Shown: piece after piece, positions 1 through 49,897 of the stretch | Position numbering within the stretch: the stretch's first letter is position 1 | How the letters are laid out: each line of letters starts with the position of its first letter | Program-made: the position numbers and the translations under genes | DNA from: Escherichia phage JLBYU19 | DNA: 49,897 bases | Strand: one strand, 5' to 3' | Sequence record: OK272489.1 | The notes under the pieces: model-generated | Told to the model about the DNA's origin: nothing | The model's input: the letters and a program-made list of their open reading frames with translations, nothing else | The model's database searches: none

Positions 1-1
1 T

Positions 2-931
2 TTATAGCAGTGATTCGGGCTTGTAGAGTTTTCTTTCTACGCCCTGTTTAAAATTATCGTTAACAGGCATCATTATGTCAAGCCCTCTTTCCTCTGCCGC
101 GATTATCACATCACGATCATCTTTCCGGCAGACTACGCGCATTCTTCTTTCTCCTTTATATCTATGCGCAACCATTTCAAGATTTGAAGGAGTAAAACAG
201 GCCCACACCTCTTGACCAGTTGATAAATGAACATGCTGAGAATCAACCCAATCAAGGCACAAATAGATCGTCTTATCTGTACTACCTGTTTTAACAACAG
301 ATCCGCGCGTGTAGTCGCGAGCTAAAAACCAATCCTTTCCATCCTCATCAATGAAAAGCACGTTACACATTTCATCATCCAGCCCGTCATCATGCACCAG
401 GTGACAAGGTAGCGCGTGAATGTATCGACCATCCTTGACGCCGCAATCATAATGACAATCTTCCGGCGGATATATCCCCTCATAAACGCTTAAAGGTGTG
501 CGATCGAATTTTAATGTTTTTGCCATCACTTTTTCGCAACATTCATGACTTGCCTGTTTCCCGAACGAGTAACCAGAAGAACGCGAAGCGCGTTTGTTTG
601 CTCTGATCCTGTAATCTTGTGGCACTTTTCCGAGGAAGCGGCCCAAAATGTTGATGGCCTCGCTGTAAGGTTCGCCAGTTAATTTCATTAACCAACCGAT
701 CCCCGTGTCGTTGCCGCACACGTTGCAGATCGCGCCGCCGTCGCCCTCTTCATTTAGCTTATCAGTCCATCTAAAACGATCCTTACCGCCGCAGTGTGGG
801 CAAGGCTGATGCTTTTTGTTGAAAACATCGCTATGCAGCCCGCAAATGCTGTGTAGTGCTTCACGCCATAACCCCTTCATATATGGCAAAACATCTTCTT
901 TCTGATAGGTCATAAAGTTTTCAGTATTCAT
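2..931 (-). CDS. DNA primase (zinc-ribbon + TOPRIM-like)
   Basis: 309 aa from ATG 931 (GAGG RBS); N-terminal CPHCGGKDRFRW zinc-binding motif typical of phage/plasmid primases; track ORF extension to 1009 lacks RBS. Confidence 0.75.
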   Translation of the reverse strand: MNTENFMTYQKEDVLPYMKGLWREALHSICGLHSDVFNKKHQPCPHCGGKDRFRWTDKLNEEGDGGAICNVCGNDTGIGWLMKLTGEPYSEAINILGRFLGKVPQDYRIRANKRASRSSGYSFGKQASHECCEKVMAKTLKFDRTPLSVYEGIYPPEDCHYDCGVKDGRYIHALPCHLVHDDGLDDEMCNVLFIDEDGKDWFLARDYTRGSVVKTGSTDKTIYLCLDWVDSQHVHLSTGQEVWACFTPSNLEMVAHRYKGERRMRVVCRKDDRDVIIAAEERGLDIMMPVNDNFKQGVERKLYKPESLL

Positions 932-986
932 GGCAAACCTCAATAAAAAAGCCCAGCAAATATTATCATTTCGCTGGGCCTTATCA

Positions 987-1463
987 TTAGCTATTCGTGC
1001 TGTTATCACCTTTGTAGAATCTTCCGCCTGGTTCGTAGTCTGAATTTTTGACTACGCGCAACATTTCGTATTTGTCGCAACGGGTAGTAAGAGGCTTGCC
1101 GTTAGAATCAAACCGCAGATCTGGACGACAAAACGAGGCGCGGTATCCTTTGCATCCATTATATTTGTAGTCGTTATGCACCTTTTGTGCTCCAGCGGCT
1201 GAAATCATACCACGCTTTCGCCATTGGTTAACGACTTGCTGAGATACGCGCAGACGTCGAGCCATAGCAGGAACACCGCCGTAATACTCGATCAGAATGT
1301 CAAGGCGAGATTTCAGGCTTGCTTTTACCTCATCTCGCAGGATAAGAAATCCGGTTCGGTGTTTTCGTGGCTTTTTGTCTTTACCTCGTCGCGTTCCGTT
1401 GTTACCGTTAATAGTGCGCTTGTCGATCTCACCCGTAGATACTGCAATTCGTGCATCTTTCAT
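987..1463 (-). CDS. putative HTH DNA-binding protein
   Basis: 158 aa, basic; RRLRVSQQVVNQWRKRG helix-turn-helix-like segment; GAGGTGA RBS; divergent from helicase gene. Confidence 0.5.
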   Translation of the reverse strand: MKDARIAVSTGEIDKRTINGNNGTRRGKDKKPRKHRTGFLILRDEVKASLKSRLDILIEYYGGVPAMARRLRVSQQVVNQWRKRGMISAAGAQKVHNDYKYNGCKGYRASFCRPDLRFDSNGKPLTTRCDKYEMLRVVKNSDYEPGGRFYKGDNSTNS

Positions 1464-1474
1464 CTAGTCACCTC

Positions 1475-1494
1475 ATAGCATTTTTTGTTAAAAC
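1475..1494 (+). promoter_or_regulatory. conserved junction element (variant ATAGCATTTTTTGTTAAAAC)
   Basis: TTGTTA at 1485-1490, TATTAT 22 nt downstream (1513-1518); precedes helicase gene. Confidence 0.55.
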
Positions 1495-1550
1495 AGTTTA
1501 TTGTAATGAGTCTATTATATACTCCAAATGGCATTTTTTAAAGGTTTAAG

Positions 1551-3548
1551 ATGATTCCAAATATCGAAAAACAAATATCAGCGTTAGGCGAGGCAGTAAT
1601 AAAAAGCATCCAAGAGCGATTCACGGTTGGCAATATAGTGCCTTATCCTTATCAGTGCGTTGCGTATGCCGAGATCGCAAAGCGCATGAAAAACTATGAG
1701 CATCCTTTCTTCGTTAAGGCTTCTGTGTCGGCTGGCAAAACTTTGATGTTTGCGATGGTTGCGGCGCAATGCCGCAAGATGGGATTGAAAATGATGGTCC
1801 TTGCTCGCCAGGCTGAAATTGTTGATCAGGATTCAGAAGAGATCAGCAATCTTGGCGTGCCAAACTCAATCTATTGCGCCGGACTGAAAACAAAAAGCGC
1901 ATACTTTCCGATCGTAGTCGGTTCTGAGGGCACTGTAGTAAACGGATTGTTTAAGTCGTTAGGTGATTATGTTCCGCACGTTATCGGTATTGATGAATGT
2001 CACCAGGTGGATTGGGAGGATCTCGCTGATGCGATAGAAAATAATGAATCTTACCAGCAGATGACCACTAAGAAGGATTTACCTGTACTGATTGGAGAAG
2101 AACAGCAATTTGATTCCAATGGCGATCCAATGTTCGGAACAGGGCGCACACAGTACACCGTAATAATCATGGAAATGATGCGCAGGTGTCGCGAGGCATA
2201 CGGGCACGAATTGCGAATATTCGGTATGACTGGATCTGAGTTTCGCGGCGTGGTTCCAATACTGGTTGAAGATAAGAACAAAAAGGGATTCTGGCGTGAG
2301 CAGGTGACTAACATAGACACAAACTACTTAATCAAATTTGGTTCTGTAGTGCCAACAAATTTCGGCGACGTAGGCGACCTGGGGTATGACCTTTCAGAGT
2401 TCGAAGCCAGTAGCGAGGATGGCGTTTCAGACTTTGACGCTAAAACATTGCGCAAGATGGAAGAAAAGATCCATCAAGACGCAACAATGACACAGAAAAT
2501 CATGGCTAAAGTCCATGAGATATGCAAAGACAGGAACGGAGTTTTAGTTACATGCGCAGGGGAAAGACACTGCAAGGAGGCCGCCGCCGCACTTCCGCCA
2601 GGCGTTGAATACAGGATCATAACTGGCAAGACTGGAGACAATCAGCGTAAAGAGTGGCTGAGGGAGGCATACGAGGGAAAAGTAAAATACATCTTCCAGG
2701 TACAGGCGCTTACCACTGGCGTTAACGTTCCGTTTTGGGATACTTCTGTAATACTGAGAAAGATAGGTTCTCTAACATTGCTTATCCAGCTTTTGGGGCG
2801 CGGTATGCGACTGCTTAAGCAATGGCACATTGAGCAGGGATTCAAGAAAAAAGATCATCTTGTATTGGATTTTGCCGGTACTATGGATGAGTTAGGGGAT
2901 TTGTATTTCGATCCAATCCTTGAGCAAGCGCAATTCCAAAAGAGATTTACAAACGGGAAAGAGCCTAAGACTTGTCCGATATGTGGAACGCTAAACAGCT
3001 TTTACGCTCGCCGATGTATGCACGTAGACGATAACGGGAAGAGATGCGAGCATTTTTGGACTTACAGAATTTGCGAGGACCAGGTAGATCCGAGAACGAA
3101 AAAGATAATCAAGCGCGGTTGCGGAACAAAAAACGACGTAGTGGCGAGAGTATGCCGTTGTTGCGATATTTCTCTTGTCGATCCTAACGAGAAGTTAAGC
3201 GGCAAGCACTACACCAAAAACGATTGGTGCAACGTTAAATCTTTCCGCGTTGATATGACGAAAAACCAGAAAGGAATTGTTTTTTGCTATGAGCTTGAGG
3301 CCAACGGCGACACATTCAAGGCATACGAAAGATTTTTCCCTGAGTCAGAAAGCAACATTTGCCGGACGATATGGAGAAAAATAGCATTGCAGCACATACC
3401 GGATCGCAAGGTTGCTGGTATGGTGGCGAGCTATAGAAATGCGCGTAAAATAATGTCATACGCTCATCACATCATGCCTCCTGTACGCGTAACGCATCGC
3501 AAAAACGGCAAAGGTGAGGATAACATTGCAAAACGGGAGTTTGTTTAA
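1551..3548 (+). CDS. SF2 DNA helicase (DEAD/DEAH-box) with C-terminal zinc-ribbon region
   Basis: 665 aa; Walker A-like SVSAGKT, motif II GIDECHQV, several CxxC pairs in C-terminal third. Confidence 0.85.
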   Translation: MIPNIEKQISALGEAVIKSIQERFTVGNIVPYPYQCVAYAEIAKRMKNYEHPFFVKASVSAGKTLMFAMVAAQCRKMGLKMMVLARQAEIVDQDSEEISNLGVPNSIYCAGLKTKSAYFPIVVGSEGTVVNGLFKSLGDYVPHVIGIDECHQVDWEDLADAIENNESYQQMTTKKDLPVLIGEEQQFDSNGDPMFGTGRTQYTVIIMEMMRRCREAYGHELRIFGMTGSEFRGVVPILVEDKNKKGFWREQVTNIDTNYLIKFGSVVPTNFGDVGDLGYDLSEFEASSEDGVSDFDAKTLRKMEEKIHQDATMTQKIMAKVHEICKDRNGVLVTCAGERHCKEAAAALPPGVEYRIITGKTGDNQRKEWLREAYEGKVKYIFQVQALTTGVNVPFWDTSVILRKIGSLTLLIQLLGRGMRLLKQWHIEQGFKKKDHLVLDFAGTMDELGDLYFDPILEQAQFQKRFTNGKEPKTCPICGTLNSFYARRCMHVDDNGKRCEHFWTYRICEDQVDPRTKKIIKRGCGTKNDVVARVCRCCDISLVDPNEKLSGKHYTKNDWCNVKSFRVDMTKNQKGIVFCYELEANGDTFKAYERFFPESESNICRTIWRKIALQHIPDRKVAGMVASYRNARKIMSYAHHIMPPVRVTHRKNGKGEDNIAKREFV

Positions 3549-3967
3549 TGGCTATAACTGATAAAGGCGATTATCTTGAGTTTTACGAAAGGGATCCAAC
3601 CGACACGAGAAGGGAAGTTAATCACCAGATAGATAGTTTTCAGTGGTTGACTTATGCTCATCCTTATTTGCTGGCGTGGCATACGGTAAACGAGAATGAG
3701 AAGTCTAAAGCAACGGCGATGATTGATCAGCAGTCCGGCTTGGTTAAGGGAGTAAGCGATTTCATCATCCTGATTGGTTTAAACGGAAAATACCCCTTTG
3801 CAGCGATTGAGATCAAACGAGTGAATAAATCAGGCAAGGGGAAAGCATCACCAGTCAGCGATGAACAAAAGGCTTTTTTGCGTCGCGTTCGCAGCTTAGG
3901 AGGATTCGCTGCGGTAGCCTACGGATTCAATCAGTTTAAGTTGGCTATTGAATACATGCTTAAATAG
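3548..3967 (+). CDS. VRR-NUC-like nuclease (PD-(D/E)xK)
   Basis: 139 aa; VSDFIIL...IEIKR core; start overlaps helicase stop (TAATG). Confidence 0.6.
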   Translation: MAITDKGDYLEFYERDPTDTRREVNHQIDSFQWLTYAHPYLLAWHTVNENEKSKATAMIDQQSGLVKGVSDFIILIGLNGKYPFAAIEIKRVNKSGKGKASPVSDEQKAFLRRVRSLGGFAAVAYGFNQFKLAIEYMLK

Positions 3968-3982
3968 CACTTTTTGTTAAAA
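3963..3982 (+). promoter_or_regulatory. conserved junction element AATAGCACTTTTTGTTAAAA
   Basis: exact consensus; contains stop of upstream gene; CATAAT at 4002-4007, 22 nt after TTGTTA. Confidence 0.6.
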
Positions 3983-4041
3983 CTGGCGCGATGGATTGCG
4001 CCATAATTCAATAACACGAGATAGCTTTTAATAGCGGAGAA

Positions 4042-4773
4042 ATGAAAATGGCTAAAGATATTTTAGATAAAGACACACATGACGCATTCGTTAGCTTTGA
4101 GCAGTTGGAGAGAGAAACGTTTATAGGGAATGCCCTTGCAACTGGAGGCCATTACCAGGCAGTAAAGCCAAATCAATATTATAAGGTAAGCGGAAACCGA
4201 TACGCTGGAAGCACTACGCCGGACGTTGTGCGCGATATGTGGAGCACGCCTCAAGAGATCGTGGAGTGGATGGAATCAGAATTTGGTGAATACGATCTCG
4301 ACGCGGCAGCAAGCCAGGAAAACGCAGTTTGCGAGAAGTTCTATAGCAAGGAAACAAACTGCTTAAAGCGTTGGTGGGGTAGCAACAAGCACGTATGGCT
4401 TAACCCGCCGTACAGCAACCCAACTCCATTTATCAAGAAAGCAATTGAGCAAATGGAGCACAACAACCAAATTGATGTTTTGTTGCCAGCAGACAACTCT
4501 ACAGCATGGTTTTATGAGGCACAGAAAAACGCGGCTGAAATCATCTGGATCACTGGCGAGGTTTACGAAGAGGGTGGAGTAGAATACTCCCGCACCGGAA
4601 GAATCGCCTTTGTGTCTGGATTGACTGGCGAGCCTGTGCAGGGCAACAACAAGGGAAGCGTGATTTTTGTCATGCGCAAACTTAAAGAAGGCGAGGAGCA
4701 GAAAACGCGATACGTTAAGATCAGCGATATTTGCCCTTCTGTAACCGAACGTCGCGCACGCAAACGGAGCTAA
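4042..4773 (+). CDS. dam: DNA N6-adenine methyltransferase (phage Dam-type)
   Basis: 243 aa; catalytic NPPY motif (WLNPPYS) and upstream DLDAAAS motif; GGAG RBS. Confidence 0.8.
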   Translation: MKMAKDILDKDTHDAFVSFEQLERETFIGNALATGGHYQAVKPNQYYKVSGNRYAGSTTPDVVRDMWSTPQEIVEWMESEFGEYDLDAAASQENAVCEKFYSKETNCLKRWWGSNKHVWLNPPYSNPTPFIKKAIEQMEHNNQIDVLLPADNSTAWFYEAQKNAAEIIWITGEVYEEGGVEYSRTGRIAFVSGLTGEPVQGNNKGSVIFVMRKLKEGEEQKTRYVKISDICPSVTERRARKRS

Positions 4774-4777
4774 CACG

Positions 4778-5035
4778 ATGGAAAAAGAGAGAAGCGTTTA
4801 TTTAAATGAAACTGGCGAGTGGTTGTTATTTCGCGCTATGGTGTGCGATGCACTTGATAAAAACCCTAACGTGAAAAAGATGATTGATTGCGATCCGTGG
4901 GAATTTTCAAGCGCATTAGATATGAGCTTTGAGGAGACAAGAAAACTCCCGCTTGAAAAATGGCACGAACAAATCAGAAATGACATGCAAGAGTTTGTCG
5001 ATTCGTGGAATTTTCAGCACGGAATGATCCACTAA
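4778..5035 (+). CDS. hypothetical protein
   Basis: 85 aa ORF; GGAG RBS; stop codon embedded in conserved junction element. Confidence 0.5.
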   Translation: MEKERSVYLNETGEWLLFRAMVCDALDKNPNVKKMIDCDPWEFSSALDMSFEETRKLPLEKWHEQIRNDMQEFVDSWNFQHGMIH

Positions 5036-5053
5036 TAGCACTTTTTGTTAAAA
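5034..5053 (+). promoter_or_regulatory. conserved junction element AATAGCACTTTTTGTTAAAA
   Basis: exact consensus; CATAAT at 5073-5078; GC dyad 5055-5073. Confidence 0.6.
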
Positions 5054-5110
5054 CGCCCGGCCTAGTGTCGGGCATAATTATTTCAACGAAGCAAACATGA
5101 GGAAATAAAA

Positions 5111-5290
5111 ATGGTGGTATTCGATAAACGCGCTTTTAACCTTGCTCAAGAAGTAGCAAAAGGTTCAGTGGATGGCGGTTCAAAGGAAGGATTCCAGTTT
5201 GATTGGGAGATCGCAATGTTTTTACTGAAAGTTGCATACGGTCACGCACCAATTGAACAAGCGGAGGCATATTATAAGCATGAAGGTTGA
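5111..5290 (+). CDS. hypothetical small protein (not in ORF track)
   Basis: 59 uninterrupted codons; GAGGA RBS 8 nt upstream; downstream of junction-element promoter at 5034. Confidence 0.4.
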   Translation: MVVFDKRAFNLAQEVAKGSVDGGSKEGFQFDWEIAMFLLKVAYGHAPIEQAEAYYKHEG

Positions 5291-5522
5291 GCAAGGAAGA
5301 GATGCGGTATGGAATCACGCTAAAGAATGCGGTATTGCCGACGATATAAAGAAGATCGCGCAATACTTTGATATTGCAGATGTGAGCATAATTAGCGGCG
5401 ACAAGATGACTTTCCTCAAGGAAAGGCCGCGAAAAATGGTAAGAGTTCCAGCAGTTCCAACAAAAATTGATTTCAAAGAGGCAATGGCTAAAATCCGAGA
5501 GCCTCGCAAATATTATAAATGA
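5280..5522 (+). CDS. hypothetical protein
   Basis: 80 aa from ATG 5280 (GGAGG 11 nt upstream); overlaps preceding small ORF by 11 nt. Confidence 0.45.
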   Translation: MKVEQGRDAVWNHAKECGIADDIKKIAQYFDIADVSIISGDKMTFLKERPRKMVRVPAVPTKIDFKEAMAKIREPRKYYK

Positions 5523-5616
5523 GGATAGTTATCATGTGGCGCTTGTTTGTTCTACCGTTACCCGTTATCATCGCTGTTACAGTTATGTACCATATAGTGA
5601 TGAGATAGGTAGCAGA

Positions 5617-6732
5617 ATGAAAAATGTAAAAATTACAGATGAGCAATTCAAGATCGAACGGGCGGCAGGTAAGACATATAAACAGATCGCTCAAGAGTAC
5701 GGAATGAATGTGAGAAGCGTCGAGCGTCGCGCGGCGCGTCTTGCAAAGCAAGGACAGCTATCGACCATCGGAGCGCCTGGTTTTGGTGTTCATGGTGAGT
5801 CAGTAATGACTGACAAAGAAGGAAATATAATCCTCAAGTGGACCAAAACCAGCAAGGATAAAGAGCAATTAGAGGCATTGATGCGCGCAGCTATGGAGGC
5901 GTTTAGCGAGGAAGTGCCGCGATTAGATCCAGTTCCATTGCAGGAGCGTAATTATAATGAAACGCTTTCATTGTATCCGATCTTTGACATGCACTTAGGC
6001 GCTATGGCCCATAAGCACGAATGCGGCGAAAATTGGGATACTGCGACGGCAGAGCGCGTTATGAATAACTTTATCGACTATGCTTTGATGTGCGCGCCGG
6101 ACAGCGAAAAGGCTGTTATCCTGATTGGTGGCGATATGCTTCATAGCGATGGCCTGGAGGCTGTGACACCTGCAAGCGGTCACGTACTTGATCAAGATAG
6201 CCGATATGCAAAATTGGTTTACGTTGCAATCCGTGCAATGCGTCGCGCAATTAATAAAATGCTGTTAAAGCATAAACATGTTGAGGTGCAGATCGTAGAG
6301 GGGAATCACGACCAATCAGGAATGATTTGGCTACGCGCAGCGATGGCGGCAGCATATGAGAACGAGCCGCGCGTTTACGTTGATGTTTCTCCTCGCGTTG
6401 TTCACCACACGCAATACGGAAAAACTTTCCTTGCGTACCATCACGGGCACACAGTGCGTAAACCGGAGACTTTGCTAATGATGTGCGCGTCAGATTGGCG
6501 GGAGGACTTCGGGAACTCAAAAACGATGTATGCGCACGTAGGGCACTGGCATCACCAGACCGTAACAGAAACGTCGCTTGGCATCGTGGAGGTGCATAGC
6601 ACCCTGGCGGCAAAAGACGCATACGCCGCGCGAGGTGGCTGGAGATCTCGACGCCGTGCGGCGGTTATCATTTACGACAAAGAGCATGGAGAGGTCGGGC
6701 GATTTGTCCACTATCCAGAAATGATGAATTGA
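5617..6732 (+). CDS. metallophosphoesterase (calcineurin-like) with N-terminal HTH-like segment
   Basis: 371 aa from ATG 5617; motifs DMH, GGDMLHSDG, GNHD, HHGH, GHWHH; N-terminal TYKQIAQEYGMNVRSVERRAARL. Confidence 0.7.
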   Translation: MKNVKITDEQFKIERAAGKTYKQIAQEYGMNVRSVERRAARLAKQGQLSTIGAPGFGVHGESVMTDKEGNIILKWTKTSKDKEQLEALMRAAMEAFSEEVPRLDPVPLQERNYNETLSLYPIFDMHLGAMAHKHECGENWDTATAERVMNNFIDYALMCAPDSEKAVILIGGDMLHSDGLEAVTPASGHVLDQDSRYAKLVYVAIRAMRRAINKMLLKHKHVEVQIVEGNHDQSGMIWLRAAMAAAYENEPRVYVDVSPRVVHHTQYGKTFLAYHHGHTVRKPETLLMMCASDWREDFGNSKTMYAHVGHWHHQTVTETSLGIVEVHSTLAAKDAYAARGGWRSRRRAAVIIYDKEHGEVGRFVHYPEMMN

Positions 6733-6777
6733 TGAATTTTTATTTAAATCAATGACAAATTAAATCAAAAACTTGCA

Positions 6778-6808
6778 AAGGGGCGGCGTTTGTCGCCTCT
6801 TTTTTTTG
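6778..6808 (+). terminator. intrinsic terminator after phosphoesterase gene
   Basis: GC-rich imperfect hairpin GGGGCGGCG/CGCCTC followed by T8. Confidence 0.5.
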
Positions 6809-6878
6809 TTTAATTTTTTTACCATGTGCGTTTATCATGCGGTCAATATATTGACTTTAATTAATATGGAGAATAAAA

Positions 6879-7094
6879 ATGAAAGATTTTATTAACGCAG
6901 CTACCGCCGGATCTGGCGGTTCATCTATCGCAAGCGCCGCTACAGGGCAGTTAACCATTGCTATTGCCAGTTTTATTTTAATGGCTGCATTCGGTGCGTG
7001 GGGCGCTTACCTTCGCTGGCGTGATAGTAAAAAATTCCACGAGGCGATCGAAAAAGGTGATATTCAAAAAGCTATTGAGATCAGGGGCAAGTAA
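6879..7094 (+). CDS. holin (single TMD, pinholin-like)
   Basis: 71 aa; one hydrophobic helix [19 protein letters not shown], charged C-terminus; immediately precedes endolysin. Confidence 0.6.
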
Positions 7095-7585
7095 TGAGCA
7101 TAAAGAACAGGGTAGCGGCTGCGGCCTTTGGCGTTGCGGTTGCCTTGACTTCTCCACTTCTTGAAGAGATCGAAGGGGTAAGATACAAGCCATACAAAGA
7201 TATTGCGGGGGTATGGACGGTTTGCGCAGGAATCACCGGACCAGATGTTATCCTGGGGAAAACGTACACTAAAAAAGAGTGTGATGCTTTGTTGGCTAAA
7301 CATATCCAGGTTGCTAAAAAAGAAGTTGACAAGCAGGTTAAGGTTGACATTCCTGATAGTATGCGTGCAGCAATGTACTCATTCACTTACAATGCAGGTG
7401 TGGGAGCTTTCAGAAATTCAACAATGCTGAAACTCATCAACCAGGGGAAATTAAACGAGGCTTGCGATCAGCTTTATCGTTGGACGTATTACCATAACCC
7501 CAAAACAGGAAAGCGCGAGAAGTCTAAAGGCTTGCTTAACAGGCGCAAGGTCGAATACAAATATTGCACAATGGATCTTAAATGA
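7094..7585 (+). CDS. endolysin (lysozyme fold) with SAR-like N-terminus
   Basis: 163 aa; [10 protein letters not shown]...CAGIT lysozyme catalytic region; Gly/Ala-rich weakly hydrophobic N-terminus [14 protein letters not shown]; start overlaps holin stop. Confidence 0.75.
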
Positions 7586-7977
7586 TGAAGAAATTTTTAC
7601 TTACACCAATCGCAATGGCGGTGATCTTGTCTGGATGTTCAAGCGTTACGCCACTGACCGGATTAATCGGCAGTAAGCCGGAAATCACAGCGCAGGCTGG
7701 CGCGGAGAACGTGAAGCAGACAGTTGGCATTACAGCAAGGCAGGACGCCAGCACAAAACAGGAAACCACAATAAAGGAATCTGCGGTTGACAAGGTGGAC
7801 ACGTCCAGCAAGAAGGATTTCACAACATCAACCATTCAGGCCAATACCATCAAGGCAGACAAAATTCAGGTCGTGCAGGGTAATAACGGCAGATGGTACG
7901 ATCCAGTAATCATATGCGTGGTTGTGTTTCTTGTGCTGATTTGTCTTTACTGGATAGAAAAGAAAAAGGAGGCTTAA
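7582..7977 (+). CDS. unimolecular spanin (u-spanin)
   Basis: 131 aa; N-terminal lipoprotein signal with lipobox LSGC and C-terminal [19 protein letters not shown]; last gene of lysis cassette. Confidence 0.7.
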
Positions 7978-7995
7978 CGCCTCCTTTATTTTTAT
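7967..7995. terminator. bidirectional intrinsic terminator between convergent lysis and early genes
   Basis: AGGAGGC-ttaac-GCCTCCT hairpin flanked by A/T tracts on both sides. Confidence 0.6.
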
Positions 7996-8216
7996 GCGTC
8001 GGGCCACATATGGCTTTCGTTTGTTGGCTTGTTCGATTCGTCGTACTGCCTTACTTCAATGCTGCAAGTGTCGCCGTATAGTCCTGCAATCTTGCGCTCA
8101 TTTTCAACCGCCGATTGCTCACTCCAGCCTGAATCCTTATCGTAAACTGTCGGGATTTCAGAAGAAGATCCATTTGCATGATTGTATACGCGAACTACTA
8201 AAAACTTGCTGGACAT
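7992..8216 (-). CDS. hypothetical protein
   Basis: 74 aa from ATG 8216 (AAGGA RBS); downstream of junction-element promoter 8279. Confidence 0.5.
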   Translation of the reverse strand: MSSKFLVVRVYNHANGSSSEIPTVYDKDSGWSEQSAVENERKIAGLYGDTCSIEVRQYDESNKPTNESHMWPDA

Positions 8217-8278
8217 AATTTTTCCTTTTTGGTTGTTTCGTTTCGATGAAACAAATATACCCGACACTAGGCCGGGCG

Positions 8279-8298
8279 TTTTAACAAAAAATGCTATT
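8279..8298 (-). promoter_or_regulatory. conserved junction element (AATAGCATTTTTTGTTAAAA on minus strand)
   Basis: one mismatch to consensus; followed on minus strand by same GC dyad as copy at 5034 and TATATT. Confidence 0.6.
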
Positions 8299-8488
8299 CC
8301 ATACGCTTTACCGTAACCAGTAATACACCATCATCATTGCATAAAACATGTTCAGTGGTGCTAAAAGCGCGCATATCTGAATAAAGCAGCGTAAGTAACG
8401 CATGAATAAAATCCTCATGTGAGATTGAATTTACGGCGCAGTGCTTCAAGATCTTGTCTATTAGCTTTTGCCTGGAACAATTCATCAT
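8294..8488 (-). CDS. hypothetical protein
   Basis: 64 aa; GGGGAG RBS; stop inside junction element; overlaps next ORF by 74 nt so start uncertain. Confidence 0.35.
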   Translation of the reverse strand: MMNCSRQKLIDKILKHCAVNSISHEDFIHALLTLLYSDMRAFSTTEHVLCNDDGVLLVTVKRME

Positions 8489-8810
8489 CGCCCATCTCCC
8501 CTATTCTAGCCATATCCCTGATCCAGTCGTTGCGCATACCATCCAGGCTATACAATTCGAATCCGAAAGGCCGCTTTGACGATCCTTTGGACCAGTATTT
8601 TCCGCAGACTCCATCTATATAACCAGCCGTCATCATTCTTGCGCAAAATTCCTTAGATGCAAGGCTGGCGAACATTCGCGGCGTAAGTCCGGCGGCCCGT
8701 GCGAGCCGCTCACATTCTCTATGCTGATAGATAAATTTGGCTATGTGCTGCCTGTTAAACCAGTCGTATGACTCACACCATTTATACAGATCAAGCAAAA
8801 ACATAATCAT
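8415..8810 (-). CDS. hypothetical protein
   Basis: 131 aa; start overlaps stop of upstream gene (ATGA). Confidence 0.5.
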   Translation of the reverse strand: MIMFLLDLYKWCESYDWFNRQHIAKFIYQHRECERLARAAGLTPRMFASLASKEFCARMMTAGYIDGVCGKYWSKGSSKRPFGFELYSLDGMRNDWIRDMARIGEMGDDELFQAKANRQDLEALRRKFNLT

Positions 8811-10387
8811 CCCAGCAGTATTGGATTGACAAAAATAACACCATTAATCACACAAACATAATTTCTTTCTTCCAGCATTGGCAGCAAGTGCCCTTCTATC
8901 CTCTTCATTACGCCAGCCTGACCAACGAAAGGTTTTACCTTTCTCGCTGATTCGTACAGGGCGCGAATATTCAGGATCCCTTTGTTCGCCTTGCCGTGCC
9001 TCGTGATCAATTCAATCAATTTACCCATTTCAGCATCATCACCAGCATAACCAGAAGCATTGGCGGCGCTAATGTATGTTTTGCTCAATTCCTGAAACAT
9101 GATCAACGCCTCTTGCATTGTTTCCACGTCGATCTCTTTCGACTTCTGCGGGTATCCGGCAGGATTAAACCAGTTACGGATAACATGCAGGACGGAAGCA
9201 AGCCTGATCACCTGTTTATCCATTTTACCCAGCGCACCGCGTAACATTGTATGAGAATACTTTCCGCCGTCTGCAAGATGCGGTTCCATATCCTGGCGAG
9301 CAATGTTGAGCACTCGCATAGCTGAACGGCTTATTTTCAGCGATATATTTGATTCGCTCATGATGTTATGCACCAATTGATAATATTGGGCCTTCAATTC
9401 AGGATCCACCGCCTCATAGGTAGAATCACCATTTTCATCAATGAATGAGCGACGGCCTAAGAATGATTCCTCACGGACCAACAAAAAGCGCTCACTCACA
9501 CCGATACCGCGCGATCCAGCGTCCATGATTCCGCTTATCGTTTCATCCTGGGCTATAACGCTCATACATCCAAGCGCGCGAAAACTCATGTTATTGTCAG
9601 CATTAGCACGGGCAATTGATACGTGACCATTATCCCACGCCTTAAGCACTAGCTCGCTGTTAGTCTTCCTTTCGCTATTGGCATAGGTCAAGCCTAACAG
9701 GCTGTTAATACTTGTTGCTTCGTCAGATATTACGGCAAAGTTACCTTGCTTGTTGTTGATTTTCGCCAAGCCTTCTGGAGTTGTATCTGAAACAGGGAAA
9801 GTTATATCACACATCTTTTCCAGCTTCTCCTCCAGATCCTCTTTTTCCTGGTATAGAGATTCCATATCAGCGCCGGACCTTTCGCTTTTCATCTCCTTTG
9901 CAAGACCTGCCAACTTTGCCTGTATTTTCTTTCTTTCCTTGCGGCGTTGCTCGTTGATCTTCTCAACTTCCGCAATCATCGGAGCAATAGCCATGCTGTT
10001 GATCGCAGATTTACCAGTTGACGGCGGCTGGCTTGTAACGACGTAAAGCGCAGTCGGCTGATCTGTTCCGTGATAGTCAACCGTAAAGCGTCCAAGCATA
10101 GCGGCAGAAATGCAGCCGATAAAGTGCATGTAAGCCGATGATTCAGGGAATTGAACGGATCGCGCAATGCTGCGTGATAGCTTTCCGACAACATCAATAT
10201 CATTACCAAGAGAAATAACGGGGTAGCGATCGTGACCGCTATTTACATCCTTCACGTCGCCCCAAAAGCTGGACGACTGGCGATAGCCGTTAGCCTGAAT
10301 TGATACGCGAACTGGTGAAAGGTTCTGGCTTTCAGCCATAGCGATTATTTGCTGTGGAGTTAATTTGTTCGTTTCTAATGAAAACAT
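8807..10387 (-). CDS. putative replication-associated protein with P-loop-like motif
   Basis: 526 aa; PPSTGKSA P-loop-like segment, central charged coiled-coil; AAGGAG RBS; first gene after junction element 10441. Confidence 0.45.
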   Translation of the reverse strand: MFSLETNKLTPQQIIAMAESQNLSPVRVSIQANGYRQSSSFWGDVKDVNSGHDRYPVISLGNDIDVVGKLSRSIARSVQFPESSAYMHFIGCISAAMLGRFTVDYHGTDQPTALYVVTSQPPSTGKSAINSMAIAPMIAEVEKINEQRRKERKKIQAKLAGLAKEMKSERSGADMESLYQEKEDLEEKLEKMCDITFPVSDTTPEGLAKINNKQGNFAVISDEATSINSLLGLTYANSERKTNSELVLKAWDNGHVSIARANADNNMSFRALGCMSVIAQDETISGIMDAGSRGIGVSERFLLVREESFLGRRSFIDENGDSTYEAVDPELKAQYYQLVHNIMSESNISLKISRSAMRVLNIARQDMEPHLADGGKYSHTMLRGALGKMDKQVIRLASVLHVIRNWFNPAGYPQKSKEIDVETMQEALIMFQELSKTYISAANASGYAGDDAEMGKLIELITRHGKANKGILNIRALYESARKVKPFVGQAGVMKRIEGHLLPMLEERNYVCVINGVIFVNPILLG

Positions 10388-10440
10388 TCGTTAGCTTCTC
10401 CTTTGTGGGCCGTAAATTTTAACGGCCCAATACTACCCCG

Positions 10441-10460
10441 TTTTGTCAAAAAGTGCTATT
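10441..10460 (-). promoter_or_regulatory. conserved junction element (AATAGCACTTTTTGACAAAA on minus strand)
   Basis: TTGACA variant; TAAAAT 22 nt downstream inside GGGCCG/CGGCCC dyad; precedes 8807..10387. Confidence 0.6.
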
Positions 10461-10677
10461 TGATCCGCTCTATTGCAACCAGAAGTCGATCAGGCTGGAG
10501 GTCGCTGTAGCATTCTCCTGTAATCCCATCCTTAAACGTAAAGTAAAGCGCCTTATGATATGAAAAACCAATCAGCCAACCTACCGCCGTTTTTTTGATG
10601 GGCCTGACTATATCGCCAGGCTTGAAAGTCTTTGTGGTAGAATGCGTTACTTTGTAACGGTTCTCACTGTTTATCAC
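10456..10677 (-). CDS. hypothetical protein
   Basis: 73 aa; coupled to upstream ORF; stop inside junction element. Confidence 0.45.
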   Translation of the reverse strand: MINSENRYKVTHSTTKTFKPGDIVRPIKKTAVGWLIGFSYHKALYFTFKDGITGECYSDLQPDRLLVAIERIK

Positions 10678-11060
10678 AGATATTTGCCCTCAAACAGATA
10701 ACATCCGCCAGCAGAGAATCCGACCTCTTCACGGTACAGGTTCCAGCGGTCGCCGCACTCATCAAAAACATAACCCGCAACGCTTCCAAGCGGTCGCCCT
10801 TTCTCGATCTGGTATCGCTTGCCCTGCTTAAAGTGCTTTTTGCACGGCATGTTATGATCTACAAACGTGCAAAGAACGGTTTTTGTGTTAATGGTGCGGT
10901 AATCATCTCGGTTTGCTGGAAGCCAACGGCTACCCTTAACAAGCGTCTTAACCTGGAACTCTTCCATCTCGATCACATCATTACTTCCTGCAATATTCTG
11001 ATAAACCGTTTTAAAACGGCCTTTCATCAATACGTTGGTTTCATTACAGATAACATTCAT
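10674..11060 (-). CDS. hypothetical protein
   Basis: 128 aa; AAGGAG RBS; first ORF after junction element 11115. Confidence 0.5.
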   Translation of the reverse strand: MNVICNETNVLMKGRFKTVYQNIAGSNDVIEMEEFQVKTLVKGSRWLPANRDDYRTINTKTVLCTFVDHNMPCKKHFKQGKRYQIEKGRPLGSVAGYVFDECGDRWNLYREEVGFSAGGCYLFEGKYL

Positions 11061-11114
11061 GATTAGATCTCCTTTGTTTGTTCGATGTGATTATGCCAGG
11101 TTTTTACACCTGGC

Positions 11115-11134
11115 TTTTAACAAAAAGTGCTATT
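11115..11134 (-). promoter_or_regulatory. conserved junction element (minus strand)
   Basis: exact consensus on minus strand; stop of upstream gene embedded; CATAAT 22 nt downstream. Confidence 0.6.
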
Positions 11135-11816
11135 TTGAGTTTGACTCAAAGACGGCGCGAGCAAATCCGCGCGGAGTGAGGGAGCGTAGTTGCTTTGTTC
11201 TGGCAGACTTACCGCCTAAAAACTTCCAACCCCAAAAGAACATTACGCCCTCATCATTGGATAACGGCTTGCGTTCCGGTTCGGTAAATCCGTTGCCGCA
11301 CCAGATAGCCGTCCTTTTAGTGTAGCCATCCTTTAGCGGCATTTTGGGGTGAAATGACCCATCGGATTCGTCCAAGTAGTTACCAAAATCGCGCGGATTG
11401 AAATAAAAATCCGGCTTGCGCCATAGCGTTGATAGTCGGCCTACCGGATTCTCAGCCATCCAGGGAACACCGAAATGATTTCCGACTTTTTCAACCATGA
11501 TTGCATTTTGGAGCGCGATATGAATATCGTCTTCGCTGCGCACATGCTTACTTCCTGATTGGGCGAACATGGTGCAGTCTGGAAAGCCAAATACAATATC
11601 AGGTTTTGGAATATCCATCTTAATGACGTTTTCAATGAAATTTTCATCAATCCACATATTCACATAATGCAGATTTTCATGCTTCATTTTGATGAAATAT
11701 TCTCCGTGATTGCCTTCGTCAGCGTTAAAGCAATAGCATTGATAACCAGCCTTCGCATATTCAAGCAACATGATTCCAGATCCATCAAACATTGAGTAAG
11801 CAACTTTATTTCCCAT
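11130..11816 (-). CDS. C5-cytosine DNA methyltransferase-like protein (short form)
   Basis: 228 aa from ATG 11816; FDGSG (motif I-like), GFPDCTMFAQSG (PC motif IV-like), ENP (motif VI-like); no obvious target-recognition domain; start ambiguous (11816/11840/11876). Confidence 0.5.
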   Translation of the reverse strand: MGNKVAYSMFDGSGIMLLEYAKAGYQCYCFNADEGNHGEYFIKMKHENLHYVNMWIDENFIENVIKMDIPKPDIVFGFPDCTMFAQSGSKHVRSEDDIHIALQNAIMVEKVGNHFGVPWMAENPVGRLSTLWRKPDFYFNPRDFGNYLDESDGSFHPKMPLKDGYTKRTAIWCGNGFTEPERKPLSNDEGVMFFWGWKFLGGKSARTKQLRSLTPRGFARAVFESNSK

Positions 11817-12333
11817 GATTTTTATGATACCCCAATTCATTCTCGGCTTTACGTTTTGCGGCAACAGCATCTCCAAAACTGGAGAAACAACCTATATAAA
11901 TCCTACTTCCTCGCTTTCCGCTTCCAACCCTTACAATCCACTTGCCATGTTTATTTTTATGCACACCTGGCATGCCACTTGTATTGTTTTTCTGCTTTGA
12001 TGTGTTTCGCATATTTCCTTTGTGATCTTTTAACTCAAAGTTTATTGCTCTGTTATCAGTCGTAATGTGATTTACGTGATCAACCTCCATTCCTTCCGGT
12101 ATAGGCCCATAGTGCATTTCATAGCATATTCTATGAACTTTCAGGTTATAACGTTTTCCGTTTACAGTAAGTGCGGTTTCTAAATATCTGCCACCACTAC
12201 CCAAAGAGCCAACCTCATTACCAGCATTACAAGCATTCCATTGTTTAACTCTTGATTGGTGAATATCTTTTCTTTCTTTCCAGAACAGCTTTCCGGTTTC
12301 TGGATTGTATGTAAAGTAATCGTGCCAATTCAT
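11806..12333 (-). CDS. HNH homing endonuclease with AP2-type DNA-binding domain
   Basis: 175 aa; HNH motif EVDHVNHITTDNRAINFEL; C-terminal AP2-like GVHKNKHGKWIVRV...YIGCF; GAGGT RBS. Confidence 0.75.
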   Translation of the reverse strand: MNWHDYFTYNPETGKLFWKERKDIHQSRVKQWNACNAGNEVGSLGSGGRYLETALTVNGKRYNLKVHRICYEMHYGPIPEGMEVDHVNHITTDNRAINFELKDHKGNMRNTSKQKNNTSGMPGVHKNKHGKWIVRVGSGKRGSRIYIGCFSSFGDAVAAKRKAENELGYHKNHGK

Positions 12334-12341
12334 TCATTACC

Positions 12342-12566
12342 TCAAAACGGAAAACAGCGCGGACAACCAGGATCGAAATCGCATCCACAATCATTAACAA
12401 TCATATTGGGATCTGCAAATATTGCGCTTGATTCAAGATCCATATCCATATCACCTAAAGCCTCATCAAGAGTCTTAATTTTATATGCCACTTCAAGCGC
12501 CGCCTCTTTATTTAGTCCGGCATCTTCTGCCATTTGAAGGCGCTCAAAAAAACCGTCCTGACTCAT
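12342..12566 (-). CDS. hypothetical acidic Cys-cluster protein
   Basis: 74 aa, strongly acidic, C-terminal CGCDFDPGCPRC. Confidence 0.45.
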   Translation of the reverse strand: MSQDGFFERLQMAEDAGLNKEAALEVAYKIKTLDEALGDMDMDLESSAIFADPNMIVNDCGCDFDPGCPRCFPF

Positions 12567-12679
12567 CGCATAATCTCCTTAATAACAACCAAGATAATAG
12601 CCAGGCCAGCAGCAGTAACCAAAAAGCCAGCCGCGCCAATAATCGAATAAAAAAAGAAATCAATAGCTTTATCCATCAT
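12563..12679 (-). CDS. hypothetical small membrane protein (not in ORF track)
   Basis: 38 codons MMDKAIDFFFYSIIGAAGFLVTAAGLAIILVVIKEIMR; GAGGTGA RBS; stop overlaps next start (ATGA). Confidence 0.4.
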   Translation of the reverse strand: MMDKAIDFFFYSIIGAAGFLVTAAGLAIILVVIKEIMR

Positions 12680-12689
12680 TTTTCACCTC

Positions 12690-12714
12690 ATTTAAAAGGC
12701 GGCAAAACGCCGCC
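12690..12714 (-). terminator. intrinsic terminator (minus strand)
   Basis: GGCGGC-aaaa-CGCCGCC stem followed on minus strand by TTTTAAA. Confidence 0.5.
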
Positions 12715-12721
12715 AGATTAA

Positions 12722-12949
12722 TTAAAGAGCGCGCCAACTTTGAATATAGAAAGCGTTTTCTTCCAGTAATTCTTTTAACTGATCTTTATTGTATTTGCGC
12801 ACCTTACCGCCTGGATGGATACCAATAAGATAGCCGCCTTTGCCCTCGGTGATAGTGATTTGGCTAATTCCGCAGGACTTATCAAGTTTTACAGCCACGC
12901 GGTGATGAGCGTCAATAGTTGCCATAATGTTTAAAACTTTTGCTTTCAT
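12722..12949 (-). CDS. hypothetical protein
   Basis: 75 aa ORF followed by intrinsic terminator 12690-12714. Confidence 0.45.
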   Translation of the reverse strand: MKAKVLNIMATIDAHHRVAVKLDKSCGISQITITEGKGGYLIGIHPGGKVRKYNKDQLKELLEENAFYIQSWRAL

Positions 12950-13057
12950 TTAAATATCCTCAATTGAAATATGAATGACGTGGCGCTCTTTTTCCGTCGC
13001 CGCCGTAATGGTCATTTGCAACCGCTACCATCCAGGCATTTTTGAAAATAAATAGCC

Positions 13058-13270
13058 TCATTTCTTATTTTTTAGCTTAAATTTATGACCTGGAACACCA
13101 GCGCCAATATACCCATCGTTGTATTCCATTAAATAAAGGTGAAGACCATTATCTGAAATTAAATGAGGATCTTCTTTGATATTTCCCATTAGCGGGTATT
13201 CTTTTCCGCGCGTAAATTTCCAAATTGAGTTATAAGTTTCTACGCATTTAAGTTTTAATTGCTTTGCCAT
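13058..13270 (-). CDS. hypothetical protein
   Basis: 70 aa ORF in co-directional early array. Confidence 0.4.
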   Translation of the reverse strand: MAKQLKLKCVETYNSIWKFTRGKEYPLMGNIKEDPHLISDNGLHLYLMEYNDGYIGAGVPGHKFKLKNKK

Positions 13271-13551
13271 TATGCGATCCCAGTTACGTTAAAACTTACA
13301 GCCCTTGTTGCGCTAAATACATAAGCATCAACAGCGCCGCCAAATACACGAATTTTACCCTGGCCGTACTGCGCATTCATATTTCGCCAAACCGTTCTAT
13401 TAGAGCAGAATGCGCTACCAGTCTTAATAAGCGTATCCATCTCTTTTCTTAGATCGCGATAGTCAAGCCAGAATCTAAAGGCACGCTGTTTAATTCGCGC
13501 CGCCTTGATTTTTTCTCTTGCGCTATTGAAATCATTCTTTTCGTATGCCAT
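13270..13551 (-). CDS. hypothetical protein
   Basis: 93 aa, basic; single-nucleotide stop/start overlaps with neighbours. Confidence 0.45.
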   Translation of the reverse strand: MAYEKNDFNSAREKIKAARIKQRAFRFWLDYRDLRKEMDTLIKTGSAFCSNRTVWRNMNAQYGQGKIRVFGGAVDAYVFSATRAVSFNVTGIA

Positions 13552-13748
13552 TAAATGATCTCCATGTATGTTTCAAAGCCATTTAACTTGAACAGGCCGT
13601 TTTCACATTTGCGCACGTTCCAAGTTAGCCCTGAGTGGTACGCCTCCATATCATCAAGGTCAATGGTGATTTCAGCACCTTTCTTAAACAAGCCTTTTTC
13701 GTGAGACTTGTCGCGCTTAACAACTTTAACATCAACCTGATTTTCCAT
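13551..13748 (-). CDS. hypothetical protein
   Basis: 65 aa from ATG 13748 (GAGGA RBS), directly downstream of junction element 13805. Confidence 0.5.
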   Translation of the reverse strand: MENQVDVKVVKRDKSHEKGLFKKGAEITIDLDDMEAYHSGLTWNVRKCENGLFKLNGFETYMEII

Positions 13749-13804
13749 CTTTAAATCCTCGCTTGTTGTCGATGGGTGTAATATACCATTCAGGCGCACA
13801 TCGT

Positions 13805-13824
13805 TTTTAACAAAAAGTGCTATT
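13805..13824 (-). promoter_or_regulatory. conserved junction element (minus strand)
   Basis: exact consensus; TATATT 22 nt downstream; conserved leader shared with copies at 14311 and 15615. Confidence 0.6.
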
Positions 13825-14110
13825 CAACAACTTTTCCAGTTAAAGAGATAAGTTGCCTTGTAATCTTGTGGCGGCGATACTTACGCGCAACAACAGGAAG
13901 GCTTTCACCGCTTTGATGGCCAAAGCAGATCGGCAATTCACCTTCAAGGGAGCGGAAGCCACCAAATTCAAGATCCCGCACTGGCTTCGTGCGCCAGGCT
14001 TCAATAAATCCGCGCTCGTCACGAGTGATATAGCGGTATATGTTCGGGAGGGGCAATTGTATCCCCTCAAAATCCACGGTATCGGTATAGCTATAAAACT
14101 TAGAACTCAT
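13820..14110 (-). CDS. hypothetical protein
   Basis: 96 aa from ATG 14110; stop inside junction element; track N-terminal extension to 14161 rejected. Confidence 0.45.
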   Translation of the reverse strand: MSSKFYSYTDTVDFEGIQLPLPNIYRYITRDERGFIEAWRTKPVRDLEFGGFRSLEGELPICFGHQSGESLPVVARKYRRHKITRQLISLTGKVVE

Positions 14111-14252
14111 AGTCAACAACTCCAAACTCATTGACGATTTGGGCCTTGTAGAAGCCGCCATTTTTCGCCAGGTTGTAACAAGCGGCTACGGTTTCAAATT
14201 CGCGCGCTTCCGGCTGGCTGTTTTCGTGTTCCCAGGTAATCAGAGTAACCAT
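14100..14252 (-). CDS. hypothetical small protein (not in ORF track)
   Basis: 50 codons; GAGGA RBS; first ORF after junction element 14311; overlaps next start by 11 nt. Confidence 0.4.
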   Translation of the reverse strand: MVTLITWEHENSQPEAREFETVAACYNLAKNGGFYKAQIVNEFGVVDYEF

Positions 14253-14310
14253 TTTCAAATCCTCGCATTCGTTGTCGATGCGTGTAATGTACAGGAATGC
14301 GAGGATTGAG

Positions 14311-14330
14311 TTTTAACAAAAAGTGCTATT
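14311..14330 (-). promoter_or_regulatory. conserved junction element (minus strand)
   Basis: exact consensus; TACATT 22 nt downstream. Confidence 0.6.
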
Positions 14331-14593
14331 TAGTCCAGGAATTCGATTTCACGCTCTCCAGTTAACGGATCTACAAGCCAGAATCCGAGCGGTTCGTCGC
14401 GAACACCTTCATAGAATCCAAGCGCCGCCAGATCTTCACCTTTAACGAATACCAGGTTTCCGCTACGGCTTACGTGAGAAACGTTAACGATAACCGGAAA
14501 TGTGCGATCCTTAAATGCAGGCCGCAGGGCGTAACATCCGTTGTTGAGCAAACGTGCTTTGCGCTTAACTGGAATAGGTGCATTAATTTTCAT
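14330..14593 (-). CDS. hypothetical protein
   Basis: 87 aa; AAGGAG RBS; stop adjacent to junction element. Confidence 0.5.
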   Translation of the reverse strand: MKINAPIPVKRKARLLNNGCYALRPAFKDRTFPVIVNVSHVSRSGNLVFVKGEDLAALGFYEGVRDEPLGFWLVDPLTGEREIEFLD

Positions 14594-14605
14594 GGTTATT
14601 ACTCC

Positions 14606-14818
14606 TTATCGTAAAGATTTAAAGACGTATAGTTTATTGCGGTAACTATATATCCGCATTGTTATTTCTCGCAGTGCAATATATTCCTTCCTGTTTTCCG
14701 GCAGACTGGCGAGCAATAACAGGCAGTATTTATAAGCGCGGTCAAGATTCCTTTCCGTGCCCCTGCAATATCCCTTGTTGCGCCTGGAGCGGTACAGCCA
14801 TAACAATTTCTTGAACAT
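14606..14818 (-). CDS. hypothetical protein (uncertain)
   Basis: 70 aa Arg-rich ORF from ATG 14818, 2 nt after upstream stop; no clear RBS. Confidence 0.25.
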   Translation of the reverse strand: MFKKLLWLYRSRRNKGYCRGTERNLDRAYKYCLLLLASLPENRKEYIALREITMRIYSYRNKLYVFKSLR

Positions 14819-14819
14819 T

Positions 14820-15029
14820 TCAGATACGCCCATACAGATCACAGACTTCGTTGATAAAATTGCTTTGCGCCCCTTTGTTGTCACGCTCAAGAATTGCGCG
14901 GCATTCAAACTTATGATTATGCACGATGACTACAACCATGTTTTCAGGCATTGAGCGGTTATAGCGTTGCGCATCAGTGATTAAAACATCCATACCCATC
15001 TCATGTGCTTTCTTGATCACATCCAACAT
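14820..15029 (-). CDS. hypothetical protein (paralog of 15017..15283)
   Basis: 69 aa from ATG 15029 (AGGAG RBS); C-terminal NFINEVCDLYG resembles DFINDVCLLQ of neighbour. Confidence 0.45.
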   Translation of the reverse strand: MLDVIKKAHEMGMDVLITDAQRYNRSMPENMVVVIVHNHKFECRAILERDNKGAQSNFINEVCDLYGRI

Positions 15030-15283
15030 TTTTTCTTCTCCTGCAATAAGCAAACATCATTGATAAAATCAGCACGGCCCTTAATGTTGCTGATGTGGAA
15101 CGTCTTTTCAGCGTACAGGCCATCACCTTCAATCACGATCATTACGCGAGTCGGTTTATTCACGGTCGCACACGAAAAGAGTGGTCGCACCGGAAGAAAT
15201 TTAGTAGCCACACCCAGGTTAGCCCTGGCGGCCCTGCAAAATGCCTCCGCCAGATCCAAATCATTTTCGGTAATCACCGCCAT
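15017..15283 (-). CDS. hypothetical protein (paralog of 14820..15029)
   Basis: 88 aa; GAGGAG RBS. Confidence 0.45.
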   Translation of the reverse strand: MAVITENDLDLAEAFCRAARANLGVATKFLPVRPLFSCATVNKPTRVMIVIEGDGLYAEKTFHISNIKGRADFINDVCLLQEKKKCWM

Positions 15284-15555
15284 TACTTCTTGATCTCCTC
15301 ACTGATAAATTTCAGCACCTGACGCAAGAAAACCTCGTTGTTGATAGTCGCTGGCAATTCTTCTTTCACTTCTTGCGGCAGATAGATATTGCCGTGCCAG
15401 GTCAAGCAATCGTAGTTGATACGATAAGAGCAAAGCCACTCGCAATCGTTATCTGCTTCCCAAATGCAGAGTTGCAGAACATCGCCAAAATCTTCAACAG
15501 TCAGATCCAGACCGTGACGCTTAGCGAAATTGAAAGTGGTTTTGCTGATGTTCAT
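15283..15555 (-). CDS. hypothetical protein
   Basis: 90 aa; AGGAG RBS; first gene after junction element 15615. Confidence 0.5.
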   Translation of the reverse strand: MNISKTTFNFAKRHGLDLTVEDFGDVLQLCIWEADNDCEWLCSYRINYDCLTWHGNIYLPQEVKEELPATINNEVFLRQVLKFISEEIKK

Positions 15556-15614
15556 TGCTATCTCCTGAGCGGTTCGTTTCGATGTGTGTAATGTACCCGA
15601 TCAGACGGCCTGAG

Positions 15615-15634
15615 TTTTAACAAAAAGTGCTATT
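15615..15634 (-). promoter_or_regulatory. conserved junction element (minus strand)
   Basis: exact consensus; TACATT 22 nt downstream; faces away from AT-rich control region. Confidence 0.6.
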
Positions 15635-15663
15635 TGACGGTTAGCGCCAGGATTGTGATCGAA

Positions 15664-15753
15664 ATAATCAGAAGTAATCATTCGTAATCAAATCACGTCA
15701 AAATGATGATTGCCTTTGCAAATTTGATGAGAAAAGTAATCACGTTTAATCAT
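15664..15753. repeat. iteron-like short direct repeats (A/G)TAATCA
   Basis: ATAATCA 15665, GTAATCA 15674, GTAATCA 15684, GTAATCA 15736, TTAATCA 15747; first three spaced 9-10 bp. Confidence 0.5.
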
Positions 15754-15936
15754 TGGTTGCAGGGGAGATAGTGAAACCTTCCCCTCTTGCCTCACTTTTC
15801 CGCCTGGCTGTCAGTGGTTGTTGTCTTTTGTTCACCCCTGTTACCGATTTCAGGCGGCGTGTTTCCGCGCGGTTTTCCGGTGTAGCGAAAACGGAAAAAA
15901 CAAAAAAAATCCTATATAATACATTGAAAATAAAGA

Positions 15937-16075
15937 TTATTTATTTATATATATCTATAATGTTTTCTTTTTGTTCTCACTGTTACAGTGCTTTTTGTTG
16001 GGTGTGGTGTGGTTGTGTGTTGGTATATATGGATAGTTGCGCGCGCGGCGGATTGCATATGTATATATACTTTTT
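15937..16075. repeat. AT/GT-rich block homologous to 43926-44060
   Basis: TTATTTATTTAT(A/G)TAT... then TTGTTTT(C/T)TT.., GT-rich GGTGTGGTGTGG, ATGTATATATAC; same order in both copies. Confidence 0.55.
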
Positions 16076-16188
16076 CCGGCGGATTGCGTTAACAGCGTGA
16101 ACAGAAAAATAACAGCCCTGAAATCAACAACTTGCGCATGATTTTGTAGTTTTTCGATATTGGTAACGTTTTGAATACAACAAAAACA

Positions 16189-16216
16189 TTGACACGCACC
16201 AAATAGCTTTTATAAT
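16189..16216 (+). promoter_or_regulatory. sigma70-type promoter (consensus hexamers)
   Basis: TTGACA 16189-16194, 16-nt spacer, TATAAT 16211-16216; 32 nt upstream of ATG 16248. Confidence 0.6.
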
Positions 16217-16247
16217 GCGCCAACAGTCAACAACTGGAGGAAAGGAA

Positions 16248-16712
16248 ATGGAACAGAAGACCACTAAGGACTATTGCGATTGGCTTCGCGAGCTTGGTCG
16301 CCGCATGGCTAGTGGCGATATTGAAGAGTATAAAATGTCACTAATTGACCTGGCCGGAATGTTAAGCGGTGACGACTGCTACAAGATCACGCGCAGTTCA
16401 TCCTACAGCCGGACCATTATCAACCGCGTTCCAGAAGTAAGGGCCGCAGGTCGGGTAAGTATCAAGGTCGAGGAAACGGAAGATGATAAATTTTACGTTT
16501 TCCGCATGGTGCGCGAATCAAAAAGGAAAATCATCACACCCGAAGAATTGCCAGCAATCAAGGCAAGGGCGATCAAAAAGTTTGCCGATCGCTTACTGGC
16601 AGCAATCCCGAACATCGTTGACCTGGAAGGGGATAAACTGGCTGGAGCTTGTGAGGGCGTAAGCCGCTACCAGGATATGATCCGCGAAATCATCAAAGAG
16701 GAGGAGCAATAA
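16248..16712 (+). CDS. hypothetical early protein
   Basis: 154 aa from ATG 16248 (GGAGGAAAGG RBS), directly downstream of consensus sigma70-type promoter. Confidence 0.5.
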   Translation: MEQKTTKDYCDWLRELGRRMASGDIEEYKMSLIDLAGMLSGDDCYKITRSSSYSRTIINRVPEVRAAGRVSIKVEETEDDKFYVFRMVRESKRKIITPEELPAIKARAIKKFADRLLAAIPNIVDLEGDKLAGACEGVSRYQDMIREIIKEEEQ

Positions 16713-16837
16713 TGAAAAAGGCATTAATCGGCGTTTTGGCGGCAATGACACTCCTGAACGGCGGCGAAGGCACTAAGGTTATGGCACACGCTATGGTAAT
16801 GGCTGAATTTGAGGAAGTGAAAGATGAAAACAAATAA
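16712..16837 (+). CDS. hypothetical small protein (not in ORF track)
   Basis: 41 codons with hydrophobic N-terminus; GAGGAGG RBS. Confidence 0.3.
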   Translation: MKKALIGVLAAMTLLNGGEGTKVMAHAMVMAEFEEVKDENK

Positions 16838-17045
16838 GCGCGTCAAGCACAGGTTTACTGATAACCACGGCGACGCGATTGATGTATACAAGTTCGGCGA
16901 TCGCGTGTTTATTGATGGCACGTTTGAAGGTGGGCGTAGGCCGGATTTTAGGTCGATACTTACCGTTGACCAAGTGCGCAAGCTGGCAGATAAGTTAAAT
17001 GATCTGGCAGATGAAATAGAATACAAGCAAATCCATTTTAATTGA
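16824..17045 (+). CDS. hypothetical protein
   Basis: 73 aa; GAGGA RBS. Confidence 0.45.
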   Translation: MKTNKRVKHRFTDNHGDAIDVYKFGDRVFIDGTFEGGRRPDFRSILTVDQVRKLADKLNDLADEIEYKQIHFN

Positions 17046-17056
17046 TAGGTTTTATA

Positions 17057-17599
17057 ATGAAAAAATACACTTTCGAACTATGGGGCAAGAAGTACGAATT
17101 AATTACCAGCAAGCCGATTGTTATCGTTGACCTGGACGGCACACTATCGGACGGATCGCATCGTTTGCATTTGCTGCCAACTGAAAACTTGCACCTTACG
17201 GAATCGTGGAGCGAGTTTAACAGGGCCGCAGCAGGAGATTCACCGATTAAAAGCACGATCGCGATTGTTAACGGTTTGTGGGTGTCGGGATTTGCCATCG
17301 TCATCTTGACCGGACGCAGCGACGAGGTTCGCTACGAAACCTGCAAATGGTTGAATGAGAACGGCGTGAAGTTTGACGAAATCATCATGCGCCGCCAGGA
17401 TGACAACCGAAAGGATACGGTTATTAAAGAGGAAGCCTTGCGCGCTATCGGACTGGAAAACATTGTGTGCGCTTTTGATGATTCGCCGAACGTGGTTAAG
17501 CACTTCCGCAGCCTGGGAATCACAACCTATCAGGTCACGGAATACGACAAGCCGCACGCTCACATGCAATCTCACGGCGTGGAGGAGTTGCAGAAATGA
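17057..17599 (+). CDS. HAD-superfamily phosphatase (nucleotidase / polynucleotide 3-phosphatase-like)
   Basis: 180 aa from ATG 17057; DxDGT motif (VDLDGTLSDG) plus ILTGR and FDDS motifs. Confidence 0.65.
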   Translation: MKKYTFELWGKKYELITSKPIVIVDLDGTLSDGSHRLHLLPTENLHLTESWSEFNRAAAGDSPIKSTIAIVNGLWVSGFAIVILTGRSDEVRYETCKWLNENGVKFDEIIMRRQDDNRKDTVIKEEALRAIGLENIVCAFDDSPNVVKHFRSLGITTYQVTEYDKPHAHMQSHGVEELQK

Positions 17600-17805
17600 T
17601 CCTGAATGTAGCATATGCTAACCCTCGCGGCCGCAATATATACGGCTTTAAGGTTGGCGCGATGGTCAACGCCAGGATAAACGAAAAAGGCGTATTAGTT
17701 GTCAAGTCACCTAAAACTGGCATTGATATGCACATCAAGGAGAACGGCGGAAGATTGTTTATCAGGTCAATGTCTGGTCAAACGCTCGCAACTTTCACCA
17801 AATAG
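17596..17805 (+). CDS. hypothetical protein
   Basis: 69 aa; ATGA overlap with upstream gene; stop inside junction element. Confidence 0.45.
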   Translation: MILNVAYANPRGRNIYGFKVGAMVNARINEKGVLVVKSPKTGIDMHIKENGGRLFIRSMSGQTLATFTK

Positions 17806-17819
17806 CACTTTTGCAAAAA
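17801..17819 (+). promoter_or_regulatory. conserved junction element (variant AATAGCACTTTTGCAAAAA)
   Basis: TTGCAA variant; TATAGT at 17839-17844 inside GGGCTT/AAGCCC dyad. Confidence 0.55.
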
Positions 17820-17875
17820 CAGATTATCGGGCTTGCTGTATAGTAAGCCCATCAACAACAAGCGAGGATTAAATC

Positions 17876-18139
17876 ATGGCTAACAAGATCGAATTTTTCA
17901 AAGCGGTAGACATTATTGATGGCGCTCCTAGCTTCTTTGCCATCCATTCCATTGACGGCAAGGATATTGGGTACGACGTTATCCGTCGAGATGGAATCTC
18001 AAAACTTAGCGATCTGGTAGGGCATATTGTGTCAAACGGGAAATGCGCATGGCCCGATTCGCCACGAGAGCCACGCCGCCGCGACATGGTAGAGCCTGCT
18101 CTGCTTTACACTCTGGTAGTAGAAGGAGAAAATAAATGA
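17876..18139 (+). CDS. hypothetical protein
   Basis: 87 aa; GAGGA RBS after junction element 17801. Confidence 0.5.
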   Translation: MANKIEFFKAVDIIDGAPSFFAIHSIDGKDIGYDVIRRDGISKLSDLVGHIVSNGKCAWPDSPREPRRRDMVEPALLYTLVVEGENK

Positions 18140-18321
18140 TTTGGTTACTTGCTTTTTTGGTTGTTTTTCTTTACATTTCAGGCTTGTTTACGTTCCGCGC
18201 GTTGGTGAAATATTCTGACGCGACAGACAAGGACGATAAAATCGTTCTCGCTTTCTGGTTTGTTTGGGCGTGGTTAGCAATTTACGAGATCATTAGAGAC
18301 AAACAGAAATTTGAGTGGTGA
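18136..18321 (+). CDS. hypothetical membrane protein
   Basis: 61 aa with two hydrophobic segments; ATGA overlap. Confidence 0.4.
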   Translation: MIWLLAFLVVFLYISGLFTFRALVKYSDATDKDDKIVLAFWFVWAWLAIYEIIRDKQKFEW

Positions 18322-18380
18322 TTCTTGCTATGGCGCATTCATGCAGTGCGCCATGTTGAGAAAACCTAAAGGGGGAGACG

Positions 18381-18530
18381 ATGCGTAACTTTGAAAAAAT
18401 CATTACCAAAAAGAAGCGTCGCGGGTACGATGAGCATGTGGAGCTTGTGAAAAAGCAACGCAAGAAGCGCAACGAAGACAAGAAGCGCAGGAAAAAATTT
18501 AATGCGATTTTTCGCTATGGAGATCATTAA
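18381..18530 (+). CDS. hypothetical basic small protein (not in ORF track)
   Basis: 49 codons, Lys/Arg-rich; AAGGGGGA RBS. Confidence 0.35.
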   Translation: MRNFEKIITKKKRRGYDEHVELVKKQRKKRNEDKKRRKKFNAIFRYGDH

Positions 18531-18532
18531 TC

Positions 18533-19123
18533 ATGAAACGAGACATTATTATCCTTAATGGGCCGCCTGGCTGTGGAAAGGACACTATTGCAGCTTACCT
18601 AACGGGCCATCGTTACCCAGCGGTTAAGGCGTCATTCAAGCAGCCGATGTTCGATATTGCGTTTTCCATGCTGGGCGTGTACAGATACGATGAATTTATG
18701 GACCTGTACAACGACCGAGAACAAAAAGAAAAGCCTCAAGTTATTTTGGGCGGCAAGTCACCTCGACAATTCATGATCTGGATTAGCGAGGATGTAATGA
18801 AGCCAGTTTTTGGGGATCACTATTTCGGGCGTCGAATGGTTGAAGAGATTCACGAGATGTACCGAGATTTGGCGGTTGTGATCAGTGATGGCGGATTCCC
18901 CGAAGAAATCAAGCCGCTCGTTAAGGCGGGGCATGAGGTGCATATTTGCCGATTGCATCGCGACGGCTTCACGTTTGCTGGCGATTCGAGAGACTACATT
19001 GACCTGAGCGGTTATCACTATCGAATCCATCACTATGACTTCCACTTGCAGGACGGCAAGCCGGAACTGGCTGTAAACGAGATCGTCAATACTGTCAAAT
19101 GGAAGCACACACAGATTAAATAG
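18533..19123 (+). CDS. P-loop nucleotide kinase (dNMP kinase-like)
   Basis: 196 aa; N-terminal Walker A ILNGPPGCGKDT. Confidence 0.6.
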   Translation: MKRDIIILNGPPGCGKDTIAAYLTGHRYPAVKASFKQPMFDIAFSMLGVYRYDEFMDLYNDREQKEKPQVILGGKSPRQFMIWISEDVMKPVFGDHYFGRRMVEEIHEMYRDLAVVISDGGFPEEIKPLVKAGHEVHICRLHRDGFTFAGDSRDYIDLSGYHYRIHHYDFHLQDGKPELAVNEIVNTVKWKHTQIK

Positions 19124-19137
19124 CACGAATTGCTAAA
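19119..19137 (+). promoter_or_regulatory. conserved junction element (variant AATAGCACGAATTGCTAAA)
   Basis: TTGCTA variant; TATAAT at 19158-19163; GC dyad 19139-19157. Confidence 0.55.
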
Positions 19138-19193
19138 CGCGGGGTTATCGGCCCCGCTATAATGCGCACATCAACAATCAAGAGGAAATCACA

Positions 19194-19574
19194 ATGGTTA
19201 ACATCAGAAAAATTCGCGTCGGCACTAAATTCTTAGTTACTTACGCAATTCCAGATAGCGGAATGAAGAAGGGCCAGATTGTTAAGGTTGATAGCAAAAG
19301 ATTCGGAATCCCTGGCATCAATGGCTATCTAATCAATAAAGATCTTGGATTCGGCGGCTTCGCTATCCGTTCGCTTGATGGTATTGTTGCTACCCTCAAG
19401 CAAATCACTAACCATCGCGGCTGCCCAATCAAGACGATTAAAGCGCCAACCAATTACGGCAAACTGGATAATCGTCGAATCCGCCGCCTGGCGCGTAACG
19501 CGTTAAAATTCCGTGGCGTAGGCGATGATTTCTACTATGGTTACAAGAGGATCGCGCGCAATGCTGGGAAATAA
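19194..19574 (+). CDS. hypothetical protein
   Basis: 126 aa; AAGAGGA RBS after junction element 19119. Confidence 0.5.
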   Translation: MVNIRKIRVGTKFLVTYAIPDSGMKKGQIVKVDSKRFGIPGINGYLINKDLGFGGFAIRSLDGIVATLKQITNHRGCPIKTIKAPTNYGKLDNRRIRRLARNALKFRGVGDDFYYGYKRIARNAGK

Positions 19575-19673
19575 CAATAACGCAACGAATCCTAAGCCAC
19601 CTTTTGATTTTCATTCCGCAATGATTGCGGTATTATCAATGCTACTTTTTCTTTATAGCATGAGGGCGCCACT

Positions 19674-19922
19674 ATGGTTTTTAACGCATTGAAACGACTG
19701 TTTAAGCCGGAATACCGGATCGTATTTTGCCGAGACTGTTCTACTTATCATGTGCAGCGACGCAGCTTAGGCGGCAATTGGCACTATGTTACAGACGACT
19801 TTTTCGGCATTATTGCCACTGAATTTAAGTATTACAGCGATGCTTATATGTACGTCAAGAAGCGCCACCGCTTACGCAAGTGTCGTTTTTCCGTGCTGAT
19901 TCACGTTAATGATTGTTACTGA
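19674..19922 (+). CDS. hypothetical protein with Cys pairs
   Basis: 82 aa, basic; CRDC plus distal Cys residues. Confidence 0.4.
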   Translation: MVFNALKRLFKPEYRIVFCRDCSTYHVQRRSLGGNWHYVTDDFFGIIATEFKYYSDAYMYVKKRHRLRKCRFSVLIHVNDCY

Positions 19923-19929
19923 GGTTAAA

Positions 19930-20112
19930 ATGAAAACTGGTATTATTATTCTTTTCCTGATCCTTTTCGGCAGTCATTTAACCATTAACTACGATGGCAT
20001 TATGGCATTTTGGGGCAACTTGATGATGTTTGCCGCTGGTTCGATTGCTGGCTACTCTGACGGGAAAAAGGATGGCGTTCGCAAGATGCTGATGGGGCTT
20101 AAACAAAAATAA
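19930..20112 (+). CDS. hypothetical membrane protein
   Basis: 60 aa from ATG 19930 (GAGG RBS); two hydrophobic helices. Confidence 0.4.
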   Translation: MKTGIIILFLILFGSHLTINYDGIMAFWGNLMMFAAGSIAGYSDGKKDGVRKMLMGLKQK

Positions 20113-20123
20113 GGGGATCTGAA

Positions 20124-20414
20124 ATGGCAAACAAAACTTACCGCAAACTACTGGTTAACGCTTTTGAAAACATCGCGCAGTGTAACAAGTGGAACGACTC
20201 TAAACACTCGCCAGTCACAATGAAGCGCGCAGGATTCAAAAATGCTCGTTCATGGGCGCGAGCTTTCGCAGCTTGCTATATGCCGGATGGCGGACTAGGG
20301 GTGATGAACGATTTTTTGATCAACATGATAGAGGAAGCGGCGCGAGAGGATCGACCGCTGACACAGCGAGATTTTGACGACTTCGCGCGCGATGAGCTTT
20401 ACTATCTGAGCTAA
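20124..20414 (+). CDS. hypothetical protein
   Basis: 96 aa; AAGGGGA RBS; stop inside junction element. Confidence 0.45.
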   Translation: MANKTYRKLLVNAFENIAQCNKWNDSKHSPVTMKRAGFKNARSWARAFAACYMPDGGLGVMNDFLINMIEEAAREDRPLTQRDFDDFARDELYYLS

Positions 20415-20432
20415 TAGCACTTTTTGTTAAAA
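20413..20432 (+). promoter_or_regulatory. conserved junction element AATAGCACTTTTTGTTAAAA
   Basis: exact consensus; TAAAGT at 20452-20457 within AAGGGCA/TGCCCTT dyad. Confidence 0.6.
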
Positions 20433-20489
20433 CTTCCGCAAGGGCATTTGGTAAAGTGCCCTTATTGAAGCGAAACAGAGGAAAGCGCA

Positions 20490-20702
20490 ATGAAAATCAA
20501 AATCACCAAAATCGACACTGTCAACGGCGACGGATCAATCACTCTTGAGCAATGTGGCCTGGTTGTTGGTGATGTGCTGGAAGTTGACGGACATTTCAGC
20601 GACGGATCTTATTGTGTTATTGCGCCGCGTAACAGCGAGTTTATCAAGGCTGGCGACAATATTAGTGTTAACCATGACGAATGCGAGGTAGTAGAAGAAT
20701 GA
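20490..20702 (+). CDS. hypothetical acidic protein
   Basis: 70 aa; GAGGAAAG RBS after junction element 20413. Confidence 0.45.
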   Translation: MKIKITKIDTVNGDGSITLEQCGLVVGDVLEVDGHFSDGSYCVIAPRNSEFIKAGDNISVNHDECEVVEE

Positions 20703-20962
20703 TCACGATTAACCTGTCAGAGCAGCAAGCGCGCATTATGTTAGCGGCCTTTGGCTGGCGAGATGATGACGGCATCCAGGCAACGGTTAAAATTCCTGAG
20801 CAAGTGGCCCGTGAAGTTTTCAGCCAGCTAGAACACGCATTTGATCCTGCTGGGACTGAGCAAGCGGAAGCTGCCGCATGGTTCGGAGAGAATGGATACA
20901 GAGATCAGCAAGTCGAAAACTGGAAGCGCATAAACGAGACTATGGAGGAATCAGGTTTATGA
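20699..20962 (+). CDS. hypothetical acidic protein
   Basis: 87 aa from ATG 20699 (ATGA coupling). Confidence 0.45.
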   Translation: MITINLSEQQARIMLAAFGWRDDDGIQATVKIPEQVAREVFSQLEHAFDPAGTEQAEAAAWFGENGYRDQQVENWKRINETMEESGL

Positions 20963-21273
20963 TTTACATTCACTACTACCAAATCGGAACTAACGAGAAC
21001 AAGAAAGAGCATCGTTTCATCCATGATGATTTGGACAAGGCAAAGGCGCAGCAACAGGTTTTAGGAGGTGTCATTCAGGCTTTTGAGCCTGTAGAAGATA
21101 TTGAGTACCGCGAGCATTTAAAAGATGTTGTTATTGATGAGATCTCTTGCTTGATTGATGATATGACAAATCACGGCCCTGGTTCCCCGTGGGAAGATGC
21201 AGGATCTGTAACGTGGGATAAGGCCAAAGTTAAGACGCTAAACAACTTTCGAGAGATTCTCGACGGTTTTTAA
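20959..21273 (+). CDS. hypothetical protein
   Basis: 104 aa from ATG 20959 (ATGA coupling). Confidence 0.45.
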   Translation: MIYIHYYQIGTNENKKEHRFIHDDLDKAKAQQQVLGGVIQAFEPVEDIEYREHLKDVVIDEISCLIDDMTNHGPGSPWEDAGSVTWDKAKVKTLNNFREILDGF

Positions 21274-21343
21274 TTAAAAACGCATAGCCGTTAGAGCGCC
21301 TAAATCGCATTCTAACGAGCTATTTTTCTGGTAAGGTGATTTA

Positions 21344-21472
21344 ATGGATGAGTACAAACAACCCTCGCAATGGTGCAAAGAGAAGCAGGAGGAAGCACTT
21401 GAGCGCGGAGATGTAGAAGAAGCTATGAACTATTTCAAACTTGCGGAAGAATGGAAGGGGAGAGGATACTGA
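21344..21472 (+). CDS. hypothetical small protein (not in ORF track)
   Basis: 42 codons; AAGGTGA RBS. Confidence 0.3.
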   Translation: MDEYKQPSQWCKEKQEEALERGDVEEAMNYFKLAEEWKGRGY

Positions 21473-21702
21473 TGTTCGGCATGAACGAGGCGCAATTCAA
21501 CGCAGCTAAACGCCAGGCTAAAAAGTGCGGCGAGGCAATGAAAGCGGATGTGGAAAAGCGCGGGAAGTATGTTGATGAAGTAATGAAGGGAATCATTGCA
21601 GAACACTACCAGCCAATCGCGCCAATGTTGACGATCACTCAATTCATTTGGCTATGTGGTTACTTGCGCGGACGTTGGGGGAACGCTTTCGACAGGGAAT
21701 GA
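21472..21702 (+). CDS. hypothetical protein
   Basis: 76 aa from ATG 21472, overlapping upstream stop. Confidence 0.4.
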   Translation: MFGMNEAQFNAAKRQAKKCGEAMKADVEKRGKYVDEVMKGIIAEHYQPIAPMLTITQFIWLCGYLRGRWGNAFDRE

Positions 21703-21791
21703 TTGACAACTCTTTCCTGATTGGTTAGCATGGCGTCGTTTACATAAGAGCGGCTTTGTCCGAACGCGTGACGCGATAGTCACACAACAAC

Positions 21792-21850
21792 GGCGATATG
21801 CAGGAGGTTTTTGCAATGCAAAATAATCCGTAAGACGTATCGCCTTTTTT
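21792..21850 (+). terminator. possible terminator/attenuator (long-loop hairpin + T6)
   Basis: GGCGATA ... TATCGCC 7-bp stem enclosing about 39 nt, followed by TTTTTT. Confidence 0.3.
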
Positions 21851-21864
21851 AATGGAGATCCAAA

Positions 21865-22098
21865 ATGATTAAATACAAATTAACCGTTTCTTTCCGTGAT
21901 ACCGTTATTCATCCTTTCTACAATAGCTTTGTTAACAGCTTTACAGTAGAAGCGACAAGTGATCAGCTTGACGGTGACGAAACTTGCATTTCTATCGGCA
22001 ATGTTGCTTATCCGATTCACAACATTACCAGCATTAAGCGTGAGGTTGTCGCTGATGAATTACAAAGTGAAGATGACGATCCGGCGAATGGGGCGTAA
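21865..22098 (+). CDS. hypothetical acidic protein
   Basis: 77 aa; GGAG RBS; preceded by hairpin plus T6. Confidence 0.45.
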   Translation: MIKYKLTVSFRDTVIHPFYNSFVNSFTVEATSDQLDGDETCISIGNVAYPIHNITSIKREVVADELQSEDDDPANGA

Positions 22099-22240
22099 CT
22101 GCCAATCATGCAAACAGGAATATGAATGCGTAGTCGATGCTCTTGATGAACTGGAAGCAGTAGCAAAAGCAAAAGAGCAATCGGGCGCTAATCCTGAAAC
22201 ACATCAATTTTCAATTAATCTTGTGAGGGCTTTACAATGA
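22073..22240 (+). CDS. hypothetical CxxC protein (start uncertain)
   Basis: 55 aa in alternative frame, overlapping upstream gene by 26 nt; weak RBS. Confidence 0.25.
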   Translation: MTIRRMGRNCQSCKQEYECVVDALDELEAVAKAKEQSGANPETHQFSINLVRALQ

Positions 22241-22461
22241 TCGCATTATCTTTCTGCATTGGTTTTATCATGGCTATCATTATCTTTTCCGTTGTCATGC
22301 GCTTTGCTTATAAGTTCGTGATTAATAAAGGTTGGTACGCTTCTGCCATCTGGAGCGAAAAACAAAAGAAATGGCTTGTACGTGGTCAATACCTGATGAT
22401 CGGCAGCAAGATCCTAAATTCCATTCGAGCCAAAGATGGGAAAGTAAAATATACAGCTTAA
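22237..22461 (+). CDS. hypothetical membrane protein
   Basis: 74 aa; N-terminal hydrophobic helix; followed by intrinsic terminator. Confidence 0.4.
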   Translation: MIALSFCIGFIMAIIIFSVVMRFAYKFVINKGWYASAIWSEKQKKWLVRGQYLMIGSKILNSIRAKDGKVKYTA

Positions 22462-22465
22462 AAAT

Positions 22466-22490
22466 CACCCGCCGAACGGCGGGTTTTTTA
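22466..22490 (+). terminator. intrinsic terminator at end of early rightward block
   Basis: CACCCGCC-gaac-GGCGGG hairpin + T7. Confidence 0.65.
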
Positions 22491-22502
22491 TTGCCCGTTG
22501 TT

Positions 22503-22511
22503 TGGTATAAT
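22503..22511 (+). promoter_or_regulatory. candidate extended -10 promoter before terminase genes
   Basis: TGGTATAAT (TGn + TATAAT) 12 nt after terminator T-tract and 29 nt before TerS ATG; no good -35. Confidence 0.35.
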
Positions 22512-22539
22512 CAGGCATCTAACCAAAGGAGGATTAACA

Positions 22540-23067
22540 ATGGCTAAAAACGTTGAGCCTGCTGTAAAGGCATTAAATTTCAAAGAGTTATACAATAAAA
22601 CTTATGGCGATATTGTTACGCTAAACAACCGCCACAAGTACACGCCGGAACAGGTTTTTGATATGGCGATCCGCTATTTCACTTGGGCCGAAGAGAATCA
22701 CATCCAGGCGGCTGAAACTGCTTCCTTTCAGGGTGACGTGTACGAGAGCAGAGTTTACAAGCCTCGCGTTTTCACGGTTAACGGATTCAGCTTGTATCTC
22801 GGCGTGACTGAGGCTGCCGTAAGCAAATGGCGTAAAGAGCCTGGATTCTGCGATGTGATGGAGTTTGTTGATAAAGTAATTTACGAGCAAAAATTCCAGC
22901 TTGCGGCAAATAACATGATTAATGCTGGATTTATCGGTAAAGAGATCGGCGTAGAGAAGCCAGCAACAGTGAGCGTTGAAGCTAGCGCGGCAGCTAATGC
23001 AAGCATTGACGCAGTAACTGCCGATGAGGTGAAAGAGGCTGTTATTGATATTCTGGAGCAACTTTAA
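22540..23067 (+). CDS. terminase small subunit
   Basis: 175 aa from ATG 22540 (AAGGAGG RBS); immediately upstream of and overlapping large terminase gene. Confidence 0.55.
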   Translation: MAKNVEPAVKALNFKELYNKTYGDIVTLNNRHKYTPEQVFDMAIRYFTWAEENHIQAAETASFQGDVYESRVYKPRVFTVNGFSLYLGVTEAAVSKWRKEPGFCDVMEFVDKVIYEQKFQLAANNMINAGFIGKEIGVEKPATVSVEASAAANASIDAVTADEVKEAVIDILEQL

Positions 23068-24635
23068 TGATCATATGGGAAGATTTGACGGCGGCGCAAA
23101 AGCGAGCCATTAAAGAAATCAGTGAGCATTCATTCGAAAAGATGATCAGAATCTGGTTTCAGTTATTGCAGGGGCAAAAATTCCAGAGCAACTGGCATTT
23201 TAGCTTATTGTGCAGTGAGGTAGAGAAGATCATCAATGGAGAGTCGCAGAATGTGATTTTCAACATTACGCCAGGTAGCGGTAAGACTGAGATTTTCTCG
23301 ATCCACATGTCACCCTACGCGTCATTGAAAAGTCGGAAGGTGAGAAACCTTAACCTTTCGTTTAGTGATGGACTTGTCCAGCAAAACAGCAACAGGATAA
23401 AGGAGATTATCGGTTCTCCTGAGTGGCAAGAGCTATGGCCAGGAAAACTGGCAAAGGCGAGCGCAAAAGATCTCATAGTTACGGATGGCGGCAAGGTTAA
23501 ATTGCAAGTTAACTCACGTTCTATTGGCGGACAGGTAACAGGTTTGCGTGGCGGCTATATGGACGATGGTTTTACTGGTATGCTGGTTCTGGACGATCCA
23601 GACAAGCCGGATGATATGCTTTCTAAGGTCAAGCGTGAGGCGATCCACATGCGGTTAAAAAACACAGTGCGATCGCGTCGAATGAAAGACACTACGCCGA
23701 TTGTTATGGTGCAACAGCGACTACACGTTAATGATTCCACCTGGTTCATGCTTAATGGCGGAATGGGTGGTATTGAGTTTAAAGTCGTGAGCATTCCGGC
23801 GCTGGTTACGAAAGAATACCGCGAATCGCTTCCTGATTGGTTGAAGCCTGAATTTGATCGTGATGTGCTGTCAAGTAAGCCAGTGATGATAGATGGCGTT
23901 GCTCATTATTCATTTTGGCCTGCGAAGGAAAGCGCGGAGGAGTTGCTTGCATTGCGCAATGCAGATCCTTACACGTTCTCCAGCCAATACCAACAGCAAC
24001 CAATCGCGCTGGGCGGGAACGTGTTTAAAACAGAGTGGTTCCAGTATTACGGCAGCGGCGAAAAATGCGCACTTCCTAAACCGGATCGCTTTGAATACAC
24101 ATTTATTACTGGAGATACCGCGCAGAAGGCCGGAGAGCTTAACGACTATTCTGTTTTTTGTTATTGGGGGATGTATAAGAATCGCGTTTACTTCATTGAT
24201 GGCATTCGCGGAAAGTGGGAAGCGCCGGATCTTGAATTAAATTTTATTGCCTTCGTTAATCAGTGCTGGAAGCGCAATAAGGAGTGTGGCAGCTTGCGAC
24301 GTATCCACATTGAGGATAAGGCCAGCGGCACTGGTTTGATTCAGGGGGCCAAAAAGAAGATCCCGATTGATATAAATCCCGTTCAGCGAAGCAACGACAA
24401 GGTAACGAGAGCAATGGACGCCGCGCCAGTAATGAGGGCCGGACGTGTGGCACTGCCAGAAAATCACCCAATGCTGCCTGAGATACTGGCAGAGGTTGCA
24501 GCATTCACTTTTGATGATTCTCATCCCCATGATGATATTGTCGATAATATAGTTGATGCTGTTAACGTCGAAATGAACTTGGCAGATGATCCGGTGGCAA
24601 GGATGAAAAAGCTGGCTGGTCTACGCAATAAATAG
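23067..24635 (+). CDS. terminase large subunit
   Basis: 522 aa; Walker A-like NITPGSGKT; position and size. Confidence 0.8.
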   Translation: MIIWEDLTAAQKRAIKEISEHSFEKMIRIWFQLLQGQKFQSNWHFSLLCSEVEKIINGESQNVIFNITPGSGKTEIFSIHMSPYASLKSRKVRNLNLSFSDGLVQQNSNRIKEIIGSPEWQELWPGKLAKASAKDLIVTDGGKVKLQVNSRSIGGQVTGLRGGYMDDGFTGMLVLDDPDKPDDMLSKVKREAIHMRLKNTVRSRRMKDTTPIVMVQQRLHVNDSTWFMLNGGMGGIEFKVVSIPALVTKEYRESLPDWLKPEFDRDVLSSKPVMIDGVAHYSFWPAKESAEELLALRNADPYTFSSQYQQQPIALGGNVFKTEWFQYYGSGEKCALPKPDRFEYTFITGDTAQKAGELNDYSVFCYWGMYKNRVYFIDGIRGKWEAPDLELNFIAFVNQCWKRNKECGSLRRIHIEDKASGTGLIQGAKKKIPIDINPVQRSNDKVTRAMDAAPVMRAGRVALPENHPMLPEILAEVAAFTFDDSHPHDDIVDNIVDAVNVEMNLADDPVARMKKLAGLRNK

Positions 24636-24650
24636 CACTAATTGCTAAAA
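24631..24650 (+). promoter_or_regulatory. conserved junction element (variant AATAGCACTAATTGCTAAAA)
   Basis: atypical: TATAAT only 5 nt downstream (24656-24661), then a terminator hairpin before portal gene. Confidence 0.4.
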
Positions 24651-24664
24651 AGTTATATAATCAA

Positions 24665-24690
24665 GGCTGGATTTTTCCAGCCTTTTTTAT
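24665..24690 (+). terminator. intrinsic terminator between terminase and portal genes
   Basis: GGCTGGA-ttttt-CCAGCC hairpin + T6. Confidence 0.6.
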
Positions 24691-24705
24691 TATGGAGATT
24701 TGACG

Positions 24706-25998
24706 ATGAGTGAAAAAACAAGGCTAGTTAAGGCCGATGGATACAACGAGATTTTCAAGGGCAGCAAGGGCAATGGGCGTGTGGAGTTGCCTTTCTTTAT
24801 GCAAGGGTTCGAATACACCACGCACGCTGATTTTTACATTCGCGACGGCCTAGCAAAACGAATCATCGACGTTGTTCCAGAAGAAATGGTGACGCCTGGA
24901 TTTAATATTGACGGCGTGGAAGACGAGGAAAGTTTTAGATCTTTGTGGGATGAGAAGAGACTAAACGATAAAATCATTGATGCGCTTTGCTGGTCGCGTC
25001 TTTTTGGTGGCGCTGCAATCGTAGCAATCGTCCAGGATGGCAGGTCGTTAAAGTCACCTGTAGCGCCTGGTGCAATCCTTGAAGATGTTCGCGTTTACGA
25101 TCGCTTTCAGGTTAGGGTAGAAAAGCGCGAAACTAATCCACGCAAGGTAAGATATGGTGAGCCATTAATTTACACCATTTCACCTGGTGCCGACTTGCCA
25201 GAATACCAGGTTCACTATTCGCGAGTCTGTATTATCGACGGTGAGCGGCTACCAAATCAGCGGCGTCAATCAAATGATGGGTGGGGTGAGTCGATCCTGA
25301 ATAAGAGACTTGTTGAGGCTATTTGTGATTATAACTACTGCGAAAACTTAGCAACTCAATTGTTGCGACGTAAGCAACAGGCGGTATGGAAAGTTAAAGG
25401 TCTTGCTGATCTTTGTGATGATGATGATGGTGTTAGTGCCGCACGTTTGCGACTTGCTCAAGTTGATGATGAGGGTGGCGTAGGCCGTGCGATCGGCATT
25501 GATGCGGAAGATGAGGAATATGATGTTTTAAATTCTGATATTTCTGCCGTCGATTCGTTCTTGGAAAAGAAGATGGATCGCATTGTATCTCTTTCCGGCA
25601 TCCATGAAATCATCCTCAAAAACAAGAACGTTGGCGGTGTTAGCGCGAGCCAAAACACGGCGCTTGAAACCTTCTCCAAGCTGATCGACAGAAAGCGAAA
25701 GGAAGAATACAAACCAATCCTTGAATTTCTGATCCCGTTCCTGATTCAAGAGGAAGAATGGAGTATTCAGTTTGCGCCGTTAAGCGTTCCCAGCGAAAAG
25801 GACCAGGCCGAGATCTTGAACAAGAACATTGATTCTTTGAGCAAGGCTATTGACGGTCAATTCATGGATACAGAGGAGGCGCGCGACACATTGCGAGCCA
25901 TTGCGCCTAACGTTAAACTAAAAGACGGCAATAACATTAAATTACCTGAGCAGGACGTAGAGCCGGAGCCAGGAACAACCGAGGGTAGCAATCAATGA
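24706..25998 (+). CDS. portal protein
   Basis: 430 aa from ATG 24706 (GGAG RBS); follows terminase. Confidence 0.6.
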   Translation: MSEKTRLVKADGYNEIFKGSKGNGRVELPFFMQGFEYTTHADFYIRDGLAKRIIDVVPEEMVTPGFNIDGVEDEESFRSLWDEKRLNDKIIDALCWSRLFGGAAIVAIVQDGRSLKSPVAPGAILEDVRVYDRFQVRVEKRETNPRKVRYGEPLIYTISPGADLPEYQVHYSRVCIIDGERLPNQRRQSNDGWGESILNKRLVEAICDYNYCENLATQLLRRKQQAVWKVKGLADLCDDDDGVSAARLRLAQVDDEGGVGRAIGIDAEDEEYDVLNSDISAVDSFLEKKMDRIVSLSGIHEIILKNKNVGGVSASQNTALETFSKLIDRKRKEEYKPILEFLIPFLIQEEEWSIQFAPLSVPSEKDQAEILNKNIDSLSKAIDGQFMDTEEARDTLRAIAPNVKLKDGNNIKLPEQDVEPEPGTTEGSNQ

Positions 25999-26750
25999 TA
26001 GTGAAAGGCGTCGTTAAACAATGGCGCTTTCCTGAAGCAAGCGAGCGGCAATTGCGCCGCTCAATTCAGGAGGCGATAAGGGATCTTGTTGTGCTGATGC
26101 GCAGCAAAACAAAGGAAATGAAATTTGACGCGGACACCGAAGAAATCAACGCCGCAGAGGATGAGATTAGTAGCTTCGCGTTAAAGCTAATAGCTGGCAT
26201 CGCCGCATCACTTCCGGCTATCGGTCTTGCTGTTTATAAATTCAACTCGAAGCAATTTATTAACGTAGCCAAATCAACGGGAGGCAAGTCAAATTCAGCC
26301 GTTATCATCCTTATGGCTATTGGGGCCAATGCGAATGAGAGTTGGTATAGGACGCTATACGGTCAATGGCATGACATGACGATCGCATCTCTTCAAAAGC
26401 TATTTGGAAACATCGTGTCTGACTGGTCAACCAATATTAGATTGGCAAACTTTCGCGGAATGAGAGATAGCCAGGTTAATGAATTGGCTGGTAAGAGGTT
26501 CGCAGTGTATAGCTCTTGGGGTAAGACAAGGGCGGAAAACATCATAGGCGCTTGGAATAGTAGACTCATGCGCCAGCGTCTTTATGATTCAAAAGTAACT
26601 CATTATTTTTGGCATGGTATGCTTGATGACAGAGAGCGATTGCAGCATGTACAATGGGAAGGTAAGCGCATTGCGCTAGATTCTGAACATGATTTTCCTG
26701 GTGAGCCTTTCGGTTGTCGTTGTTGGGCCATACCAGATTGGAACAGTTAA
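25995..26750 (+). CDS. head morphogenesis / minor head protein
   Basis: 251 aa; start overlaps portal stop; position between portal and scaffold. Confidence 0.45.
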   Translation: MIVKGVVKQWRFPEASERQLRRSIQEAIRDLVVLMRSKTKEMKFDADTEEINAAEDEISSFALKLIAGIAASLPAIGLAVYKFNSKQFINVAKSTGGKSNSAVIILMAIGANANESWYRTLYGQWHDMTIASLQKLFGNIVSDWSTNIRLANFRGMRDSQVNELAGKRFAVYSSWGKTRAENIIGAWNSRLMRQRLYDSKVTHYFWHGMLDDRERLQHVQWEGKRIALDSEHDFPGEPFGCRCWAIPDWNS

Positions 26751-26760
26751 GAGGTATTAA

Positions 26761-27876
26761 ATGAAGGCAAAACAAAGATTTGATAGCGCCAAAGTAAAGG
26801 CGCACTTTGATGATAACGGGTTTTTAGTTGATCGCCCTATCGTGGCGCGAATTGGTTTACAAGTCTATCAGACTCCTTTCGGTGAGCGCCGAGAATTTCG
26901 CCCTGCGTCAGAAGTATTCAAGGCCGACTCGCTCGCCACCTTTGCAGGGAAGCCGGTCACGGTTGGTCACGTCACGGTAACGCCAGAAAATGCCGAAAAG
27001 GTTGTGGTTGGTTCTTGTGCTGGCGCTGGTGTGCCTAACGGGATCGGCGTAGAGGTTCCGTTAAGCATTTACTCAAAACGAGCAATCGAAAGCGCAAAGA
27101 AGCGAGACACGGCGGAAATTTCAGTTGGTTATACATCGGTTGATATTGATAAACCAGGCTGGGGCAATAATAAAACTGGTGAGTACGTTTTCGATGAGGA
27201 CGTTAGCGAAGACTGGAAACCTGATTCTCCTGATTGGGTTAAGTTTGATGCAATCCAGACTGAAATCAAGGTAAACCACATCGCGTTAGTTTTCCGAGGT
27301 CGAGCTGGCATTGCAAAATTAAACCTTGATAGCCAGCAAGATTTTCCGTATAGTGACGACGTTATTAACAACAAAGAGGATCAAATCATGACTGTAAAAA
27401 TTAAACTGGATGGCGCTGTAGAGTTTGACGTGCCGAAAGCGGTTGCGGATCACATTGAATCACTGAAAGCTGATACCAAAGCGCAGAAAGAAAAGGCTGA
27501 CAGCCTAGAAGCTGAGCGAGACGCACTGCAAACCAAAGTAGATGGCATTCAGGATCAGATTGATGCCGCAGTCAAGAAGGCCAAAGAAGATGCCGAGCAA
27601 TATGCTCAATTAGTGGCAGACGCTAAAGAGTTAGGCATCAAGTGCGACGGCCTGGATGCGAAAGCAATCAAGGTTGCATACATCAAGGAAGTTATGGGCA
27701 ATGACGTTTCTGATAAAACTGATGCCTATATCGAAACAGCTTTCGACATCGCCAAAAACTCTGATAAAATGGCGGCGCAGCGTAAGAGCATTAAAGGTGA
27801 CTCTTTCGCGAATGAAAAGCAGGATGACGCAGGTTCTAAGCTGAATCCTAACGCTCGTTTTGAGAAACTGAAATAA
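26761..27876 (+). CDS. capsid scaffolding protein (possibly with N-terminal protease-like domain)
   Basis: 371 aa; C-terminal half is a charged coiled coil (KADSLEAERDALQTKVDGIQDQIDAAVKKAKED). Confidence 0.5.
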   Translation: MKAKQRFDSAKVKAHFDDNGFLVDRPIVARIGLQVYQTPFGERREFRPASEVFKADSLATFAGKPVTVGHVTVTPENAEKVVVGSCAGAGVPNGIGVEVPLSIYSKRAIESAKKRDTAEISVGYTSVDIDKPGWGNNKTGEYVFDEDVSEDWKPDSPDWVKFDAIQTEIKVNHIALVFRGRAGIAKLNLDSQQDFPYSDDVINNKEDQIMTVKIKLDGAVEFDVPKAVADHIESLKADTKAQKEKADSLEAERDALQTKVDGIQDQIDAAVKKAKEDAEQYAQLVADAKELGIKCDGLDAKAIKVAYIKEVMGNDVSDKTDAYIETAFDIAKNSDKMAAQRKSIKGDSFANEKQDDAGSKLNPNARFEKLK

Positions 27877-27888
27877 GGAGTAATTAAA

Positions 27889-28398
27889 ATGGCTAAAATT
27901 GGAGCAAGTTATTTTGACACTATGGCGCGTGCGCTTCCTGGTCAGGTATCCGACACGTCAGCATATAACATCGACGGCGCTTGCGTTCTTGACAAGGAAG
28001 ACGGCATCCCAATCCTGGTTGGCGTGGCTGTTAAGCTAAAAGGCGTTGACTCAATGGGTAACAAGCTGATCGACTCCATTTCCGCTGGAGGTGATGTTCC
28101 TTATGGCGTTGGCATCCGCTCTCACTTTCAAACCACGGCTGATAATGGTCGAATGGTTTATGAGGTTGGCGGCGGAATCAACGTTATGACAGAGGGCCGC
28201 GTTTGGATGATTGTCGATGATTCAGATAAGGCCAAAAAGCCATCGTATCGCGAGCCTGTAAAAATTGATGAAAACACTGGCAAGGTGAAAAGTGGTGGCG
28301 CTATCAATACCAACTGGATTTACACGGGAGATAAAACCACATTTGGAACTGGCGAAGATGTGTTGACTTTGTTTGAAGTTCAGGTTTTCCCAAGCTAA
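27889..28398 (+). CDS. capsid decoration/cement-like protein (paralog 1)
   Basis: 169 aa; AGGAG RBS; motifs YNIDG, GRVW, WIYTGD shared with next ORF; followed by terminator. Confidence 0.45.
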   Translation: MAKIGASYFDTMARALPGQVSDTSAYNIDGACVLDKEDGIPILVGVAVKLKGVDSMGNKLIDSISAGGDVPYGVGIRSHFQTTADNGRMVYEVGGGINVMTEGRVWMIVDDSDKAKKPSYREPVKIDENTGKVKSGGAINTNWIYTGDKTTFGTGEDVLTLFEVQVFPS

Positions 28399-28403
28399 AA
28401 TTA

Positions 28404-28432
28404 AGGCGCTCGCTTGAGCGCCTTTTTTATTA
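28404..28432 (+). terminator. intrinsic terminator after decoration-like paralog 1
   Basis: AGGCGCTCG-cttg-AGCGCCT hairpin + T6. Confidence 0.6.
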
Positions 28433-28448
28433 TGTAAGGAGAAATGAA

Positions 28449-29006
28449 ATGGCTAAAGATTATTCATCTGTTATGGGTCTTTCTTGCCCTGGTTGTTTGG
28501 TTGACTCTACTCGCTACAATATTGATGGAACTGGCGTTTGTGGTTCTGAGTCGATTATTGCTGGTAAGGTTGTTTTCTTCAAAGAGAGAGTAGAAGGTTA
28601 TAGCATATTTGTTGATCATAAAGAGCATGATGCGGTTGTTGCTGGCGTCGCGCTAAGGAGCAACATAACAACGACAGTTAACGAGGAAGACGGGTATTCA
28701 GACTACAAGGAAGGAGACGCCATCAACATTTTGACAAGAGGTGTTGTATGGTGTGTAACTCAAACAATTGAATCTCCTCCTGAACATGGCGATCTTGTTT
28801 ATGTTAACAATGATGGCTTTGTAGCAAAGAGTGACGGGGATGAAATCGTCGATGGCTGGATTTTTACTGGTGACTTCTACAAGTTTGATGAAACAATAAA
28901 CATAGTAGGAGTAAGGATAACGCCGCTTCATCATAGAAAATACCTTCTTACTGGTGCGATAATTGAGGCTGAAAATGGCTACATAGAGGGGAACAGAGAC
29001 GATTAA
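28449..29006 (+). CDS. capsid decoration/cement-like protein (paralog 2)
   Basis: 185 aa; AGGAG RBS; motifs YNIDG, RGVVW, WIFTGD. Confidence 0.45.
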   Translation: MAKDYSSVMGLSCPGCLVDSTRYNIDGTGVCGSESIIAGKVVFFKERVEGYSIFVDHKEHDAVVAGVALRSNITTTVNEEDGYSDYKEGDAINILTRGVVWCVTQTIESPPEHGDLVYVNNDGFVAKSDGDEIVDGWIFTGDFYKFDETINIVGVRITPLHHRKYLLTGAIIEAENGYIEGNRDD

Positions 29007-29232
29007 TAACGTTCAATTAAAGGTAACGGTTGTTCCTACTTGGGCTGATGACAAAACGGGTCAGTGGACAATTACAAACGAGCAAGATCCAAAGGTTGCC
29101 AGCGTTAGCCGTACAGGTCTTGTTGTTCCTACTGGTGTAGGAGGCAGAGTTAACGTCAACTGGACTGCTAATGATGGTTCTGGAGTTGCTGACCAGTTTG
29201 ATATTGTATTTAAGAAAACCGCTGGCGAATAA
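28987..29232 (+). CDS. Ig-like (Big_2-type) domain segment lacking its own start codon (+1 frame)
   Basis: 81-codon open frame overlapping the last 18 nt of 28449..29006; reads VQLKVTVVPTW...KVASVSRTGLVVPTGVGGRVNVNWTANDGSGVADQFDIVF; no start codon before the domain. Confidence 0.45.
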   Translation, partial: RGTETINNVQLKVTVVPTWADDKTGQWTITNEQDPKVASVSRTGLVVPTGVGGRVNVNWTANDGSGVADQFDIVFKKTAGE

Positions 29233-29257
29233 CTGATAGCATAAAAAAACATTGCAC

Positions 29258-29276
29258 GTTTAACAAAAAGTGCTAT
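29258..29276 (-). promoter_or_regulatory. conserved junction element, oriented away from adjacent capsid gene
   Basis: plus strand reads GTTTAACAAAAAGTGCTAT; flanked by inverted repeat TGATAGCA (29234) / TGCTATCA (29271). Confidence 0.45.
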
Positions 29277-29282
29277 CATCTA

Positions 29283-29308
29283 GGCCGTTACATTTAACGG
29301 CCTTTTTT
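29283..29308 (+). terminator. intrinsic terminator immediately upstream of major capsid gene
   Basis: GGCCGTT-acattt-AACGGCC hairpin + T6, directly followed by GGAGG RBS. Confidence 0.6.
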
Positions 29309-29322
29309 ATGGAGGAAGCAAA

Positions 29323-30294
29323 ATGGCTAAAAAATACGATGAATTAGATGCTACCATTGTAGCAAATCATTTACAGGTTCAGGGCGTTAAGGGTGATGCT
29401 TCTGATATGGGTATTTGGACCGCTCAAGAGCTACACAAGATCCGTTCAACGGCATACGAGAAAGAGTATCCGGCAGGTTCCGCACTTCGCGTATTCCCTG
29501 TAACAAACGAGCTTTCTGATACTGATAAGACTTTTGAGTATCAGACTTTTGATAAGGTTGGCTACGCGAAAATTATCGCCGACTACACCGACGATCTGCC
29601 GACCGTGGACGCGCTGATGACTTCTGAATTTGGCAAGGTGTTCCGCCTGGGTAACGCTTTTCTGATCTCCATTGATGAGATTAAAGCGGGTCAGCGAACT
29701 GGCAAGAGCCTGTCAACTCGCAAGGCTAACGCTGCGCAAAATGCGCATGATCAGTTGATTAACTTCCTGGTGTTCAAAGGTTCCAAGCCTCATAAGATCG
29801 TTTCCGTTTTCGATCACCCTAACCTTACGAAAATTGTTTCTAAAGGATGGATGAGCCAGGATGGAAACACCAAGTTCCCTGATGTGGCAAGCGATGAACT
29901 GGAGGCTGCAATCGAGACTATCGAGGAAGTAACCAAAGGTCAGCACCGCGCGACTAACATCCTGATCCCGCCGTCCATGCGTAAAGTCTTGACGGTTCGA
30001 ATGGAAAATACCACTGAAAGTTATCTTGAATACTTCCAGAAGCAAAACGGCGGCATCACTATCGACTCTATCGCAGAGCTTGAGGATATTGACGGCAAAG
30101 GTACGAAAGGTTGCTTGGTTTACGAAAAAGATCCAATGAACATGAGCATTGAGATTCCAGAAGCGTTTAACATGCTTCCGGCGCAGCCAAAAGACCTTCA
30201 TTTCAAGGTTCCTTGCACTTCCAAGTGTACTGGCCTTACTATTTACCGTCCGTTTACGATGGTGCTTATTACTGGCTTGAAAAAGTCAACTTAA
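29323..30294 (+). CDS. major capsid protein
   Basis: 323 aa; GGAGG RBS; flanked on both sides by intrinsic terminators (own unit); position in head module. Confidence 0.6.
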   Translation: MAKKYDELDATIVANHLQVQGVKGDASDMGIWTAQELHKIRSTAYEKEYPAGSALRVFPVTNELSDTDKTFEYQTFDKVGYAKIIADYTDDLPTVDALMTSEFGKVFRLGNAFLISIDEIKAGQRTGKSLSTRKANAAQNAHDQLINFLVFKGSKPHKIVSVFDHPNLTKIVSKGWMSQDGNTKFPDVASDELEAAIETIEEVTKGQHRATNILIPPSMRKVLTVRMENTTESYLEYFQKQNGGITIDSIAELEDIDGKGTKGCLVYEKDPMNMSIEIPEAFNMLPAQPKDLHFKVPCTSKCTGLTIYRPFTMVLITGLKKST

Positions 30295-30305
30295 TTAGAT
30301 AACAT

Positions 30306-30337
30306 GGGGAGCCTTAAGGGTTCCCCTTTTTTTATTT
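30306..30337 (+). terminator. intrinsic terminator after major capsid gene
   Basis: GGGGAGCC-ttaag-GGTTCCCC hairpin + T7. Confidence 0.65.
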
Positions 30338-30351
30338 ACGGAGTACACAAA

Positions 30352-30618
30352 ATGAGCAAAACTTTAAAACTTAAAGTAACTGGCGTTTGCATGATTATTA
30401 TGGACGGTAAGCGTTATCACCCTGGTGATGAGATTGAAATTGAATCTGATCGCATTAATGATTCCGCAATTGAATACCTGATCGCTCGCGGCGATGTGGA
30501 AGTTAAAGACAATTCCGAAATTAACGAGCAAATCAAGGAGAAAGCGGAGAAGAAGCGCAAAAAAGATCCTACCGAGGGCAAGAGCCGCAAAGAGCTAGAG
30601 GATGGCGGCGAATATTAA
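30352..30618 (+). CDS. hypothetical structural-module protein
   Basis: 88 aa from ATG 30352 (GGAG RBS). Confidence 0.4.
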
Positions 30619-30667
30619 TAATTGGGGCGCTTATGCGCCCCTTGTCATATCTGGAGAAAACAAAATG
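30616..30667 (+). repeat. leader element shared with ssb leader (46277-46325)
   Basis: GAATATTAATAATTGGGGCGCTTATGCGCCCCTTGTCATATCTGGAGAAAACAAAATG vs GAATAATAAACGGGGCGCTTGCGCCCCTTTTGTCATAGGAGAAAACAAAATG. Confidence 0.55.
30626..30650 (+). terminator. hairpin/attenuator in leader of connector gene
   Basis: GGGGCGC-ttat-GCGCCCC followed by TTGTCAT (weak U-tract). Confidence 0.35.
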
Positions 30668-31084
30668 GTAGATGAATTTTACACAGACGCTGAAATCGTT
30701 CAGCAAATCGTAAAGTTGGCCCCACCAATGCAGCAGGTTGATCCCGATTTAATTGTGGCATGGATTGAGCTTGCTAAAGAATTTGTTTGCAAAAAACGGT
30801 TTAAAAACTCATACCCGAAAGCGGTTGCGCTTTACACTCTTCACCTTATGACCTTAGACGGGGCAATGAAACAGGAAGGTGAAAGCGTAGAAAGCTATTC
30901 CCGCCGCGTTGCATCGTTCACTCTGACTGGTGAGTTTAGTCAGACGTTTGATCGAATTTCTTCCGATACAAGCGGAAAGCAGATCCGACAAACGCCGTGG
31001 GGCAAAATGTACGAAGTGTTAAACCGTAAGCACGGTGGCGGCTTTGGACTTGTAACTGGATTGCGCCGGAGATGTTGCCGATGA
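30665..31084 (+). CDS. putative head-tail connector protein
   Basis: 139 aa from ATG 30665 (GGAG RBS); position between capsid and tail genes. Confidence 0.4.
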
Positions 31085-31455
31085 ATTACAATGAGATTGC
31101 AAGAATGGCTACTGCTGGGATTAACTTTTTCAGCGACGCTAACGGTATGTTTAAGTGCATCACGCAGCAGGGAGGGGTTGAGATTATCGGCGGAGAGGAA
31201 GTTGCCAAGCCTGAGATTTCAGTGATGATAAAGGGGCTTGTTAGATCTCCGAGGACTAGAGAGGTTGACGGTGAAACGATCCGAGTAACCGACAAGTTGG
31301 GGGTATTCACCAATGAAACTGAGATCAAAAATGGTTATCAGATTGAAATTGATGGCGATCGTTATGTTGTCGTTGAAGCAAGACCAGTCAGACAGACTAA
31401 CATCACGGCAGCTTATCGTCCGATATTAAGGAGGATTGCAGTGCATGGCGGATAA
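31081..31455 (+). CDS. putative head-tail joining protein
   Basis: 124 aa; ATGA overlap with upstream gene. Confidence 0.4.
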
Positions 31456-31888
31456 TTATAAGATCAGGGAATTTCACGGTGATATAAGCAGGTGGATTGA
31501 TTCAGTAAGCAGCGGCCTTGTTGATTGCGTTGAAATGTTCGCGACAAACGTCCACGAGGATCTTGTAAAGCGTTCGCCAGTTGATACGGGCCGATATAAA
31601 GCTAACTGGCAGGTAACAGCAAACAAGCCGCCGCTATATGCTCTCAATCAATACGATCGCGATGGTAGTAAAACCATTGCAGAAGGCAAGCGAGCAATAT
31701 ATGCAATCATGCGGGGCGGTGGAGCGGTGCGGTCAATCTATTTTTCAAACATGCTTATTTACGCCAATGCGCTTGAATACGGGCATTCAAAACAAGCGCC
31801 GTCCGGCGTGCTGGGAATCGTGGCGGTAAAGCTGCGATCCTATATGACTAAGGCAATAAAGGATTCGAGGGCAAAAAATGCACTATGA
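31445..31888 (+). CDS. neck protein, HK97 gp10-like
   Basis: 147 aa; VDTGRYKANW motif; GGAGG RBS. Confidence 0.45.
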   Translation: MADNYKIREFHGDISRWIDSVSSGLVDCVEMFATNVHEDLVKRSPVDTGRYKANWQVTANKPPLYALNQYDRDGSKTIAEGKRAIYAIMRGGGAVRSIYFSNMLIYANALEYGHSKQAPSGVLGIVAVKLRSYMTKAIKDSRAKNAL

Positions 31889-32279
31889 TTTAATGTTAGC
31901 GGCAAGAAAGGCGCTGGCGGAGGAATATGAATCACGATTCAAGATCGCCTATGAAAACGTTGATTTTGTTCCGCCTGGTGATGGTTCGATGTGGTTAAAA
32001 TTTGACTACATGGAAGCCGACACAGATCGCATATCTCTTGATAGAAAATGCGTTTCTTATATCGGATTGGTTCAGGTTGGAATTGTTATGCCTCCTGGCG
32101 GCGGCACTGATAAAGCGCGTTTGCTGGCTAAAGAGATTGCGAGATTTTTCTATGATGGTAGAATGTTTGAAACTGGCTATATTAGCGATGGGGCAAAGGT
32201 CCACACATTACTAAAAAGTGAAACAGGTTGGTTCTTACCGATCCGTTTCAGTGTTAGGCTTGACACAAAGGAGGAATAA
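31878..32279 (+). CDS. putative tail terminator/completion protein
   Basis: 133 aa; overlaps upstream gene by 11 nt; precedes major tail gene. Confidence 0.4.
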   Translation: MHYDLMLAARKALAEEYESRFKIAYENVDFVPPGDGSMWLKFDYMEADTDRISLDRKCVSYIGLVQVGIVMPPGGGTDKARLLAKEIARFFYDGRMFETGYISDGAKVHTLLKSETGWFLPIRFSVRLDTKEE

Positions 32280-32281
32280 TC

Positions 32282-32944
32282 ATGCACTTGCCTAATGGTT
32301 CTCAAATTTTCATCGGCGTTAATATGGGTGAGCCAATTAGCGCGACTCAAATCAGCAATGCTGATAATCCTGTTTTTACAACCGAAAACACTCAAAGCAT
32401 CAAAAAAGGCGCTTATGTTCTTATTGAAACATCTTCTTGGGGCAAACTTGTTAGTCGAGTGCTTCGAGTTAAGGAAGTATCAGATAATGCAAGTGTTACT
32501 CTTGAGGGTGTTAGCACTAAAGATACAAACGTATTTCCAGAAGGACAGAACACAGCAACTTTCCGAGAAGTGAAATCTTGGGTAGAGGTTCCTTGCGTAC
32601 AGGATCTTGCGCAGGACGGCGGCGAGCAACAGTATTACACTTATCAGTGTTTGGCTGATGACCGGGAGCAGCAGTTGCCGACCCACAAGAGCGCGGTTTC
32701 TCTTACCTACACTTTCGCTCATGAATATGATAACCCGATTTATCCGATCTTGCGCGAGGCTGAGGAATCCGGCGACGTAACCGCTTTGCGTATGTACGTG
32801 CCGAAAGCTAAAGAGATGCGTTGCTGGGCTGGCGTATTGTCTTTTAATGACATTCCGCAAACAACTATGAACGAAATGGAAACTGTTTCCCTTTCTGTAT
32901 CTCTGAAAGGCCGATTCACGTTCTTACCTTCCGACGTTAAGTAA
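32282..32944 (+). CDS. major tail protein
   Basis: 220 aa; AAGGAGG RBS; followed by strong terminator; upstream of G/GT chaperone genes. Confidence 0.6.
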   Translation: MHLPNGSQIFIGVNMGEPISATQISNADNPVFTTENTQSIKKGAYVLIETSSWGKLVSRVLRVKEVSDNASVTLEGVSTKDTNVFPEGQNTATFREVKSWVEVPCVQDLAQDGGEQQYYTYQCLADDREQQLPTHKSAVSLTYTFAHEYDNPIYPILREAEESGDVTALRMYVPKAKEMRCWAGVLSFNDIPQTTMNEMETVSLSVSLKGRFTFLPSDVK

Positions 32945-32947
32945 AAC

Positions 32948-32970
32948 AAGGGGCGTTGCGCCCCTTTTTT
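32948..32970 (+). terminator. intrinsic terminator after major tail gene
   Basis: GGGGCG-ttg-CGCCCC hairpin + T6. Confidence 0.7.
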
Positions 32971-33010
32971 CATTCCTGTAAAATCAATCTATCAAATAAA
33001 TTAATTCCAC

Positions 33011-33029
33011 TTTTAACAAAAAGTGCTAT
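33011..33029 (-). promoter_or_regulatory. conserved junction element, oriented away from adjacent tail chaperone gene
   Basis: plus strand reads TTTTAACAAAAAGTGCTAT immediately followed by AAGGAG RBS of 33044 gene. Confidence 0.45.
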
Positions 33030-33043
33030 AAGGAGATCTTAAG

Positions 33044-33361
33044 ATGGCAAAGATGAAACTAACGTTAGGCCCACTGCCTGATTTTAAGCTGCCTGTTTCT
33101 TTCGTGCTTCCAAATGGTGATGAGCAAGTTATTGTTTTTACCGTGCGCCACAAGAAGGCAAGCGAAATTCACGAACGATACACGGCAGAAAAGCCGATGA
33201 GCGACGTAGAAATGATCACCTTCCTTGCTTCCGGTTGGGATCTGGAAGATGAATTTAACGAGGAAAACGTTGCTAAATTGCTGGATTATTACCCGTCTGC
33301 GTCATTATCGCTGACTGGTCATTATATGAAAGCACTTGCGGGGCAGCGGGTAAAAAACTAA
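33044..33361 (+). CDS. tail assembly chaperone (gpG-like)
   Basis: 105 aa; AAGGAG RBS; slippery heptamer A_AAA_AAC sits immediately before its stop. Confidence 0.7.
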   Translation: MAKMKLTLGPLPDFKLPVSFVLPNGDEQVIVFTVRHKKASEIHERYTAEKPMSDVEMITFLASGWDLEDEFNEENVAKLLDYYPSASLSLTGHYMKALAGQRVKN

Positions 33362-33678
33362 AGCGGGCGGTTTACCTGTTTTACCTCAAGCCGCCAACTG
33401 ACGCACAATTAGAGGCCGTCGGCCTATCCCGTTCAGACTACGAAGGGGAGGAGCCGCCGGAGGTAATTTTTGATGAATCAATGTTTCAATCTTGGGATCT
33501 GTTTTGCGCTATGCAGACGCAATGGAGATCGACTAGCGGCAGTGTGTATGGGTTCGACTATAACGTTTTGCCTATGCTTTTTGACATTTACAAGATTGAG
33601 GATCGGGAGATGGCGCTAAATGATTTGCGCATCATGGAACAAAAGGCGCTAGAAATGATTCATTCAAACAAAACATAA
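33277..33678 (+). CDS. tail assembly chaperone T-domain (-1 frame, expressed as G-T fusion)
   Basis: -1 frame open from 33277, overlapping gpG-like ORF; QSWDLFCAMQTQW region typical of phage tail assembly protein T. Confidence 0.6.
   Translation: MAGLLPVCVIIADWSLYESTCGAAGKKLKRAVYLFYLKPPTDAQLEAVGLSRSDYEGEEPPEVIFDESMFQSWDLFCAMQTQWRSTSGSVYGFDYNVLPMLFDIYKIEDREMALNDLRIMEQKALEMIHSNKT
33352..33358 (+). other. -1 programmed frameshift slippery heptamer A_AAA_AAC (G to G-T)
   Basis: heptamer in frame of gpG-like ORF 3 nt before its stop; -1 frame continues open to 33678. Confidence 0.6.
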
Positions 33679-33698
33679 GCGCCGCGAGGCGCTTTTTT
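33677..33698 (+). terminator. intrinsic terminator/attenuator before tape measure gene
   Basis: AAGCGCC-gcga-GGCGCTT hairpin + T6. Confidence 0.55.
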
Positions 33699-33717
33699 AA
33701 TATCTGGAGGTTTTAAA

Positions 33718-36399
33718 ATGGCTGAAAAATACGCTGGCCTAACGCTAGGCGTTGACGTGTCGCAGGTCAACAATGCTGTTAAATCATTGCAGCAATTCAA
33801 GAAGGCAAACGACGACGCAAAAAAAAGCGTTAATGAATTTGTTGATTCTGAGGTTGTGGCCCGACAGCAAGCAAAACAGCTTGCCGAAGAACTGGCGCGC
33901 CAGAAAGCAGAATTTAAGAAAATCCAGGAGTCAATTGATCCCACTGCATCAAAGATGGATAAGCTGCGAAAGGCAGCGACACAGCTTGATGCGCTATGGA
34001 AAAAGGGCGTTGTTCCTGATCAGACTTTTTTTGAGCTTGGGGCAATTCTTGAGACGCAGCAAAACAAGCTGATCGCAACCAAAAAAGCGATGACAGAGGA
34101 AGGCCGCGCGGCGCTTGAGGAATCAAAGAACAAGGCGCGTGCAGCGGAAGAGGCTAAAAAATTCGTCCAGGCTTTGCGTGAGCAGGAAGAAGCAGCAGGA
34201 AAAAGCAAGTCTGAATTGCTGGAAATGAAAGCGGCACAGCTTGGAGTTAGCCAGGAGGCAGCACCTTACATCGCAAGACTGAAAGAGCAGGAAAAGCAGA
34301 TCCAGAAACTTGGGATTTCTACAGGCCAATACAAACAAGCAATGGCGCAATTGCCAATGCAGATCACAGACGTGGTGACTTCACTTGCTTCTGGTATGCC
34401 AGTTTGGTTGGTCGCAGTCCAGCAGGGTGGACAGATCAAGGATTCTTTTGGTGGTGCATCCAATGCTTTAAAAGCGTTGCTATCTTTCCTGAATCCGGCA
34501 AACGTGGCGTTTGGCTTACTTTCAGGCACGCTGGCAATTGCTGCATATAATGCCTACAAAGCACAGACAGAGCTTGAGGCAATTAAAAAAACCGTTCAGG
34601 AAACAACTGGCTTGAGTGGTGAGTTTGCCGAAAAGATTGCTATAGGAATCCAGGAGCTTTCCGACAAGACAGGCGAAAGCGCCGAAGATCTGGCAAAGGC
34701 TTACATAACAACGAAAGACGGCGCGAGCGAGGCGATTAAAAAACTGGTTGACGTTGGCATGACTTATGATGACGCAAAAAAGAAAGTCAACGAGTACAAG
34801 GGCGCGTCTAGCTTTGTCAGCTTGAATAACGAAATTGCAAACCACAAAAACAAAGTCCTTGAGTTGGGCGATTCGTGGTATGAGGTTTTGAAAGCGAAGC
34901 GTGATTACGCTTCCCCGTCCGGCGGCCTGTTAGGTAAGGAGCTTGGCTATGTTAACCCTATGCTTAAGTTTGCACTTAACACTTATGAAGACATTGGAAA
35001 GGTCGTAAAAGATGCGAATAAGGACATGGCGGAACGAGCGGAGCGAATCGACAAAGAAAACCTGGCCTTAAACAGAGTGCGCGCAGCACAGGAGGCTTTA
35101 AACAAAGCCATTGAGGATCAGAAAAATGTGGCGAGTTCGGCTGATGAAGAACTGAAAAAGCGCGCGGCTGAAAACGTGGAGTTTAGGCGCAAAGAGCTTG
35201 AGGAAATCAAGAAGCAGGAGCAGAAAAAGAAAGAGGCTAAAGGGGGAATAGTTCGCGGCCCTACTGAGCAGCTTGATAAAGAGTTGTACGTTTTAAAGGC
35301 GCAACTGGAAACTCTTAAAGAGCATCGCACTGTTAACGATGTTATTTCTCGCCAGCGTAAATCTTTATGGAGCATCGAAAAGCAGATCGAGATCCTGGAG
35401 AATGCGCAGAGCAAGCGTAAATTGACCGGAGCGGAACAGGCGCTACTAAACGAGCAAAAGGCCGTTCTTGAAATGGCAAGACAAAAAGCTGAGCTAGGGG
35501 ATCAGATTGTTTTGCAGGAGCGCAAAAACAAGCTGGAGCAAGATAGTCTTAAGTTTATCCGTGAAACTGAGGCTGCTATTGATGCGATTGGCCTTAAGCA
35601 ACTTGGCTACACTGAAAAGCAGATCGAGCGTGAGCTAGAGTTACGCAAGCTGCGCACCGACTACGAGGCGCAAGGCGGAAGCGTTAGCGACGAAGTTTTT
35701 CAGGAAATGGAGACGAAACTTAAGCTGTATTACCAGGCACAAGACGAGGCGCAAGGCAACTGGTTAGCCGGAGCAAAGAACGCATGGGAGCTATTCGCGG
35801 AAGATGCAAACAATGCCTATGGCAATGTTCAGCAGATCGCAAGCGAGGCGTTAAACGGCCTTACAAACCAATTAGCGAATTTTATCGCTACTGGCAAGGC
35901 AAACTTTAAAGACTTCTCGACGGCTATCATCAAAATGATTATCCAGATGATCACGAAAATGGTCGTCTTTAATGCGTTATCTGGCCTGATGGGTGGTCAA
36001 ACCTGGACGATGGGGAGCTTGCTTAAGAATATTGGCGGATTTGCTGGCGGTGGATACACTGGAGACGGCGGGAAGTATGAGCCAGCCGGAATTGTCCATA
36101 AAGGTGAATTTGTCATGACGAAGGAGGCGACGCAGCGTATCGGGGTAGGAAACTTGTACCGCATGATGCGAGGCTATGCTAACGGCGGCGTTGTTGGTAG
36201 TTCCGGCTATACTGGCGGTGTAGCTGTCACTGGTGGAGCACCTCAATTTAACATTGGGGGGATTGATGTTAGCATCAATAACGGCAGCGATCCGAAGGGC
36301 ATCGAAACTGGTGTTAAGATGATCTTTACTGATATGATTAAACGTTCCTGTATGCAGGGCGGCGAGGTTTACGAATTTGTTATGAGCAAGCGAGGTTGA
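33718..36399 (+). CDS. tape measure protein
   Basis: 893 aa; extensive coiled coil, Gly-rich C-terminal region; GGAGG RBS. Confidence 0.85.
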   Translation: MAEKYAGLTLGVDVSQVNNAVKSLQQFKKANDDAKKSVNEFVDSEVVARQQAKQLAEELARQKAEFKKIQESIDPTASKMDKLRKAATQLDALWKKGVVPDQTFFELGAILETQQNKLIATKKAMTEEGRAALEESKNKARAAEEAKKFVQALREQEEAAGKSKSELLEMKAAQLGVSQEAAPYIARLKEQEKQIQKLGISTGQYKQAMAQLPMQITDVVTSLASGMPVWLVAVQQGGQIKDSFGGASNALKALLSFLNPANVAFGLLSGTLAIAAYNAYKAQTELEAIKKTVQETTGLSGEFAEKIAIGIQELSDKTGESAEDLAKAYITTKDGASEAIKKLVDVGMTYDDAKKKVNEYKGASSFVSLNNEIANHKNKVLELGDSWYEVLKAKRDYASPSGGLLGKELGYVNPMLKFALNTYEDIGKVVKDANKDMAERAERIDKENLALNRVRAAQEALNKAIEDQKNVASSADEELKKRAAENVEFRRKELEEIKKQEQKKKEAKGGIVRGPTEQLDKELYVLKAQLETLKEHRTVNDVISRQRKSLWSIEKQIEILENAQSKRKLTGAEQALLNEQKAVLEMARQKAELGDQIVLQERKNKLEQDSLKFIRETEAAIDAIGLKQLGYTEKQIERELELRKLRTDYEAQGGSVSDEVFQEMETKLKLYYQAQDEAQGNWLAGAKNAWELFAEDANNAYGNVQQIASEALNGLTNQLANFIATGKANFKDFSTAIIKMIIQMITKMVVFNALSGLMGGQTWTMGSLLKNIGGFAGGGYTGDGGKYEPAGIVHKGEFVMTKEATQRIGVGNLYRMMRGYANGGVVGSSGYTGGVAVTGGAPQFNIGGIDVSINNGSDPKGIETGVKMIFTDMIKRSCMQGGEVYEFVMSKRG

Positions 36400-36752
36400 T
36401 AATGAAACTGGATCAGTTTAAGTGGTGTACGCAGGTTCAGAATGGTGGCGGGGCCATGACGTCATCGAATAACGATCGAGAGATTGCATTCGGTAACGGA
36501 TACACACAGGTAGCATCTGGAGGTTTTAACACAATCCGGCGAGAGTTCAGCATTGTTTACGCTGGGCTTGATTACAGAGATGTTGTCAAGTTCCTGAATG
36601 AGCACAGGCTAAAACCTTTCTTGTGGATCATGCCAGATGGAAGCCCTGGATTGTTTAGGGTGAAAAGCGGTAGCGTCGGCCTTACTCCATTGTCGCCAAC
36701 CGTTCAGGAAGTAAAAGCCACTTTTACGGAGCAATTTACATCAATGCAGTAA
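36396..36752 (+). CDS. minor tail protein (lambda gpM-like)
   Basis: 118 aa directly after tape measure gene; followed by terminator. Confidence 0.65.
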   Translation: MIMKLDQFKWCTQVQNGGGAMTSSNNDREIAFGNGYTQVASGGFNTIRREFSIVYAGLDYRDVVKFLNEHRLKPFLWIMPDGSPGLFRVKSGSVGLTPLSPTVQEVKATFTEQFTSMQ

Positions 36753-36756
36753 TTTA

Positions 36757-36781
36757 AAGCCGCCTTTGTGCGGCTTTTTTC
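36757..36781 (+). terminator. intrinsic terminator after gpM-like gene
   Basis: AGCCGC-ctttgt-GCGGCT hairpin + T6. Confidence 0.6.
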
Positions 36782-36814
36782 TTGATGTTACAATGAGCAA
36801 AAAGGAGGTAGAAA

Positions 36815-37576
36815 ATGGCTAATAAAGAATCAGGTAGAGTTGAATTTGAGAACTGCCTACAAAGTTTGTACCCAGGCGAAATTATAACGCTTGTAGAGAT
36901 TGACGGGACGAAGTTCGGAGCAAATATTTACCGATTTCACAATGAGAACATCTCTTATACTGCCGAAGAATTAATGCAAGCGCAGCAAACCGGAATATTG
37001 CCGCCGAAAGATATTATTTTTCAGGGTGAGGTTTACGGAGCGCGGCCTTTCGGTGTGAGCGGTATTAACTTCACAAGTAACGGCAGGGCAGATAAGCCTC
37101 AGCTTATAGTGTCAAACCTTGACAGCAGGGTGAGCGCCATGATCAGAAATTACAATGGCATGATGCAAGCAAAGGTGACTTTCTGGATAACGGCAAAGGA
37201 ATTTATCGGAGAAGGCGGAGCAATCAAAGATGGCGCTTACAGAAAATTGGTTTATTACATTGAGCGCCCAAGCCAGTACAATAGAGAGATAGCGAAATTT
37301 GATCTAACATCTCCTTACGATATGGATGGACTGATGATCCCGCCGCGCATCACTCAAAGCGTTTGCTATTGGGCGCAAAGGGGATGGTACAGGAGCGGAA
37401 AGGGTTGCTCTTATAACGGATCGGCAATGTTCGATAAAGACAATAAGCCAGTAACAGATCCATCACAAGACTATTGCGCCGGAACTGTAACGGCTTGCAA
37501 ATTGAGATTCGGTCAGCAAAACGAGTTGGATTTCGGCGGTTGCGCGGTGGCGTCACTGCTACGGAGGAATCAATAA
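36815..37576 (+). CDS. minor tail protein (lambda gpL-like)
   Basis: 253 aa; C-terminal Cys cluster; AAGGAGG RBS. Confidence 0.65.
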   Translation: MANKESGRVEFENCLQSLYPGEIITLVEIDGTKFGANIYRFHNENISYTAEELMQAQQTGILPPKDIIFQGEVYGARPFGVSGINFTSNGRADKPQLIVSNLDSRVSAMIRNYNGMMQAKVTFWITAKEFIGEGGAIKDGAYRKLVYYIERPSQYNREIAKFDLTSPYDMDGLMIPPRITQSVCYWAQRGWYRSGKGCSYNGSAMFDKDNKPVTDPSQDYCAGTVTACKLRFGQQNELDFGGCAVASLLRRNQ

Positions 37577-38307
37577 TGATTAGTGCAAAAATTAAACTTG
37601 AAATAATGCAGCACGTTAAAGAGGAATACCCTAAAGAGGCTTGCGGCGTCATAACTCAAAAGTCACGGGTACAGAAATATCACCGCATAACCAACGTGCA
37701 TGACGATCCAGAAAATCATTTTGAAATGGACGCCGTAGAATACGCTGAATCGCTCGACAAAGGCGAATTAATCGCGGTGGTGCATTCCCATTGCGGGGAT
37801 GGTGCTAGTACGATACCGAGCGCGCACGACTCATGTATGTGCGATGAAATGGGTGTGTCGTGGATTATAGTTTCATGGCCCGAAGGTGATATGAGAATTG
37901 TCGAGCCGCAGGAGAGGCCGCTTATCGGTCGCCCGTGGTCGCTGGGGTCGTTCGATTGCTGGGGTCTTATCATGGCATGGCATAAACAGCACGGAGTAGT
38001 ATTGAATGACTTCCGAAAACCTTACGAGTGGTGGAAGTCAGAATATGGTGAAAATCTTTACCAGGATAATTATTTGAAAGAGGGATTTATTGAAACTAAC
38101 GAGCCTCCAAAACCTGGTGATATGGTGATTATGCAGCTATCATCGCCAGTCTGGAATCATGCGGGGATTTATTTGGGTAACAATCAGCTATTACATCATG
38201 CGTTTGGAAAGCTATCTCGCATTGACTTGTATTCTGGATGGTATCAGGAGCACACTGTAAAAATTTGCCGACATAAGGATCTGAAATATGACATTGAAAG
38301 TAATTAA
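37576..38307 (+). CDS. tail assembly protein (lambda gpK-like; JAB/MPN + NlpC/P60-like)
   Basis: 243 aa from ATG 37576; JAMM-like VVHSHCGDGASTIPSAHD and DCWGLI Cys motif. Confidence 0.7.
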   Translation: MISAKIKLEIMQHVKEEYPKEACGVITQKSRVQKYHRITNVHDDPENHFEMDAVEYAESLDKGELIAVVHSHCGDGASTIPSAHDSCMCDEMGVSWIIVSWPEGDMRIVEPQERPLIGRPWSLGSFDCWGLIMAWHKQHGVVLNDFRKPYEWWKSEYGENLYQDNYLKEGFIETNEPPKPGDMVIMQLSSPVWNHAGIYLGNNQLLHHAFGKLSRIDLYSGWYQEHTVKICRHKDLKYDIESN

Positions 38308-38884
38308 ACTATCTGGTTCCCTGGGGCGTAGATTTGGCGTCTTTCACAAAATGGCGGTTGACTCATACCCCGAAGCAATACGAGCGTTATCTTCCCAGGT
38401 TGATGGGTTCAAAGACTACATGCAAAGCGAAGTAGGATCGCGAATGAAGTATGCTGTATTTGTTGATGGAAAAAACGTTAGTCAGCATGATGAAAAATCA
38501 TGGAAGTGCGCGCGAGAGGTTCGAATAGTTCCCGTTCCAACTGGTTCTAAGTCCGGCGGCCTGTTCAATGTTGTTTTTGGTGCTGTAATTATGGCTACTG
38601 CGTTCATTACTGGCGGTGCAAGCCTGGCGGCTATGGGCGCTTTTGCATCTTCCGCATTTATGATGGGTGGTGCTATCGCGCTTGGCGGTGTCATGCAAAT
38701 GATCTCGCCGCAGCAGGGCGGAATGAAACTGCAAAGCCAATCAGCAGAAAACAAGCCTTCTTACGCTTTCGGCGGTGCTGTAAATACCACGGCGGCAGGT
38801 TATCCGGTTCCTTTGCCATATGGATATAGGACAGTAGGCGGCGCAATCTGGTCGGCTGGCAGCTACGCAGAAGATAAAGCATAA
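38288..38884 (+). CDS. tail assembly protein (lambda gpI-like)
   Basis: 198 aa; hydrophobic Gly/Ala-rich central segment; followed by terminator. Confidence 0.6.
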   Translation: MTLKVIKLSGSLGRRFGVFHKMAVDSYPEAIRALSSQVDGFKDYMQSEVGSRMKYAVFVDGKNVSQHDEKSWKCAREVRIVPVPTGSKSGGLFNVVFGAVIMATAFITGGASLAAMGAFASSAFMMGGAIALGGVMQMISPQQGGMKLQSQSAENKPSYAFGGAVNTTAAGYPVPLPYGYRTVGGAIWSAGSYAEDKA

Positions 38885-38890
38885 AAAAAT

Positions 38891-38914
38891 ACCCGCCTTG
38901 CGCGGGTTTTTTTG
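38891..38914 (+). terminator. intrinsic terminator after gpI-like gene
   Basis: ACCCGC-cttg-CGCGGGT hairpin + T7. Confidence 0.6.
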
Positions 38915-38962
38915 TGCATTTATAATGTGCAAACCAAGAAACAGCACAAAAGGTTAAAAGTC

Positions 38963-41900
38963 ATGGCTAAATATATGATAAGCGGCAGCAAGGGCGGAAG
39001 CAAAAAGCCATACGTGCCAAAAGAGATGGAAGATAACCTTATCTCGATAAACAAGATTAAAGTTTTGCTGGCTGTATCTGATGGCGAGTGCGATCCAGAT
39101 TTCACGTTGCGCGATCTTTATCTTGATGATGTTCCGGTTATTGCCAGCGATGGCACTGTTAACTACGAGGGAGTTACGGCTGAATATCGACCAGGTACGC
39201 AGACGCAAGATTACATCCAGGGTTTTACTGACACATCAAGTGAGGTGACAGTTGCAAGAGATATTACCGGAGACAATCCTTATATTATTTCTGTTACAAA
39301 TAAAAATCTATCTGCGGTAAGAATAAAGATCCTGATGCCAGTAGGCATTAAAACAGAGGATAACGGCGATCTTGTTGGCGTAAGGGTTGAGTATGCCGTA
39401 GATATGGCTGTTGATGGCGGTTCTTATAGCGAGGTTATGAGAGATGTAATTGACGGCAAGACAAGATCAGGATACGACCGCAGCAGAAGGATTGATCTTC
39501 CTAAGTTTGATGAGCGCGTTTTAATCCGAGTAAAGCGACTGACTCCAGACAGCACATCTTCAAAGGTGACTGATAAAATCAAGCTGCAAAGTTACGCTGA
39601 GGTTATTGATGCAAAATTCCGCTATCCTCTGACTGGACTTGTATTCGTAGAATTTGACAGCGAATTGTTTCCTACGCAAATCCCTAACATTTCTATAAAA
39701 AAGAAATGGAAGATTATTAATGTGCCAAGCAACTATGATCCAATATCAAGAGAATATCACGGGTCATGGGATGGGACTTTTAAAAAAGCGTGGTCAAATA
39801 ATCCTGCTTGGGTTCTTTATGATCTGGTGACAAATCAGCGTTATGGACTTGATCAGCGAGAGTTAGGAATACAGATCGACAAGTGGAGCTTATACGAGGC
39901 GGGCGTTTACTGCGATCAGAAAGTTCCAGACGGTAAAGGCGGCACTGAGCCTCGCTACCTATGCGATGTGGTGATTCAGAATCAAGTTGAGGCTTATCAG
40001 CTAATCCGTGACATTTGCTCAATCTTTCGCGGAATGAGTTTTTGGAATGGTGAGAGCTTATCAATCGTGATTGATAAGCCGCGCGATCCATCATACGTGT
40101 TTACTAATGAAAACGTCATCAACGGTGATTTTCAGTACACAAACGCAAGCGAAAAAAGCATGTACACGCAGTGTAACGTGACGTTTGACGACGAACAAAA
40201 CATGTATCAGCAGGACGTAGAGGGGGTTTTTGATACTGAGGCGGCATTACGATTTGGATACAACCCAACAAGCATTACAGCGATCGGGTGTACGCGCAGG
40301 AGCGAAGCGAATCGTCGCGGTCGTTGGGTTTTGAAAACAAACCTTAGAAGCACTACTGTAAACTTTGCTACCGGACTAGAGGGGATGATTCCATCAATAG
40401 GTGATGTTATTGCTATCGCTGATAATTTTCAGAGTAGCAACCTAACGTTAAACCTATCGGGCCGAGTAATGGAAGTTTCAGGGCTGCAGGTTTTCGTTCC
40501 GTTTAAGGTTGATGCTCGCCCTGGTGATTTTATTATCATCAACAAGCCGGACGGCAAGCCAGTTAAGCGCACGATCTCAAAGGTTAGCGCAGACGGAAAA
40601 ACCATTGAGTTAAATATTGGATTTGGTTTTGATGTTAAGCCTGATACTGTTTTTGCGATTGACCGTACTGATCTTGCGTTGCAGCAATACGTTGTGACAA
40701 CCATCAGCAAGGGTGATGACGAAGACGAGTTTACCTATTCAATCACGGCTGTAGAGTACGATCCGAACAAATACGACGAGATTGATTATGGAGTAAACAT
40801 TGATGACAGACCGACTTCAATTGTTCAGCCTGACGTGATGGCAGCGCCTGAGAACGTTAAGATCTCATCTTATTCTCGCGTCGTGCAGGGTGTTAGCGTT
40901 GAGACTATGGTTGTTTCATGGGATAAGGTTCCTTACGCATCGCTTTATGAAATGCAGTGGCGAAAAGGTGATGGTAACTGGCTGAATACGCCGCAGACCG
41001 CTAACAAAGAGATAGAGGTAGAAGGGATTTACTCTGGCAACTACCAAGTAAGGGTGAGATCCGTTTCTGCAAGCGGTAACGCTTCCCCGTGGTCAAAGAT
41101 TGCAACCGCCACTCTGACAGGTAAAGTTGGAGAGCCAGGAGCGCCGATTAATCTTACGGCTTCTGATAATGAAGTTTTTGGCATTCGTGTCAAATGGGGT
41201 ATGCCGGAAGGATCAGGCGATACGGCTTACATTGAGCTTCACCAATCGCCAGACGGAACGGTTGAAAACTCAAGTCTGCTTACGCTGATTCCATATCCTC
41301 AATATGAGTATTGGCATAGCACGTTACCAGCGGGGCAAGTTGTATGGTATAGAATCCGCAGCGTTGACAGAATAGGCAACGTTTCAAGCTGGACTGACTT
41401 TGTTCGCGGCATGGCGTCAGATGACGTTGAATCTGTTTTGGGCGACATTCTGGACAAGATTTTTGATACAGAAGCTGGTCAAGAAATCAAAGAGAACGCC
41501 ATAGACAGTGCCAATAAAATCAAAGACCAGGCGCAATCAATCATACAGAACGCGTTGGCAAATGATGCAGATGTGAAGTGGACGCGAGTGCAAAACGGAA
41601 AGCGCAAGGCTGAATATGGTCATGCTCTTGAGCTTATCGCCAATGAAACAGAAGCGCGCGTAACTCAAATCGAAGAATTAAGGGCATCAATTGATGGCGA
41701 GATAACATCAAGCATCAAGACAGTGCAGGAGGCAATTGCCACTGAATCAGAGACGCGAGCGACTCAAATTCAGCAGCTTGATTCTAAATTCACAAAAGAA
41801 ATCGACGGCGTGCGCAAGGATACTTCTGCAAGCATTAGCGATGTAAGGCAGACAATCACTAACGAGTCAGAAGCGCGCGCTCAGGCCGTTCAGCAGCTTG

Positions 41901-42541
41901 ACGCTAAGTTCACGAAAGAGATAAACGACCTTGACGGAGTTATCAAAACAGAAGTCGAGGCTAACATCTCAGAAGTGAAACAGGCGATCGCCAATGAGAC
42001 AGAGGCAAGGGTTCAGGCTGACCAGGCATTAACAGCACGATTTGGCGACGTTGAATCTGCATTGGTTGAAAAGTTGGATTCTTGGGCGAGCGTTGATTCA
42101 GTTGGGGCTAAATACGCTATGAAACTTGGCCTTACTTACAAAGGCCAGCAATACAGCGCAGGAATGGTGATGCAGCTTTCGCAGGGTTCATCCGGCCTTA
42201 TCTCGCAAATTTTGTTTGATGCTAACAGGTTCGCCATTATGACTAGCTCTACTGGAGGGACTTTTACTTTGCCTTTCGTGGTTGAGAATAATCAGGTTTT
42301 CATTAATAGTCTTTTGGTGAAGAACGGTTCAATCACTAATGCGATGATTGGTAATGTGATTCAGTCAAACAACTTTGTTCAAAACCAGCAAGGATGGAGG
42401 CTTGATAAAAACGGAATCTTTGAGAATTACGGATCAACGCCAGGAGAAGGAGCTACTAAATTCACCAATGAGGGATTGAAGGTAAAAGATGCAAACGGAG
42501 TATTGAGGGTTGAAGTCGGAAGGATTACCGGAAGCTGGTAA
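38963..42541 (+). CDS. central tail fiber / host-specificity protein (lambda gpJ-like)
   Basis: 1192 aa from ATG 38963; largest ORF of tail module, after gpI-like gene. Confidence 0.8.
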   Translation: MAKYMISGSKGGSKKPYVPKEMEDNLISINKIKVLLAVSDGECDPDFTLRDLYLDDVPVIASDGTVNYEGVTAEYRPGTQTQDYIQGFTDTSSEVTVARDITGDNPYIISVTNKNLSAVRIKILMPVGIKTEDNGDLVGVRVEYAVDMAVDGGSYSEVMRDVIDGKTRSGYDRSRRIDLPKFDERVLIRVKRLTPDSTSSKVTDKIKLQSYAEVIDAKFRYPLTGLVFVEFDSELFPTQIPNISIKKKWKIINVPSNYDPISREYHGSWDGTFKKAWSNNPAWVLYDLVTNQRYGLDQRELGIQIDKWSLYEAGVYCDQKVPDGKGGTEPRYLCDVVIQNQVEAYQLIRDICSIFRGMSFWNGESLSIVIDKPRDPSYVFTNENVINGDFQYTNASEKSMYTQCNVTFDDEQNMYQQDVEGVFDTEAALRFGYNPTSITAIGCTRRSEANRRGRWVLKTNLRSTTVNFATGLEGMIPSIGDVIAIADNFQSSNLTLNLSGRVMEVSGLQVFVPFKVDARPGDFIIINKPDGKPVKRTISKVSADGKTIELNIGFGFDVKPDTVFAIDRTDLALQQYVVTTISKGDDEDEFTYSITAVEYDPNKYDEIDYGVNIDDRPTSIVQPDVMAAPENVKISSYSRVVQGVSVETMVVSWDKVPYASLYEMQWRKGDGNWLNTPQTANKEIEVEGIYSGNYQVRVRSVSASGNASPWSKIATATLTGKVGEPGAPINLTASDNEVFGIRVKWGMPEGSGDTAYIELHQSPDGTVENSSLLTLIPYPQYEYWHSTLPAGQVVWYRIRSVDRIGNVSSWTDFVRGMASDDVESVLGDILDKIFDTEAGQEIKENAIDSANKIKDQAQSIIQNALANDADVKWTRVQNGKRKAEYGHALELIANETEARVTQIEELRASIDGEITSSIKTVQEAIATESETRATQIQQLDSKFTKEIDGVRKDTSASISDVRQTITNESEARAQAVQQLDAKFTKEINDLDGVIKTEVEANISEVKQAIANETEARVQADQALTARFGDVESALVEKLDSWASVDSVGAKYAMKLGLTYKGQQYSAGMVMQLSQGSSGLISQILFDANRFAIMTSSTGGTFTLPFVVENNQVFINSLLVKNGSITNAMIGNVIQSNNFVQNQQGWRLDKNGIFENYGSTPGEGATKFTNEGLKVKDANGVLRVEVGRITGSW

Positions 42542-42545
42542 AAAA

Positions 42546-42569
42546 GGGGGCATAGCCCCCTTTAATTTT
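42546..42569. terminator. bidirectional terminator between gpJ-like gene and leftward accessory operon
   Basis: GGGGGC-atag-CCCCC hairpin with flanking A- and T-tracts. Confidence 0.6.
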
Positions 42570-43182
42570 AATCATAGTGTGATGCATTTATAACCAAAAC
42601 AGATGAAGCGGTGTAAATACCAACAGGTCCAGGAGTTTGTGCAACCTGCCTAGAAAAAGAGTAGATCCCGTTACCATACGCGGCAGCTTGAGACTCAAAA
42701 ATCATGAATCCACCTAAAGCCGGATTAGGAACAGAGTTTAATGCTGTCAGTGATGGCATTATGGCGCAAGGATAGCCCATGTTAACATCAAATGCGATCC
42801 CGCTTACGCCTACTTGCTTTGCATCTAGCGGCCTCATTTTTCCATGATAAACCATTTCACCATGAGCATTATAAAACGCTATGCCGTGACTACCTGGGGG
42901 AGTCACCATATTACTAAAAGCATAAACAATAACCTCACCCTGATTATCAGATCTATCAAGTCTTATTGCGTGCCTTCCACCATTGTTAAATTGCGTGAAT
43001 GATATGTATGATTTAGCGGTCAATCTAACAAAGAAAAAACATACCCTATCAACAGGAATTGACGAAGTAAAAACGGTTCCGGTATTAGCAGATATTACGG
43101 CCCGATCAATTAGATTAACTGGAGTGAAATCTGGACTTAACCATAACGATCCGTCTGATTTTTTTATACTCATCCCGTACAT
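42568..43182 (-). CDS. hypothetical protein (leftward accessory operon)
   Basis: 204 aa from ATG 43182 (GGGGTGA RBS), 2 nt after upstream stop. Confidence 0.45.
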   Translation of the reverse strand: MYGMSIKKSDGSLWLSPDFTPVNLIDRAVISANTGTVFTSSIPVDRVCFFFVRLTAKSYISFTQFNNGGRHAIRLDRSDNQGEVIVYAFSNMVTPPGSHGIAFYNAHGEMVYHGKMRPLDAKQVGVSGIAFDVNMGYPCAIMPSLTALNSVPNPALGGFMIFESQAAAYGNGIYSFSRQVAQTPGPVGIYTASSVLVINASHYD

Positions 43183-43184
43183 TA

Positions 43185-43463
43185 TCACCCCCAAAAAGTA
43201 TATATATATCTTGAATCAGATCCAGAAAGCCCACTCCATGTAACGGTGTCGCCACTTACCCCTAAGTTTGGTGCGCCAGGGTCGCCACCACGCCAGGAAT
43301 TCATGCCAACATATATTGCTTTCAATGATTTACCTGGCGGCCTGTTTTGGTAAGTCTTGCTACCTGATGGCTGAGTGAATTTATCAAGGAAGAAAACAGG
43401 CGTTAAAAGCCCTGTAACTTCCCTTCCTCGATCGTCATATATTGCATAACCATATTGCGCCAT
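43185..43463 (-). CDS. hypothetical protein (leftward accessory operon)
   Basis: 92 aa ORF. Confidence 0.4.
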   Translation of the reverse strand: MAQYGYAIYDDRGREVTGLLTPVFFLDKFTQPSGSKTYQNRPPGKSLKAIYVGMNSWRGGDPGAPNLGVSGDTVTWSGLSGSDSRYIYTFWG

Positions 43464-43732
43464 TAATTACACCTCAAATCAATAAATTTACTTTCATTTT
43501 GCCAACGGTTGATAAATTTAACTTCTTTATTGTCAACGCTCAACCTGTATTGCTTTTGGCTGAATCTGTTTTCTCGGACTGCATTAATTTTGACTTCATG
43601 TAATCCGTTAACAGGGAATGTTTTAACGTTAAATTTTGCCGTGCAATCGATCTCCTTGAAGTTGCCAGTAGGCGACGCTGCGCATCCTGTCAGAGCGGCT
43701 ACAGTGGCGATAACTGCGATTAACTTTTTCAT
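43463..43732 (-). CDS. putative outer-membrane lipoprotein (Cor/Llp-like superinfection-exclusion candidate)
   Basis: 89 aa from ATG 43732 (AAGGAG RBS); signal peptide plus lipobox LTGC; first gene after junction element 43789. Confidence 0.5.
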   Translation of the reverse strand: MKKLIAVIATVAALTGCAASPTGNFKEIDCTAKFNVKTFPVNGLHEVKINAVRENRFSQKQYRLSVDNKEVKFINRWQNESKFIDLRCN

Positions 43733-43788
43733 CTTCAATACTCCTTAGTTGTTGTTGGATGCAACTATACACGATCTTGGGCATCGCG

Positions 43789-43807
43789 TTTAGCAAAAAG
43801 TGCTATT
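43789..43807 (-). promoter_or_regulatory. conserved junction element (AATAGCACTTTTTGCTAAA on minus strand)
   Basis: TATAGT 21-22 nt downstream on minus strand; precedes Cor-like lipoprotein operon. Confidence 0.55.
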
Positions 43808-43925
43808 TGTTATTTTTTGTTTTCCGGTGTTATCGAATTTAAGACGGCGTAAATTTAGCGCAAAATTTAGACAACATAAGATCAATAAACAATCAATAAA
43901 ATAGATATATACATATAAAATCAAT

Positions 43926-44060
43926 AGTTTATTTATTTATGTATGTATATTTGTTTTTTCTTGTTATCTGCGTTTCTTGTGGTTTTGGTTGTTTGTGGTG
44001 ATTTTTCTTTCTGAGTATCTGTATGTGCCATCATTCATGTGTATGTATATAATCCGGCGT
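43926..44060. repeat. AT/GT-rich block homologous to 15937-16075
   Basis: TTTATTTATTTATGTATGTATATTTGTTTTTTCTTGTT, TTGTGGTTTTGGTTGTTTGTGGTG, GTGTATGTATATAAT. Confidence 0.55.
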
Positions 44061-44175
44061 ATCTGAGAGAACATGGGAACAAGAAAAATAACACACATTA
44101 ATCATTAACTTATGAGTCAAATCTGTTTTCTTGCCATCTGAGAACGTTTAGAAAACAGAAAAAACAAAACAGCTA

Positions 44176-44203
44176 TTGACTAAATCAACCAAGTGGCTAC
44201 AAT
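44176..44203 (+). promoter_or_regulatory. sigma70-type promoter
   Basis: TTGACT 44176-44181, 16-nt spacer, TACAAT 44198-44203; upstream of exonuclease gene. Confidence 0.55.
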
Positions 44204-44233
44204 GCACGCATAAAGCAACAAGGAGCATTAAAG

Positions 44234-45289
44234 ATGAGTGATTTTAACGCCTACACTAGCGAAGAAATGAGCAACGAGCTTTATCATGATCCTAACGCGT
44301 GGACGGCTGAATATGTCAGCGGTTCCAGCCTGGCGGAGATTTACAGCACTTGCCCGGCGTACTGGAAGTACAAGCCGCGCCAGGAAACTAAAGCACTTGT
44401 TTTCGGTACGCAGTCGCATACCAACTTTGAAAGCAAGGAGCTATTCGAAAAAACATATCGCCGCGCACCGTCGCAGGATGATTTTAAAGACCTGATCACT
44501 AGTCAAACGGCGTTAGCATCAAAGCTGAAATCTTTTGGCCTGAAAGGTACGACGGGTAAACAATACCCTGAATTACTGGAAATGCTGTACAAGTGCGGCG
44601 AGGATCTCAATGTGTGGTGGCTTATCGAAATGATGGCAGAATGCCAGGCCGCAGCGGACGGAGTGCAGTTAATAGACGCTAAAGATTATGATGCCTGTGT
44701 AGCGATGCGGCGCGTACTTGAGGCCATACCGGAGCATAACGCTTGCATGAACAGCCCAACCGCGCAGCGTGAAATGTCAATATTTGGGATCATCAACGGC
44801 GTAAAAGTAAAAGTGCGTCTTGATCACGTTGACGTAAACAAGGATGTAAAGGCAACAATCATTAACGGTTACGACGAAAAAGGCAGGCCGATTTATGAAG
44901 AAGTCACCTATCCAGAAGCGGTGATTATCACTGACTACAAAACAACGGTTAGCGCAAATCCGGTTGACTTCCAGCGCCTGGCTTACAATCACGGCTATTA
45001 TCTTAAAATGGCTTTGCAACATGACTTATTCAAAAAGGCGTATCCAGACGAGGAAAGGCCAGTGATTGTAAGATTGCTTGCTCAAGAGAAGAAAGAGCCT
45101 TACTTGCCGCTCGCATTCCGCATGAACATTGAGCAGTTGAAGATTGGGCGTATCCAGTACATGAGCGTGATCAACAAGTTTAACGTTTGCCAGCAGTTAG
45201 ATGAATGGCCTTCGTATGCAAACGGACAACCAGAAATTGATCTTGATACTCCTGATTGGGTACGTGCTCAATTCAGGCAGTATCTGTGA
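44234..45289 (+). CDS. recombination exonuclease (PD-(D/E)xK, RecE/YqaJ-like)
   Basis: 351 aa; RLDHVD ... ITDYKTT nuclease-type motifs; first gene after sigma70-type promoter; precedes Erf and SSB. Confidence 0.5.
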   Translation: MSDFNAYTSEEMSNELYHDPNAWTAEYVSGSSLAEIYSTCPAYWKYKPRQETKALVFGTQSHTNFESKELFEKTYRRAPSQDDFKDLITSQTALASKLKSFGLKGTTGKQYPELLEMLYKCGEDLNVWWLIEMMAECQAAADGVQLIDAKDYDACVAMRRVLEAIPEHNACMNSPTAQREMSIFGIINGVKVKVRLDHVDVNKDVKATIINGYDEKGRPIYEEVTYPEAVIITDYKTTVSANPVDFQRLAYNHGYYLKMALQHDLFKKAYPDEERPVIVRLLAQEKKEPYLPLAFRMNIEQLKIGRIQYMSVINKFNVCQQLDEWPSYANGQPEIDLDTPDWVRAQFRQYL

Positions 45290-45320
45290 CAAACTAAACA
45301 AATAGCTAAACTTTTATAAT

Positions 45321-45344
45321 GGTTGGTGATATAATTCACCAACC
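45321..45344. repeat. perfect 9-bp inverted repeat GGTTGGTGA-tataat-TCACCAACC
   Basis: palindrome directly after TATAAT at 45315-45320, 20 nt upstream of ATG 45365. Confidence 0.5.
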
Positions 45345-45364
45345 AGATAACGGGAGAATGAGAA

Positions 45365-45622
45365 ATGACAGATAAAGACAATGCCACATTATTGCATTTA
45401 GAACGATTCATTGATCGAGTAACCATTGCAATGAAAGAATTTATTAAGCCGATGAACATTAAAGAGTCGGAAGAAATGAAGACTTATATCAAGGACGTGG
45501 TTGCATCCATTGACAATGTTATCCTTGTTGCAACGATGAGCAAGGGAAACAAAGAGCGAGAGAGGTTGGTTGCTGAATCAACAGAAGAATTTATTAAAAT
45601 GCTTGAAAGCGAGAAGGAATAA
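45365..45622 (+). CDS. hypothetical protein
   Basis: 85 aa; GGGAGAA RBS. Confidence 0.45.
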   Translation: MTDKDNATLLHLERFIDRVTIAMKEFIKPMNIKESEEMKTYIKDVVASIDNVILVATMSKGNKERERLVAESTEEFIKMLESEKE

Positions 45623-46276
<654 letters not shown>

Positions 46277-46279
<3 letters not shown>

Positions 46280-46325
46280 TAAACGGGGCGCTTGCGCCCC
46301 TTTTGTCATAGGAGAAAACAAAATG
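46277..46325 (+). repeat. leader element shared with connector-gene leader (30616-30667)
   Basis: same stop-hairpin-TTGTCATA-GGAGAAAACAAA-ATG arrangement. Confidence 0.55.
46285..46308 (+). terminator. hairpin/attenuator in ssb leader
   Basis: GGGGCGC-tt-GCGCCCC followed by TTTTGTCAT. Confidence 0.4.
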
Positions 46326-46775
46326 CACGTTATTACAGGTGAGATTCGAAAAGAGCCAAAAGTAAAGCAAATGCCTAACGGCAGCACGCTATATGTTATT
46401 GAGCTTTCCGAGCGATACAAAGACCGAGAAGGAAATTGGCAGTATACAAACTATGTGTTTTTCTTTAACGCGAAAACAGACGGCCTGAATGGTTGGTATG
46501 CCGAGGCGTTCCAGGTAGGCAAGGTTGTTTCTGTTTCCTGCGATACCTTGCGAGTTGAAACGCGAGAATACAACGGAAAGATTTACAGCACCGTGCAGCC
46601 TGGCGGATTTGCAAACTTGCTATTTAGCCAGAGAGGTGAAAGCCAGCAACAATATCAGCAGCGAACGCAAGGAGGCTGGGGGCAACCACAACAGCAACAG
46701 CAACAAAATACTCAACAGCATCCGCAGCAAAGCAATCAGCCTCCGATTGACTTTGACGACGATATACCATTCTGA
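46323..46775 (+). CDS. ssb: single-stranded DNA-binding protein
   Basis: 150 aa from ATG 46323 (AGGAG RBS); Gln/Gly-rich linker and acidic C-terminal tail DFDDDIPF. Confidence 0.8.
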   Translation: MHVITGEIRKEPKVKQMPNGSTLYVIELSERYKDREGNWQYTNYVFFFNAKTDGLNGWYAEAFQVGKVVSVSCDTLRVETREYNGKIYSTVQPGGFANLLFSQRGESQQQYQQRTQGGWGQPQQQQQQNTQQHPQQSNQPPIDFDDDIPF

Positions 46776-46783
46776 TAACAAAA

Positions 46784-46810
46784 AGCCCCGCATATGCGGG
46801 GCTTTTTTTA
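46784..46810. terminator. bidirectional terminator between ssb and leftward fiber cluster
   Basis: AGCCCCGC-atat-GCGGGGCT hairpin flanked by A5 and T7. Confidence 0.7.
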
Positions 46811-47314
46811 TTCTAACGTGGTTGGTTTGTTTACCAGTGCCGCTACAACCGCTTTTAGCTCGTCAATTTCTTTTCTCATCTCATCGTTTTCCGCTTTCAG
46901 TTTCTTAACGTGGTGAATCAGTGGAACAGTGAGGCGGTCATACATAACGCCTTCCGCCACCATGCCATTACTTGAAGCAATGGCAGGATCTTCTCCTTCT
47001 TGCAGCGGTCGCCAGTGAACGTACTCCGGCGCAATTTCTCCAACCTCTTCCGCGATTAGCCCGTACCATCCCCAATCTTTACGGTCGCTTTCACAAGTTG
47101 ACCGATACCAAACAGGACGCATTTCAAGCATCAGATCCGCATATTCATCAATAACCGATTCTACGCTGCTCTTATAACGAGAAGAGGAAGTGGAGCGTAA
47201 AACTTGCGACACTCCAGCATTTGGATCAAGCCATAAGTTTGCTGATTGAGCGGTTGTGTTAAGATTAAATAAATAAAATGCATCGTTACCAGTTAGGGGG
47301 GTAAAAACTCCCAC
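46808..47314 (-). CDS. tail-fiber C-terminal chaperone-like domain protein (peptidase S74-like)
   Basis: 168 aa from GTG 47314; SSRYKSSVESV ... DWGWYGLIAEEVGEIAPEYV resembles auto-processing chaperone domain of tail fibers. Confidence 0.45.
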   Translation of the reverse strand: MGVFTPLTGNDAFYLFNLNTTAQSANLWLDPNAGVSQVLRSTSSSRYKSSVESVIDEYADLMLEMRPVWYRSTCESDRKDWGWYGLIAEEVGEIAPEYVHWRPLQEGEDPAIASSNGMVAEGVMYDRLTVPLIHHVKKLKAENDEMRKEIDELKAVVAALVNKPTTLE

Positions 47315-47546
47315 TATACCTTCCGCTACCCAACTCGGATGATAGATCAGTTTGTTTTAGATACAGCTTCAACTTATTGTCAACATCAGTAGTTGATGCT
47401 TTTCCTGCGACATCCTGTTTTAGTGTCGAAACATCACTTTTCAGCTTCGTTATATCACCAGGAATAGTAGCAACATCCTGTTTTAGTGTTGAAACGTCAT
47501 TTTTCAGCTTCGTTATATCACTAGGTATAACAGTGACTGTAGCCAT
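47286..47546 (-). CDS. tail fiber-like coiled-coil repeat protein (possible upstream part of split fiber gene)
   Basis: 86 aa; two 21-aa repeats DITKLKxDVSTLKQDVA; overlaps next ORF by 29 nt in another frame. Confidence 0.45.
   Translation of the reverse strand: MATVTVIPSDITKLKNDVSTLKQDVATIPGDITKLKSDVSTLKQDVAGKASTTDVDNKLKLYLKQTDLSSELGSGRYSGSFYPPNW
47411..47526. repeat. tandem direct repeat, 2 x 63 bp
   Basis: CATCCTGTTTTAGTGTCGAAACATCACTTTTCAGCTTCGTTATATCACCAGG repeated with few substitutions 63 bp apart; encodes 21-aa repeat. Confidence 0.6.
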
Positions 47547-47558
47547 TTTCCTAACTCC

Positions 47559-47837
47559 TTAAGCCCATTCTCTAATAGGCTGATCTAACTCAACCACGTA
47601 TCCATTAAAAATTACGGCATCAAACTTATCATCAATGATTCGCACATTAACGAAATAGCCGTCGTTCTTTCGCGCAATCTCCTCGCCATCGTCAGATCGT
47701 GCAATTACTGTATAAGTATTGCCGATTACATCGAGCAGGATTGCATCCTGAATGGATTCGTTATCATCCCAATTAATTTTTCCTAAAAAGGCCGAAAACT
47801 CGGCCTTGTCTGAAAATTTTAATGTTAAATCACGCAT
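47559..47837 (-). CDS. hypothetical protein
   Basis: 92 aa from ATG 47837 (TAATG overlap with fiber gene stop). Confidence 0.4.
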   Translation of the reverse strand: MRDLTLKFSDKAEFSAFLGKINWDDNESIQDAILLDVIGNTYTVIARSDDGEEIARKNDGYFVNVRIIDDKFDAVIFNGYVVELDQPIREWA

Positions 47838-49792
47838 TAAACAATTTCCCCCAATTGATGATCTGTTAGTGCCTTGTGCCATATACGGAAGTTTCTAACG
47901 TGCCCGAAAAGATGACGTTCTCCCGTAGTTGTTTGTCCGCCAATCCTTATAGTAGCCGTCGATCTTATGTATCTCCATTCCGCTTTTGATTCGCTTGATA
48001 TTATGGAATTACTTACACAACAAGTATTGTAATCACTCTTTACTCTCATTCCCATGATCATCTTTTTTAGTTTCGCATTCTCGTAAACCCTTCGGTTTGA
48101 GTTACCTATGTCGCAACAAGGGAATCCGTCATTATCGCCTTCGGCAGACCCGAAAGCAAGAATTATTGCCGCTCCGGTTTGATGGCCGGATGTATCAAAA
48201 ACACGTGGCGCAGCGTTTGGCGTTATACTCCAGTTTTTATGAGCTTCCACAAGCACTGTAAACGGCAAATTGTAAAGGTTGTTTTTTATTGGCAATGTAA
48301 CCATATCGCTTGCCCTTGTTGTCGGACTTTCATTAGTTATAATGAATGATGAAGCGCAAGATCCAACCTCTACTTGAGGAGTTGTTAAATCCATAAAGCT
48401 ATTTTCATCAAAAACTTCTCCTTGTTTATTAACGACCTGTATTACCCCCCTAATGGAAGTTGATTCATCAGTAACTTTGTAAACTATTTCTGCAAAAATC
48501 CATTCCCCGTCTATGGTAGCGTTCTTTAGCACTATGTTTTTTGCGTCAACTCCAGAAGTTGCCACCCCTAAGTTATCGCAATCAATAATAGCAGAAGCAA
48601 CAGAAGATAAAGGATCTCCCTTGTCAAATCTTGCTGCAAATCTTACATTTTTCCCCTTAGCCCTAAAAGATATTGTAACTCCATCACCCTTTACAACTGC
48701 AATCTTATTTGTAGTAAGTCCAGCTATAATAGTGTAAGAGCCTACGCCACCTAAATATTCCCCTGGTTTAAATGTTGCATACTTAAACCCCCTTTCATCA
48801 GTCTTAGTTTCACCTCTTTCTAATCTTGGATTTGGATTCCATGATTCAGGCTTATTTGAATTTACAAAATAGTTTGTTCTCTGCCCTTCAATCAAAAGAC
48901 CATCCTTTTCAAATCTAGGTTCATCAATAGCAGCATCAGTAAGCAACCCAGACTTATTAATGTAAGTAGCGGTTGATGCACGTTTAAACTTAACAATCTT
49001 GTCACCTGGCATCGTGATCTCATCATCACCTATGACAATCTTTTTGTATGACGGCGAGAATCCGGTGATCATATCCAGGGAATCATTAAATGGTATCCAC
49101 ACGTCAGGTAGAGGCTGCAATAAATCTTTGTAAGGTTCTGCGGCCTGTTTTGCGTATTCCTCCGCTTGATCTCGCGCACTTTCAGCGCCTGCCTTTGCGG
49201 TGTTCGCAGCATCACGCGCAGTTTCAGCGCCTTTTCTTGCAGTTTCAGCGCCAGTCTTTGCAGTGTTTGCAGCGTCGCGCGCGGATTCAGCGGCAGCCTT
49301 TGCAGTGTCAGCACCTTTCTTGCTATTCTCTGCATTTGTTGCGCTTGTCTTTGCGTTATTCTCGCTAGTTTTAGCTGCCTTCTGGCTTGCTGCGGCTGCG
49401 TCAGCATTTGTCTTTACGTCTTCCTGGATCTTCTGTAGCTTATCCCAATCAAAATCCTTGATGATCTCAATAAATCCAGCAAACTCCGATTCCTTCCCCT
49501 GGTAATAACGCAACGTTTCCGCTACGTCTTGCGCAAGACCGTCAACCGTTAACGAGTCATGAAGCAAGATCAGGTAATTTGTCTTCTGTACTACCGCGCC
49601 TCCAGTAGTAATTGCGCGAATGCTTGTATCGCTAATCACTTCTGTAATCACAGCAGCTTGCAAAGGTTGAGCAAGAAAGAAAATAGTTGCACCTGGGCGA
49701 ATCAAGGTTAATTGCTCACGCCATTTTGTACCGTAACCAGTTACATAACCTTGCGCGTCCATAGACGCTTGGCCTTGTCTGTAAATCGCCAT
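47837..49792 (-). CDS. tail fiber protein
   Basis: 651 aa from ATG 49792 (AGGAGG RBS 9 nt upstream); Ala-rich repeat region TAKAAAESARDAANTAK. Confidence 0.65.
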   Translation of the reverse strand: MAIYRQGQASMDAQGYVTGYGTKWREQLTLIRPGATIFFLAQPLQAAVITEVISDTSIRAITTGGAVVQKTNYLILLHDSLTVDGLAQDVAETLRYYQGKESEFAGFIEIIKDFDWDKLQKIQEDVKTNADAAAASQKAAKTSENNAKTSATNAENSKKGADTAKAAAESARDAANTAKTGAETARKGAETARDAANTAKAGAESARDQAEEYAKQAAEPYKDLLQPLPDVWIPFNDSLDMITGFSPSYKKIVIGDDEITMPGDKIVKFKRASTATYINKSGLLTDAAIDEPRFEKDGLLIEGQRTNYFVNSNKPESWNPNPRLERGETKTDERGFKYATFKPGEYLGGVGSYTIIAGLTTNKIAVVKGDGVTISFRAKGKNVRFAARFDKGDPLSSVASAIIDCDNLGVATSGVDAKNIVLKNATIDGEWIFAEIVYKVTDESTSIRGVIQVVNKQGEVFDENSFMDLTTPQVEVGSCASSFIITNESPTTRASDMVTLPIKNNLYNLPFTVLVEAHKNWSITPNAAPRVFDTSGHQTGAAIILAFGSAEGDNDGFPCCDIGNSNRRVYENAKLKKMIMGMRVKSDYNTCCVSNSIISSESKAEWRYIRSTATIRIGGQTTTGERHLFGHVRNFRIWHKALTDHQLGEIV

Positions 49793-49807
49793 TTGTAAAA
49801 TCCTCCT

Positions 49808-49826
49808 AAATAGCACTTTTTGCTAA
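49808..49826 (+). promoter_or_regulatory. conserved junction element, oriented away from adjacent tail fiber gene
   Basis: AAATAGCACTTTTTGCTAA directly abutting AGGAGG RBS of minus-strand fiber gene; second AATAGCA at 49838. Confidence 0.4.
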
Positions 49827-49857
49827 TGACAATGCAGATAATAGCATTTTCAAGTGC

Positions 49858-49882
49858 AAAAAAAAACCCCGCATAAGCGGGG
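49858..49882 (-). terminator. intrinsic terminator (minus strand) at right end
   Basis: CCCCGC-ataa-GCGGGG preceded on plus strand by A9, i.e. hairpin + U-tract on minus strand. Confidence 0.55.
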
Positions 49883-49897
49883 CAATACTAGCGGAGT

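What the first reader, a model, noticed from the sequence alone, without database searches (positions are those of the whole stretch)
20490..22098. Clusters of small acidic early proteins as candidate host-takeover or anti-defence factors
Several 55-100 aa ORFs in the early regions are strongly acidic (20490..20702, 20699..20962, 21865..22098, 12342..12566; the last also carries a CGCDFDPGCPRC cluster). None has a recognisable enzymatic motif. Small acidic phage proteins are often DNA mimics or inhibitors of host defence or replication proteins. This is a hypothesis only.
Basis: inference. Interest (0 to 1): 0.45.

Follow-up and report, generated by a model that had tools for sequence, protein, structure and literature searches.

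The report
Small acidic proteins of T1-like phage
Four unrelated small acidic proteins of a T1-like coliphage are real, conserved genes of unknown function with no evidence of DNA mimicry, but one of them ends in a copy of the docking peptide of the bacterial single-strand-DNA-binding protein, which suggests it interferes with, or borrows, the host's DNA-maintenance enzymes.

Summary
The window is a Warwickvirus (T1-like, Drexlerviridae) genome. The four ORFs exist at the stated coordinates and match annotated CDSs. They are the only four products of about 80 with pI below 4.5. They are four unrelated families with different evolutionary behaviour, not one system.

- **A (20490-20702):** an orphan family under strong purifying selection. 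It sits in a slot that always holds an acidic protein of about 70 aa.
- **B (20699-20962):** Pfam DUF7180. Its core is swapped between near-identical phages, and its acidity is not conserved.
- **C (21865-22098):** a patchy accessory gene behind a conserved promoter and structured leader.
- **D (12342-12566):** a conserved helical N-domain, an acidic linker and an invariant Cys4 knuckle. Every D-family form ends in Phi-P-F/W. Only the phage's own SSB (DFDDDIPF) shares that tip.

No tool result supports DNA mimicry. Charge density is at or below that of T7 Gp5.9, and the AlphaFold models were too weak to use. My best mechanistic lead is that D is an SSB-tip decoy or adaptor. "Early" expression is inferred only from promoter boxes and terminators. 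No functional data exist for any of the four. Overall this is an ordinary class of gene with one specific, testable new idea.

The parts
20415..20433 (+). Promoter-associated box TAGCACTTTTTGTTAAAAC upstream of A, followed by an extended -10-like TGGTAAAGT flanked by the inverted repeat AAGGGCA/TGCCCTT
   Evidence: Exact copy of a box found 15 times in the window against 0.22 expected. The intergenic element is conserved upstream of the A slot in swan01, Bas07, Samwise, LL5 and T1.
20490..20702 (+). A: 70-aa acidic protein (pI 4.34, net -9), probably beta-rich, with conserved C-terminus E-[CYF]-x-V-[VI]-E-E. Orphan family phrog_5684.
   Evidence: Present in 402 phage records. 87% identical in the Klebsiella phage Samwise, where neighbouring small genes are 49-63%; 20 synonymous against 9 non-synonymous codon differences. 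Family members have pI 4.05-4.87.
20699..20962 (+). B: 87-aa DUF7180 protein, translationally coupled to A by an ATGA overlap. The termini are conserved and the core is replaceable.
   Evidence: Pfam PF23805, E=7e-30. 310 phage records including T1 Orf60. In swan01 only about 20715-20930 is replaced (47% aa identity) while the flanks are at least 97% identical. Other alleles have net charge 0 to -3.
20959..21273 (+). Third gene of the coupled A-B-E module (104 aa, pI 4.82, net -9), phrog_11192, function unknown
   Evidence: 4-nt overlap with B.
21703..21731 (+). Sigma-70-type promoter TTGACA-N17-TAGCAT immediately after the stop codon of the preceding gene
   Evidence: 10 of 12 consensus positions. 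The -35 element ATGATTGAC is conserved in Bas07, Samwise, LL5 and T1.
21738..21852 (+). Conserved structured leader or small RNA. It has hairpin 1 (21768-21783) and a long stem (21792-21800 paired with 21836-21844) followed by a U-run, directly upstream of C's ribosome-binding site.
   Evidence: RNAalifold gives 24 pairs, 6 of them with changes on both sides. MFE -33.1 kcal/mol, z = -2.0. No Rfam match. Also present in phages that lack C.
21865..22098 (+). C: 77-aa accessory protein (pI 4.29, net -8), with a beta-rich body and the acidic tail ELQSEDDDPANGA. Its last 44 nt overlap the next gene.
   Evidence: 101 phage records. Absent from Bas07, Samwise and T1. The differences from SECphi27 form a recombination patch in codons 19-49.
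22055..22240 (+). 61-aa gene (phrog_2919) overlapping the 3' end of C. It is conserved from Warwickvirus to T1.
22237..22461 (+). 74-aa basic membrane protein (DUF7299), last gene of the block
   Evidence: The T1 homologue is annotated with a single transmembrane domain.
22467..22492 (+). Intrinsic terminator that closes the small-gene block, followed by the extended -10 TGGTATAAT for the terminase operon
   Evidence: Conserved in swan01, Samwise, LL5 and T1 and annotated as a terminator in T1.
12342..12566 (-). D: 74-aa protein (pI 4.05, net -11) made of a conserved N-terminal helical domain, the acidic linker DEALGDMDMDxES, and a Cys4 knuckle ending in FPF-COOH. Orthologue of SECphi27 gp15 and T1 Orf6.
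12345..12395 (-). C-terminal module of D: NDCGCDFDPGCPRCFPF (CxC-x5-CxxC plus a Phi-P-F tip)
   Evidence: Invariant in 30 homologues. The tip is conserved as IPW, IPF or IPFW in forms that lack the Cys cluster. Background frequency of such a terminus is about 0.16%.
11806..12333 (-). HNH endonuclease gene inserted between D and the methyltransferase in this phage
   Evidence: Pfam HNH_3, E=9.6e-15. Absent at this position in SECphi27.
11130..11840 (-). DNA methyltransferase, the usual immediate downstream neighbour of Cys4-type D
   Evidence: phrog_757, E=2.5e-78. Adjacent to D in SECphi27, Klebsiella K50_evo17, Yersinia YP10S2 and LL5.
46323..46775 (+). The phage's own SSB, ending in ...PPIDFDDDIPF. 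It is the only other real gene in the window with a Phi-P-F C-terminus.
   Evidence: phrog_44 single-strand DNA-binding protein, E=4e-22. Tip sequence. It lies next to an ERF-family recombinase.

Best explanation
The four ORFs are genuine genes for four unrelated small, non-enzymatic, cytoplasmic proteins. They are encoded in the two non-structural arms of a T1-like (Warwickvirus) genome and transcribed from the phage's standard promoter modules. They are not a coherent set of DNA mimics. I read them as protein-binding modulators with different targets.

D is the one with a readable mechanism. It has a conserved three-helix N-domain, an acidic linker, and a C-terminal tip (Phi-P-F/W with a free carboxylate) that imitates the SSB C-terminal docking peptide DDDIPF. 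I infer that D docks into the SSB-tip pockets of SSB-interacting proteins. These could be host enzymes such as ExoI, RecQ, PriA, RecG, RecO or the chi subunit, or the phage's own replication and recombination proteins. D would act either as a decoy that keeps them off SSB-coated phage DNA or as an adaptor that brings them to whatever the N-domain binds.

A is a constrained acidic beta-rich protein that works with the DUF7180 module on a target conserved between E. coli and Klebsiella. B and C are mosaic or accessory genes whose variable parts probably face a variable partner.

What is shown: gene reality, acidity, conservation patterns, synteny, the tip motif and its rarity. What is inferred: all binding partners and all biological roles.
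For: - **Gene reality and acidity:**
- **No enzymatic or known family:**
- **D, acidity conserved:** pI 4.05-4.38 and net -8 to -17 in seven genera or forms.
- **D, domain pattern:** the N-domain is invariant, and in the C-terminal region only the penultimate Pro is invariant across eight divergent forms.
- **D, convergent tip:** four unrelated C-terminal architectures end alike. These are CxRCFPF (Tempevirinae and Klebsiella phages), GCRECIPFW (a Yersinia phage), EDVDDYIPW (T1) and KFDDGIPF (Nouzillyvirus).
- **D, same tip as SSB:** the window's SSB ends in IDFDDDIPF. SSB-Ct = DDDIPF is the conserved docking tip for at least 17 partner proteins (PMC5872125, PMC10018359).
- **D, rarity of the tip:** of 1,259 six-frame ORFs, 11 end in Phi-P-[FW]. 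Eight are D-family members, one is SSB and two are unrelated.
- **A, constraint:** 87% identical to a Klebsiella phage where the other small genes are 49-63%, with 20 synonymous and 9 non-synonymous codon differences.
- **A, slot:** in T1 and LL5 the slot holds non-homologous proteins of 67-69 aa with net -10 to -14.
- **B:** the internal cassette is replaced between otherwise 97-100% identical phages.
- **C:** patchy distribution and a recombination patch.
- **Promoter modules and terminator:**
- **Precedent from a neighbour:** the neighbouring small gene (the Gp54-Bas11/Gp19 homologue) is non-essential in the laboratory and is sensed by a host defence (PMC11578894).
Against: - No experiment and no reliable structure supports any binding partner.
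- In the window's own D the residues just before the tip are Cys, Pro and Arg, not the Asp run of SSB-Ct. The nearest acidic residues (DFD) lie 9-11 residues from the end. The resemblance to SSB-Ct is strong only in the Tunavirus and Nouzillyvirus forms.
- The tip pattern was noticed after looking at the sequences, so it is post hoc.
- One T1-like variant ends in TPW and the Yersinia form carries an extra W after IPF.
- The AlphaFold models are weak: pLDDT 64 for D and 53.5 for A.
- Cys4-type D is tightly linked to a DNA methyltransferase, which suggests a different partner.
- Expression timing is unknown.
Confidence: 0.4

Rival explanations
1. One reading: one or more of the four, most plausibly D or A, is a DNA mimic. 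It would occupy the DNA-binding site of a host restriction, BREX, RecBCD or other defence or replication protein, as T7 Ocr and Gp5.9 do.
For: - pI is 4.05-4.34.
- D's charge density (-0.149 per residue) equals that of the validated mimic T7 Gp5.9 (-0.154), and A's is -0.129.
- Acidity is conserved across the D family, the A family and the A slot, even where sequence is not.
- D lies next to a DNA methyltransferase in most lineages. That would make a small anti-restriction island.
Against: - There is no homology to Ocr, ArdA, Gam or any other known family or solved structure.
- All four are well below Ocr in charge density (-0.239).
- B's acidity is not conserved.
- C's charge sits mostly in a short C-terminal tail.
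- D was not found on plasmids, where classic anti-restriction genes are common.
- A's strong conservation between phages of different host genera does not fit a strain-variable defence target.
- No usable structure was obtained.
Confidence: 0.13
2. D is a zinc-binding partner or regulator of the adjacent DNA methyltransferase. The Cys4 knuckle and tip contact the enzyme, for example to control its activity, specificity or timing, and the resemblance to the SSB tip is a coincidence.
For: - Cys4-type D lies upstream of a DNA methyltransferase in the same orientation in SECphi27, a Klebsiella phage, a Yersinia phage and LL5. The gap is 8-10 nt in the first three and 195 nt in LL5.
- Tunavirus forms that lack the Cys cluster are followed by a different gene.
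- The four Cys are invariant.
Against: - The sample is small (five lineages against two) and the pattern may only reflect shared ancestry.
- In this window an HNH gene separates D from the methyltransferase without any change to D.
- The N-domain and the Phi-P-F/W tip are kept in lineages with no adjacent methyltransferase. The conserved core function is therefore not tied to that enzyme.
Confidence: 0.12
3. The proteins serve the phage's own processes and have no host target. Examples are accessory factors for replication, recombination or DNA packaging, or chaperones for other phage proteins. A-B-E and C lie directly upstream of the terminase genes, and D lies in the helicase and methyltransferase operon.
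For: - The position immediately upstream of TerS/TerL is conserved from Warwickvirus to T1.
- A is about as conserved as TerL in Samwise (87% against 91%).
- 269 records carry A at 80-90% identity, while only 187 have TerL at 80% or more.
- D shares its tip with the phage SSB. It could therefore address the phage's own SSB partners (Erf, exonuclease, helicase).
Against: - A terminator and a separate promoter divide the block from the terminase operon.
- The A slot is filled by non-homologous proteins in T1 and LL5, and C is absent from many relatives. That is unusual for a core mechanical role.
- B's core is swapped freely.
Confidence: 0.2

Closest known systems
C-terminal tip of bacterial SSB (SSB-Ct, DDDIPF) and its pockets on SSB-interacting proteins
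   Same: The D family ends in Phi-P-F/W at the extreme C-terminus after an acidic segment. The Nouzillyvirus form (KFDDGIPF) and the T1 form (EDVDDYIPW) closely match DFDDDIPF. The window's own SSB carries exactly that tip (PMC5872125, PMC10018359).
   Different: D has no OB fold and is not an SSB. In the window's D the tip follows a Cys4 knuckle (CPRCFPF) and not an Asp run. No binding has been tested. I found no described free-standing phage protein of this kind.
Phage DNA-mimic proteins: T7 Ocr (gene 0.3) and T7 Gp5.9
   Same: They are small, acidic and non-enzymatic, and are encoded outside the structural genes. D and A have a charge density near that of Gp5.9.
   Different: There is no sequence or profile similarity. 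Charge density is far below Ocr. No structure shows DNA-like charge spacing. B's charge is not conserved.
Gp54 of phage Bas11 / Gp19 of SECphi27 (small T1-like protein that triggers the CapRelSJ46 defence)
   Same: It belongs to the same phage group and the same leftward small-gene arm as D. The window carries an identical Gp19 copy at 13551-13748. It is small, of unknown function and non-essential in the laboratory, and its gene has the same promoter box.
   Different: It is not acidic (pI 5.6). A shows no similarity to it (hhalign probability 0.2%), and none of A-D matched its solved structure by sequence.
Pfam DUF7180 (PF23805)
   Same: B is a full-length member (E=7e-30, 104 bits against a cut-off of 27).
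   Different: The family has no known function, and no paper in the library mentions it.
Phage accessory genes in variable hotspots (Silas et al., bioRxiv 10.1101/2023.04.06.535777)
   Same: B (cassette replacement) and C (patchy presence in a slot behind a conserved promoter) behave like hotspot accessory genes.
   Different: A and D are conserved in sequence and position. No T1-like phage or homologue is named in the main text of that paper.

Membership tests
DNA-mimic proteins (Ocr, Gp5.9, ArdA type) | Very high negative charge density | tested here: inconclusive
   Net charge per residue is -0.10 to -0.15, against -0.154 for Gp5.9 and -0.239 for Ocr. D and A reach the lower bound; B and C do not.
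DNA-mimic proteins (Ocr, Gp5.9, ArdA type) | Surface carboxylates arranged with the spacing of DNA phosphates in the folded protein | tested here: inconclusive
   AlphaFold2 models have pLDDT 53.5 (A) and 64.1 (D), too low to read a surface.
DNA-mimic proteins (Ocr, Gp5.9, ArdA type) | Sequence or profile homology to a known mimic family | tested here: not met
   No Pfam, NCBIfam or PHROG hit of that kind and no PDB sequence or profile hit.
DNA-mimic proteins (Ocr, Gp5.9, ArdA type) | Binds the DNA-binding site of a target protein and blocks it | not testable with these tools
   This needs biochemistry or genetics.
SSB-Ct-type docking tip | Extreme C-terminus is hydrophobic-Pro-Phe (or Trp) with a free carboxylate | tested here: met
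   The tip is FPF in the window and in 29 of 30 aligned sequences (FPL in one). It is IPW, IPF or IPFW in divergent forms. Background frequency is about 0.16%.
SSB-Ct-type docking tip | Run of acidic residues immediately before the tip (DDD in SSB) | tested here: inconclusive
   Met in T1, ADB-2 and IME167 (DDDDY/DVDDY) and in p111 (FDDG). Not met in the window's D (GCPRC), whose nearest acidic residues (DFD) lie 9-11 residues from the end.
SSB-Ct-type docking tip | Tip presented on a flexible tail | tested here: inconclusive
   The model shows coil after residue 38 at low confidence. The invariant Cys4 cluster suggests a small folded knuckle in the Tempevirinae form.
SSB-Ct-type docking tip | Binds the basic/hydrophobic pocket of SSB-interacting proteins | not testable with these tools
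Pfam DUF7180 (B) | Full-length match above the gathering score | tested here: met
   E=7e-30, 104 bits against a cut-off of 27; residues 1-85 match profile positions 1-77 of 79.
SpoVT-AbrB / MazE antitoxin fold (considered for A) | Profile similarity to the swapped-hairpin domain | tested here: not met
   hhalign of the A alignment against MazE gives probability 0.3%. One of 21 family members hits PF04014 at E=0.048.
Ribbon-helix-helix regulators (considered for B) | N-terminal beta-strand plus two helices matching RHH profiles | tested here: not met
   Only six residues (TINLSE/TITLSE) align with CopG, probability 1.5%. No RHH protein appears in the PDB profile search and there is no Pfam RHH hit.
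Cys4 zinc knuckle (C-terminus of D) | Four invariant Cys with metal-site spacing | tested here: met
   CxC-x5-CxxC is invariant in 30 homologues and present in the Yersinia form. It is absent from the Tunavirus and Nouzillyvirus forms. Metal binding itself cannot be tested here.
Hotspot accessory (candidate counter-defence) genes | Variable presence or allele replacement between closely related genomes | tested here: met
   Met for B and C. Not met for A within Warwickvirus and the Klebsiella phages or for D.
Hotspot accessory (candidate counter-defence) genes | Expressed early and dispensable in a defence-free host | not tested
   No transcriptome or knockout data were found. There is only indirect evidence from promoter boxes and from the dispensable neighbouring gene 54 in Bas11.

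The most novel reading that the evidence does not exclude
The D family (SECphi27 gp15, T1 Orf6) would be the first free-standing viral mimic of the SSB C-terminal docking peptide. It would be a small protein that plugs the SSB-tip pockets of host genome-maintenance enzymes. By doing so the phage would disconnect the host SSB interactome from phage DNA, or would redirect those enzymes through D's conserved N-domain. Different Drexlerviridae lineages would have rebuilt the linker three or four times (Cys4 knuckle, poly-acidic tail, other) while keeping the tip.
Probability: 0.3. Interest if true: 0.7.

Novelty: new variant of a known kind. Interest (0 to 1): 0.42.

Why it matters
Small proteins of unknown function make up about a third of the genes in T1-like phages. 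These phages are now workhorses of phage-defence research (SECphi27, the BASEL collection). This analysis shows that 'small and acidic' is not one functional class here, and it separates the four genes by evolutionary behaviour, which tells experimenters where to look.

- **D:** offers a precise and inexpensive test, by deleting or mutating three C-terminal residues. If confirmed, it would reveal a new way for viruses to manipulate the bacterial SSB hub, which is also an antibiotic target.
- **B and C:** the better candidates for strain-specific counter-defence screens.
- **Promoter box and structured leader:** these give handles for mapping the transcription programme of this phage family, which is still uncharted.

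Tried and rejected
- **A as an AbrB/MazE-like antitoxin mimic:** suggested by the S-I-T-L...G-D-x-L-E-V motif and by one depositor's annotation. Rejected: hhalign probability 0.3%, and only 1 of 21 members hits the Pfam model weakly.
- **A related to the Gp54-Bas11/Gp19 beta-barrel:** rejected.
- **A's large hits in the exhaustive search:** these are Big_12 Ig-repeat proteins in which a short hairpin motif is summed over repeats. The BurrH hit in the PDB is the same kind of artefact.
- **A's fold:** the weak hits to DUF5666, DPBB, FeoA, CsrA and SH3 suggest only 'a small beta-barrel' and are all below threshold.
- **A-slot proteins of T1 and LL5 as distant homologues of A:** not detectable.
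- **B as a ribbon-helix-helix protein:** rejected.
- **Structure prediction of A and D:** both models had low confidence. I therefore ran no fold searches, because they would have been meaningless.
- **PDB sequence and profile searches for A-D:** nothing significant.
- **D on plasmids:** none found.
- **Depositors' names:** 'methyltransferase type 11', 'AbrB-like', '26S protease subunit' and 'ipe' have no support in Pfam, NCBIfam or PHROGs.
- **Literature:** nothing on DUF7180, on SECphi27 gp15/43/44/48, on Drexlerviridae counter-defence genes, or on a T1-like transcriptome.
Full report
**What the window is.** The region 19000-23200 is 99.3% identical to Escherichia phage vB_EcoS_XY3. It is 98-99% identical to tunus and SECphi27 (Drexlerviridae, Tempevirinae, Warwickvirus), which are T1-like lytic siphoviruses. 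The genome has two divergent arms of small and DNA-metabolism genes: a minus-strand arm at about 8.0-15.6 kb and a plus-strand arm at about 16.2-22.5 kb. The terminase and structural genes follow from 22.5 kb.

**Observation check.** Each has a Shine-Dalgarno sequence and is an annotated CDS in close relatives. I call them A (20490-20702), B (20699-20962), C (21865-22098) and D (12342-12566, minus strand).
- Their pI values are 4.34, 4.34, 4.29 and 4.05. Their net charges are -9, -9, -8 and -11.
- In a corrected gene list they are the only products with pI below 4.5; the median over about 80 genes is 7.6.
- The 'cluster' claim is weak. A, B and the next two genes form a run of four acidic products, with P=0.045 by shuffling gene order. 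C and D lie elsewhere.
- No enzymatic family matches any of them.

**A.**
- **Family size.** The family is tiny. The word-indexed search found 35 clusters, all 70 aa and 66-89% identical. The exhaustive HMMER search of 1.84 billion representatives found about 16 small relatives.
- **Artefacts.** The large proteins in that list are Big_12 repeat artefacts.
- **Conserved features.** The broader alignment conserves MKIxI, LTLxECGFxVGD and the terminus E-[CYF]-x-V-[VI]-E-E. Only one Cys is conserved, so there is no metal site. All members are acidic, with pI 4.05-4.87.
- **Fold hints.** Profile hits point only vaguely to a small beta-barrel. The AbrB/MazE idea and a link to the Gp54 barrel fail.
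- **Distribution.** A occurs in 402 phage records, 268 of them Klebsiella phages at 80-90% identity.
- **Constraint.** In the Klebsiella phage Samwise, A is 87% identical. The other small genes of the block are 49-63%, TerS 59%, portal 79% and TerL 91%. There are 20 synonymous and 9 non-synonymous codon differences, so this is long-term purifying selection and not recent transfer.
- **Replacement elsewhere.** In the closer Hanrivervirus Bas07, A is only about 46-50% identical. In T1 and LL5 the same slot, coupled to the DUF7180 gene, holds proteins with no detectable similarity (blastp E>0.7; hhalign 0.2%). They have the same size (69 and 67 aa) and acidity (net -14 and -10) and also have acidic C-termini. 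Charge is what is conserved at this position.

**B.**
- B is a full-length DUF7180 protein present in 310 phage records including T1 Orf60.
- Its start overlaps A's stop (ATGA) and its stop overlaps the next gene.
- In swan01 every gene of the block is 95-100% identical to the window except B (46.7%) and a gene at 19194 (47.4%). The replaced DNA runs from about 20715 to 20930, inside the ORF, with flanks at least 97% identical.
- The conserved parts are the first 11 residues and the AAW...WKR segment.
- Other alleles and orthologues are not acidic, with net charge -3, -3, -1 and 0. B's charge in this phage is therefore incidental.
- A ribbon-helix-helix reading of its N-terminus is not supported.

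**C.**
- C has no Pfam or PHROG family and only four clusters in the large protein collection.
- It is a real gene. It keeps its full length of 77 aa down to 48% identity in 101 Escherichia, Shigella and Salmonella phage records.
- It is absent from Bas07, Samwise and T1. LL5 gp25 looks like a distant relative by eye.
- Against SECphi27 all 13 changed codons (6 synonymous, 7 non-synonymous) lie in codons 19-49. This is a recombination patch.
- Its acidic tail is encoded by the 44 nt that overlap the next, widely conserved gene.

**D.**
- **Identity and distribution.** D is SECphi27 gp15 (97% identical) and the orthologue of T1 Orf6. It occurs in 449 phage records and not on plasmids.
- **Conserved residues.** Thirty homologues keep an N-terminal motif (RLxxAExAGLNKEAALEVAYK...LDEALGDMDMD) and an invariant NDCGCxFDPxCxRCFPF.
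- **Model.** The model shows three short helices and then coil, at low confidence.
- **Divergent forms.** All divergent forms keep the N-domain and the acidity (net -8 to -17) but rebuild the C-terminal part. A Yersinia phage has SCGCTGEEGCRECIPFW. T1, IME167 and ADB-2 have a Cys-free poly-acidic tail ending in DDYIPW. Nouzillyvirus p111 has another linker ending in KFDDGIPF.
- **What survives.** Phi-P-F/W at the extreme C-terminus is the one feature of the C-terminal part that survives.
- **Link to SSB.** Among 349 six-frame ORFs of the window only three have such an end: D, an antisense junk ORF, and the phage's SSB (phrog_44, E=4e-22). The SSB ends in IDFDDDIPF.
- **Rarity.** Over all fetched loci, 11 of 1,259 ORFs have this end. 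Eight are D-family members, one is SSB and two are unrelated.
- **Known role of the tip.** DDDIPF is the conserved SSB tip through which SSB recruits at least 17 genome-maintenance proteins (PMC5872125, PMC10018359).
- **Inference.** I infer that D presents an SSB-like tip and competes for, or exploits, the tip-binding pockets.
- **Reservation.** In the window's D the tip follows Cys-Pro-Arg-Cys and not an Asp run.
- **Synteny.** Cys4-type D lies directly upstream of a DNA methyltransferase in SECphi27, a Klebsiella phage, a Yersinia phage and LL5. The Cys-less forms do not. In the window an HNH gene has been inserted between them. This supports the rival idea of a methyltransferase partner.

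**Regulatory context.**
- **Repeated box.** The 19-nt box TAGCACTTTTTGTTAAAAC occurs 15 times against 0.22 expected. Twelve copies are co-oriented with the module they precede. These include the helicase, the methyltransferase, the Gp19 gene and the A-B-E module (box at 20415).
- **Extended -10.** An extended -10 follows the box.
- **Genetic support.** In Bas11, escape mutations 'immediately upstream of gene 54' lowered its expression, which fits a promoter role for this module.
- **Conservation.** The element upstream of the A slot is conserved as far as T1.
- **C's promoter.** A separate sigma-70-type promoter at 21703-21731 is conserved in five genera. It is followed by a structured leader of about 115 nt that ends in a hairpin plus U-run. 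Both stems show compensatory changes. There is no Rfam match. The element is present even where C is absent.
- **End of the block.** A terminator at 22467-22492 and a new extended -10 separate the block from the terminase operon in all lineages.
- **Timing.** I found no transcriptome for any T1-like phage. 'Early' therefore remains an inference.

**Test of the DNA-mimic idea.**
- T7 Ocr has a net charge per residue of -0.239 and T7 Gp5.9 has -0.154. A, B, C and D have -0.129, -0.103, -0.104 and -0.149. Charge alone puts D and A at the lower edge of validated mimics.
- There is no homology to any mimic and no usable model.
- The idea is not excluded for A and D. It is weak for C and poorly founded for B.

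**Comparison with the known, and novelty.** All four genes are already annotated as hypothetical proteins, and three belong to PHROG or Pfam families of unknown function. As a class (small non-enzymatic phage proteins) they are ordinary. What may be new is the SSB-tip reading of the D family. My literature search found no description of a free-standing phage protein of this kind. That search covers only the held library.

**Verdict.** Interest is moderate (0.42), carried by the D hypothesis and by the conserved acidic A slot. Confidence in the overall explanation is 0.4.

Noticed in passing
window 13551-13748 (-): This is an exact copy of SECphi27 Gp19, the homologue of Gp54 of Bas11. Gp54 is a 66-aa SH3-like beta-barrel that directly activates the CapRelSJ46 defence (PMC11578894). 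It lies in the same leftward small-gene arm as D, about 1 kb upstream.
   Followed up: partly
window 21703-21852 (+): A conserved sigma-70-type promoter is followed by a structured RNA of about 115 nt. The RNA has two hairpins with compensatory changes, conserved CGTnnACATAAGAG and CCGTAAG boxes, and a terminal hairpin plus U-run. It is present in Warwickvirus, Hanrivervirus, a Klebsiella phage, LL5 and T1, has no Rfam match, and could be an attenuator or a small RNA.
   Followed up: partly
window 1476, 3965, 5036, 19121, 20415, 24633 (+); 8278, 10440, 11114, 13804, 14310, 15614 (-); 29257, 33010, 43787 (-): The 19-nt box TAGCACTTTTTGTTAAAAC is repeated 15 times against 0.22 expected. It sits in intergenic gaps ahead of gene modules and is followed by an extended -10. 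Three copies lie antisense to the late structural genes, which I cannot explain.
   Followed up: partly
window 46323-46775 (+): The phage SSB (phrog_44) carries the exact host-type tip DFDDDIPF and sits next to an ERF-family recombinase (45626-46279). Two PHROG families of unknown function (phrog_4477, phrog_2544; 393 and 362 positions) match only its Q-rich tail and tip. Other phage proteins may therefore carry SSB-like tails.
   Followed up: partly
window 11806-12333 (-): An HNH_3 endonuclease gene is inserted between D and the DNA methyltransferase. It is absent at this position in SECphi27 and appears to overlap the start of the methyltransferase gene. It is probably a homing-endonuclease insertion.
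   Followed up: partly
window 19194-19574 (+): This is a 126-aa very basic protein (pI 10.8) with no Pfam or PHROG family. Like B, it is replaced by a 47%-identical allele in swan01 while all neighbours are 95-100% identical, making it a second allele-replacement hotspot.
   Followed up: no
window 22055-22098 (+): There is a 44-nt overlap between the 3' end of C and the start of the next gene (phrog_2919). It is annotated in the same way in several relatives, and C's acidic tail is encoded entirely within this overlap.
   Followed up: no
window 20459-20482 (+): The inverted repeat AAGGGCA/TGCCCTT brackets the -10-like element upstream of A. An analogous repeat brackets it in the Klebsiella phage Samwise (GGGGTA/TACCCC). 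It may be an operator or a 5' hairpin.
   Followed up: no
L001 and L002 (XY3, JLBYU07) annotations of the A, B and 21472-21702 homologues: Public records name these genes 'methyltransferase type 11', 'AbrB family regulator-like', '26S protease regulatory subunit 7' and 'ipe: inducer of pleiotropic effects'. No profile library supports any of these names, and they seem to be propagated mis-annotations.
   Followed up: yes

Follow-up and report, generated by a model that had tools for sequence, protein, structure and literature searches.

The window, that is, the whole 49,897-nt stretch of Escherichia phage JLBYU19 that was analysed (OK272489.1), represents a T1-like phage of the Drexlerviridae (Tempevirinae, Warwickvirus) and is 99% identical to its closest record, Shigella phage JK16, which is without terminator annotation. 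From 22467 to 42563 its late genes are punctuated by ten compact GC hairpins with T-tracts on the coding (+) strand, all ten of them intergenic (Table 1). Their stems are 6-9 bp long, with dG from -9.5 to -15.4 kcal/mol, and a T-run of 5-7 follows each of them except at 42543, where the + strand tail reads TTTAATTTT. Under strict criteria these 10 sites on the + strand compare with a mean of 0.2 and a maximum of 1 in 40 dinucleotide-preserving shuffles, and the - strand holds 2, each the reverse face of a bidirectional hairpin; a loose-criteria scan gives 37 sites vs 20.1 ± 4.5 expected. That the hairpins are canonical intrinsic-terminator structures of the coding strand is supported. The earlier note had spoken of at least twelve hairpin and T-tract terminators; the structures are real and lie on the coding strand, and the junctions it named are exactly the ten sites found (both capsid flanks included), but the number comes down to ten canonical sites plus one hairpin-only site, because 30624-30641 is without T-tract. 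It had also placed an RBS soon after several hairpins, and indeed an SD-like motif begins 8-14 nt past the stem at 24663, 28403, 29282, 30306, 30624 and 33677.

Table 1. Hairpins, promoter motifs and direct repeats of the late region (dG in kcal/mol; positions are those of the window).
Feature	Position	Strand	Sequence and remarks
Terminator before TerS	22467..22490	+	ACCCGCCGAACGGCGGGT + TTTTTATT; dG -13.3; ends early small-gene block
P_TerS, extended -10 promoter	22503..22511	+	TGGTATAAT; -35 region is the terminator's T-tract
Family direct repeat copy	24632..24650	+	ATAGCACTAATTGCTAAAA; between TerL stop codon and 24656 hexamer
Candidate promoter adjoining hairpin	24656..24661	+	TATAAT; predicted start inside hairpin's 5' arm; putative function
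Terminator TerL/portal	24663..24690	+	AAGGCTGGATTTTTCCAGCCTT + TTTTATTATGGAG (SD); dG -14.7
Candidate internal promoter, protease/scaffold gene	27743..27770	+	TCGACA-16-TGATAAAAT; ~120 nt before HtjA
Candidate promoter adjoining hairpin 28403	28373..28401	+	TTGAAG-17-TAAAAT; scan match, weak evidence
Terminator after HtjA (first decoration-like gene)	28403..28430	+	dG -15.4
P_MCP	29252..29279	+	TTGCAC-16-TGCTATCAT
Hairpin + T-tract between P_MCP and capsid gene	29282..29309	+	dG -13.0
Candidate promoter adjoining hairpin 30306	30277..30305	+	TTGAAA-17-TAACAT; lineage-specific, weak evidence
Terminator after major capsid gene	30306..30333	+	GGGGAGCCTTAAGGGTTCCCC + T7; dG -14.9
Hairpin after gp37	30624..30641	+	GGGGCGCTTATGCGCCCC; dG -15.6; tail TTGTCATATC, no T-tract in JLBYU19's clade
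P_MTP, inside gp41	32137..32164	+	TTGCGA-16-TGGTAGAAT; ~118 nt before major tail gene
Terminator after major tail gene, bidirectional hairpin	32948..32970	+	dG -12.8; - strand face also detected
P_G	32977..32984	+	TG-TAAAAT, 12 nt past hairpin
Direct repeat copy, leader of gene G	33011..33029	-	antisense to late genes
Terminator or attenuator, G-T chaperone/tape measure gene	33677..33699	+	dG -11.7
Terminator after gpM	36756..36780	+	dG -11.3
P_L, extended -10 promoter	36786..36794	+	TGTTACAAT
Terminator after gpI	38891..38913	+	ACCCGCCTTGCGCGGGT + T6; dG -9.5
P_J	38898..38926	+	-35 TTGCGC in hairpin loop + 3' arm; -10 TATAAT (38921-38926)
Bidirectional terminator closing late module, gpJ/convergent membrane-protein gene	42543..42563	.	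dG -14.6; - strand tail TTTTTTACC, + strand tail AATTTTAAT; better T-tract on - strand

Both the positions and the structures are conserved. Seven Drexlerviridae of six genera (TLS, T1, LF82-12, KLPN1, Rtp and JK06 among them) carry 8-11 sites at matching junctions with differing stems, and 27-53 IMG/VR relatives have matching sites per junction set; phiEt88, an outgroup myovirus with homologous head genes, carries a single such site. Among IMG/VR relatives, hairpin and T-tract are found before TerS in 24/25 (and in 6/6 reference genomes including the region), at TerL/portal in 27/27 (five or more different stems when genera are compared), at MCP/gp37 in 45/45 (19 distinct, perfectly paired stems), at T/TMP in 48/50 (12 distinct stems), at M/L in 35/37 and at I/J in 36/38; after the major tail gene, strict thresholds yield 37/51 (12 distinct stems in the loci that pass, 16 at a looser cut-off). 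The post-HtjA site is present in 7/7 genomes, its stems being unrelated. At the tight gp41/MTP and TMP/M junctions of IMG/VR relatives, hairpin and T-tract occur in 0/50 and 0/47, respectively. Throughout, pairing is kept and stem sequences vary, with many compensatory pair changes, also in the pre-capsid hairpin at 29282.

Being placed at gene-module boundaries, and several of them being near-perfect palindromes set between A and T tracts, the sites might instead be regarded as DNA-level elements that resemble terminators, for example hot spots of recombination or module exchange, signals for replication or packaging, or sites bound by a protein. Such a reading is highly improbable, for it is the pairing and not the stem sequence that is conserved, the T-tract is strand-asymmetric and always lies on the coding strand, the spacing to RBS and -10 hexamers is fixed, and the ten sites have no sequence motif in common.

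The late region holds six or more conserved motifs of sigma70-type promoters. One each stands upstream of TerS, upstream of the capsid gene and within gp41, and others follow the hairpins of the major tail, gpM and gpI genes; several promoter motifs have poor -35 elements. The extended -10 at 22503 is present, yet it is not the only candidate late promoter, as had been supposed, and a single operon read from one promoter is not supported in view of these motifs. Four promoters share a -10 at fixed offset past a hairpin. For P_TerS a hexamer with at least 5/6 matches follows in 23/23 distinct contexts, at 14 or 21-22 nt in 22/23; for P_G, almost all 30 contexts displayed have TGTAnAAT 11-13 nt past the hairpin and, at a threshold of 5/6 matches, a -10 is found in 30/41 contexts, 28 of these at 11-13 nt. 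P_L has its -10 at 10-13 nt in 18/22 distinct contexts, and lacks it where the RBS directly follows the hairpin, while P_J has it in 25/26, 24 of these at 12-14 nt. The 17-nt spacer of P_J consists of the 3' arm and T-tract of the gpI hairpin, whose loop TTGCGC is conserved despite varying stems.

The P_MCP motif, TTGaCg-16-TGcTATnAT with a hairpin 1-2 nt on, recurs in nearly all of 41 distinct IMG/VR contexts as well as in T1, TLS, LF82-12 and KLPN1. Its spacer and -10 are the reverse complement of a family direct repeat, which at the TerL junction is found in 19/20 distinct contexts of relatives; the antisense copy in the gene G leader, conserved in T1-type relatives, has TAGATT 19 nt downstream on the - strand, facing the bidirectional hairpin. 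P_MTP is conserved at synonymous and non-synonymous sites alike: GAT GGT AnA ATG is invariant in 24 distinct sequences even though its third codon may specify R, K, T or I, with AGA and ATA kept despite their rarity, and the -35 TTG is retained in nearly all. Both P_MTP and the candidate at 27743 lie within coding sequence. The homologous position of the latter is occupied in 7/7 genomes, the evidence being weaker because of its overlap with the conserved peptide FD.AK.SDKM; its conservation is explicable by codon constraints.

Elsewhere a -10-like hexamer precedes the hairpin. At TerL/portal it is found at most 12 nt upstream in 16/18 distinct contexts, the same test giving 0/30 at T/TMP and 0/23 before TerS; before the MCP/gp37 hairpin it occurs in 16/36 distinct contexts, and that of the 28373 candidate is variably conserved in seven genomes. 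Starts 7 ± 1 nt past such hexamers leave a residual hairpin of -0.7 to -6.6 kcal/mol (-3 to -6 at TerL/portal), detached from the U-tract, and the start predicted for P_MCP falls inside the 5' arm of the 29282 hairpin. Where the hexamer stands 1-3 nt before the hairpin, as at the capsid gene and TerL/portal and less consistently at HtjA and MCP/gp37, transcripts may escape termination because they would start within the 5' arm, and upstream-derived transcripts would be stopped. The 29282 hairpin would terminate upstream transcripts and could possibly form a 5' stem-loop of the capsid mRNA.

In some lineages the pre-capsid and gp37 hairpins are retained without T-tract, which points to an additional or alternative role at the RNA level; at gp37, other lineages keep TTTTTT and the site qualifies as a terminator in 28/45. 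Along this line, 3' stem-loops might shield segments of processed long late transcripts from exonucleases, and 5' stem-loops from RNase E, stoichiometry being set by segment half-life and not by termination. The persistence of T-tract-less hairpins (in JLBYU19 at 30624), the presence of hairpins on both flanks of the capsid gene, and the AU-rich single-stranded tract past each stem, a possible RNase E target sequence, are all in keeping with RNA stability. Yet the uninterrupted T-tract conserved at most junctions, on the coding strand only, is a signature of termination that a stabiliser does not need; as the explanation of the set this account is unlikely, although the roles of terminator and stabiliser are mutually compatible.

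The gp37/gp38 and T/TMP hairpins have no conserved promoter on either side, and the RBS stands ~12 nt past the stem; therefore the genes beyond them, gp38-gp41 and those of the tape measure and gpM, respectively, need read-through. The start codon is close as well, the tape measure ATG lying 23 nt past the T/TMP stem and the portal ATG 21 nt past that of TerL/portal. The earlier note had envisaged read-through, antitermination or attenuation: read-through with attenuation fits these two junctions, and evidence for antitermination was not found. In a processive antitermination scheme, efficient terminators would silence the late genes until a phage factor, be it protein or RNA, modifies the host RNA polymerase late in infection, transcripts from P_TerS and the other promoters then passing all hairpins as with lambda Q at pR'. 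The hairpins are indeed canonical and strong-looking, many early ORFs are without known function, and at gp37/gp38, T/TMP and possibly four more junctions there is no space for a downstream promoter, read-through being therefore obligatory. On the other hand, ten early proteins compared with Pfam and PHROGs gave no match to Q, N, Nun or any other antiterminator family. The small Cys-containing proteins proposed as antiterminators fared no better, that at 19674-19922 being without family match and that at 21959-22240 matching only PHROG 2919, of unknown function. No antiterminator is named in the T1 or JK16 annotations, no nut or put element was found, and an Rfam search was negative for RNA elements, put-like ones included. 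Nor are boxA-like sequences in excess (29 matches vs 22.3 ± 4.7). Were every terminator overridden, there would be little point in conserved internal promoters and in cassettes around the genes of abundant proteins. Antitermination of this kind is quite improbable.

The favoured reading, at a probability of roughly 0.6, is that Rho-independent terminators and promoters form insulating cassettes for the genes of abundant proteins, complemented by leaky attenuators. The host RNA polymerase would read the hairpins, which belong to a fixed Drexlerviridae set of terminators and promoters. Each very abundant virion protein would be made from a short cassette that has a sigma70-type promoter to itself and a terminator right after the gene: the capsid protein from P_MCP to the terminator at 30306, the major tail protein from P_MTP to that at 32948, and probably HtjA in a similar manner. 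At P_TerS, P_G, P_L and P_J, a -10-dominant promoter follows the terminator at a fixed 10-22 nt, hairpin and T-tract filling the -35 or the spacer, and transcription would halt and then resume at a new level. The gp37/gp38 and T/TMP hairpins would have to act as leaky attenuators lowering the expression of the connector genes and the tape measure. A point against this organisation is the strong appearance of the hairpins, for promoter-less units would be starved by efficient termination unless it were suppressed. The poor -35 elements of several promoter motifs, the location of P_MTP and the 27743 candidate in coding sequence, and the hairpins that some lineages keep without T-tract also weigh against it. 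Termination, its efficiency, the transcript starts and the effects on stoichiometry are what I infer from sequence comparison, and no experimental transcript map or published transcriptome of any T1-like phage was found in the literature.

In phiX174 the 'transcriptional current' is reset by a series of leaky terminators together with an element in which promoter and terminator overlap. As proposed here, the host RNA polymerase meets Rho-independent terminators after structural genes (TJ, TF, TG, TH), which step transcription down, and a promoter overlapping a terminator (pA-TH) resets its level; however, measurements show the phiX174 terminators to be weak, the JLBYU19 hairpins being strong-looking by prediction, and the two phages differ in genome type and size and share no homology. 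In T7-like phages, the T-phi terminator after gene 10 makes capsid mRNA abundant and lets part of the transcription run on into the downstream tail genes; it likewise stands right after the most abundant structural gene, but the enzyme it stops is the phage-encoded single-subunit RNA polymerase, it is one site versus ten, and it has no fused promoter. The lambda late operon is also a ~20-kb head-tail module of matching gene order read by the host RNA polymerase, with tail genes homologous through N15 and lambda; it relies, however, on one promoter and Q at pR', with essentially no internal terminator-promoter pairs, whereas in JLBYU19 some ten predicted terminators are accompanied by several promoter motifs, and a Q homologue was not found.

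The nearest precedent is T1 itself, whose RefSeq record (NC_005833) has terminators annotated at the equivalent late-gene junctions. The late region of T1 is presented in terms of 'transcriptons' in the statement of Roberts, Martin & Kropinski 2004 quoted in PMC11447400. The TLS paper quotes this model, has 20 intergenic terminator entries, and states that the authors were unable to confirm promoters. T1 and TLS share with JLBYU19 the type of hairpin, the idea of short terminator-flanked units containing RpoD promoters, and the junctions, i.e. before TerS and after the genes of TerL, gp49/HtjA, capsid, gp46/gp37, major tail, T-domain, gpM, gpI and gpJ. JLBYU19 differs from T1 in being a Warwickvirus, in its extra pre-capsid hairpin, with none annotated in the T1 record, and in the loss of the T-tract from its gp37 hairpin. 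To sum up, the punctuation of late genes by putative terminators is a family-wide trait, known from T1 and TLS and not peculiar to JLBYU19, to which the present comparisons add predicted late promoter motifs, conserved among relatives and without prior publication.

The hairpins of the late region are genuine, strongly non-random and deeply conserved structures. In 22000-41999 a built-in terminator scan counted 37 terminator-like sites, where shuffles gave 20.1 ± 4.5; its list is headed by perfect GC hairpins that run into stretches of T on the + strand. A strict ViennaRNA scan (hairpins no longer than 30 nt with no more than one unpaired base in the stem, ΔG ≤ -9 kcal/mol, T-tract score ≥ 3.3) gave ten + strand sites, all intergenic, whereas 40 dinucleotide shuffles of the scanned region averaged 0.2 and never exceeded 1. 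Like intrinsic terminators, they lie in sense orientation downstream of genes and well above chance (10 vs 0.2), and they sit at exactly the junctions named in an earlier note made from the sequence. That note had counted at least twelve terminators; its structures are upheld by the prediction, and its number is an over-count, for there are ten strict sites plus one hairpin lacking a T-tract, at 30624. On the - strand there are only two strict sites, namely hairpins 32948 and 42543 read in reverse. All eleven hairpins are compact and GC-rich (stems of 6-9 bp, ΔG -9.5 to -15.6 kcal/mol, the lowest value being that of the hairpin after gp37), and at nine sites 5-7 consecutive T immediately follow the stem. 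A Shine-Dalgarno (SD)-like motif stands 8-14 nt 3' of the stem at 24663, 28403, 29282, 30306, 30624 and 33677, in keeping with the ribosome binding sites that the earlier note had placed soon after several hairpins. No known RNA element explains the hairpins: at gathering thresholds, Rfam gave no hit anywhere in the window. A longer alternative hairpin at 22473-22504 (ΔG about -17 to -20) is unique to this genome, lies downstream of the termination point and is put down to chance.

The gene order of 22540-42541 is that of a T1-type late module: TerS, TerL, portal, MuF-like head morphogenesis protein and protease/scaffold; two decoration-like genes (HtjA, HdeC); major capsid (MCP), gp37-gp41 and major tail (MTP); the G and G-T chaperones and tape measure (TMP); and finally gpM, L, K, I and J. 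Along its whole length, the stretch 22400-34400 shares 99.0% identity with Shigella phage JK16 (Drexlerviridae, Tempevirinae, Warwickvirus), and 86 phage records cover at least 80% of it. The HdeC-like gene (28449..29006) carries one additional G in a G run at 28986-28994, the sole difference from JK16 in 890 nt; its frame consequently ends at 29006 and not at about 29231 (185 vs 260 residues), owing either to a sequencing or assembly error or to a true frameshift. In gene G (33044-33361) a slippery heptamer, A AAA AAC (33352-33358), lies directly 5' of the stop codon and the -1 frame runs on into the T ORF (33481-33678), which encodes the T-domain of the G-T chaperone; this agrees with the frameshift usual for G/G-T tail chaperones, and a joined CDS is annotated at the corresponding place in TLS and KLPN1. 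ORFs of the - strand towards the right end of the window contain tandem 63-nt repeats in two pairs (47407-47529 and 49176-49301; 90% and 76% identity).

Conservation was followed in seven Drexlerviridae from six genera or subfamilies (the window, TLS, T1, LF82-12, Klebsiella phage KLPN1, Rtp and JK06), with the myovirus phiEt88, whose head genes are homologous, as outgroup. Strict sites number 10, 11, 8, 10, 10 and 9 in the late regions of TLS, T1, LF82-12, KLPN1, Rtp and JK06, respectively, and 1 in phiEt88. A hairpin with T-tract occurs in essentially every T1-like reference genome at nine junctions (before TerS, TerL/portal, after HtjA, MCP/gp37, gp37/gp38, MTP/G, T/TMP, M/L and I/J), and never where genes abut or overlap in the genomes compared. 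Related loci from three scans of IMG/VR number 53, 27 and 39. Orthologous positions are occupied in the seven reference genomes and in IMG/VR loci, of which there are 27-53 per junction set; the control junctions gp41/MTP and TMP/M carry hairpin and T-tract in 0/50 and 0/47 loci. Stems at shared junctions are often unrelated in sequence, those at TerL/portal reading AGGCTGG.., AGGGCTGTC.., AGCCGGGC.., TGTGGGCC.. and AGCCCC.., and compensatory changes are plentiful (e.g. GC, AT, CG and TA at one pair). Together these argue for selection acting on a hairpin and T-tract at fixed places and not on sequence.

In T1-like phages, terminators of the late region have been known and annotated before. 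The T1 RefSeq record holds 'regulatory: terminator, rho-independent' features at ten late places (before TerS and after TerL, gp49, the capsid gene, gp46, the major tail gene, gp39, gp37, gp34 and gp33), so the core observation stands already in the T1 literature and database record and the discovery is minor in this respect. For TLS, the re-annotation of 2024 gives the number of putative terminators as 21 and itemises 20, every one of them intergenic (PMC11447400); the listed sequences agree with the sites in the window. Other T1-like genome papers predict 18-21, or 8. No experimental transcript map (transcriptome, Term-seq) of any T1-like phage was found in the literature, and the PhageExpressionAtlas paper does not mention the family.

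The earlier note had seen a single promoter, at 22503, for the whole late region. The single-promoter view is mistaken. The motif at 22503 (P_TerS) is itself conserved, and the late module contains at least six conserved putative RpoD-type promoter motifs, named here after the gene that each would serve; judged by these motifs, the region appears to be multi-promoter. At the motif level, RpoD-type promoters do lie within the 'transcriptons', as the T1/TLS literature calls the late units between terminators.

Table. Features of the late region and copies of the 19-nt direct repeat (hairpins by start; loci with hairpin and T-tract from IMG/VR).
Feature	Position	Strand	Sequence	Setting or occurrence
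Hairpin, before TerS	22467	+		24/25 loci
Hairpin, TerL/portal	24663	+		27/27 loci
Hairpin, after HtjA	28403	+
Hairpin, before capsid gene	29282	+
Hairpin, MCP/gp37	30306	+		45/45 loci; 19 distinct stems
Hairpin, gp37/gp38	30624-30641		followed by TTGTCATATC	no T-tract here, ΔG -15.6; 28/45 loci; 11 distinct stems
Hairpin, MTP/G	32948	+		37/51 loci; 12 distinct stems
Hairpin, T/TMP	33677	+		48/50 loci; 12 distinct stems
Hairpin, M/L	36756	+		35/37 loci
Hairpin, I/J	38891	+		36/38 loci
Hairpin, after J	42543 (42546 in the strict scan)	+		T-tract broken on + strand
P_TerS (putative)	22503-22511		TGGTATAAT	conserved after hairpin
P_MCP (putative)	29252-29279		TTGCAC-16-TGCTATCAT	upstream of capsid gene; good promoter motif
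P_MTP (putative)	32137-32164		TTGCGA-16-TGGTAGAAT	within gp41, 118 nt before major tail gene
P_G (putative)	32977		TG-TAAAAT	3' of major tail terminator
P_L (putative)	36786		TGTTACAAT	3' of gpM hairpin; 18/22 contexts
P_J (putative)	38921		TATAAT	3' of gpI hairpin; 25/26 contexts
Candidate promoter	27743		TCGACA-16-TGATAAAAT	7/7 genomes
Repeat, early type	1475, 3964, 5035, 19120, 20414	+
Repeat, early type	8297, 10459, 11133, 13823, 14329, 15633, 43806	-
Repeat, late	24632-24650	+		before TATAAT and hairpin of portal junction
Repeat, late	29258-29276	-		on opposite strand, makes P_MCP spacer and -10
Repeat, late	33011-33029	-		antisense, leader of gene G
Repeat, late, degenerate	38941-38959	+		makes gene J 5' UTR and SD

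In 23/23 distinct contexts a -10 matching at 5/6 positions or better stands 3' of the TerS hairpin, in 22 of them at a constant distance of 14 or 21-22 nt, and the same design is seen again after the hairpins of the major tail, gpM and gpI genes. For P_G, TGTAnAAT stands at 11-13 nt in nearly all 30 contexts shown (a -10 in 30/41 at the 5/6 threshold). The -35 of P_J, TTGCGC, occupies the loop and 3' arm of the gpI hairpin exactly 17 nt upstream of TATAAT, the loop sequence being kept while the stems differ. P_MCP has counterparts in T1 (TTGACG-16-TATTAT) and LF82-12 (TTGACC-16-TATTAT) and is kept in about 40 distinct contexts, the hairpin always starting 1-2 nt 3' of the -10. Within the coding sequence at P_MTP, the codons GAT GGT AnA ATG are invariant in 24 distinct sequences; the third encodes Arg, Lys, Thr or Ile by AGA, AAA, ACA or ATA, two of them rare, whereby TAnAAT is kept, and neighbouring codons differ synonymously. 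Invariance despite the change of residue points to nucleotide-level selection for a promoter. The candidate at 27743 is weaker, since it overlaps a conserved peptide. A motif in TerL at 23615 (4/7 genomes) was rejected as matching a conserved peptide, and TTGCCT-17-TAAAAT in the T-domain (4 genomes; TAC AAG in the window) as a coding coincidence.

The read-through or attenuation proposed in the earlier note fits only some of the junctions, most clearly gp37/gp38 and T/TMP. At TerL/portal, HtjA/HdeC, before the capsid gene, MCP/gp37, gp37/gp38 and T/TMP, the start codon follows the stem by only 19-25 nt, and a -10 before the hairpin is found in 0/30 contexts at T/TMP and 1/34 at gp37/gp38. With no -10 on either side, the tape measure gene with gpM, and gp38-gp41, appear reachable only by read-through, and these two sites would be the sole clear cases of pure attenuators. 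At TerL/portal, TATAAT or TACAAT stands 1-3 nt 5' of the hairpin in 16/18 contexts, a geometry like that of P_MCP. The predicted start, 7 ± 1 nt after these hexamers, falls inside the 5' arm, and the computed residual hairpin, -0.7 to -6.6 vs -13 to -15 kcal/mol, stands apart from the U-tract. Promoters so placed would be immune to their own terminator, an argument of geometry and not of function.

Control of the late region by lambda-Q-type antitermination, a form of the antitermination that the earlier note had offered, would suit hairpins that look strong and a phage most of whose early ORFs have no known function, yet it is considered quite improbable. Ten early ORFs, among them those of the two small proteins put forward as antiterminators (19674-19922 and 21959-22240), yielded no Q, N or other antiterminator match in Pfam or PHROG, only families of unknown function and one helix-turn-helix (HTH) regulator at 990-1463(-); the T1 and JK16 annotations name no antiterminator. 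Neither Rfam at gathering thresholds nor a boxA search revealed a nut boxA/boxB, qut or put element. Read as its reverse complement, the direct repeat includes CTTTAACAA, similar to the rrn/lambda boxA core; TGCTCTTTAACAA, searched with up to 3 mismatches allowed, matched 29 times vs 22.3 ± 4.7 expected, and the lead was dropped for want of enrichment. Antitermination from one late promoter also fits poorly with at least six conserved internal motifs, and a multi-promoter model makes it needless to postulate an unknown antiterminator.

The 19-nt direct repeat of the T1-like family, ATAGCACtttTTGtTAAAA, reported in the TLS paper with no assigned function (PMC11447400), has 19 matches (up to 3 mismatches) in the window vs 2.8 expected. 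Twelve copies share the orientation of the early genes. Exactly 19 nt beyond each of them (18 nt in one case) comes a TAnnnT hexamer and after it, in order, a leader of some 25-30 nt, an SD and an ATG. Judging from this layout, the repeat seems to stand in for the -35 in a class of promoters specific to the phage. Downstream of the repeat-associated -10, the early leaders at 8237-8270, 13763-13796, 14269-14302 and 15573-15606 (-) share the motif (c)ATCGAAACGAA or ATCGACAACAA. Two similar AT-rich stretches (..TTTATTTATTTAT..TATAT..), one where the early gene blocks diverge (15934-15977) and one just upstream of the recombination genes (43907-43969), could be origin or strong promoter regions. 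The four late settings of the repeat are all kept in relatives. From the copy in the gene G leader, TAGATT lies 19 nt downstream on the - strand, aimed into the bidirectional hairpin 32966-32948, and an antisense RNA of about 45 nt could result. The window encodes only one recognisable transcription factor, the HTH protein (Cro/YdaS-like, PHROG 2856 'transcriptional regulator', homologous to T1 gp23), which is a candidate for binding the repeat.

The most economical reading combines private promoter/terminator units, weak fused promoters and leakage. The genes of abundant virion proteins (capsid, major tail and probably HtjA) would each have a private promoter and a terminator at the end; the low-copy genes G, L-K-I and J would be fed by a weaker promoter fused to a terminator; and gp38-gp41, and the tape measure gene with gpM, also low-copy, would be fed by leakage. 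A precedent with measured values is phiX174, where the transcriptional current falls to about 18% past three successive weak terminators and is reset by an overlapping promoter-terminator element. A more far-reaching, tentative proposal, given roughly one chance in five as a whole, takes the hairpins as halves of fused terminator-promoter devices of two types, with the direct repeat possibly an early-to-late switch. In the first type, most clearly P_J, the hairpin loop and T-tract may serve the promoter that follows as its -35 and spacer. In the second, exemplified by P_MCP and TerL/portal, the -10 abuts the hairpin, and its own transcripts may start within the stem and so escape a terminator that halts incoming polymerases. 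The repeat could act in the switch as an antisense or occluding promoter, or as a site for the HTH protein, which is conserved.

Any role in mRNA stability would probably come on top of termination: the hairpins before the capsid gene and after gp37 persist in some lineages devoid of the T-tract, which is kept at most junctions. T1-like phages are frequent laboratory contaminants and candidates for phage therapy, and the terminator and promoter coordinates of their late region are now precise enough for testing. The terminator set is, to sum up, a deeply conserved trait of the T1-like family.

Follow-up and report, generated by a model that had tools for sequence, protein, structure and literature searches.

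Two adjacent open reading frames in the window, by which we mean the whole 49,897-nt stretch of Escherichia phage JLBYU19 DNA (OK272489.1), encode a pair of capsid cement proteins of the phage T1 type. We put a probability of about 0.88 on the reading that ORF1 (27889..28398) is the Warwickvirus orthologue of T1 gp49, and that ORF2 (28449..29006) together with a downstream segment in the +1 frame is the orthologue of T1 gp48, both within a T1-like capsid architecture. In the window the second gene is interrupted by a single additional G, which separates its cement domain from a C-terminal Ig-like domain. Coordinates are those of the window, and all features lie on the + strand unless stated otherwise.

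DNA similarity placed the window in the family Drexlerviridae, subfamily Tempevirinae, genus Warwickvirus, among the T1-like phages. Across 26700..30400 it was 99.4% identical to Shigella phage JK16, while over its whole length it was a mosaic at 94-99% identity to that phage, so the window is not JK16 itself. Phage orkinos was also rejected as its identity, its cement gene being divergent (41% coverage). The two ORFs sit in a standard siphophage head module that runs on the + strand from terminase to major capsid gene (23067..30294). It comprises the large terminase (23067..24635), the portal (24700..25998, Phage_portal_3), a Mu-F-like head morphogenesis protein (25995..26750), a prohead protease with a C-terminal coiled-coil, scaffold-like region (26761..27876), the two ORFs, and a major capsid protein of the HK97 fold family (29323..30294; Pfam Major_capside PF09950, E=3.4e-53; PHROG 264 'major head protein', E=4e-99), which is the binding partner of the cement proteins. 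The initial annotation had described the gene upstream of the pair as a scaffold gene. Its coiled-coil tail is indeed scaffold-like, and the T1 homologue is annotated as 'capsid and scaffold protein', but a plain scaffold it is not: the product matched the DUF2213 prohead protease family (Pfam, E=7.4e-25) and PHROG 530 'head maturation protease' (E=6.7e-109).

Both ORFs were found at the coordinates first assigned to them, and they aligned with each other almost from end to end (29% identity across about 170 residues by BLASTP, E=2e-13). The alignment was significant against shuffled controls: its Smith-Waterman score was 144 (z=19.4), whereas 2000 shuffled versions of ORF2 averaged 33.2 ± 5.7 and scored 64 at most, so that none reached the observed value. 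The motifs YNIDG, G.VW and WI[YF]TGD, which the initial annotation had used to pair the two genes, were present in ORF1/ORF2. Each gene has its own ribosome-binding site, AAGGAG, at 27875..27880 for ORF1 (8 nt before the ATG) and at 28436..28441 for ORF2 (7 nt before the ATG). Judged from their alignment, ORF1 and ORF2 are true, diverged paralogues. Neither exact product, of ORF1 or of ORF2, is on record.

ORF1 encodes a protein of 169 aa, which we take as the main capsid cement protein. It matched Pfam PF22758 Phage_cement (E217 gp24 / Pam3 gp6) with E=2.9e-24 and 86.3 bits, and PF23982 XM1_gp53_minor_capsid with 54.8 bits, each against a gathering cut-off of 27. Among solved structures, its residues 1-153 matched PDB 9kmg_a, 'Decoration protein | cement protein II' (158 aa), with E=2.5e-36, and the PDB matches as a whole were to T1 gp49 in 9KMG, 9KMH and 9KZJ. 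Pairwise alignment gave 49% identity to T1 gp49, and the JK16 counterpart, gp60, was 99.4% identical.

ORF2 as read encodes 185 aa, consisting of the full cement domain and a linker followed by NRDD, four residues read out of frame, and a stop codon. It also passed both family thresholds, with 80.7 bits for PF22758 Phage_cement (E=1.5e-22, cut-off 27; the full-length JK16 homologue scored 78.9 bits) and 72.8 bits for PF23982 XM1_gp53_minor_capsid (cut-off 27). Residues 1-181 were 100% identical to JK16 gp61 by tblastn. The full-length JK16 homologue matched PDB 9kzj_H, 'BIG2 domain-containing protein' (T1 gp48, 255 aa), with E=1.4e-15 over residues 10-245, the Big_2 part included, and the second paralogue was about 29% identical to T1 gp48 by tblastn. 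The cement domain of the ORF2 type matched T1 gp48 (1.4e-15) and gp49 (2e-15) nearly equally, so that its orthology to gp48 rests on gene order and on the Big_2 domain. As far as sequence can tell, the matches to the solved T1 chains settle the cement family, and the proposal that the pair are decoration or cement proteins was thus borne out by the two Pfam families and by the T1 gp49 and gp48 structures. The β-tulip fold is likewise expected here, from the 49% identity of ORF1 and the HMM-level homology to solved chains.

The initial annotation regarded duplicated capsid accessory proteins as uncommon, which does not hold for this phage family. Homologues of ORF1 were found in 833 phage records by tblastn, mostly in T1-like phages of Klebsiella, Escherichia, Shigella, Salmonella and Citrobacter; the second paralogue often appeared as an additional match within the same record, and the pair reaches as far as T1. 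Duplication is the rule within the T1-like family (Drexlerviridae) and not a rarity. Among close relatives, JK16 carries near-identical genes (gp60/gp61, NC_049814), and the pair is also found in FritzSarasin, tunus and tuinn, among others. Public labels for these cement genes are widely wrong or say nothing of their role, and include 'HtjA' (JK16 gp60), 'putative zonula occludens toxin' (JLBYU, tonn), 'putative scaffolding protein' and 'hypothetical protein'; the label 'capsid decoration protein' for the first gene was seen only in the BASEL records (FritzSarasin, IsaakIselin). As a separate observation, about 20 records named 'Campylobacter phage' (Campylobacter jejuni), for example MG065687 (A136), MG065667 and MG065649, contain T1-like head genes closely related to those of E. 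coli Drexlerviridae, with a match to residues 1-161 of the second protein, its cement-domain part, at 40-42% identity, which suggests mislabelled hosts or contaminant phages.

The role of the two proteins can be modelled on the T1 head, which was solved by cryo-EM in 2025 and is a T=7 capsid of 415 gp47, 80 gp49 homotrimers and 60 gp48:gp49 (1:2) heterotrimers (Chen et al., Viruses 2025, PMC11945409, which cites PDB 9KZJ). In that structure the cement domains of gp48 and gp49 are both β-tulips, the trimeric cement sits at threefold and quasi-threefold sites and stabilises the capsomer junctions, and the N-terminus of gp49 is embedded in the inner capsid surface. Residues 154-255 of gp48, which are Ig-like, form a weak and flexible protrusion on the outside, and the authors suggest that it aids adsorption (PMC11945409). 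By homology with T1, the ORF1 protein would form 80 homotrimers and supply two subunits to each of 60 heterotrimers, the third subunit of which would be the ORF2 protein, giving copy numbers of about 360 for the ORF1 protein, 60 for the ORF2 protein and 415 for the major capsid protein. The cement trimers would clamp adjoining capsomers, with the gp49-type N-terminal arm extending to the inner capsid surface. In the T1 figure legend two heterotrimers are counted among the six trimers around a hexon (PMC11945409). Two per hexon and 60 in all point to the penton-adjacent class and not to the other 60, hexon-only sites, which would give three per hexon; the heterotrimers here are thus probably located at penton-adjacent quasi-threefold sites, as judged from the T1 counts.

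The initial annotation had suggested that the duplicated genes could give either alternative or combined surface decoration. The combined part agrees with T1, where the heterotrimers hold both paralogues (PMC11945409). The alternative part, with one or the other protein used per particle or condition and no co-assembly, could in principle draw on the separate ribosome-binding sites and the intervening terminator, which might permit separate regulation. Both proteins occur in the same T1 capsid and even in the same trimer (PMC11945409), however, and the pair is kept together across Drexlerviridae, so that we consider this reading very unlikely.

In the ancestral form, the 260-aa product of the second gene would project its Big_2 domain flexibly from the capsid, where it may contribute to weak surface adhesion; what the Ig-like domain does is a matter of speculation, even for T1. 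The family-typical second gene is 783 nt long and encodes 260 aa, with a cement domain and a C-terminal Big_2 Ig-like domain. Reading the gene directly in JK16 and FritzSarasin showed a single 783-nt ORF of 260 aa in both. In the window this reading frame is broken. Alignment with JK16 and FritzSarasin located the break at a GGGG run (28988..28991) that has one G more than in every close relative, the window reading GAGGGGAAC where JK16 and FritzSarasin read GAGGGAAC (GGG to GGGG). The full-length relatives, about 30 in number and all matching the 882-nt query, span 881 nt compared with 882 in the window, and the extra G is the sole difference between JK16 and the window across these 882 nt (99.9% identity). 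As a result, ORF2 ends as GYIEG-NRDD-stop, with the stop codon at 29004..29006 and the C-terminal peptide ...AENGYIEGNRDD, whereas a full-length or trans-frame product would read ...GYIEGTETINNVQLK. The 3' boundary at 29006 given in the initial annotation is thus a result of the extra G, and the gene sequence extends to 29232.

The rest of the gp48-like gene lies in the +1 frame at 28987..29232 and retains 81 intact codons and a TAA stop. The translated segment (28987..29229, stop at 29230..29232) matched Pfam Big_2 PF02368 with E=1.9e-7 and 31.3 bits (cut-off 22.8) and was 98.8% identical to residues 180-260 of JK16 gp61. No ATG, GTG or TTG start was found within its 81 codons, and it is absent from the ORF list of the window. 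We rejected it as an independent small gene on the grounds that it has no start codon and is fused in frame in the relatives; a -1 frameshift at the site was rejected as well, since that frame meets a stop almost at once. The window thus lacks an in-frame C-terminal Big_2 domain on its second paralogue, which is present in about 30 relatives. The break falls in the linker beyond the cement domain, past the region that matches the T1 gp48 β-tulip (residues 2-153). Searches for the local sequence showed neither the GGGG nor the GGG form in IMG/VR viral contigs, no match in GTDB genome contigs, and no GGGG form in the phage collection; the one match among metagenome contigs, from human gut, carries GGG.

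A gp48-type protein read from the window as written would be 185 aa long, with its whole cement domain kept and no Ig domain. Such a phage should be viable, because in tonn (MN850596), which belongs to the same genus, the second paralogue is by nature 144 aa long and has no Ig domain. In tonn the tandem pair (tonn_85/tonn_84) lies upstream of the major capsid gene with a hairpin between the two genes, and the major capsid gene begins 83 nt after the second. The truncated product predicted from the window has its natural equivalent in the second paralogue of tonn, and the C-terminal Ig-like domain is accordingly optional in the family.

The sequence by itself does not discriminate between a real mutation and a sequencing error, and two readings of the extra G have to be weighed. 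We give roughly an even chance to a genuine recent mutation, by which the phage would carry an Ig-less gp48-type cement protein and would have lost 60 Ig-like domains from the capsid surface, a loss that would be tolerated if the domain is dispensable in laboratory propagation. Single-base frameshifts are known to abolish accessory virion structures in laboratory phages, for example stf in lambda PaPa. The position of the break in the linker, past a complete cement domain, means that heterotrimer assembly should survive, and the short second paralogue of tonn, with no room for an Ig domain, offers a natural precedent. We put at somewhat below even odds the rival reading that the G entered the homopolymer through an error of sequencing or assembly, in which case the real gene encodes the cement-Big_2 protein of 260 aa and the 185-aa ORF2 is artefactual. 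Such an error would fit an insertion within a G-run that is the sole difference from JK16 across 882 nt, with 81 downstream codons undamaged, free of stops and 98.8% identical to JK16; it would also fit the occurrence of GGGG in no other record and the lack of any record of the truncated product. The same facts weigh against a genuine mutation, since an orphaned Big_2 segment without any decay implies a very recent event and GGGG is unique among about 30 relatives.

The remainder of the window bears on both readings. A second ORF-breaking +1 G was found in a G-run at 47296..47301, which by itself favours error. Against error, 76 of the 83 JK16 proteins queried were matched in the window and only two of the 76, gp61 and gp82, were frame-split, both of them plausibly dispensable virion accessories, while random errors would mostly strike essential genes; the confinement of frame-splits to two accessory genes is what a genuine mutation would lead one to expect. 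Three further homopolymers differ from JK16 by a single base, at 6814 (T7 vs T6), 30348 (A4 vs A5) and 36752 (T3 vs T4), and all of them lie between genes, a pattern that looks filtered by selection and not like noise. Moreover, the second frameshift recurs in the independently sequenced phage orkinos (MN850586), whose gene is likewise split at G6 and annotated as two CDS, and this again supports mutation over error. That frameshift (G6 vs G5 in about 38 other relatives) falls in the homologue of JK16 gp82, a 224-aa protein labelled 'chaperone of endosialidase' / tail fibre domain protein, and leaves two ORFs on the - strand, one of 86 aa (47286..47546) and one of 168 aa (46808..47314). The run at 47296..47301, in a fibre-associated gene, could mark recurrent slippage, or the same artefact could have arisen repeatedly in sequencing.

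A further reading takes GGGG as a site of programmed or leaky +1 ribosomal frameshifting, at which most of the protein made would be short and Ig-less and a smaller share full-length with its Ig domain. Programmed frameshifts append Ig-like domains in some other phages, such as Listeria phage PSA and phage A118. In the window the Big_2 frame is indeed +1 to ORF2, open from 28987 and without a start of its own, and re-pairing of tRNA-Gly from GGG to GGA appears sterically possible. The two parts are nevertheless fused in one frame in about 30 relatives, in T1 and in the metagenome contig, so the shift site is not conserved; a programmed +1 shift of the PSA type would be expected to show a frame arrangement and shift site shared among relatives and no in-frame fusion. 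In addition, the A-site codon AAC is common, being neither rare nor a stop, no stimulator was recognised, and four G are too short for appreciable slippage; we therefore regard this reading as extremely unlikely. If it were true, the leaky site would be a newly arisen means of setting how many Ig-like domains the capsid carries. In a weaker version, slippage at this G-run and at 47296..47301 would turn accessory virion adhesins of T1-like phages on and off.

The terminator that the initial annotation placed between the two cement genes was recovered by a terminator scan at 28403..28430. It is an intrinsic-terminator-like hairpin, AAGGCGCUC-GCUU-GAGCGCCUU, followed by U6, with a GC-rich stem of 9 bp in the 50-nt spacer; its folding energy was -16.5 kcal/mol (z=-3.7), and 0 of 200 shuffles folded as well. 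A hairpin and U-run occur at the same intergenic position in T1 and tonn with different stem sequences. This hairpin probably affects dosage, in that it may lower expression of the second gene towards the 6:1 (360:60) stoichiometry. It would also reduce the transcription that reads on into the major capsid gene, whose expression is high, unless a putative promoter at 29252..29279 is real. That promoter-like element, read from the sequence, consists of TTGCAC, a 16-nt spacer and TG-n-TATCAT (extended -10). It is weak by consensus, and its -35 matches at 3 of 6 positions, which is why the consensus scan did not list it; the T1 counterpart, TTGACG...TATTAT, lies in the same place.

The scan also found a second hairpin with a U-run at 29282..29309, between the gp48-like gene and the major capsid gene (-15.7 kcal/mol, z=-4.4), and an equivalent hairpin and U-run are present in T1. 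The hairpin comes immediately after the promoter-like element, and together (29252..29309) they shortly precede the ribosome-binding site from which the major capsid gene is translated. By this arrangement upstream transcripts could be terminated and transcription of the capsid gene re-initiated. A transcript from the putative promoter would start inside the 5' arm of the hairpin. Directly after the major capsid gene we observed a third hairpin with U7 at 30306..30333 (-18 kcal/mol, z=-4.5), which overlaps the first listed ATG of a DUF7444 ORF (30304..30618); in JK16 the DUF7444 gene is annotated from a later ATG, at about window position 30352.

For annotation, both genes should be named as capsid cement proteins, of the T1 gp49 and gp48 types. 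Users of the genome should be aware that the second gene either contains a sequencing error or belongs to a phage that lacks the Ig domain by nature, and a natural variant, if true, could be compared with JK16 to test the role of the capsid Ig-like domain. The understanding of capsid decoration as such is unchanged by the pair.

The closest known system is T1, which shares the gene order of protease/scaffold, short cement gene (158 aa), long cement-Big_2 gene (255 aa) and major capsid gene (MN153797). In T1, as in the close relatives of the window, the second protein consists of a cement domain of about 155 aa, a linker and Big_2. The two phages differ in that T1 belongs to Tunavirus (Tunavirinae) and the window to Warwickvirus (Tempevirinae), and in that Big_2 is in frame in T1 and out of frame here. 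More distantly, Pseudomonas phage E217 gp24, cyanophage Pam3 gp6 and phage TW1 provide single-gene decoration proteins of the same Pfam families. Vibrio phage XM1 likewise has one decoration protein, gp53, which forms homotrimers, whereas the T1-like phages have a duplicated gene and place 2:1 heterotrimers at a subset of sites. The principle of β-tulip trimeric cement is shared by T1 with lambda gpD and the herpesvirus triplex (PMC11945409). The triplex, built of Tri1 and two Tri2, is also a 1:2 heterotrimer, which is an analogy of mechanism and not family membership; no sequence relationship to lambda gpD or the triplex was detected here. The paired cement genes therefore belong to an already characterised T1-type system, in which the one-base frameshift, possibly an artefact, is the only local peculiarity.

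What the first reader, a model, noticed from the sequence alone, without database searches (positions are those of the whole stretch)
30616..30667. A 58-bp stop-hairpin-RBS leader is shared by the connector gene and ssb
The sequence from the upstream stop through a GGGGCGC/GCGCCCC hairpin, TTGTCATA and GGAGAAAACAAAATG is nearly identical at 30616-30667 and 46277-46325, two otherwise unrelated loci. A related ATATCTGGAG leader also precedes the tape measure gene (33699-33717). This may be a shared translational operator or attenuator, or a recombination-prone module.
Basis: seen in the sequence. Interest (0 to 1): 0.55.

Follow-up and report, generated by a model that had tools for sequence, protein, structure and literature searches.

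The report
Two look-alike terminator-hairpin gene leaders
Two gene leaders in this T1-like coliphage really are near-identical, but they are ordinary hairpin-plus-ribosome-site spacers found throughout the phage family, and their extra similarity exists in one genus only, so a shared control switch is unlikely.

Summary
30616-30667 and 46277-46325 align at 45 of 54 columns (self-BLAST E=2e-6). Their score of 61 far exceeds the other 90 leader pairs tested in this genome (mean 16.7, maximum 30).

The window is a Warwickvirus (Drexlerviridae, T1-like). Both sites have the family's usual intergenic layout: stop codon, GC stem-loop, T-rich tail, GGAG, A-rich spacer, ATG. The two hairpins are ancient and independent. 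Each is kept at its own junction in nearly all of about 45 family genomes, with G·U wobbles that pair only in the sense RNA, compensatory changes at the ssb site, and UUCG, GNRA and CUUG tetraloops. The orthologues are already annotated as predicted terminators (TLS T36B; both sites in phage G29-2).

The extended identity (TTGTCATA plus GGAGAAAACAAAATG) occurs only in Warwickvirus. Within-genome A-versus-B scores are 57-61 there and 11-23 in 40 other genomes. The shared part also varies at site A within the genus. This points to a lineage-specific homogenisation, probably a short conversion patch, and not to a shared operator.

One by-product: a σ70 promoter embedded in the erf 3' end (46224-46253) is conserved family-wide, which puts the ssb hairpin in a dedicated ssb 5' UTR.

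Interest is low.

The parts
30616..30621 (+). Stop codon TAA of the DUF7444 gene (30352-30618), followed by a second in-frame TAA
   Evidence: an 88-aa form of this gene is annotated in EC167, tonnikala and atuna
30624..30641 (+). Hairpin A: GGGGCGC-UUAU-GCGCCCC, 7 G-C pairs. It is orthologous to TLS terminator T36B and to an ARNold-predicted terminator in G29-2.
   Evidence: (-16.8 kcal/mol, z -5.4)
30642..30652 (+). Tail TTGTCATATCT. This is a degraded U-tract with only two leading T. The (T)CATATC(T/A)GGAG context is ancestral at this junction, from Warwickvirus to the Klebsiella-phage clade.
30653..30667 (+). SD GGAG, an 8-nt A-rich spacer, and the ATG that is the true start of the DUF4054 virion protein (30665-31084). 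The 15-mer is identical to 46311-46325.
   Evidence: the upstream extension from ATG 30602 is closed by in-frame stops in many relatives
46224..46253 (+). σ70-type promoter embedded in the erf 3' end: TTGACA, 18 nt, TAAAAT. The predicted start near 46260 puts hairpin B in the ssb 5' UTR.
   Evidence: 67 of 67 family sequences have GTTG-N20-GTAnAAT. Both Val codons are invariant at their 4-fold sites in 18 of 18 representatives sharing less than 85% identity.
46277..46282 (+). Stop codon TAA of erf (45626-46279), followed by a second in-frame TAA
46285..46300 (+). Hairpin B: GGGGCG-CUUG-CGCCCC. It is conserved between erf and ssb family-wide, with compensatory changes.
   Evidence: (-12.9 kcal/mol)
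46301..46310 (+). Tail TTTTGTCATA. The U4 run and the GTCATA are derived in Warwickvirus and absent from sister clades.
46311..46325 (+). SD GGAG, 8-nt A-rich spacer and ATG of ssb (46323-46775)
46780..46807 (+). Strong terminator (12-bp stem plus T-run) that closes the ssb unit
33677..33720 (+). It has the same architecture and shares only a chance-level 10-mer.

Best explanation
Sites A and B are two separate members of the ordinary class of intercistronic GC stem-loops that fill almost every intergenic gap of T1-like phage genomes. Each is followed by a canonical GGAG Shine-Dalgarno, an 8-nt A-rich spacer and the ATG.

**Hairpin A** follows the small DUF7444 gene, downstream of the major capsid gene. 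It is the orthologue of a predicted intrinsic terminator. It most likely acts as a leaky terminator and/or a 3'-end mRNA stabiliser that lowers expression of the low-copy connector and tail genes relative to the head genes. In this lineage its U-tract is degraded, so read-through should be high.

**Hairpin B** lies between erf and ssb, downstream of a conserved promoter embedded in erf. It is therefore both the 3' end of the exo-erf message and a 5'-UTR stem-loop of a dedicated ssb transcript. In most of the family it has no U-tract, so its conserved role is probably RNA stability or insulation, not termination.

Both hairpins start 5 nt after the stop codon, inside the footprint of a terminating ribosome. 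Translation of the upstream gene should therefore favour read-through.

**The extended identity** is a Warwickvirus-specific homogenisation of two already similar junctions. The most likely cause is a short ectopic conversion patch that copied the A-type tail and spacer onto B.

**Shown here:** the anatomy, the conservation, the sense-strand RNA signature, the genus restriction and the promoter conservation.

**Inferred:** termination or stabilisation activity, the ribosome effect and the conversion event.
For: - **Class membership.** At least 13 hairpins sit in intergenic gaps at 22467, 24663, 28403, 29282, 30306, 30624, 32948, 33677, 36756, 38891, 42543, 46285 and 46780. In 22000-41999 there are 37 terminator-like sites versus 20.1±4.5 expected.
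- **Published background.** T1 and TLS late regions are described as units flanked by rho-independent terminators, with 21 intergenic terminators in TLS (PMC11447400). TLS T36B is the site A orthologue. G29-2 annotates both orthologues as ARNold terminators.
- **Family-wide hairpins.** Stem-loops of -10 to -16 kcal/mol are present at both junctions.
- **RNA-level signature.** G·U wobbles pair only on the + strand. Site B shows compensatory stem variants. The loops are UUCG, UACG, GNRA and CUUG.
- **No occlusion.** SD and ATG are unpaired.
- **Genus restriction.** Within-genome A-B scores are 57-61 in Warwickvirus and 11-23 in 40 other genomes. The composite leader occurs in only 3 Warwickvirus-like IMG/VR contigs.
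- **Polarity.** TTGTCATATCTGGAG is ancestral at A. At B the tail and spacer differ from the sister clade at about 7 substitutions and 1 indel, all toward the A state.
- **Recurrence.** Near-identical terminator modules occur at other junction pairs in other genera.
- **Embedded promoter.**
Against: - No transcript data exist for any T1-like phage in the searched literature. Termination, stabilisation and the promoter are all predictions.
- Hairpin A has only two U after the stem in this genome, so it may not terminate at all.
- If hairpin B (U4 tail in this genus) terminates efficiently, it would also block transcripts from the embedded promoter. That fits an attenuator better than a plain terminator.
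- The conversion patch would have had to use very short flanking homology (7+7 nt of stem, plus GGAG). It is also not an exact copy: a 3-nt TCT is missing and two extra T are present.
- The ancestral states are inferred from only three sister sequences.
- Site B is invariant in 7 Warwickvirus genomes. That is compatible with some extra constraint.
Confidence: 0.72

Rival explanations
1. The two leaders are a shared cis-regulatory operator in Warwickvirus. One trans-acting factor (the phage SSB in a gp32-like manner, another phage protein, or an sRNA) recognises the hairpin plus the TTGTCATA/GGAGAAAACAAAATG region and co-regulates translation of the DUF4054 protein and SSB.
For: - Identity runs exactly from stop codon to ATG and exceeds all other leader pairs.
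- Both leaders are kept across the genus, and B is invariant in 7 genomes.
- B sits in the 5' UTR of a dedicated ssb transcript behind a conserved promoter.
- A hairpin followed by an unstructured A/U-rich stretch that includes the SD loosely recalls the T4 gene 32 operator (from memory; a lead only).
Against: - There are only two sites, and no third copy at up to 3 mismatches.
- The composite is absent outside one genus, although both genes and both hairpins are family-wide.
- The shared TTGTCATA varies at A within the genus, with no change at B.
- The hairpin does not occlude the SD or AUG.
- There is no pseudoknot and no Rfam match.
- There is no obvious logic in co-regulating a virion connector-type protein with a replication/recombination protein.
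Confidence: 0.08
2. There was no recombination event. The likeness is convergence plus chance. Two junctions that already shared TAATAA stops, GGGGCGC-type stems, T-rich tails, GGAG and A-rich spacers drifted, or were each selected for efficient initiation, into the same sequence.
For: - Most shared blocks are ancestral at one or both sites. The GGGGCGC stems are old at both.
- The A spacer in the sister clade (GGAGGAAACACAATG) is only 2 substitutions from the shared 15-mer.
- The Klebsiella-phage clade has CATAGGAAAAACAATG at site B, which resembles the Warwickvirus B tail.
- An exact 15-mer repeat is roughly expected once by chance in 50 kb (my own estimate).
Against: - About 7 substitutions and an indel at B all go toward the A state.
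- Both spacers changed to the same 15-mer in the same lineage.
- The pair lies nearly 10 sd above other leader pairs.
- No other genome among 40 shows anything similar between these two junctions.
Confidence: 0.17
3. The hairpin-plus-leader is a recombination-prone module boundary, that is, micro-homology used for mosaic exchange between phages, and this is its main biological significance.
For: - Conserved intergenic hairpin and SD blocks are shared between genera.
- Repeated terminator modules occur in several genera.
- The phage encodes an exonuclease, Erf and SSB recombination set.
Against: - The only mosaic genome in hand (L005, a Hanrivervirus-type head module in a Warwickvirus backbone) has its breakpoint near 30880, inside the DUF4054 gene and about 215 nt past the junction.
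- No rearrangement joining the A and B flanks was seen in any genome.
Confidence: 0.03

Closest known systems
Predicted rho-independent terminators of T1-like phages (TLS T36A/T36B and others; T1 'transcriptons'; ARNold terminators annotated in Hanrivervirus G29-2)
   Same: - Same junctions by orthology.
- GC stem-loop a few nt after the stop codon, co-oriented with transcription and followed by the next gene's SD.
- UUCG- and GNRA-type loops.
- Site A carries a 5-7 T tail in most genera.
   Different: - In this genome the A tail has only 2 T.
- The B orthologue is not listed as a terminator in TLS and lacks a T-run in most genera.
- The near-identity of the two leaders is specific to Warwickvirus and has not been described.
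Intercistronic mRNA-stabilising stem-loops that set differential expression inside operons (for example malE-malF REP, Rhodobacter puf, pap; from general knowledge)
   Same: - A stable hairpin directly after an abundant-product gene and before lower-copy genes.
- No requirement for a U-tract.
- Acts on the sense RNA.
   Different: - No decay or processing data exist for this phage.
- The stems are short (6-7 bp).
- B also lies in the 5' UTR of a second, overlapping transcript.
T4 gene 32 autogenous translational operator
   Same: - The gene is a phage ssDNA-binding protein.
- A structured element is followed by an unstructured A/U-rich stretch containing the SD and AUG.
   Different: - A simple hairpin, not a pseudoknot.
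- The unstructured stretch is only about 22 nt.
- The leader sequence is not conserved outside one genus.
- The SSB here is an E. coli-like OB-fold protein with a DDDIPF tail, unrelated to gp32.
- Binding is untested.
Leader-terminator attenuators (promoter, short leader, terminator hairpin, gene)
   Same: At B, a conserved promoter is followed about 25 nt later by a hairpin with a U4 tail and then the ssb SD.
   Different: - There is no alternative antiterminator structure and no leader peptide. The 99-nt leader fold is not better than shuffles (z -0.79).
- The U-tract is absent in most relatives.

Membership tests
Intrinsic (rho-independent) terminator | Stable GC-rich stem-loop in the sense transcript | tested here: met
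   A is -16.8 kcal/mol (z -5.4) and B is -12.9 kcal/mol (z -3.0). Hairpins are present family-wide. G·U wobbles pair only on the + strand.
Intrinsic (rho-independent) terminator | U-tract immediately 3' of the stem | tested here: inconclusive
   The A tail is UUGUCAUA, with 2 leading U, and the scan did not call it on the + strand. The B tail is UUUUGUCA and was called. In relatives, A has 5-7 T of 8 in many genera, while B has none in most.
Intrinsic (rho-independent) terminator | Intergenic, downstream of a stop codon and co-oriented with the genes | tested here: met
   Both hairpins start 5 nt after the TAA. The orthologues are annotated as terminators.
Intrinsic (rho-independent) terminator | Measured 3' ends or termination in vivo or in vitro | not testable with these tools
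   No transcriptome of a T1-like phage was found.
Shared translational operator / regulon motif | The same motif upstream of the regulated genes, conserved in related genomes | tested here: not met
   The composite leader occurs only in Warwickvirus. TTGTCATA varies at A within the genus. There are only two sites, and the component motifs are not enriched.
Shared translational operator / regulon motif | The structure overlaps or occludes the SD or start codon, or offers a defined protein-binding site there | tested here: not met
   SD and AUG are unpaired in the MFE and centroid folds. The hairpin ends 10-11 nt (B) or 11-12 nt (A) before the GGAG.
T4 gene 32-type autoregulatory leader | 5' pseudoknot plus a long unstructured A/U-rich operator, with binding by the cognate SSB | tested here: inconclusive
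   Only a simple hairpin was found, and there is no Rfam match. The hairpin itself is family-wide in the ssb 5' UTR. Binding is not testable here.
σ70 promoter (embedded ssb promoter, 46224-46253) | -35 and -10 hexamers at 16-19 nt spacing | tested here: met
   TTGACA, 18 nt, TAAAAT, matching 11 of 12 positions.
σ70 promoter (embedded ssb promoter, 46224-46253) | Nucleotide-level conservation beyond coding constraint | tested here: met
   67 of 67 sequences keep TTG-N21-TAnAAT. The GTT and GTA Val codons are invariant at their 4-fold sites in 18 of 18 diverged representatives, while the spacer and neighbouring third positions vary.
σ70 promoter (embedded ssb promoter, 46224-46253) | Mapped transcription start | not testable with these tools
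   No data are available.

The most novel reading that the evidence does not exclude
Across Drexlerviridae, ssb is a self-contained unit: a promoter embedded in erf, a 5'-UTR hairpin, the SD, ssb and a strong terminator. In this reading the conserved hairpin is an operator or attenuator through which SSB (or ssDNA load) tunes its own synthesis. In Warwickvirus the same leader was copied between ssb and the DUF4054 virion gene, putting a head-tail joining protein under the same control.
Probability: 0.06. Interest if true: 0.6.

Novelty: new member of a known kind. Interest (0 to 1): 0.2.

Why it matters
This finding matters little on its own. It shows that a striking 50-nt repeat is two ordinary terminator-type hairpin leaders made alike in one genus, so it should not be read as a regulon signal.

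Three practical points follow:
- Many database records mis-start the two genes. ATG 30602 reads through hairpin A, and ATG 30304 reads through the capsid-gene terminator.
- Near-identical terminator modules recur within T1-like genomes, which hints at short-patch ectopic conversion between intergenic hairpins.
- ssb appears to have its own family-conserved promoter hidden inside erf. That is an easy target for 5'-end mapping and bears on the open question of how T1-like phages, with very few recognisable promoters, organise transcription.

Tried and rejected
- **Rfam.** A scan of the whole window found nothing.
- **Regulon motif.** I searched for further copies of the hairpin-plus-tail, of GGAGAAAACAAAATG, of ATATCTGGAG and of TTGTCATA. 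There is no third site and no enrichment; the additional 15-mer hits at 2-3 mismatches are just other SD/ATG regions.
- **Mobile leader module.** An exact-pattern scan of IMG/VR found only 3 Warwickvirus-like contigs.
- **Hairpin as mosaic breakpoint.** The L005 breakpoint lies inside the DUF4054 gene near 30880.
- **Ongoing concerted evolution.** A varies within the genus while B does not.
- **N-terminal extension.** The idea that the DUF4054 ORF starts at 30602 and the hairpin is coding was rejected. In-frame stops occur in many relatives, and protein alignments start at or after ATG 30665.
- **Larger RNA structure around B.** The 99-nt fold is no better than shuffles (z -0.79).
- **Literature.** Searches for T1-like transcriptomes or mapped terminators found none.
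- **Wasted effort.** One script printed a whole locus by mistake.
- **Unused tools.** The large protein-database, structure-prediction and fold-search tools were not used, because the question concerns non-coding sequence.

Full report
**What the window is.** The window is a nearly complete genome of a T1-like siphophage. It is 99.7% identical over 4 kb to Escherichia phage vB_EcoS-G3B1 and 98-99.6% identical to Tuinin, tuinn, JK16, tunus and SECphi27, which belong to Drexlerviridae, Tempevirinae, genus Warwickvirus.

Site A (30616-30667) lies in the late operon, between an 88-aa DUF7444 gene (30352-30618) and a DUF4054 / PHROG 'virion structural protein' gene. That DUF7444 gene itself follows the major capsid gene. 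Site B (46277-46325) lies between an Erf-family annealing-protein gene (45626-46279) and ssb (46323-46775).

- Site A reads TAA TAA tt GGGGCGC ttat GCGCCCC TTGTCATA tct GGAG AAAACAAA ATG.
- Site B reads TAA TAA ac GGGGCG cttg CGCCCC tt TTGTCATA GGAG AAAACAAA ATG.
- Self-BLAST of the window gives this pair at 83% over 54 columns, E=2e-6. It is the sixth-best self-hit, behind repeats of another kind.
- The hairpin-plus-tail pattern has two hits and none in 100 shuffles.
- Against a fairer null of 14 leaders from the same genome with a similar terminator and/or SD-ATG layout, the A-B pair scores 61. The other 90 pairs have mean 16.7, sd 4.5 and maximum 30.
- The spans are 52 and 49 nt, not 58.
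TTGTCATA alone is not enriched either.

**What the elements are.** Nearly every intergenic gap in the late and recombination regions holds a GC-rich stem-loop a few nucleotides after a stop codon, followed by the next gene's SD. These are at 22467, 24663, 28403, 29282, 30306, 30624 (A), 32948, 33677, 36756, 38891, 42543, 46285 (B) and 46780.

This is the published picture for the family. [quoted passage not shown] TLS terminator T36B (gggcgcctcatgtagcgcctttttattat) is the orthologue of hairpin A, and T36A is the orthologue of the hairpin at 30306. The GenBank record of Hanrivervirus G29-2, the sister clade, annotates both orthologous hairpins as ARNold terminators.

Folding gives -16.8 kcal/mol for A and -12.9 kcal/mol for B. 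The SD and AUG are single-stranded in both cases. No Rfam family matches.

**Comparative evidence.** I fetched 80 Drexlerviridae loci that span both junctions, located the four flanking genes and extracted the junctions.
- Both junctions carry a hairpin of -10 to -16 kcal/mol in essentially every lineage, from Warwickvirus to the clade of Klebsiella-phage-like contigs, where the flanking proteins are only 40-66% identical.
- At A the core GGCGC/GCGCC is conserved. The Klebsiella-phage clade has GGGCGC/GCGTCC, a G·U wobble that pairs only in the + strand RNA.
- At B the stems differ but stay complementary: GGGGCG/CGCCCC, GGGCGG/CCGCCC, GGGCGGC/GTCGCCC, GGCGAC/GTCGCC, and also GCGGCC/GGCCGC and GGCGGC/GCCGCC.
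- The loops are the classic stable RNA tetraloops UUCG, UACG, GAAA, GCAA and CUUG.
- Both elements are therefore sense-strand RNA hairpins under selection.
- They are not the same element. A is followed by 5-7 T in most genera, which makes it a canonical terminator. B is followed by GATAAGGA, CATAGGAA or ATAAATTT in most genera, which is not a terminator tail.

**Where the extra identity comes from.** The local alignment score of A against B within one genome is 57-61 in Warwickvirus and 49 in the mosaic contig L005. It is 11-23 in 40 other genomes. The composite TTGTCATA(N0-3)GGAGAAAACAAAATG occurs in only three IMG/VR contigs, all Warwickvirus-like.

The alignment of A and B leaders from Warwickvirus and the nearest clades shows the following.
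- The B stem is ancestral at B.
- TTGTCATATCTGGAG is ancestral at A.
- The Warwickvirus B tail and spacer (TTTTGTCATA, AAAACAAA) differ from the sister clade (TTTATTGCA, AATAAAAC) at about seven substitutions and one indel, every one toward the A state.
- The A spacer also moved two substitutions to give the common 15-mer.

In five further Warwickvirus genomes, B is invariant. A varies precisely in the shared part (CCCTTTGTCACATC, CCCCTTGTCGCATC) with no matching change at B. So there is no ongoing concerted evolution, and TTGTCATA is not strictly constrained at A.

Other genera show near-identical terminator modules at other junction pairs. Examples are CCCGCCTTGCGCGGGTTTTTTTGTAGCTGTAGAAT twice in L034 and L043, plus pairs in L046, L049 and L062. 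Occasional homogenisation of intergenic hairpin modules therefore looks recurrent in the family.

I read the A-B likeness as a past short ectopic conversion (A to B) between two already similar junctions. Convergence plus chance is the main alternative.

**Why not a shared operator or a recombination hotspot?**
- An operator shared by the two genes should be conserved where both genes and both hairpins are conserved, and it is not.
- The shared tail drifts at A.
- The hairpin does not touch the SD.
- There is no third site.
- L005 carries a Hanrivervirus-type head module in a Warwickvirus backbone. Its breakpoint is near 30880, about 215 nt inside the DUF4054 gene and not at the hairpin.

**Gene starts.** Several records start the DUF4054 gene at ATG 30602, which reads through hairpin A. 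In many relatives that extension contains in-frame stops, protein alignments begin at or after ATG 30665, and other records use the short form. The DUF7444 gene is likewise sometimes started at 30304, which would put the terminator at 30306-30326 inside a CDS. The SD-supported start is 30352.

**A by-product that bears on the mechanism at B.** The promoter scan found TTGACA-18-TAAAAT (11 of 12) at 46224-46253, inside the erf 3' end. All 67 family sequences have GTTG-N20-GTAnAAT at a constant 18-nt spacing.

Among 18 representatives sharing less than 85% identity, the spacer and its amino acids vary freely. The two Val codons that supply the T of TTG and the A of TAnAAT are invariably GTT and GTA at their four-fold degenerate sites, while neighbouring third positions vary. 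This is nucleotide-level selection of the kind expected for a σ70 promoter.

The TLS paper reports only three σ70-like promoters, all of them intergenic, and this one is not among them. If it is real, ssb is a unit of its own: a promoter, a 5' UTR of about 62 nt containing the erf stop and hairpin B, the SD, ssb, and the strong terminator at 46780-46807. Hairpin B would then be a 5'-UTR element as well as the 3' end of the exo-erf message. This keeps a small probability alive for an ssb-specific regulatory role of hairpin B. It does not support a role shared with site A.

**Mechanism proposed.**
- Hairpin A is a leaky terminator and/or 3' stabiliser that steps expression down from the head genes to the connector and tail genes. 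In this lineage it is weakened by loss of the U-tract.
- Hairpin B is an intercistronic and 5'-UTR stabilising or insulating stem-loop that has gained a U4 tail in Warwickvirus.
- Both begin 5 nt after the stop codon, within the footprint of a terminating ribosome. Translation of the upstream gene should therefore promote read-through; this is inference from general knowledge.
- The GGAG plus 8-nt A-rich spacer is simply a good initiation region.

None of this has been measured for any T1-like phage.

**Verdict.** These are known kinds of element whose orthologues are already annotated as predicted terminators. The genus-specific identity is a minor evolutionary curiosity. Interest is 0.2.

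Noticed in passing
window 46224-46253 (+), inside the erf 3' end: A σ70 promoter (TTGACA-18-TAAAAT) embedded in coding sequence and conserved across the whole family. 67 of 67 sequences keep TTG-N21-TAnAAT, and the Val codons GTT and GTA are invariant at their 4-fold sites while the spacer varies. It is not among the promoters listed for TLS. It implies a dedicated ssb transcript.
   Followed up: yes
window, at least 16 sites: 1472, 3961, 5032, 19117, 20411, 24629, 49807 (forward); 8271, 10433, 11107, 13797, 14303, 15607, 29250, 33003, 43780 (reverse): A 21-nt repeat, aaATAGCACnnnTTGnTAAAA, often followed about 22 nt later by CATAAT or TATAAT with a small GC hairpin in between. It is already described for TLS, T1 and Rtp, with function unknown (PMC11447400). 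The copies at 29250 and 33003 point against the late genes, like DR7 of TLS.
   Followed up: partly
window 30304-30351 and 30602-30664: Start-codon inconsistencies between database records. The long forms (ATG 30304, ATG 30602) read through the terminator hairpins at 30306-30326 and 30624-30641. The short forms (ATG 30352, ATG 30665) have GGAG sites and fit the comparative data.
   Followed up: yes
L034 9920-9956 / 12099-12135; L043 9930 / 12063; L046 13890 / 17275; L049 2055 / 5852; L062 2868 / 6418: Other genera of the family also carry pairs of near-identical terminator modules (hairpin, T-run and a few flanking bases) at different junction pairs. This suggests recurrent homogenisation or reuse of intergenic hairpins.
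   Followed up: partly
L005 (IMGVR_UViG_3300045988_032316), equivalent to window ~26700-30880: A mosaic genome. The head module up to about 215 nt inside the DUF4054 gene is Hanrivervirus-type (95-100% to L008), and the rest is Warwickvirus-type (97-100% to the window).
   Followed up: yes
window 15914-16009 and 43905-44000: Two AT-rich stretches (TTTATTTATTTAT...) that are 75% alike over about 99 nt (E=2e-6). Both lie at switch points between leftward and rightward gene blocks. They are possibly divergent promoter regions or origin-like regions.
   Followed up: no
window 47407-47529 and 49176-49301 (within - strand ORFs): Two tandem 63-nt (21-codon) duplications, 90% and 76% identical. They lie inside the genes downstream of ssb, which neighbouring records annotate as tail fibre or tail protein and a hypothetical protein.
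   Followed up: no
junction A in L055-L081 (Klebsiella-phage clade) versus window 30645-30656: The non-coding motif CATATC(T/A)GGAG between hairpin A and the start codon is conserved between genera whose flanking protein is only 57-66% identical. It is absent from TLS-like and Rogue1-like lineages. No explanation was found beyond an SD context or a possible RNase E site.
   Followed up: partly

What the first reader, a model, noticed from the sequence alone, without database searches (positions are those of the whole stretch)
33277..33678. Canonical -1 frameshift site A_AAA_AAC joining tail chaperone G and T reading frames
The heptamer A AAA AAC (33352-33358) lies in frame 3 nt before the stop of the gpG-like ORF. 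The -1 frame is open from 33277 to 33678 and encodes a T-like domain with no good independent start. The arrangement itself is well known, but this site sits unusually close to the G stop codon.
Basis: partly seen in the sequence, partly recalled or inferred. Interest (0 to 1): 0.45.

Follow-up and report, generated by a model that had tools for sequence, protein, structure and literature searches.

The report
Tail chaperone G/GT -1 frameshift site
This is the ordinary programmed -1 ribosomal frameshift by which long-tailed phages make a short and a long tail-assembly chaperone, here in a T1-like coliphage; the site is real and conserved but is a known kind of signal, with the small twist that it sits directly against the stop codon.

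Summary
A_AAA_AAC (33352-33358) is in X_XXY_YYZ register in the 105-codon chaperone ORF (33044-33361). It directly abuts the TAA stop (33359-61). The -1 frame is open 33277-33678 and has no ATG/GTG/TTG before 33481.

The window is a Warwickvirus (Drexlerviridae, T1-like), 100% identical here to phages tonn and tunus. G is Pfam Phage_TAC_4 and the -1 part is DUF1799. The pair lies between the major tail and tape measure genes.

Comparative evidence supports a real -1 ribosomal frameshift:
- About 90 distinct related junctions keep a shift-prone motif within 0-3 nt of the G stop: A_AAA_AAC, A_AAG_GGT, G_GGA_AAC, or A_AAA/A_AAG tetramers.
- In two lineages a -1-frame stop lies immediately 5' of the heptamer, pinning the shift to it.
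- Wobble-position variability switches from the G frame to the -1 frame right after the stop, about 120 nt before the internal ATG.

The kind is textbook (lambda G/GT). It is already annotated or mentioned for T1-like Klebsiella phages Shelby and Skenny.

Corrections:
- Tandem slippage predicts ...QRVKN-LKR, not ...VKK-LKR.
- Zero distance to the stop is short compared with lambda (15 nt) and published means (26 and 36 nt), but it is the rule in this family.
- A_AAA_AAC is a low-efficiency motif in E. coli.
- The downstream hairpin is only weakly supported.

The parts
32282..32944 (+). Major tail (tube) protein gene, upstream neighbour
   Evidence: Pfam Phage_tail_3 3e-62; phrog_584 major tail protein
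33044..33361 (+). G: tail assembly chaperone ORF, 105 aa, zero-frame product ending ...AGQRVKN*
   Evidence: Pfam Phage_TAC_4 5e-31, 107.9 bits against a cut-off of 21.1; matches positions 1-107 of the 213-position profile phrog_17368
33277..33357 (+). Stretch where the -1 frame is open upstream of the slip site but not used as coding
   Evidence: In relatives the length of this open stretch varies from 7 to 208 nt. Wobble periodicity here follows the G frame.
33352..33358 (+). Slippery heptamer A_AAA_AAC: P-site codon AAA (Lys, 33353-55), A-site codon AAC (Asn, 33356-58)
   Evidence: Same position in 67 of about 87 distinct related junctions, with A_AAG_GGT or G_GGA_AAC substituted in others. 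The first A is the wobble base of GTA/GCA/GAA and is invariant in 61 sequences although the amino acid varies. All three codon positions are nearly invariant across -9..+3.
33359..33361 (+). G stop codon TAA, directly abutting the heptamer; its first two bases form part of the first -1 codon CTA (Leu)
   Evidence: TAA or TGA at this place in every related junction. The resulting Leu is invariant in the protein alignment (L106).
33358..33678 (+). T part: -1 frame segment translated after the shift (106 codons, LKRAVYLFY...HSNKT*). Fusion GT = 33044-33358 + 33358-33678 = 211 aa.
   Evidence: Pfam DUF1799 1.5e-12, with the match starting at residue 23, upstream of the internal ATG. Matches positions 109-211 of phrog_17368. 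Coding periodicity is in the -1 frame from +3 after the stop onward.
33366..33395 (+). Candidate stimulatory hairpin: 8-bp stem GGCGGUUU/AAGCCGCC, 14-nt loop, 7 nt after the heptamer. Weakly supported.
   Evidence: z -1.76 against dinucleotide shuffles. (-13.2 kcal/mol; z -1.35, p about 0.08 against synonymous recoding). Uses Arg CGG, the rarest Arg codon in the structural genes sampled (9 of 188). Much stronger in some relatives and absent in others. Covariation is not specific.
33481..33483 (+). Internal ATG that several public annotations use to call a 65-aa 'gene'; most likely just Met-42 of the T part
   Evidence: The Met is not conserved in relatives. Conserved -1-frame coding starts about 120 nt upstream.
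33718..36399 (+). Tape measure protein gene, downstream neighbour
   Evidence: Pfam TMP_2 1.5e-35 and Tape_meas_lam_C 1.9e-22; phrog_24

Best explanation
A programmed -1 ribosomal frameshift makes two tail-assembly chaperones from one mRNA. Most ribosomes translate G (33044-33361, 105 aa) and terminate at TAA 33359-61. A small fraction slip back one nucleotide on A_AAA_AAC (33352-33358), with tRNA-Lys on AAA in the P site and tRNA-Asn on AAC in the A site. They then read CTA (33358-60) as Leu and continue to 33678, producing a 211-aa G-T fusion (...AGQRVKN-LKRAVYLFY...).

By analogy with lambda, G and the G part of GT would coat the tape measure protein. The T part (DUF1799) would recruit the major tail protein. 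A large excess of G over GT would be set by the intrinsically weak heptamer.

Shown here: the anatomy, the register, the lack of a start codon, the conservation of motif and position, and -1-frame coding starting at the junction. Inferred: that slippage is ribosomal and tandem, its low efficiency, and the protein functions. The abutting stop codon and the downstream hairpin may modulate efficiency, but that is not shown.
For: (1) Anatomy and register.
(2) Family and synteny: Phage_tail_3, then Phage_TAC_4, then DUF1799, then TMP_2/Tape_meas_lam_C. The 213-position profile phrog_17368 matches the G part at positions 1-107 and the T part at 109-211, consistent with one continuous 213-residue product.
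(3) tblastn of the fusion finds both halves in two frames in 1095 of 1148 phage records.
(4) Across about 90 distinct junctions a shift-prone motif ends 0-3 nt before the G stop. These are A_AAA_AAC (Tempevirinae, T1 itself, Braunvirinae, Dhillonvirus, PHB10), A_AAG_GGT (Jahat), G_GGA_AAC (Pseudomonas, Ralstonia, Xanthomonas and Stenotrophomonas phages at 27-30% protein identity), and A_AAA or A_AAG tetramers (Webervirus, Rogunavirinae). Three different heptamers in the same register argue for tRNA re-pairing.
(5) In Dhillonvirus and Xanthomonas phage OP1 the -1 frame is closed by TGA immediately 5' of the heptamer, leaving a 7-nt window for the shift.
(6) The most variable codon position switches from the G frame (1.6-1.7 bits) to the -1 frame (1.2-1.5 bits) directly after the stop. 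Positions -9..+3 are nearly invariant in all three phases.
(7) The invariant wobble A of the codon preceding AAA shows nucleotide-level selection.
(8) A_AAA_AAC is a proven, low-efficiency -1 site in E. coli (IS1) (PMC4066793). Lambda needs about 30:1 G:GT (PMC5009743).
(9) A homologous joined 'frameshift product' CDS is annotated in Klebsiella phage Shelby, and the frameshift is mentioned for phage Skenny (PMC6763657).
Against: There is no experimental evidence for this phage or, as far as I found, for any member of the TAC_4/DUF1799 family: no fusion protein has been demonstrated. A_AAA_AAC is a poor shifter in E. coli (PMC4066793), so the yield without stimulators may be well below 1%. The downstream hairpin is only marginal in the window (p about 0.08 against synonymous recoding), is absent in some relatives, and lacks specific covariation. 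No conserved upstream SD-like element exists: wobble positions at -30..-9 are fully variable. G and T are not detectable sequence homologues of lambda G and T, so the protein roles are by analogy only. The AlphaFold single-sequence model was unusable (pLDDT 37).
Confidence: 0.9

Rival explanations
1. The fusion arises by transcriptional slippage. RNA polymerase adds one A in the A6 run, giving mRNAs in which T is in frame with G (junction ...VKK-LKR).
For: The site contains a six-A run. The run is indel-prone in sequencing: four public relatives carry A5.
Against: Homologous sites with G_GGA_AAC and A_AAG_GGT have no homopolymer long enough, yet keep the same register and position. To my knowledge, known productive slippage in bacteria uses runs of about 8-9 or more A/T; this rests on my own knowledge and was not checked here. 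Conservation follows the X_XXY_YYZ pattern, including the final C, rather than run length.
Confidence: 0.04
2. G and T are separate proteins. T is translated on its own from ATG 33481 (65 aa), as several GenBank and RefSeq records annotate, or by reinitiation after the G stop.
For: Gene callers find this ORF, and many public records list it.
Against: The 41 codons upstream of the ATG are under coding selection in the -1 frame from the junction onward. They carry invariant residues L106, R108, A109, V110, Y111, L112, T119, D120, G127, R130-E134 in Drexlerviridae. The DUF1799 match starts at residue 23 of the -1 part. The Met is not conserved, e.g. FDEQTAQSW in Shelby. The nearest SD-like GGAGGT is 16 nt upstream. 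No ATG/GTG/TTG exists in that frame between 33277 and 33481.
Confidence: 0.03
3. The shift is still ribosomal and -1 but is not classical tandem slippage. Either P-site tRNA-Lys slips on A_AAA before Asn-tRNA arrives (giving VKK-L), or peptidyl-tRNA-Asn slips while the slowly decoded stop codon occupies the A site (a 'shifty stop', giving VKN-L).
For: The stop abuts or nearly abuts the motif in all lineages. Webervirus, Rogunavirinae and others retain only an A_AAA/A_AAG tetramer followed by one sense codon and the stop, which fits single-tRNA slippage. 3' stop codons are known to stimulate shifts in other systems, and a minor alternative product is reported for HIV (PMC5009743).
Against: The conserved full heptamer pattern, with three different heptamers in register, is what tandem re-pairing predicts. 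Conservation of the stop is also explained simply by selection against a 16-codon extension of abundant G and by both flanking peptides being conserved. This rival is a sub-variant of the best explanation rather than a separate phenomenon.
Confidence: 0.25

Closest known systems
Phage lambda G/GT tail assembly chaperone -1 frameshift (Levin, Hendrix & Casjens 1993; Xu, Hendrix & Duda 2004, 2013, 2014, as cited in PMC5009743)
   Same: Two overlapping ORFs lie between the major tail and tape measure genes. The second is in the -1 frame without its own start. An X_XXY_YYZ heptamer sits near the 3' end of G. A low-level shift gives a minor fusion protein.
   Different: Lambda uses G_GGA_AAG, ending 15 nt before the G stop. 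Here A_AAA_AAC abuts the stop. The protein families differ: Phage_TAC_2 + Phage_tail_T in lambda against Phage_TAC_4 + DUF1799 here. A_AAA_AAC is a far weaker shifter in E. coli than X_XXA_AAG motifs (PMC4066793).
Tail assembly chaperone frameshift annotated in T1-like Klebsiella phages (Shelby MK931445 joined CDS; Skenny, PMC6763657)
   Same: Homologous proteins (about 48% identity to the window fusion), same family Drexlerviridae, same gene order, and the G stop at the same alignment position.
   Different: Webervirus has GCA AAA GTY TAA. That is an A_AAA tetramer plus one sense codon, not a full heptamer. The window's own genus (Warwickvirus: tonn, tunus, JLBYU16) is deposited without the joined CDS.
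IS1 InsAB' transposase -1 frameshift at A_AAA_AAC
   Same: Identical heptamer, decoded by the same host (E. coli). Low efficiency is used to keep the fusion product scarce, and there is no established stimulator (PMC4066793).
   Different: It is a transposase, not a phage chaperone. I did not verify the distance to the insA stop. It is unrelated in sequence and function.
E. coli dnaX gamma/tau -1 frameshift (A_AAA_AAG with upstream SD-like element and downstream hairpin)
   Same: An A-rich heptamer decoded by the single E. coli tRNA-Lys. A hairpin at about the right spacing is possible (7 nt).
   Different: dnaX is high-efficiency and has two strong stimulators. Here the final base is C, no conserved SD-like element exists, and the hairpin is weak and lineage-specific. 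The dnaX shift truncates the protein, whereas here it extends it.
Haloarchaeal virus HCTV-2 g-t frameshift
   Same: The same A_AAA_AAC heptamer is proposed for a G-T type frameshift. HCTV-1 uses G_GGA_AAC, which distant relatives of this locus also use (PMC5009743).
   Different: Archaeal host and translation apparatus. No sequence relationship was tested.

Membership tests
G/GT-type tail assembly chaperone programmed frameshift (Xu et al. 2004 class) | Two adjacent or overlapping ORFs located between the major tail protein gene and the tape measure protein gene | tested here: met
   32282-32944 Phage_tail_3; 33044-33361 G; 33277-33678 -1 ORF; 33718-36399 TMP_2 + Tape_meas_lam_C
G/GT-type tail assembly chaperone programmed frameshift (Xu et al. 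2004 class) | The second ORF is in an alternative frame, overlaps the end of the first, and lacks its own start codon or RBS for its conserved N-terminal part | tested here: met
   -1 frame open from 33277; first ATG/GTG/TTG at 33481; coding periodicity in the -1 frame from 33362
G/GT-type tail assembly chaperone programmed frameshift (Xu et al. 2004 class) | Slippery sequence in the overlap, in the register that allows tRNA re-pairing | tested here: met
   A_AAA_AAC at 33352-58 is the only in-frame X_XXY_YYZ in the overlap
G/GT-type tail assembly chaperone programmed frameshift (Xu et al. 2004 class) | The arrangement is conserved among relatives despite sequence divergence | tested here: met
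   1095 of 1148 phage records have both halves in two frames. Motif and position are conserved in about 90 distinct junctions, down to 27% protein identity.
G/GT-type tail assembly chaperone programmed frameshift (Xu et al. 2004 class) | Two proteins, G and the G-T fusion, are actually made at a fixed ratio, and both are needed for tail assembly | not testable with these tools
   Needs lysate proteomics, a reporter assay and phage genetics
G/GT-type tail assembly chaperone programmed frameshift (Xu et al. 2004 class) | G binds the tape measure protein; the T domain binds the major tail protein; neither is in the virion | not testable with these tools
   Inferred from lambda only (PMC5009743). 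The AF2 model was unusable and no solved homologue was found.
Lambda G (Phage_TAC_2 / TIGR01674) and lambda T (Phage_tail_T / TIGR01715) sequence families | Significant match to the family profiles | tested here: not met
   The window proteins hit Phage_TAC_4 and DUF1799 only, with no NCBIfam hit. Lambda G and T hit Phage_TAC_2/TIGR01674 and Phage_tail_T/TIGR01715.
Pfam Phage_TAC_4 (PF08748) and DUF1799 (PF08809) | Score above the curated gathering threshold | tested here: met
   107.9 bits against 21.1; 48.0 bits against 26
Stimulated -1 PRF of the dnaX/IS3 type (heptamer plus downstream structure and/or upstream SD) | Conserved downstream hairpin or pseudoknot 5-9 nt after the heptamer, supported by covariation or synonymous constraint | tested here: inconclusive
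   An 8-bp stem lies 7 nt downstream at -13.2 kcal/mol, p about 0.08 against synonymous recoding. It is strong in some relatives (z -4 to -5) and absent in Braunvirinae and Rogunavirinae. The covariation score of 0.118 is exceeded by the slide -1 control at 0.151.
Stimulated -1 PRF of the dnaX/IS3 type (heptamer plus downstream structure and/or upstream SD) | Conserved SD-like element about 10-14 nt upstream of the heptamer | tested here: not met
   Wobble positions at -30..-9 are maximally variable (1.74 bits). GGGG in the window is replaced by GGT, GGA or GGC in relatives.
Transcriptional slippage | Long homopolymer run conserved as a run | tested here: not met
   The run is only A6. Relatives use G_GGA_AAC or A_AAG_GGT at the same place.

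The most novel reading that the evidence does not exclude
In the Phage_TAC_4/DUF1799 chaperone family the zero-frame stop codon is an integral, selected part of the frameshift signal. On this reading, intrinsically weak heptamers (A_AAA_AAC, G_GGA_AAC) or bare A_AAR tetramers are made just productive enough by slow decoding of the immediately following UAA/UGA, a -1 'shifty stop'. That would tie the G:GT ratio to release-factor activity rather than to an RNA structure. The evidence does not exclude this. The stop is within 0-3 nt of the motif in every lineage examined, down to 27% identity. No conserved SD exists, and the hairpin is dispensable in whole subfamilies.
Probability: 0.25. Interest if true: 0.45.

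Novelty: already known. Interest (0 to 1): 0.2.

Why it matters
The main value is for annotation. The window's genus and many other Drexlerviridae records list G plus a truncated 65-aa 'gene', or name both 'tail length tape measure protein', instead of one joined 211-aa frameshift product. The comparative data here fix the junction to one codon.

There is a secondary point. This chaperone family keeps low-efficiency slip motifs jammed against the stop codon across hosts from E. coli to Ralstonia. That makes it a convenient natural series for testing whether a 3' stop codon contributes to -1 frameshifting in bacteria. It would also show how a low G:GT ratio is set without strong RNA stimulators.

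Tried and rejected
(1) Heptamer enrichment in the window: none (23 against 21.4 expected), so the motif alone carries no weight.

(2) Downstream hairpin as a conserved stimulator. The thermodynamic test against synonymous recoding is marginal for the window (p about 0.08) and heterogeneous among relatives. That control used the window's codon usage for all phages, which is a poor fit for the GC-rich Pseudomonas and Ralstonia phages. The covariation test is not specific: the slid control scores higher. Left as inconclusive.

(3) Upstream SD-like stimulator: rejected, because synonymous positions there vary freely.

(4) The search for related loci with the 9-sequence distant alignment A1 failed for lack of a conserved stretch. 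It was repeated with the Drexlerviridae-only alignment A2.

(5) The search for homologous proteins with the fusion returned only three T-part ORFs of 123-136 aa, which was of no use for alignment depth or names.

(6) The AlphaFold2 single-sequence model of GT had pLDDT 37. It was unusable, so no fold search was run.

(7) A profile search of solved structures gave only chance hits with E >= 0.09.

(8) Xu et al. 2013 (PMC3762263) is not held. The lambda distance was therefore measured directly from NC_001416.

(9) Rfam and tRNA scans of the whole window found nothing.

Full report
**What is in the sequence**

The ORF 33044-33361 (105 aa) ends ...CAG CGG GTA AAA AAC TAA. The heptamer A_AAA_AAC therefore occupies 33352-33358 in the X_XXY_YYZ register. 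AAA (Lys) and AAC (Asn) are the last two sense codons, and the TAA stop (33359-61) follows with no nucleotide in between.

The -1 frame has a TAA at 33274-76 and is then open to the TAA at 33676-78. The first ATG/GTG/TTG in that frame is ATG 33481. The only SD-like sequence nearby, GGAGGT at 33459-64, lies 16 nt upstream of that ATG.

The heptamer as a word is not enriched in the window: 23 copies against 21.4 expected. In-frame X_XXY_YYZ heptamers occur at 0.43% of codon positions. One somewhere in the 27-codon overlap would arise by chance about one time in nine. G is, however, the only one of 191 ORFs of >=60 aa whose stop is abutted by such a heptamer. The case has to rest on context and conservation.

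**Identity and context**

The 901 bases around the site are 100% identical to Escherichia phages tonn, tunus and others of the genus Warwickvirus (Drexlerviridae, Tempevirinae), which are T1-like siphophages.

The gene order is as follows:
- major tail protein (Pfam Phage_tail_3, 3e-62);
- G (Phage_TAC_4, 5e-31);
- the -1 ORF (DUF1799, 1.5e-12, with the match beginning at residue 23 of the -1 part, upstream of the internal ATG);
- tape measure protein (TMP_2 and Tape_meas_lam_C).

The 213-position PHROG profile phrog_17368 matches the G part at positions 1-107 and the -1 part at positions 109-211, consistent with one continuous 213-residue product.

Most records of this genus annotate only G, or G plus a 65-aa ORF from the internal ATG, and give no joined CDS. 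Klebsiella phage Shelby (Webervirus, same family) carries a joined CDS labelled 'tail assembly chaperone frameshift product'. The announcement of the T1-like phage Skenny states that the chaperones contain a frameshift analogous to lambda G/GT (PMC6763657).

**Comparative test of the frameshift**

A tblastn of the conceptual fusion finds 1148 phage records. In 1095 of them, both halves are present as two pieces in different frames. I fetched 23 annotated loci and 80 viral contigs and located the G stop in each.

Among about 90 distinct junctions:
- 67 have [GTA/GCA/GAA] AAA AAC followed directly by TAA or TGA. Phage T1 itself is in this group (L065, GCA AAA AAC TAA).
- Phage Jahat has A_AAG_GGT + TAA.
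- Pseudomonas, Ralstonia, Xanthomonas and Stenotrophomonas phages, at 27-30% protein identity, have G_GGA_AAC + TAA/TGA.
- Webervirus, Rogunavirinae and two Klebsiella phages have GCA AAA GTY, GCA AAG GTC, or CAA AAG CAC/CCT followed by the stop. These are A_AAA/A_AAG tetramers, a single-tRNA-Lys motif that is shift-prone in E. coli (PMC4066793; PMC5009743).

So three different canonical heptamers occupy the same register at the same place, which is what tRNA re-pairing predicts. In Dhillonvirus phages and in Xanthomonas phage OP1, a -1-frame TGA lies immediately 5' of the heptamer. The only place where a ribosome can change frame and escape both stops is then the 7-nt motif.

In a 61-sequence alignment, the A at heptamer position 1 is invariant although the encoded residue varies among Val, Ala and Glu. 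That A is the wobble base of the preceding codon.

I measured column entropy by codon phase in 80 distinct Drexlerviridae junctions:
- Upstream, the most variable phase is the G-frame third position (1.6-1.7 bits).
- From +3 after the stop onward, it is the -1-frame third position (1.2-1.5 bits).
- Across -9..+3, all three phases are nearly invariant (0.15-0.48 bits).

The -1 frame is thus read as protein from the junction on, about 120 nt before the internal ATG. The slip site itself is under nucleotide-level constraint.

The first -1 codon overlaps the stop ([C/T]T[A/G]). This explains the invariant Leu at the junction in the protein alignment (L106). The internal Met is not conserved.

**Mechanism**

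The best-supported reading is classical -1 ribosomal slippage on A_AAA_AAC. The products would be G (105 aa) and a 211-aa G-T fusion. The window encodes no tRNAs, so host tRNA-Lys and tRNA-Asn do the decoding.

Tandem slippage incorporates the zero-frame A-site residue, so the junction should read ...QRVKN-LKRAVY.

[quoted passage not shown] They are nevertheless used for programmed shifts in IS elements, with IS1 a proven case that has no established stimulator (PMC4066793). A weak motif fits a chaperone pair that in lambda works at about 30:1 (PMC5009743).

**Stimulators**

No upstream SD-like element is conserved.

Seven nucleotides after the heptamer, an 8-bp stem can form (33366-73 with 33388-95). 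It uses Arg CGG, the rarest Arg codon in the structural genes sampled (9 of 188). Its stability is only marginally better than synonymous recodings (z -1.35, p about 0.08).

Equivalent hairpins are very significant in some relatives (z -4 to -5) and absent in Braunvirinae and Rogunavirinae. The covariation score is beaten by a slid control. I regard the hairpin as a possible, lineage-specific modulator and not as a defining part of the signal.

**Closeness to the stop**

Lambda's G_GGA_AAG ends 15 nt before the G stop. The PRFect paper reports mean distances of 26 nt (SEA-PHAGES) and 36 nt (the Xu 2004 set) (PMC10885494).

It is not a peculiarity of this phage, though. It is the rule throughout the TAC_4/DUF1799 family.

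Two explanations remain open:
- Simple constraint. Both the G C-terminus (AGQRVKN) and the T N-terminus (LKRAVYL) are conserved, and loss of the stop would add 16 residues to abundant G.
- A functional contribution of the stop (a 'shifty stop'), for which precedents exist in other systems (PMC5009743).

Sequence analysis cannot separate these two.

**Rivals**

Transcriptional slippage is unlikely. The run is only six A's, and relatives use motifs without a run.

Independent translation of T from ATG 33481 is contradicted by coding constraint upstream, the extent of the Pfam match, the non-conserved Met and the poor SD spacing.

**Comparison and novelty**

Functionally and architecturally, this is a member of the lambda G/GT class. 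By sequence it belongs to different Pfam families than lambda G and T. No solved homologue exists, and my single-sequence model was useless. The roles 'G binds tape measure, T binds tube protein' are therefore by analogy.

The phenomenon is textbook and has already been annotated or mentioned for T1-like phages. I rate it as already known, with low interest. The useful residue is a precise junction for correcting many database records, plus a conserved weak-motif-plus-stop arrangement that could be tested experimentally.

Noticed in passing
window 32948-32966 and 33677-33694 (+ strand): Two intrinsic-terminator-like hairpins with T runs bracket the G/T unit. One lies just after the major tail gene stop. 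The other overlaps the T stop, upstream of the tape measure start. The Shelby record annotates a terminator at the equivalent place after T. They may set the expression steps major tail protein > G/GT > tape measure protein.
   Followed up: partly
L021:1305, L056:1309 (Shigella phage 2019SD1, MT360681), L057:1306, L061:1305: Four public relatives have GTAAAAACTAA (A5) instead of A6 at the slip site. This puts T in the +1/-2 frame relative to G and extends G by about 17 codons. The likely cause is homopolymer sequencing error, but real variants were not excluded.
   Followed up: partly
window 33481-33678; public records OK272471, OR912983, NC_049815, NC_049816 and others: Public annotations of this genus call a 65-aa ORF from the internal ATG, or omit T altogether. 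They name G and T 'tail length tape measure protein', 'TfmA' or 'hypothetical protein', and no joined frameshift CDS is given.
   Followed up: yes
G stop position in about 90 related junctions (L001-L104): The stop that abuts the slip motif is always TAA or TGA and never TAG, although TAG would also keep Leu (CTA) in the -1 frame. Significance was not assessed because the sequences are phylogenetically related.
   Followed up: no
window 33459-33619: A well-spaced GGAGGT (33459-64) precedes ATG 33473 in the G frame and opens a 48-aa Cys-rich ORF (listed as 33470-33619). The wobble periodicity there follows the T frame, so this is probably a gene-caller trap. The GGAGG encodes the conserved PPEV of T.
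   Followed up: partly
window 27889-28398 and 28449-29006: Two adjacent ORFs of 169 and 185 aa look like paralogues. They have similar N-terminal stretches (..S/T.YNIDG..) and lie upstream of the likely major capsid gene. They were not examined.
   Followed up: no
whole window: There are no tRNA genes and no Rfam family at gathering threshold in the 49.9-kb window.
   Followed up: yes
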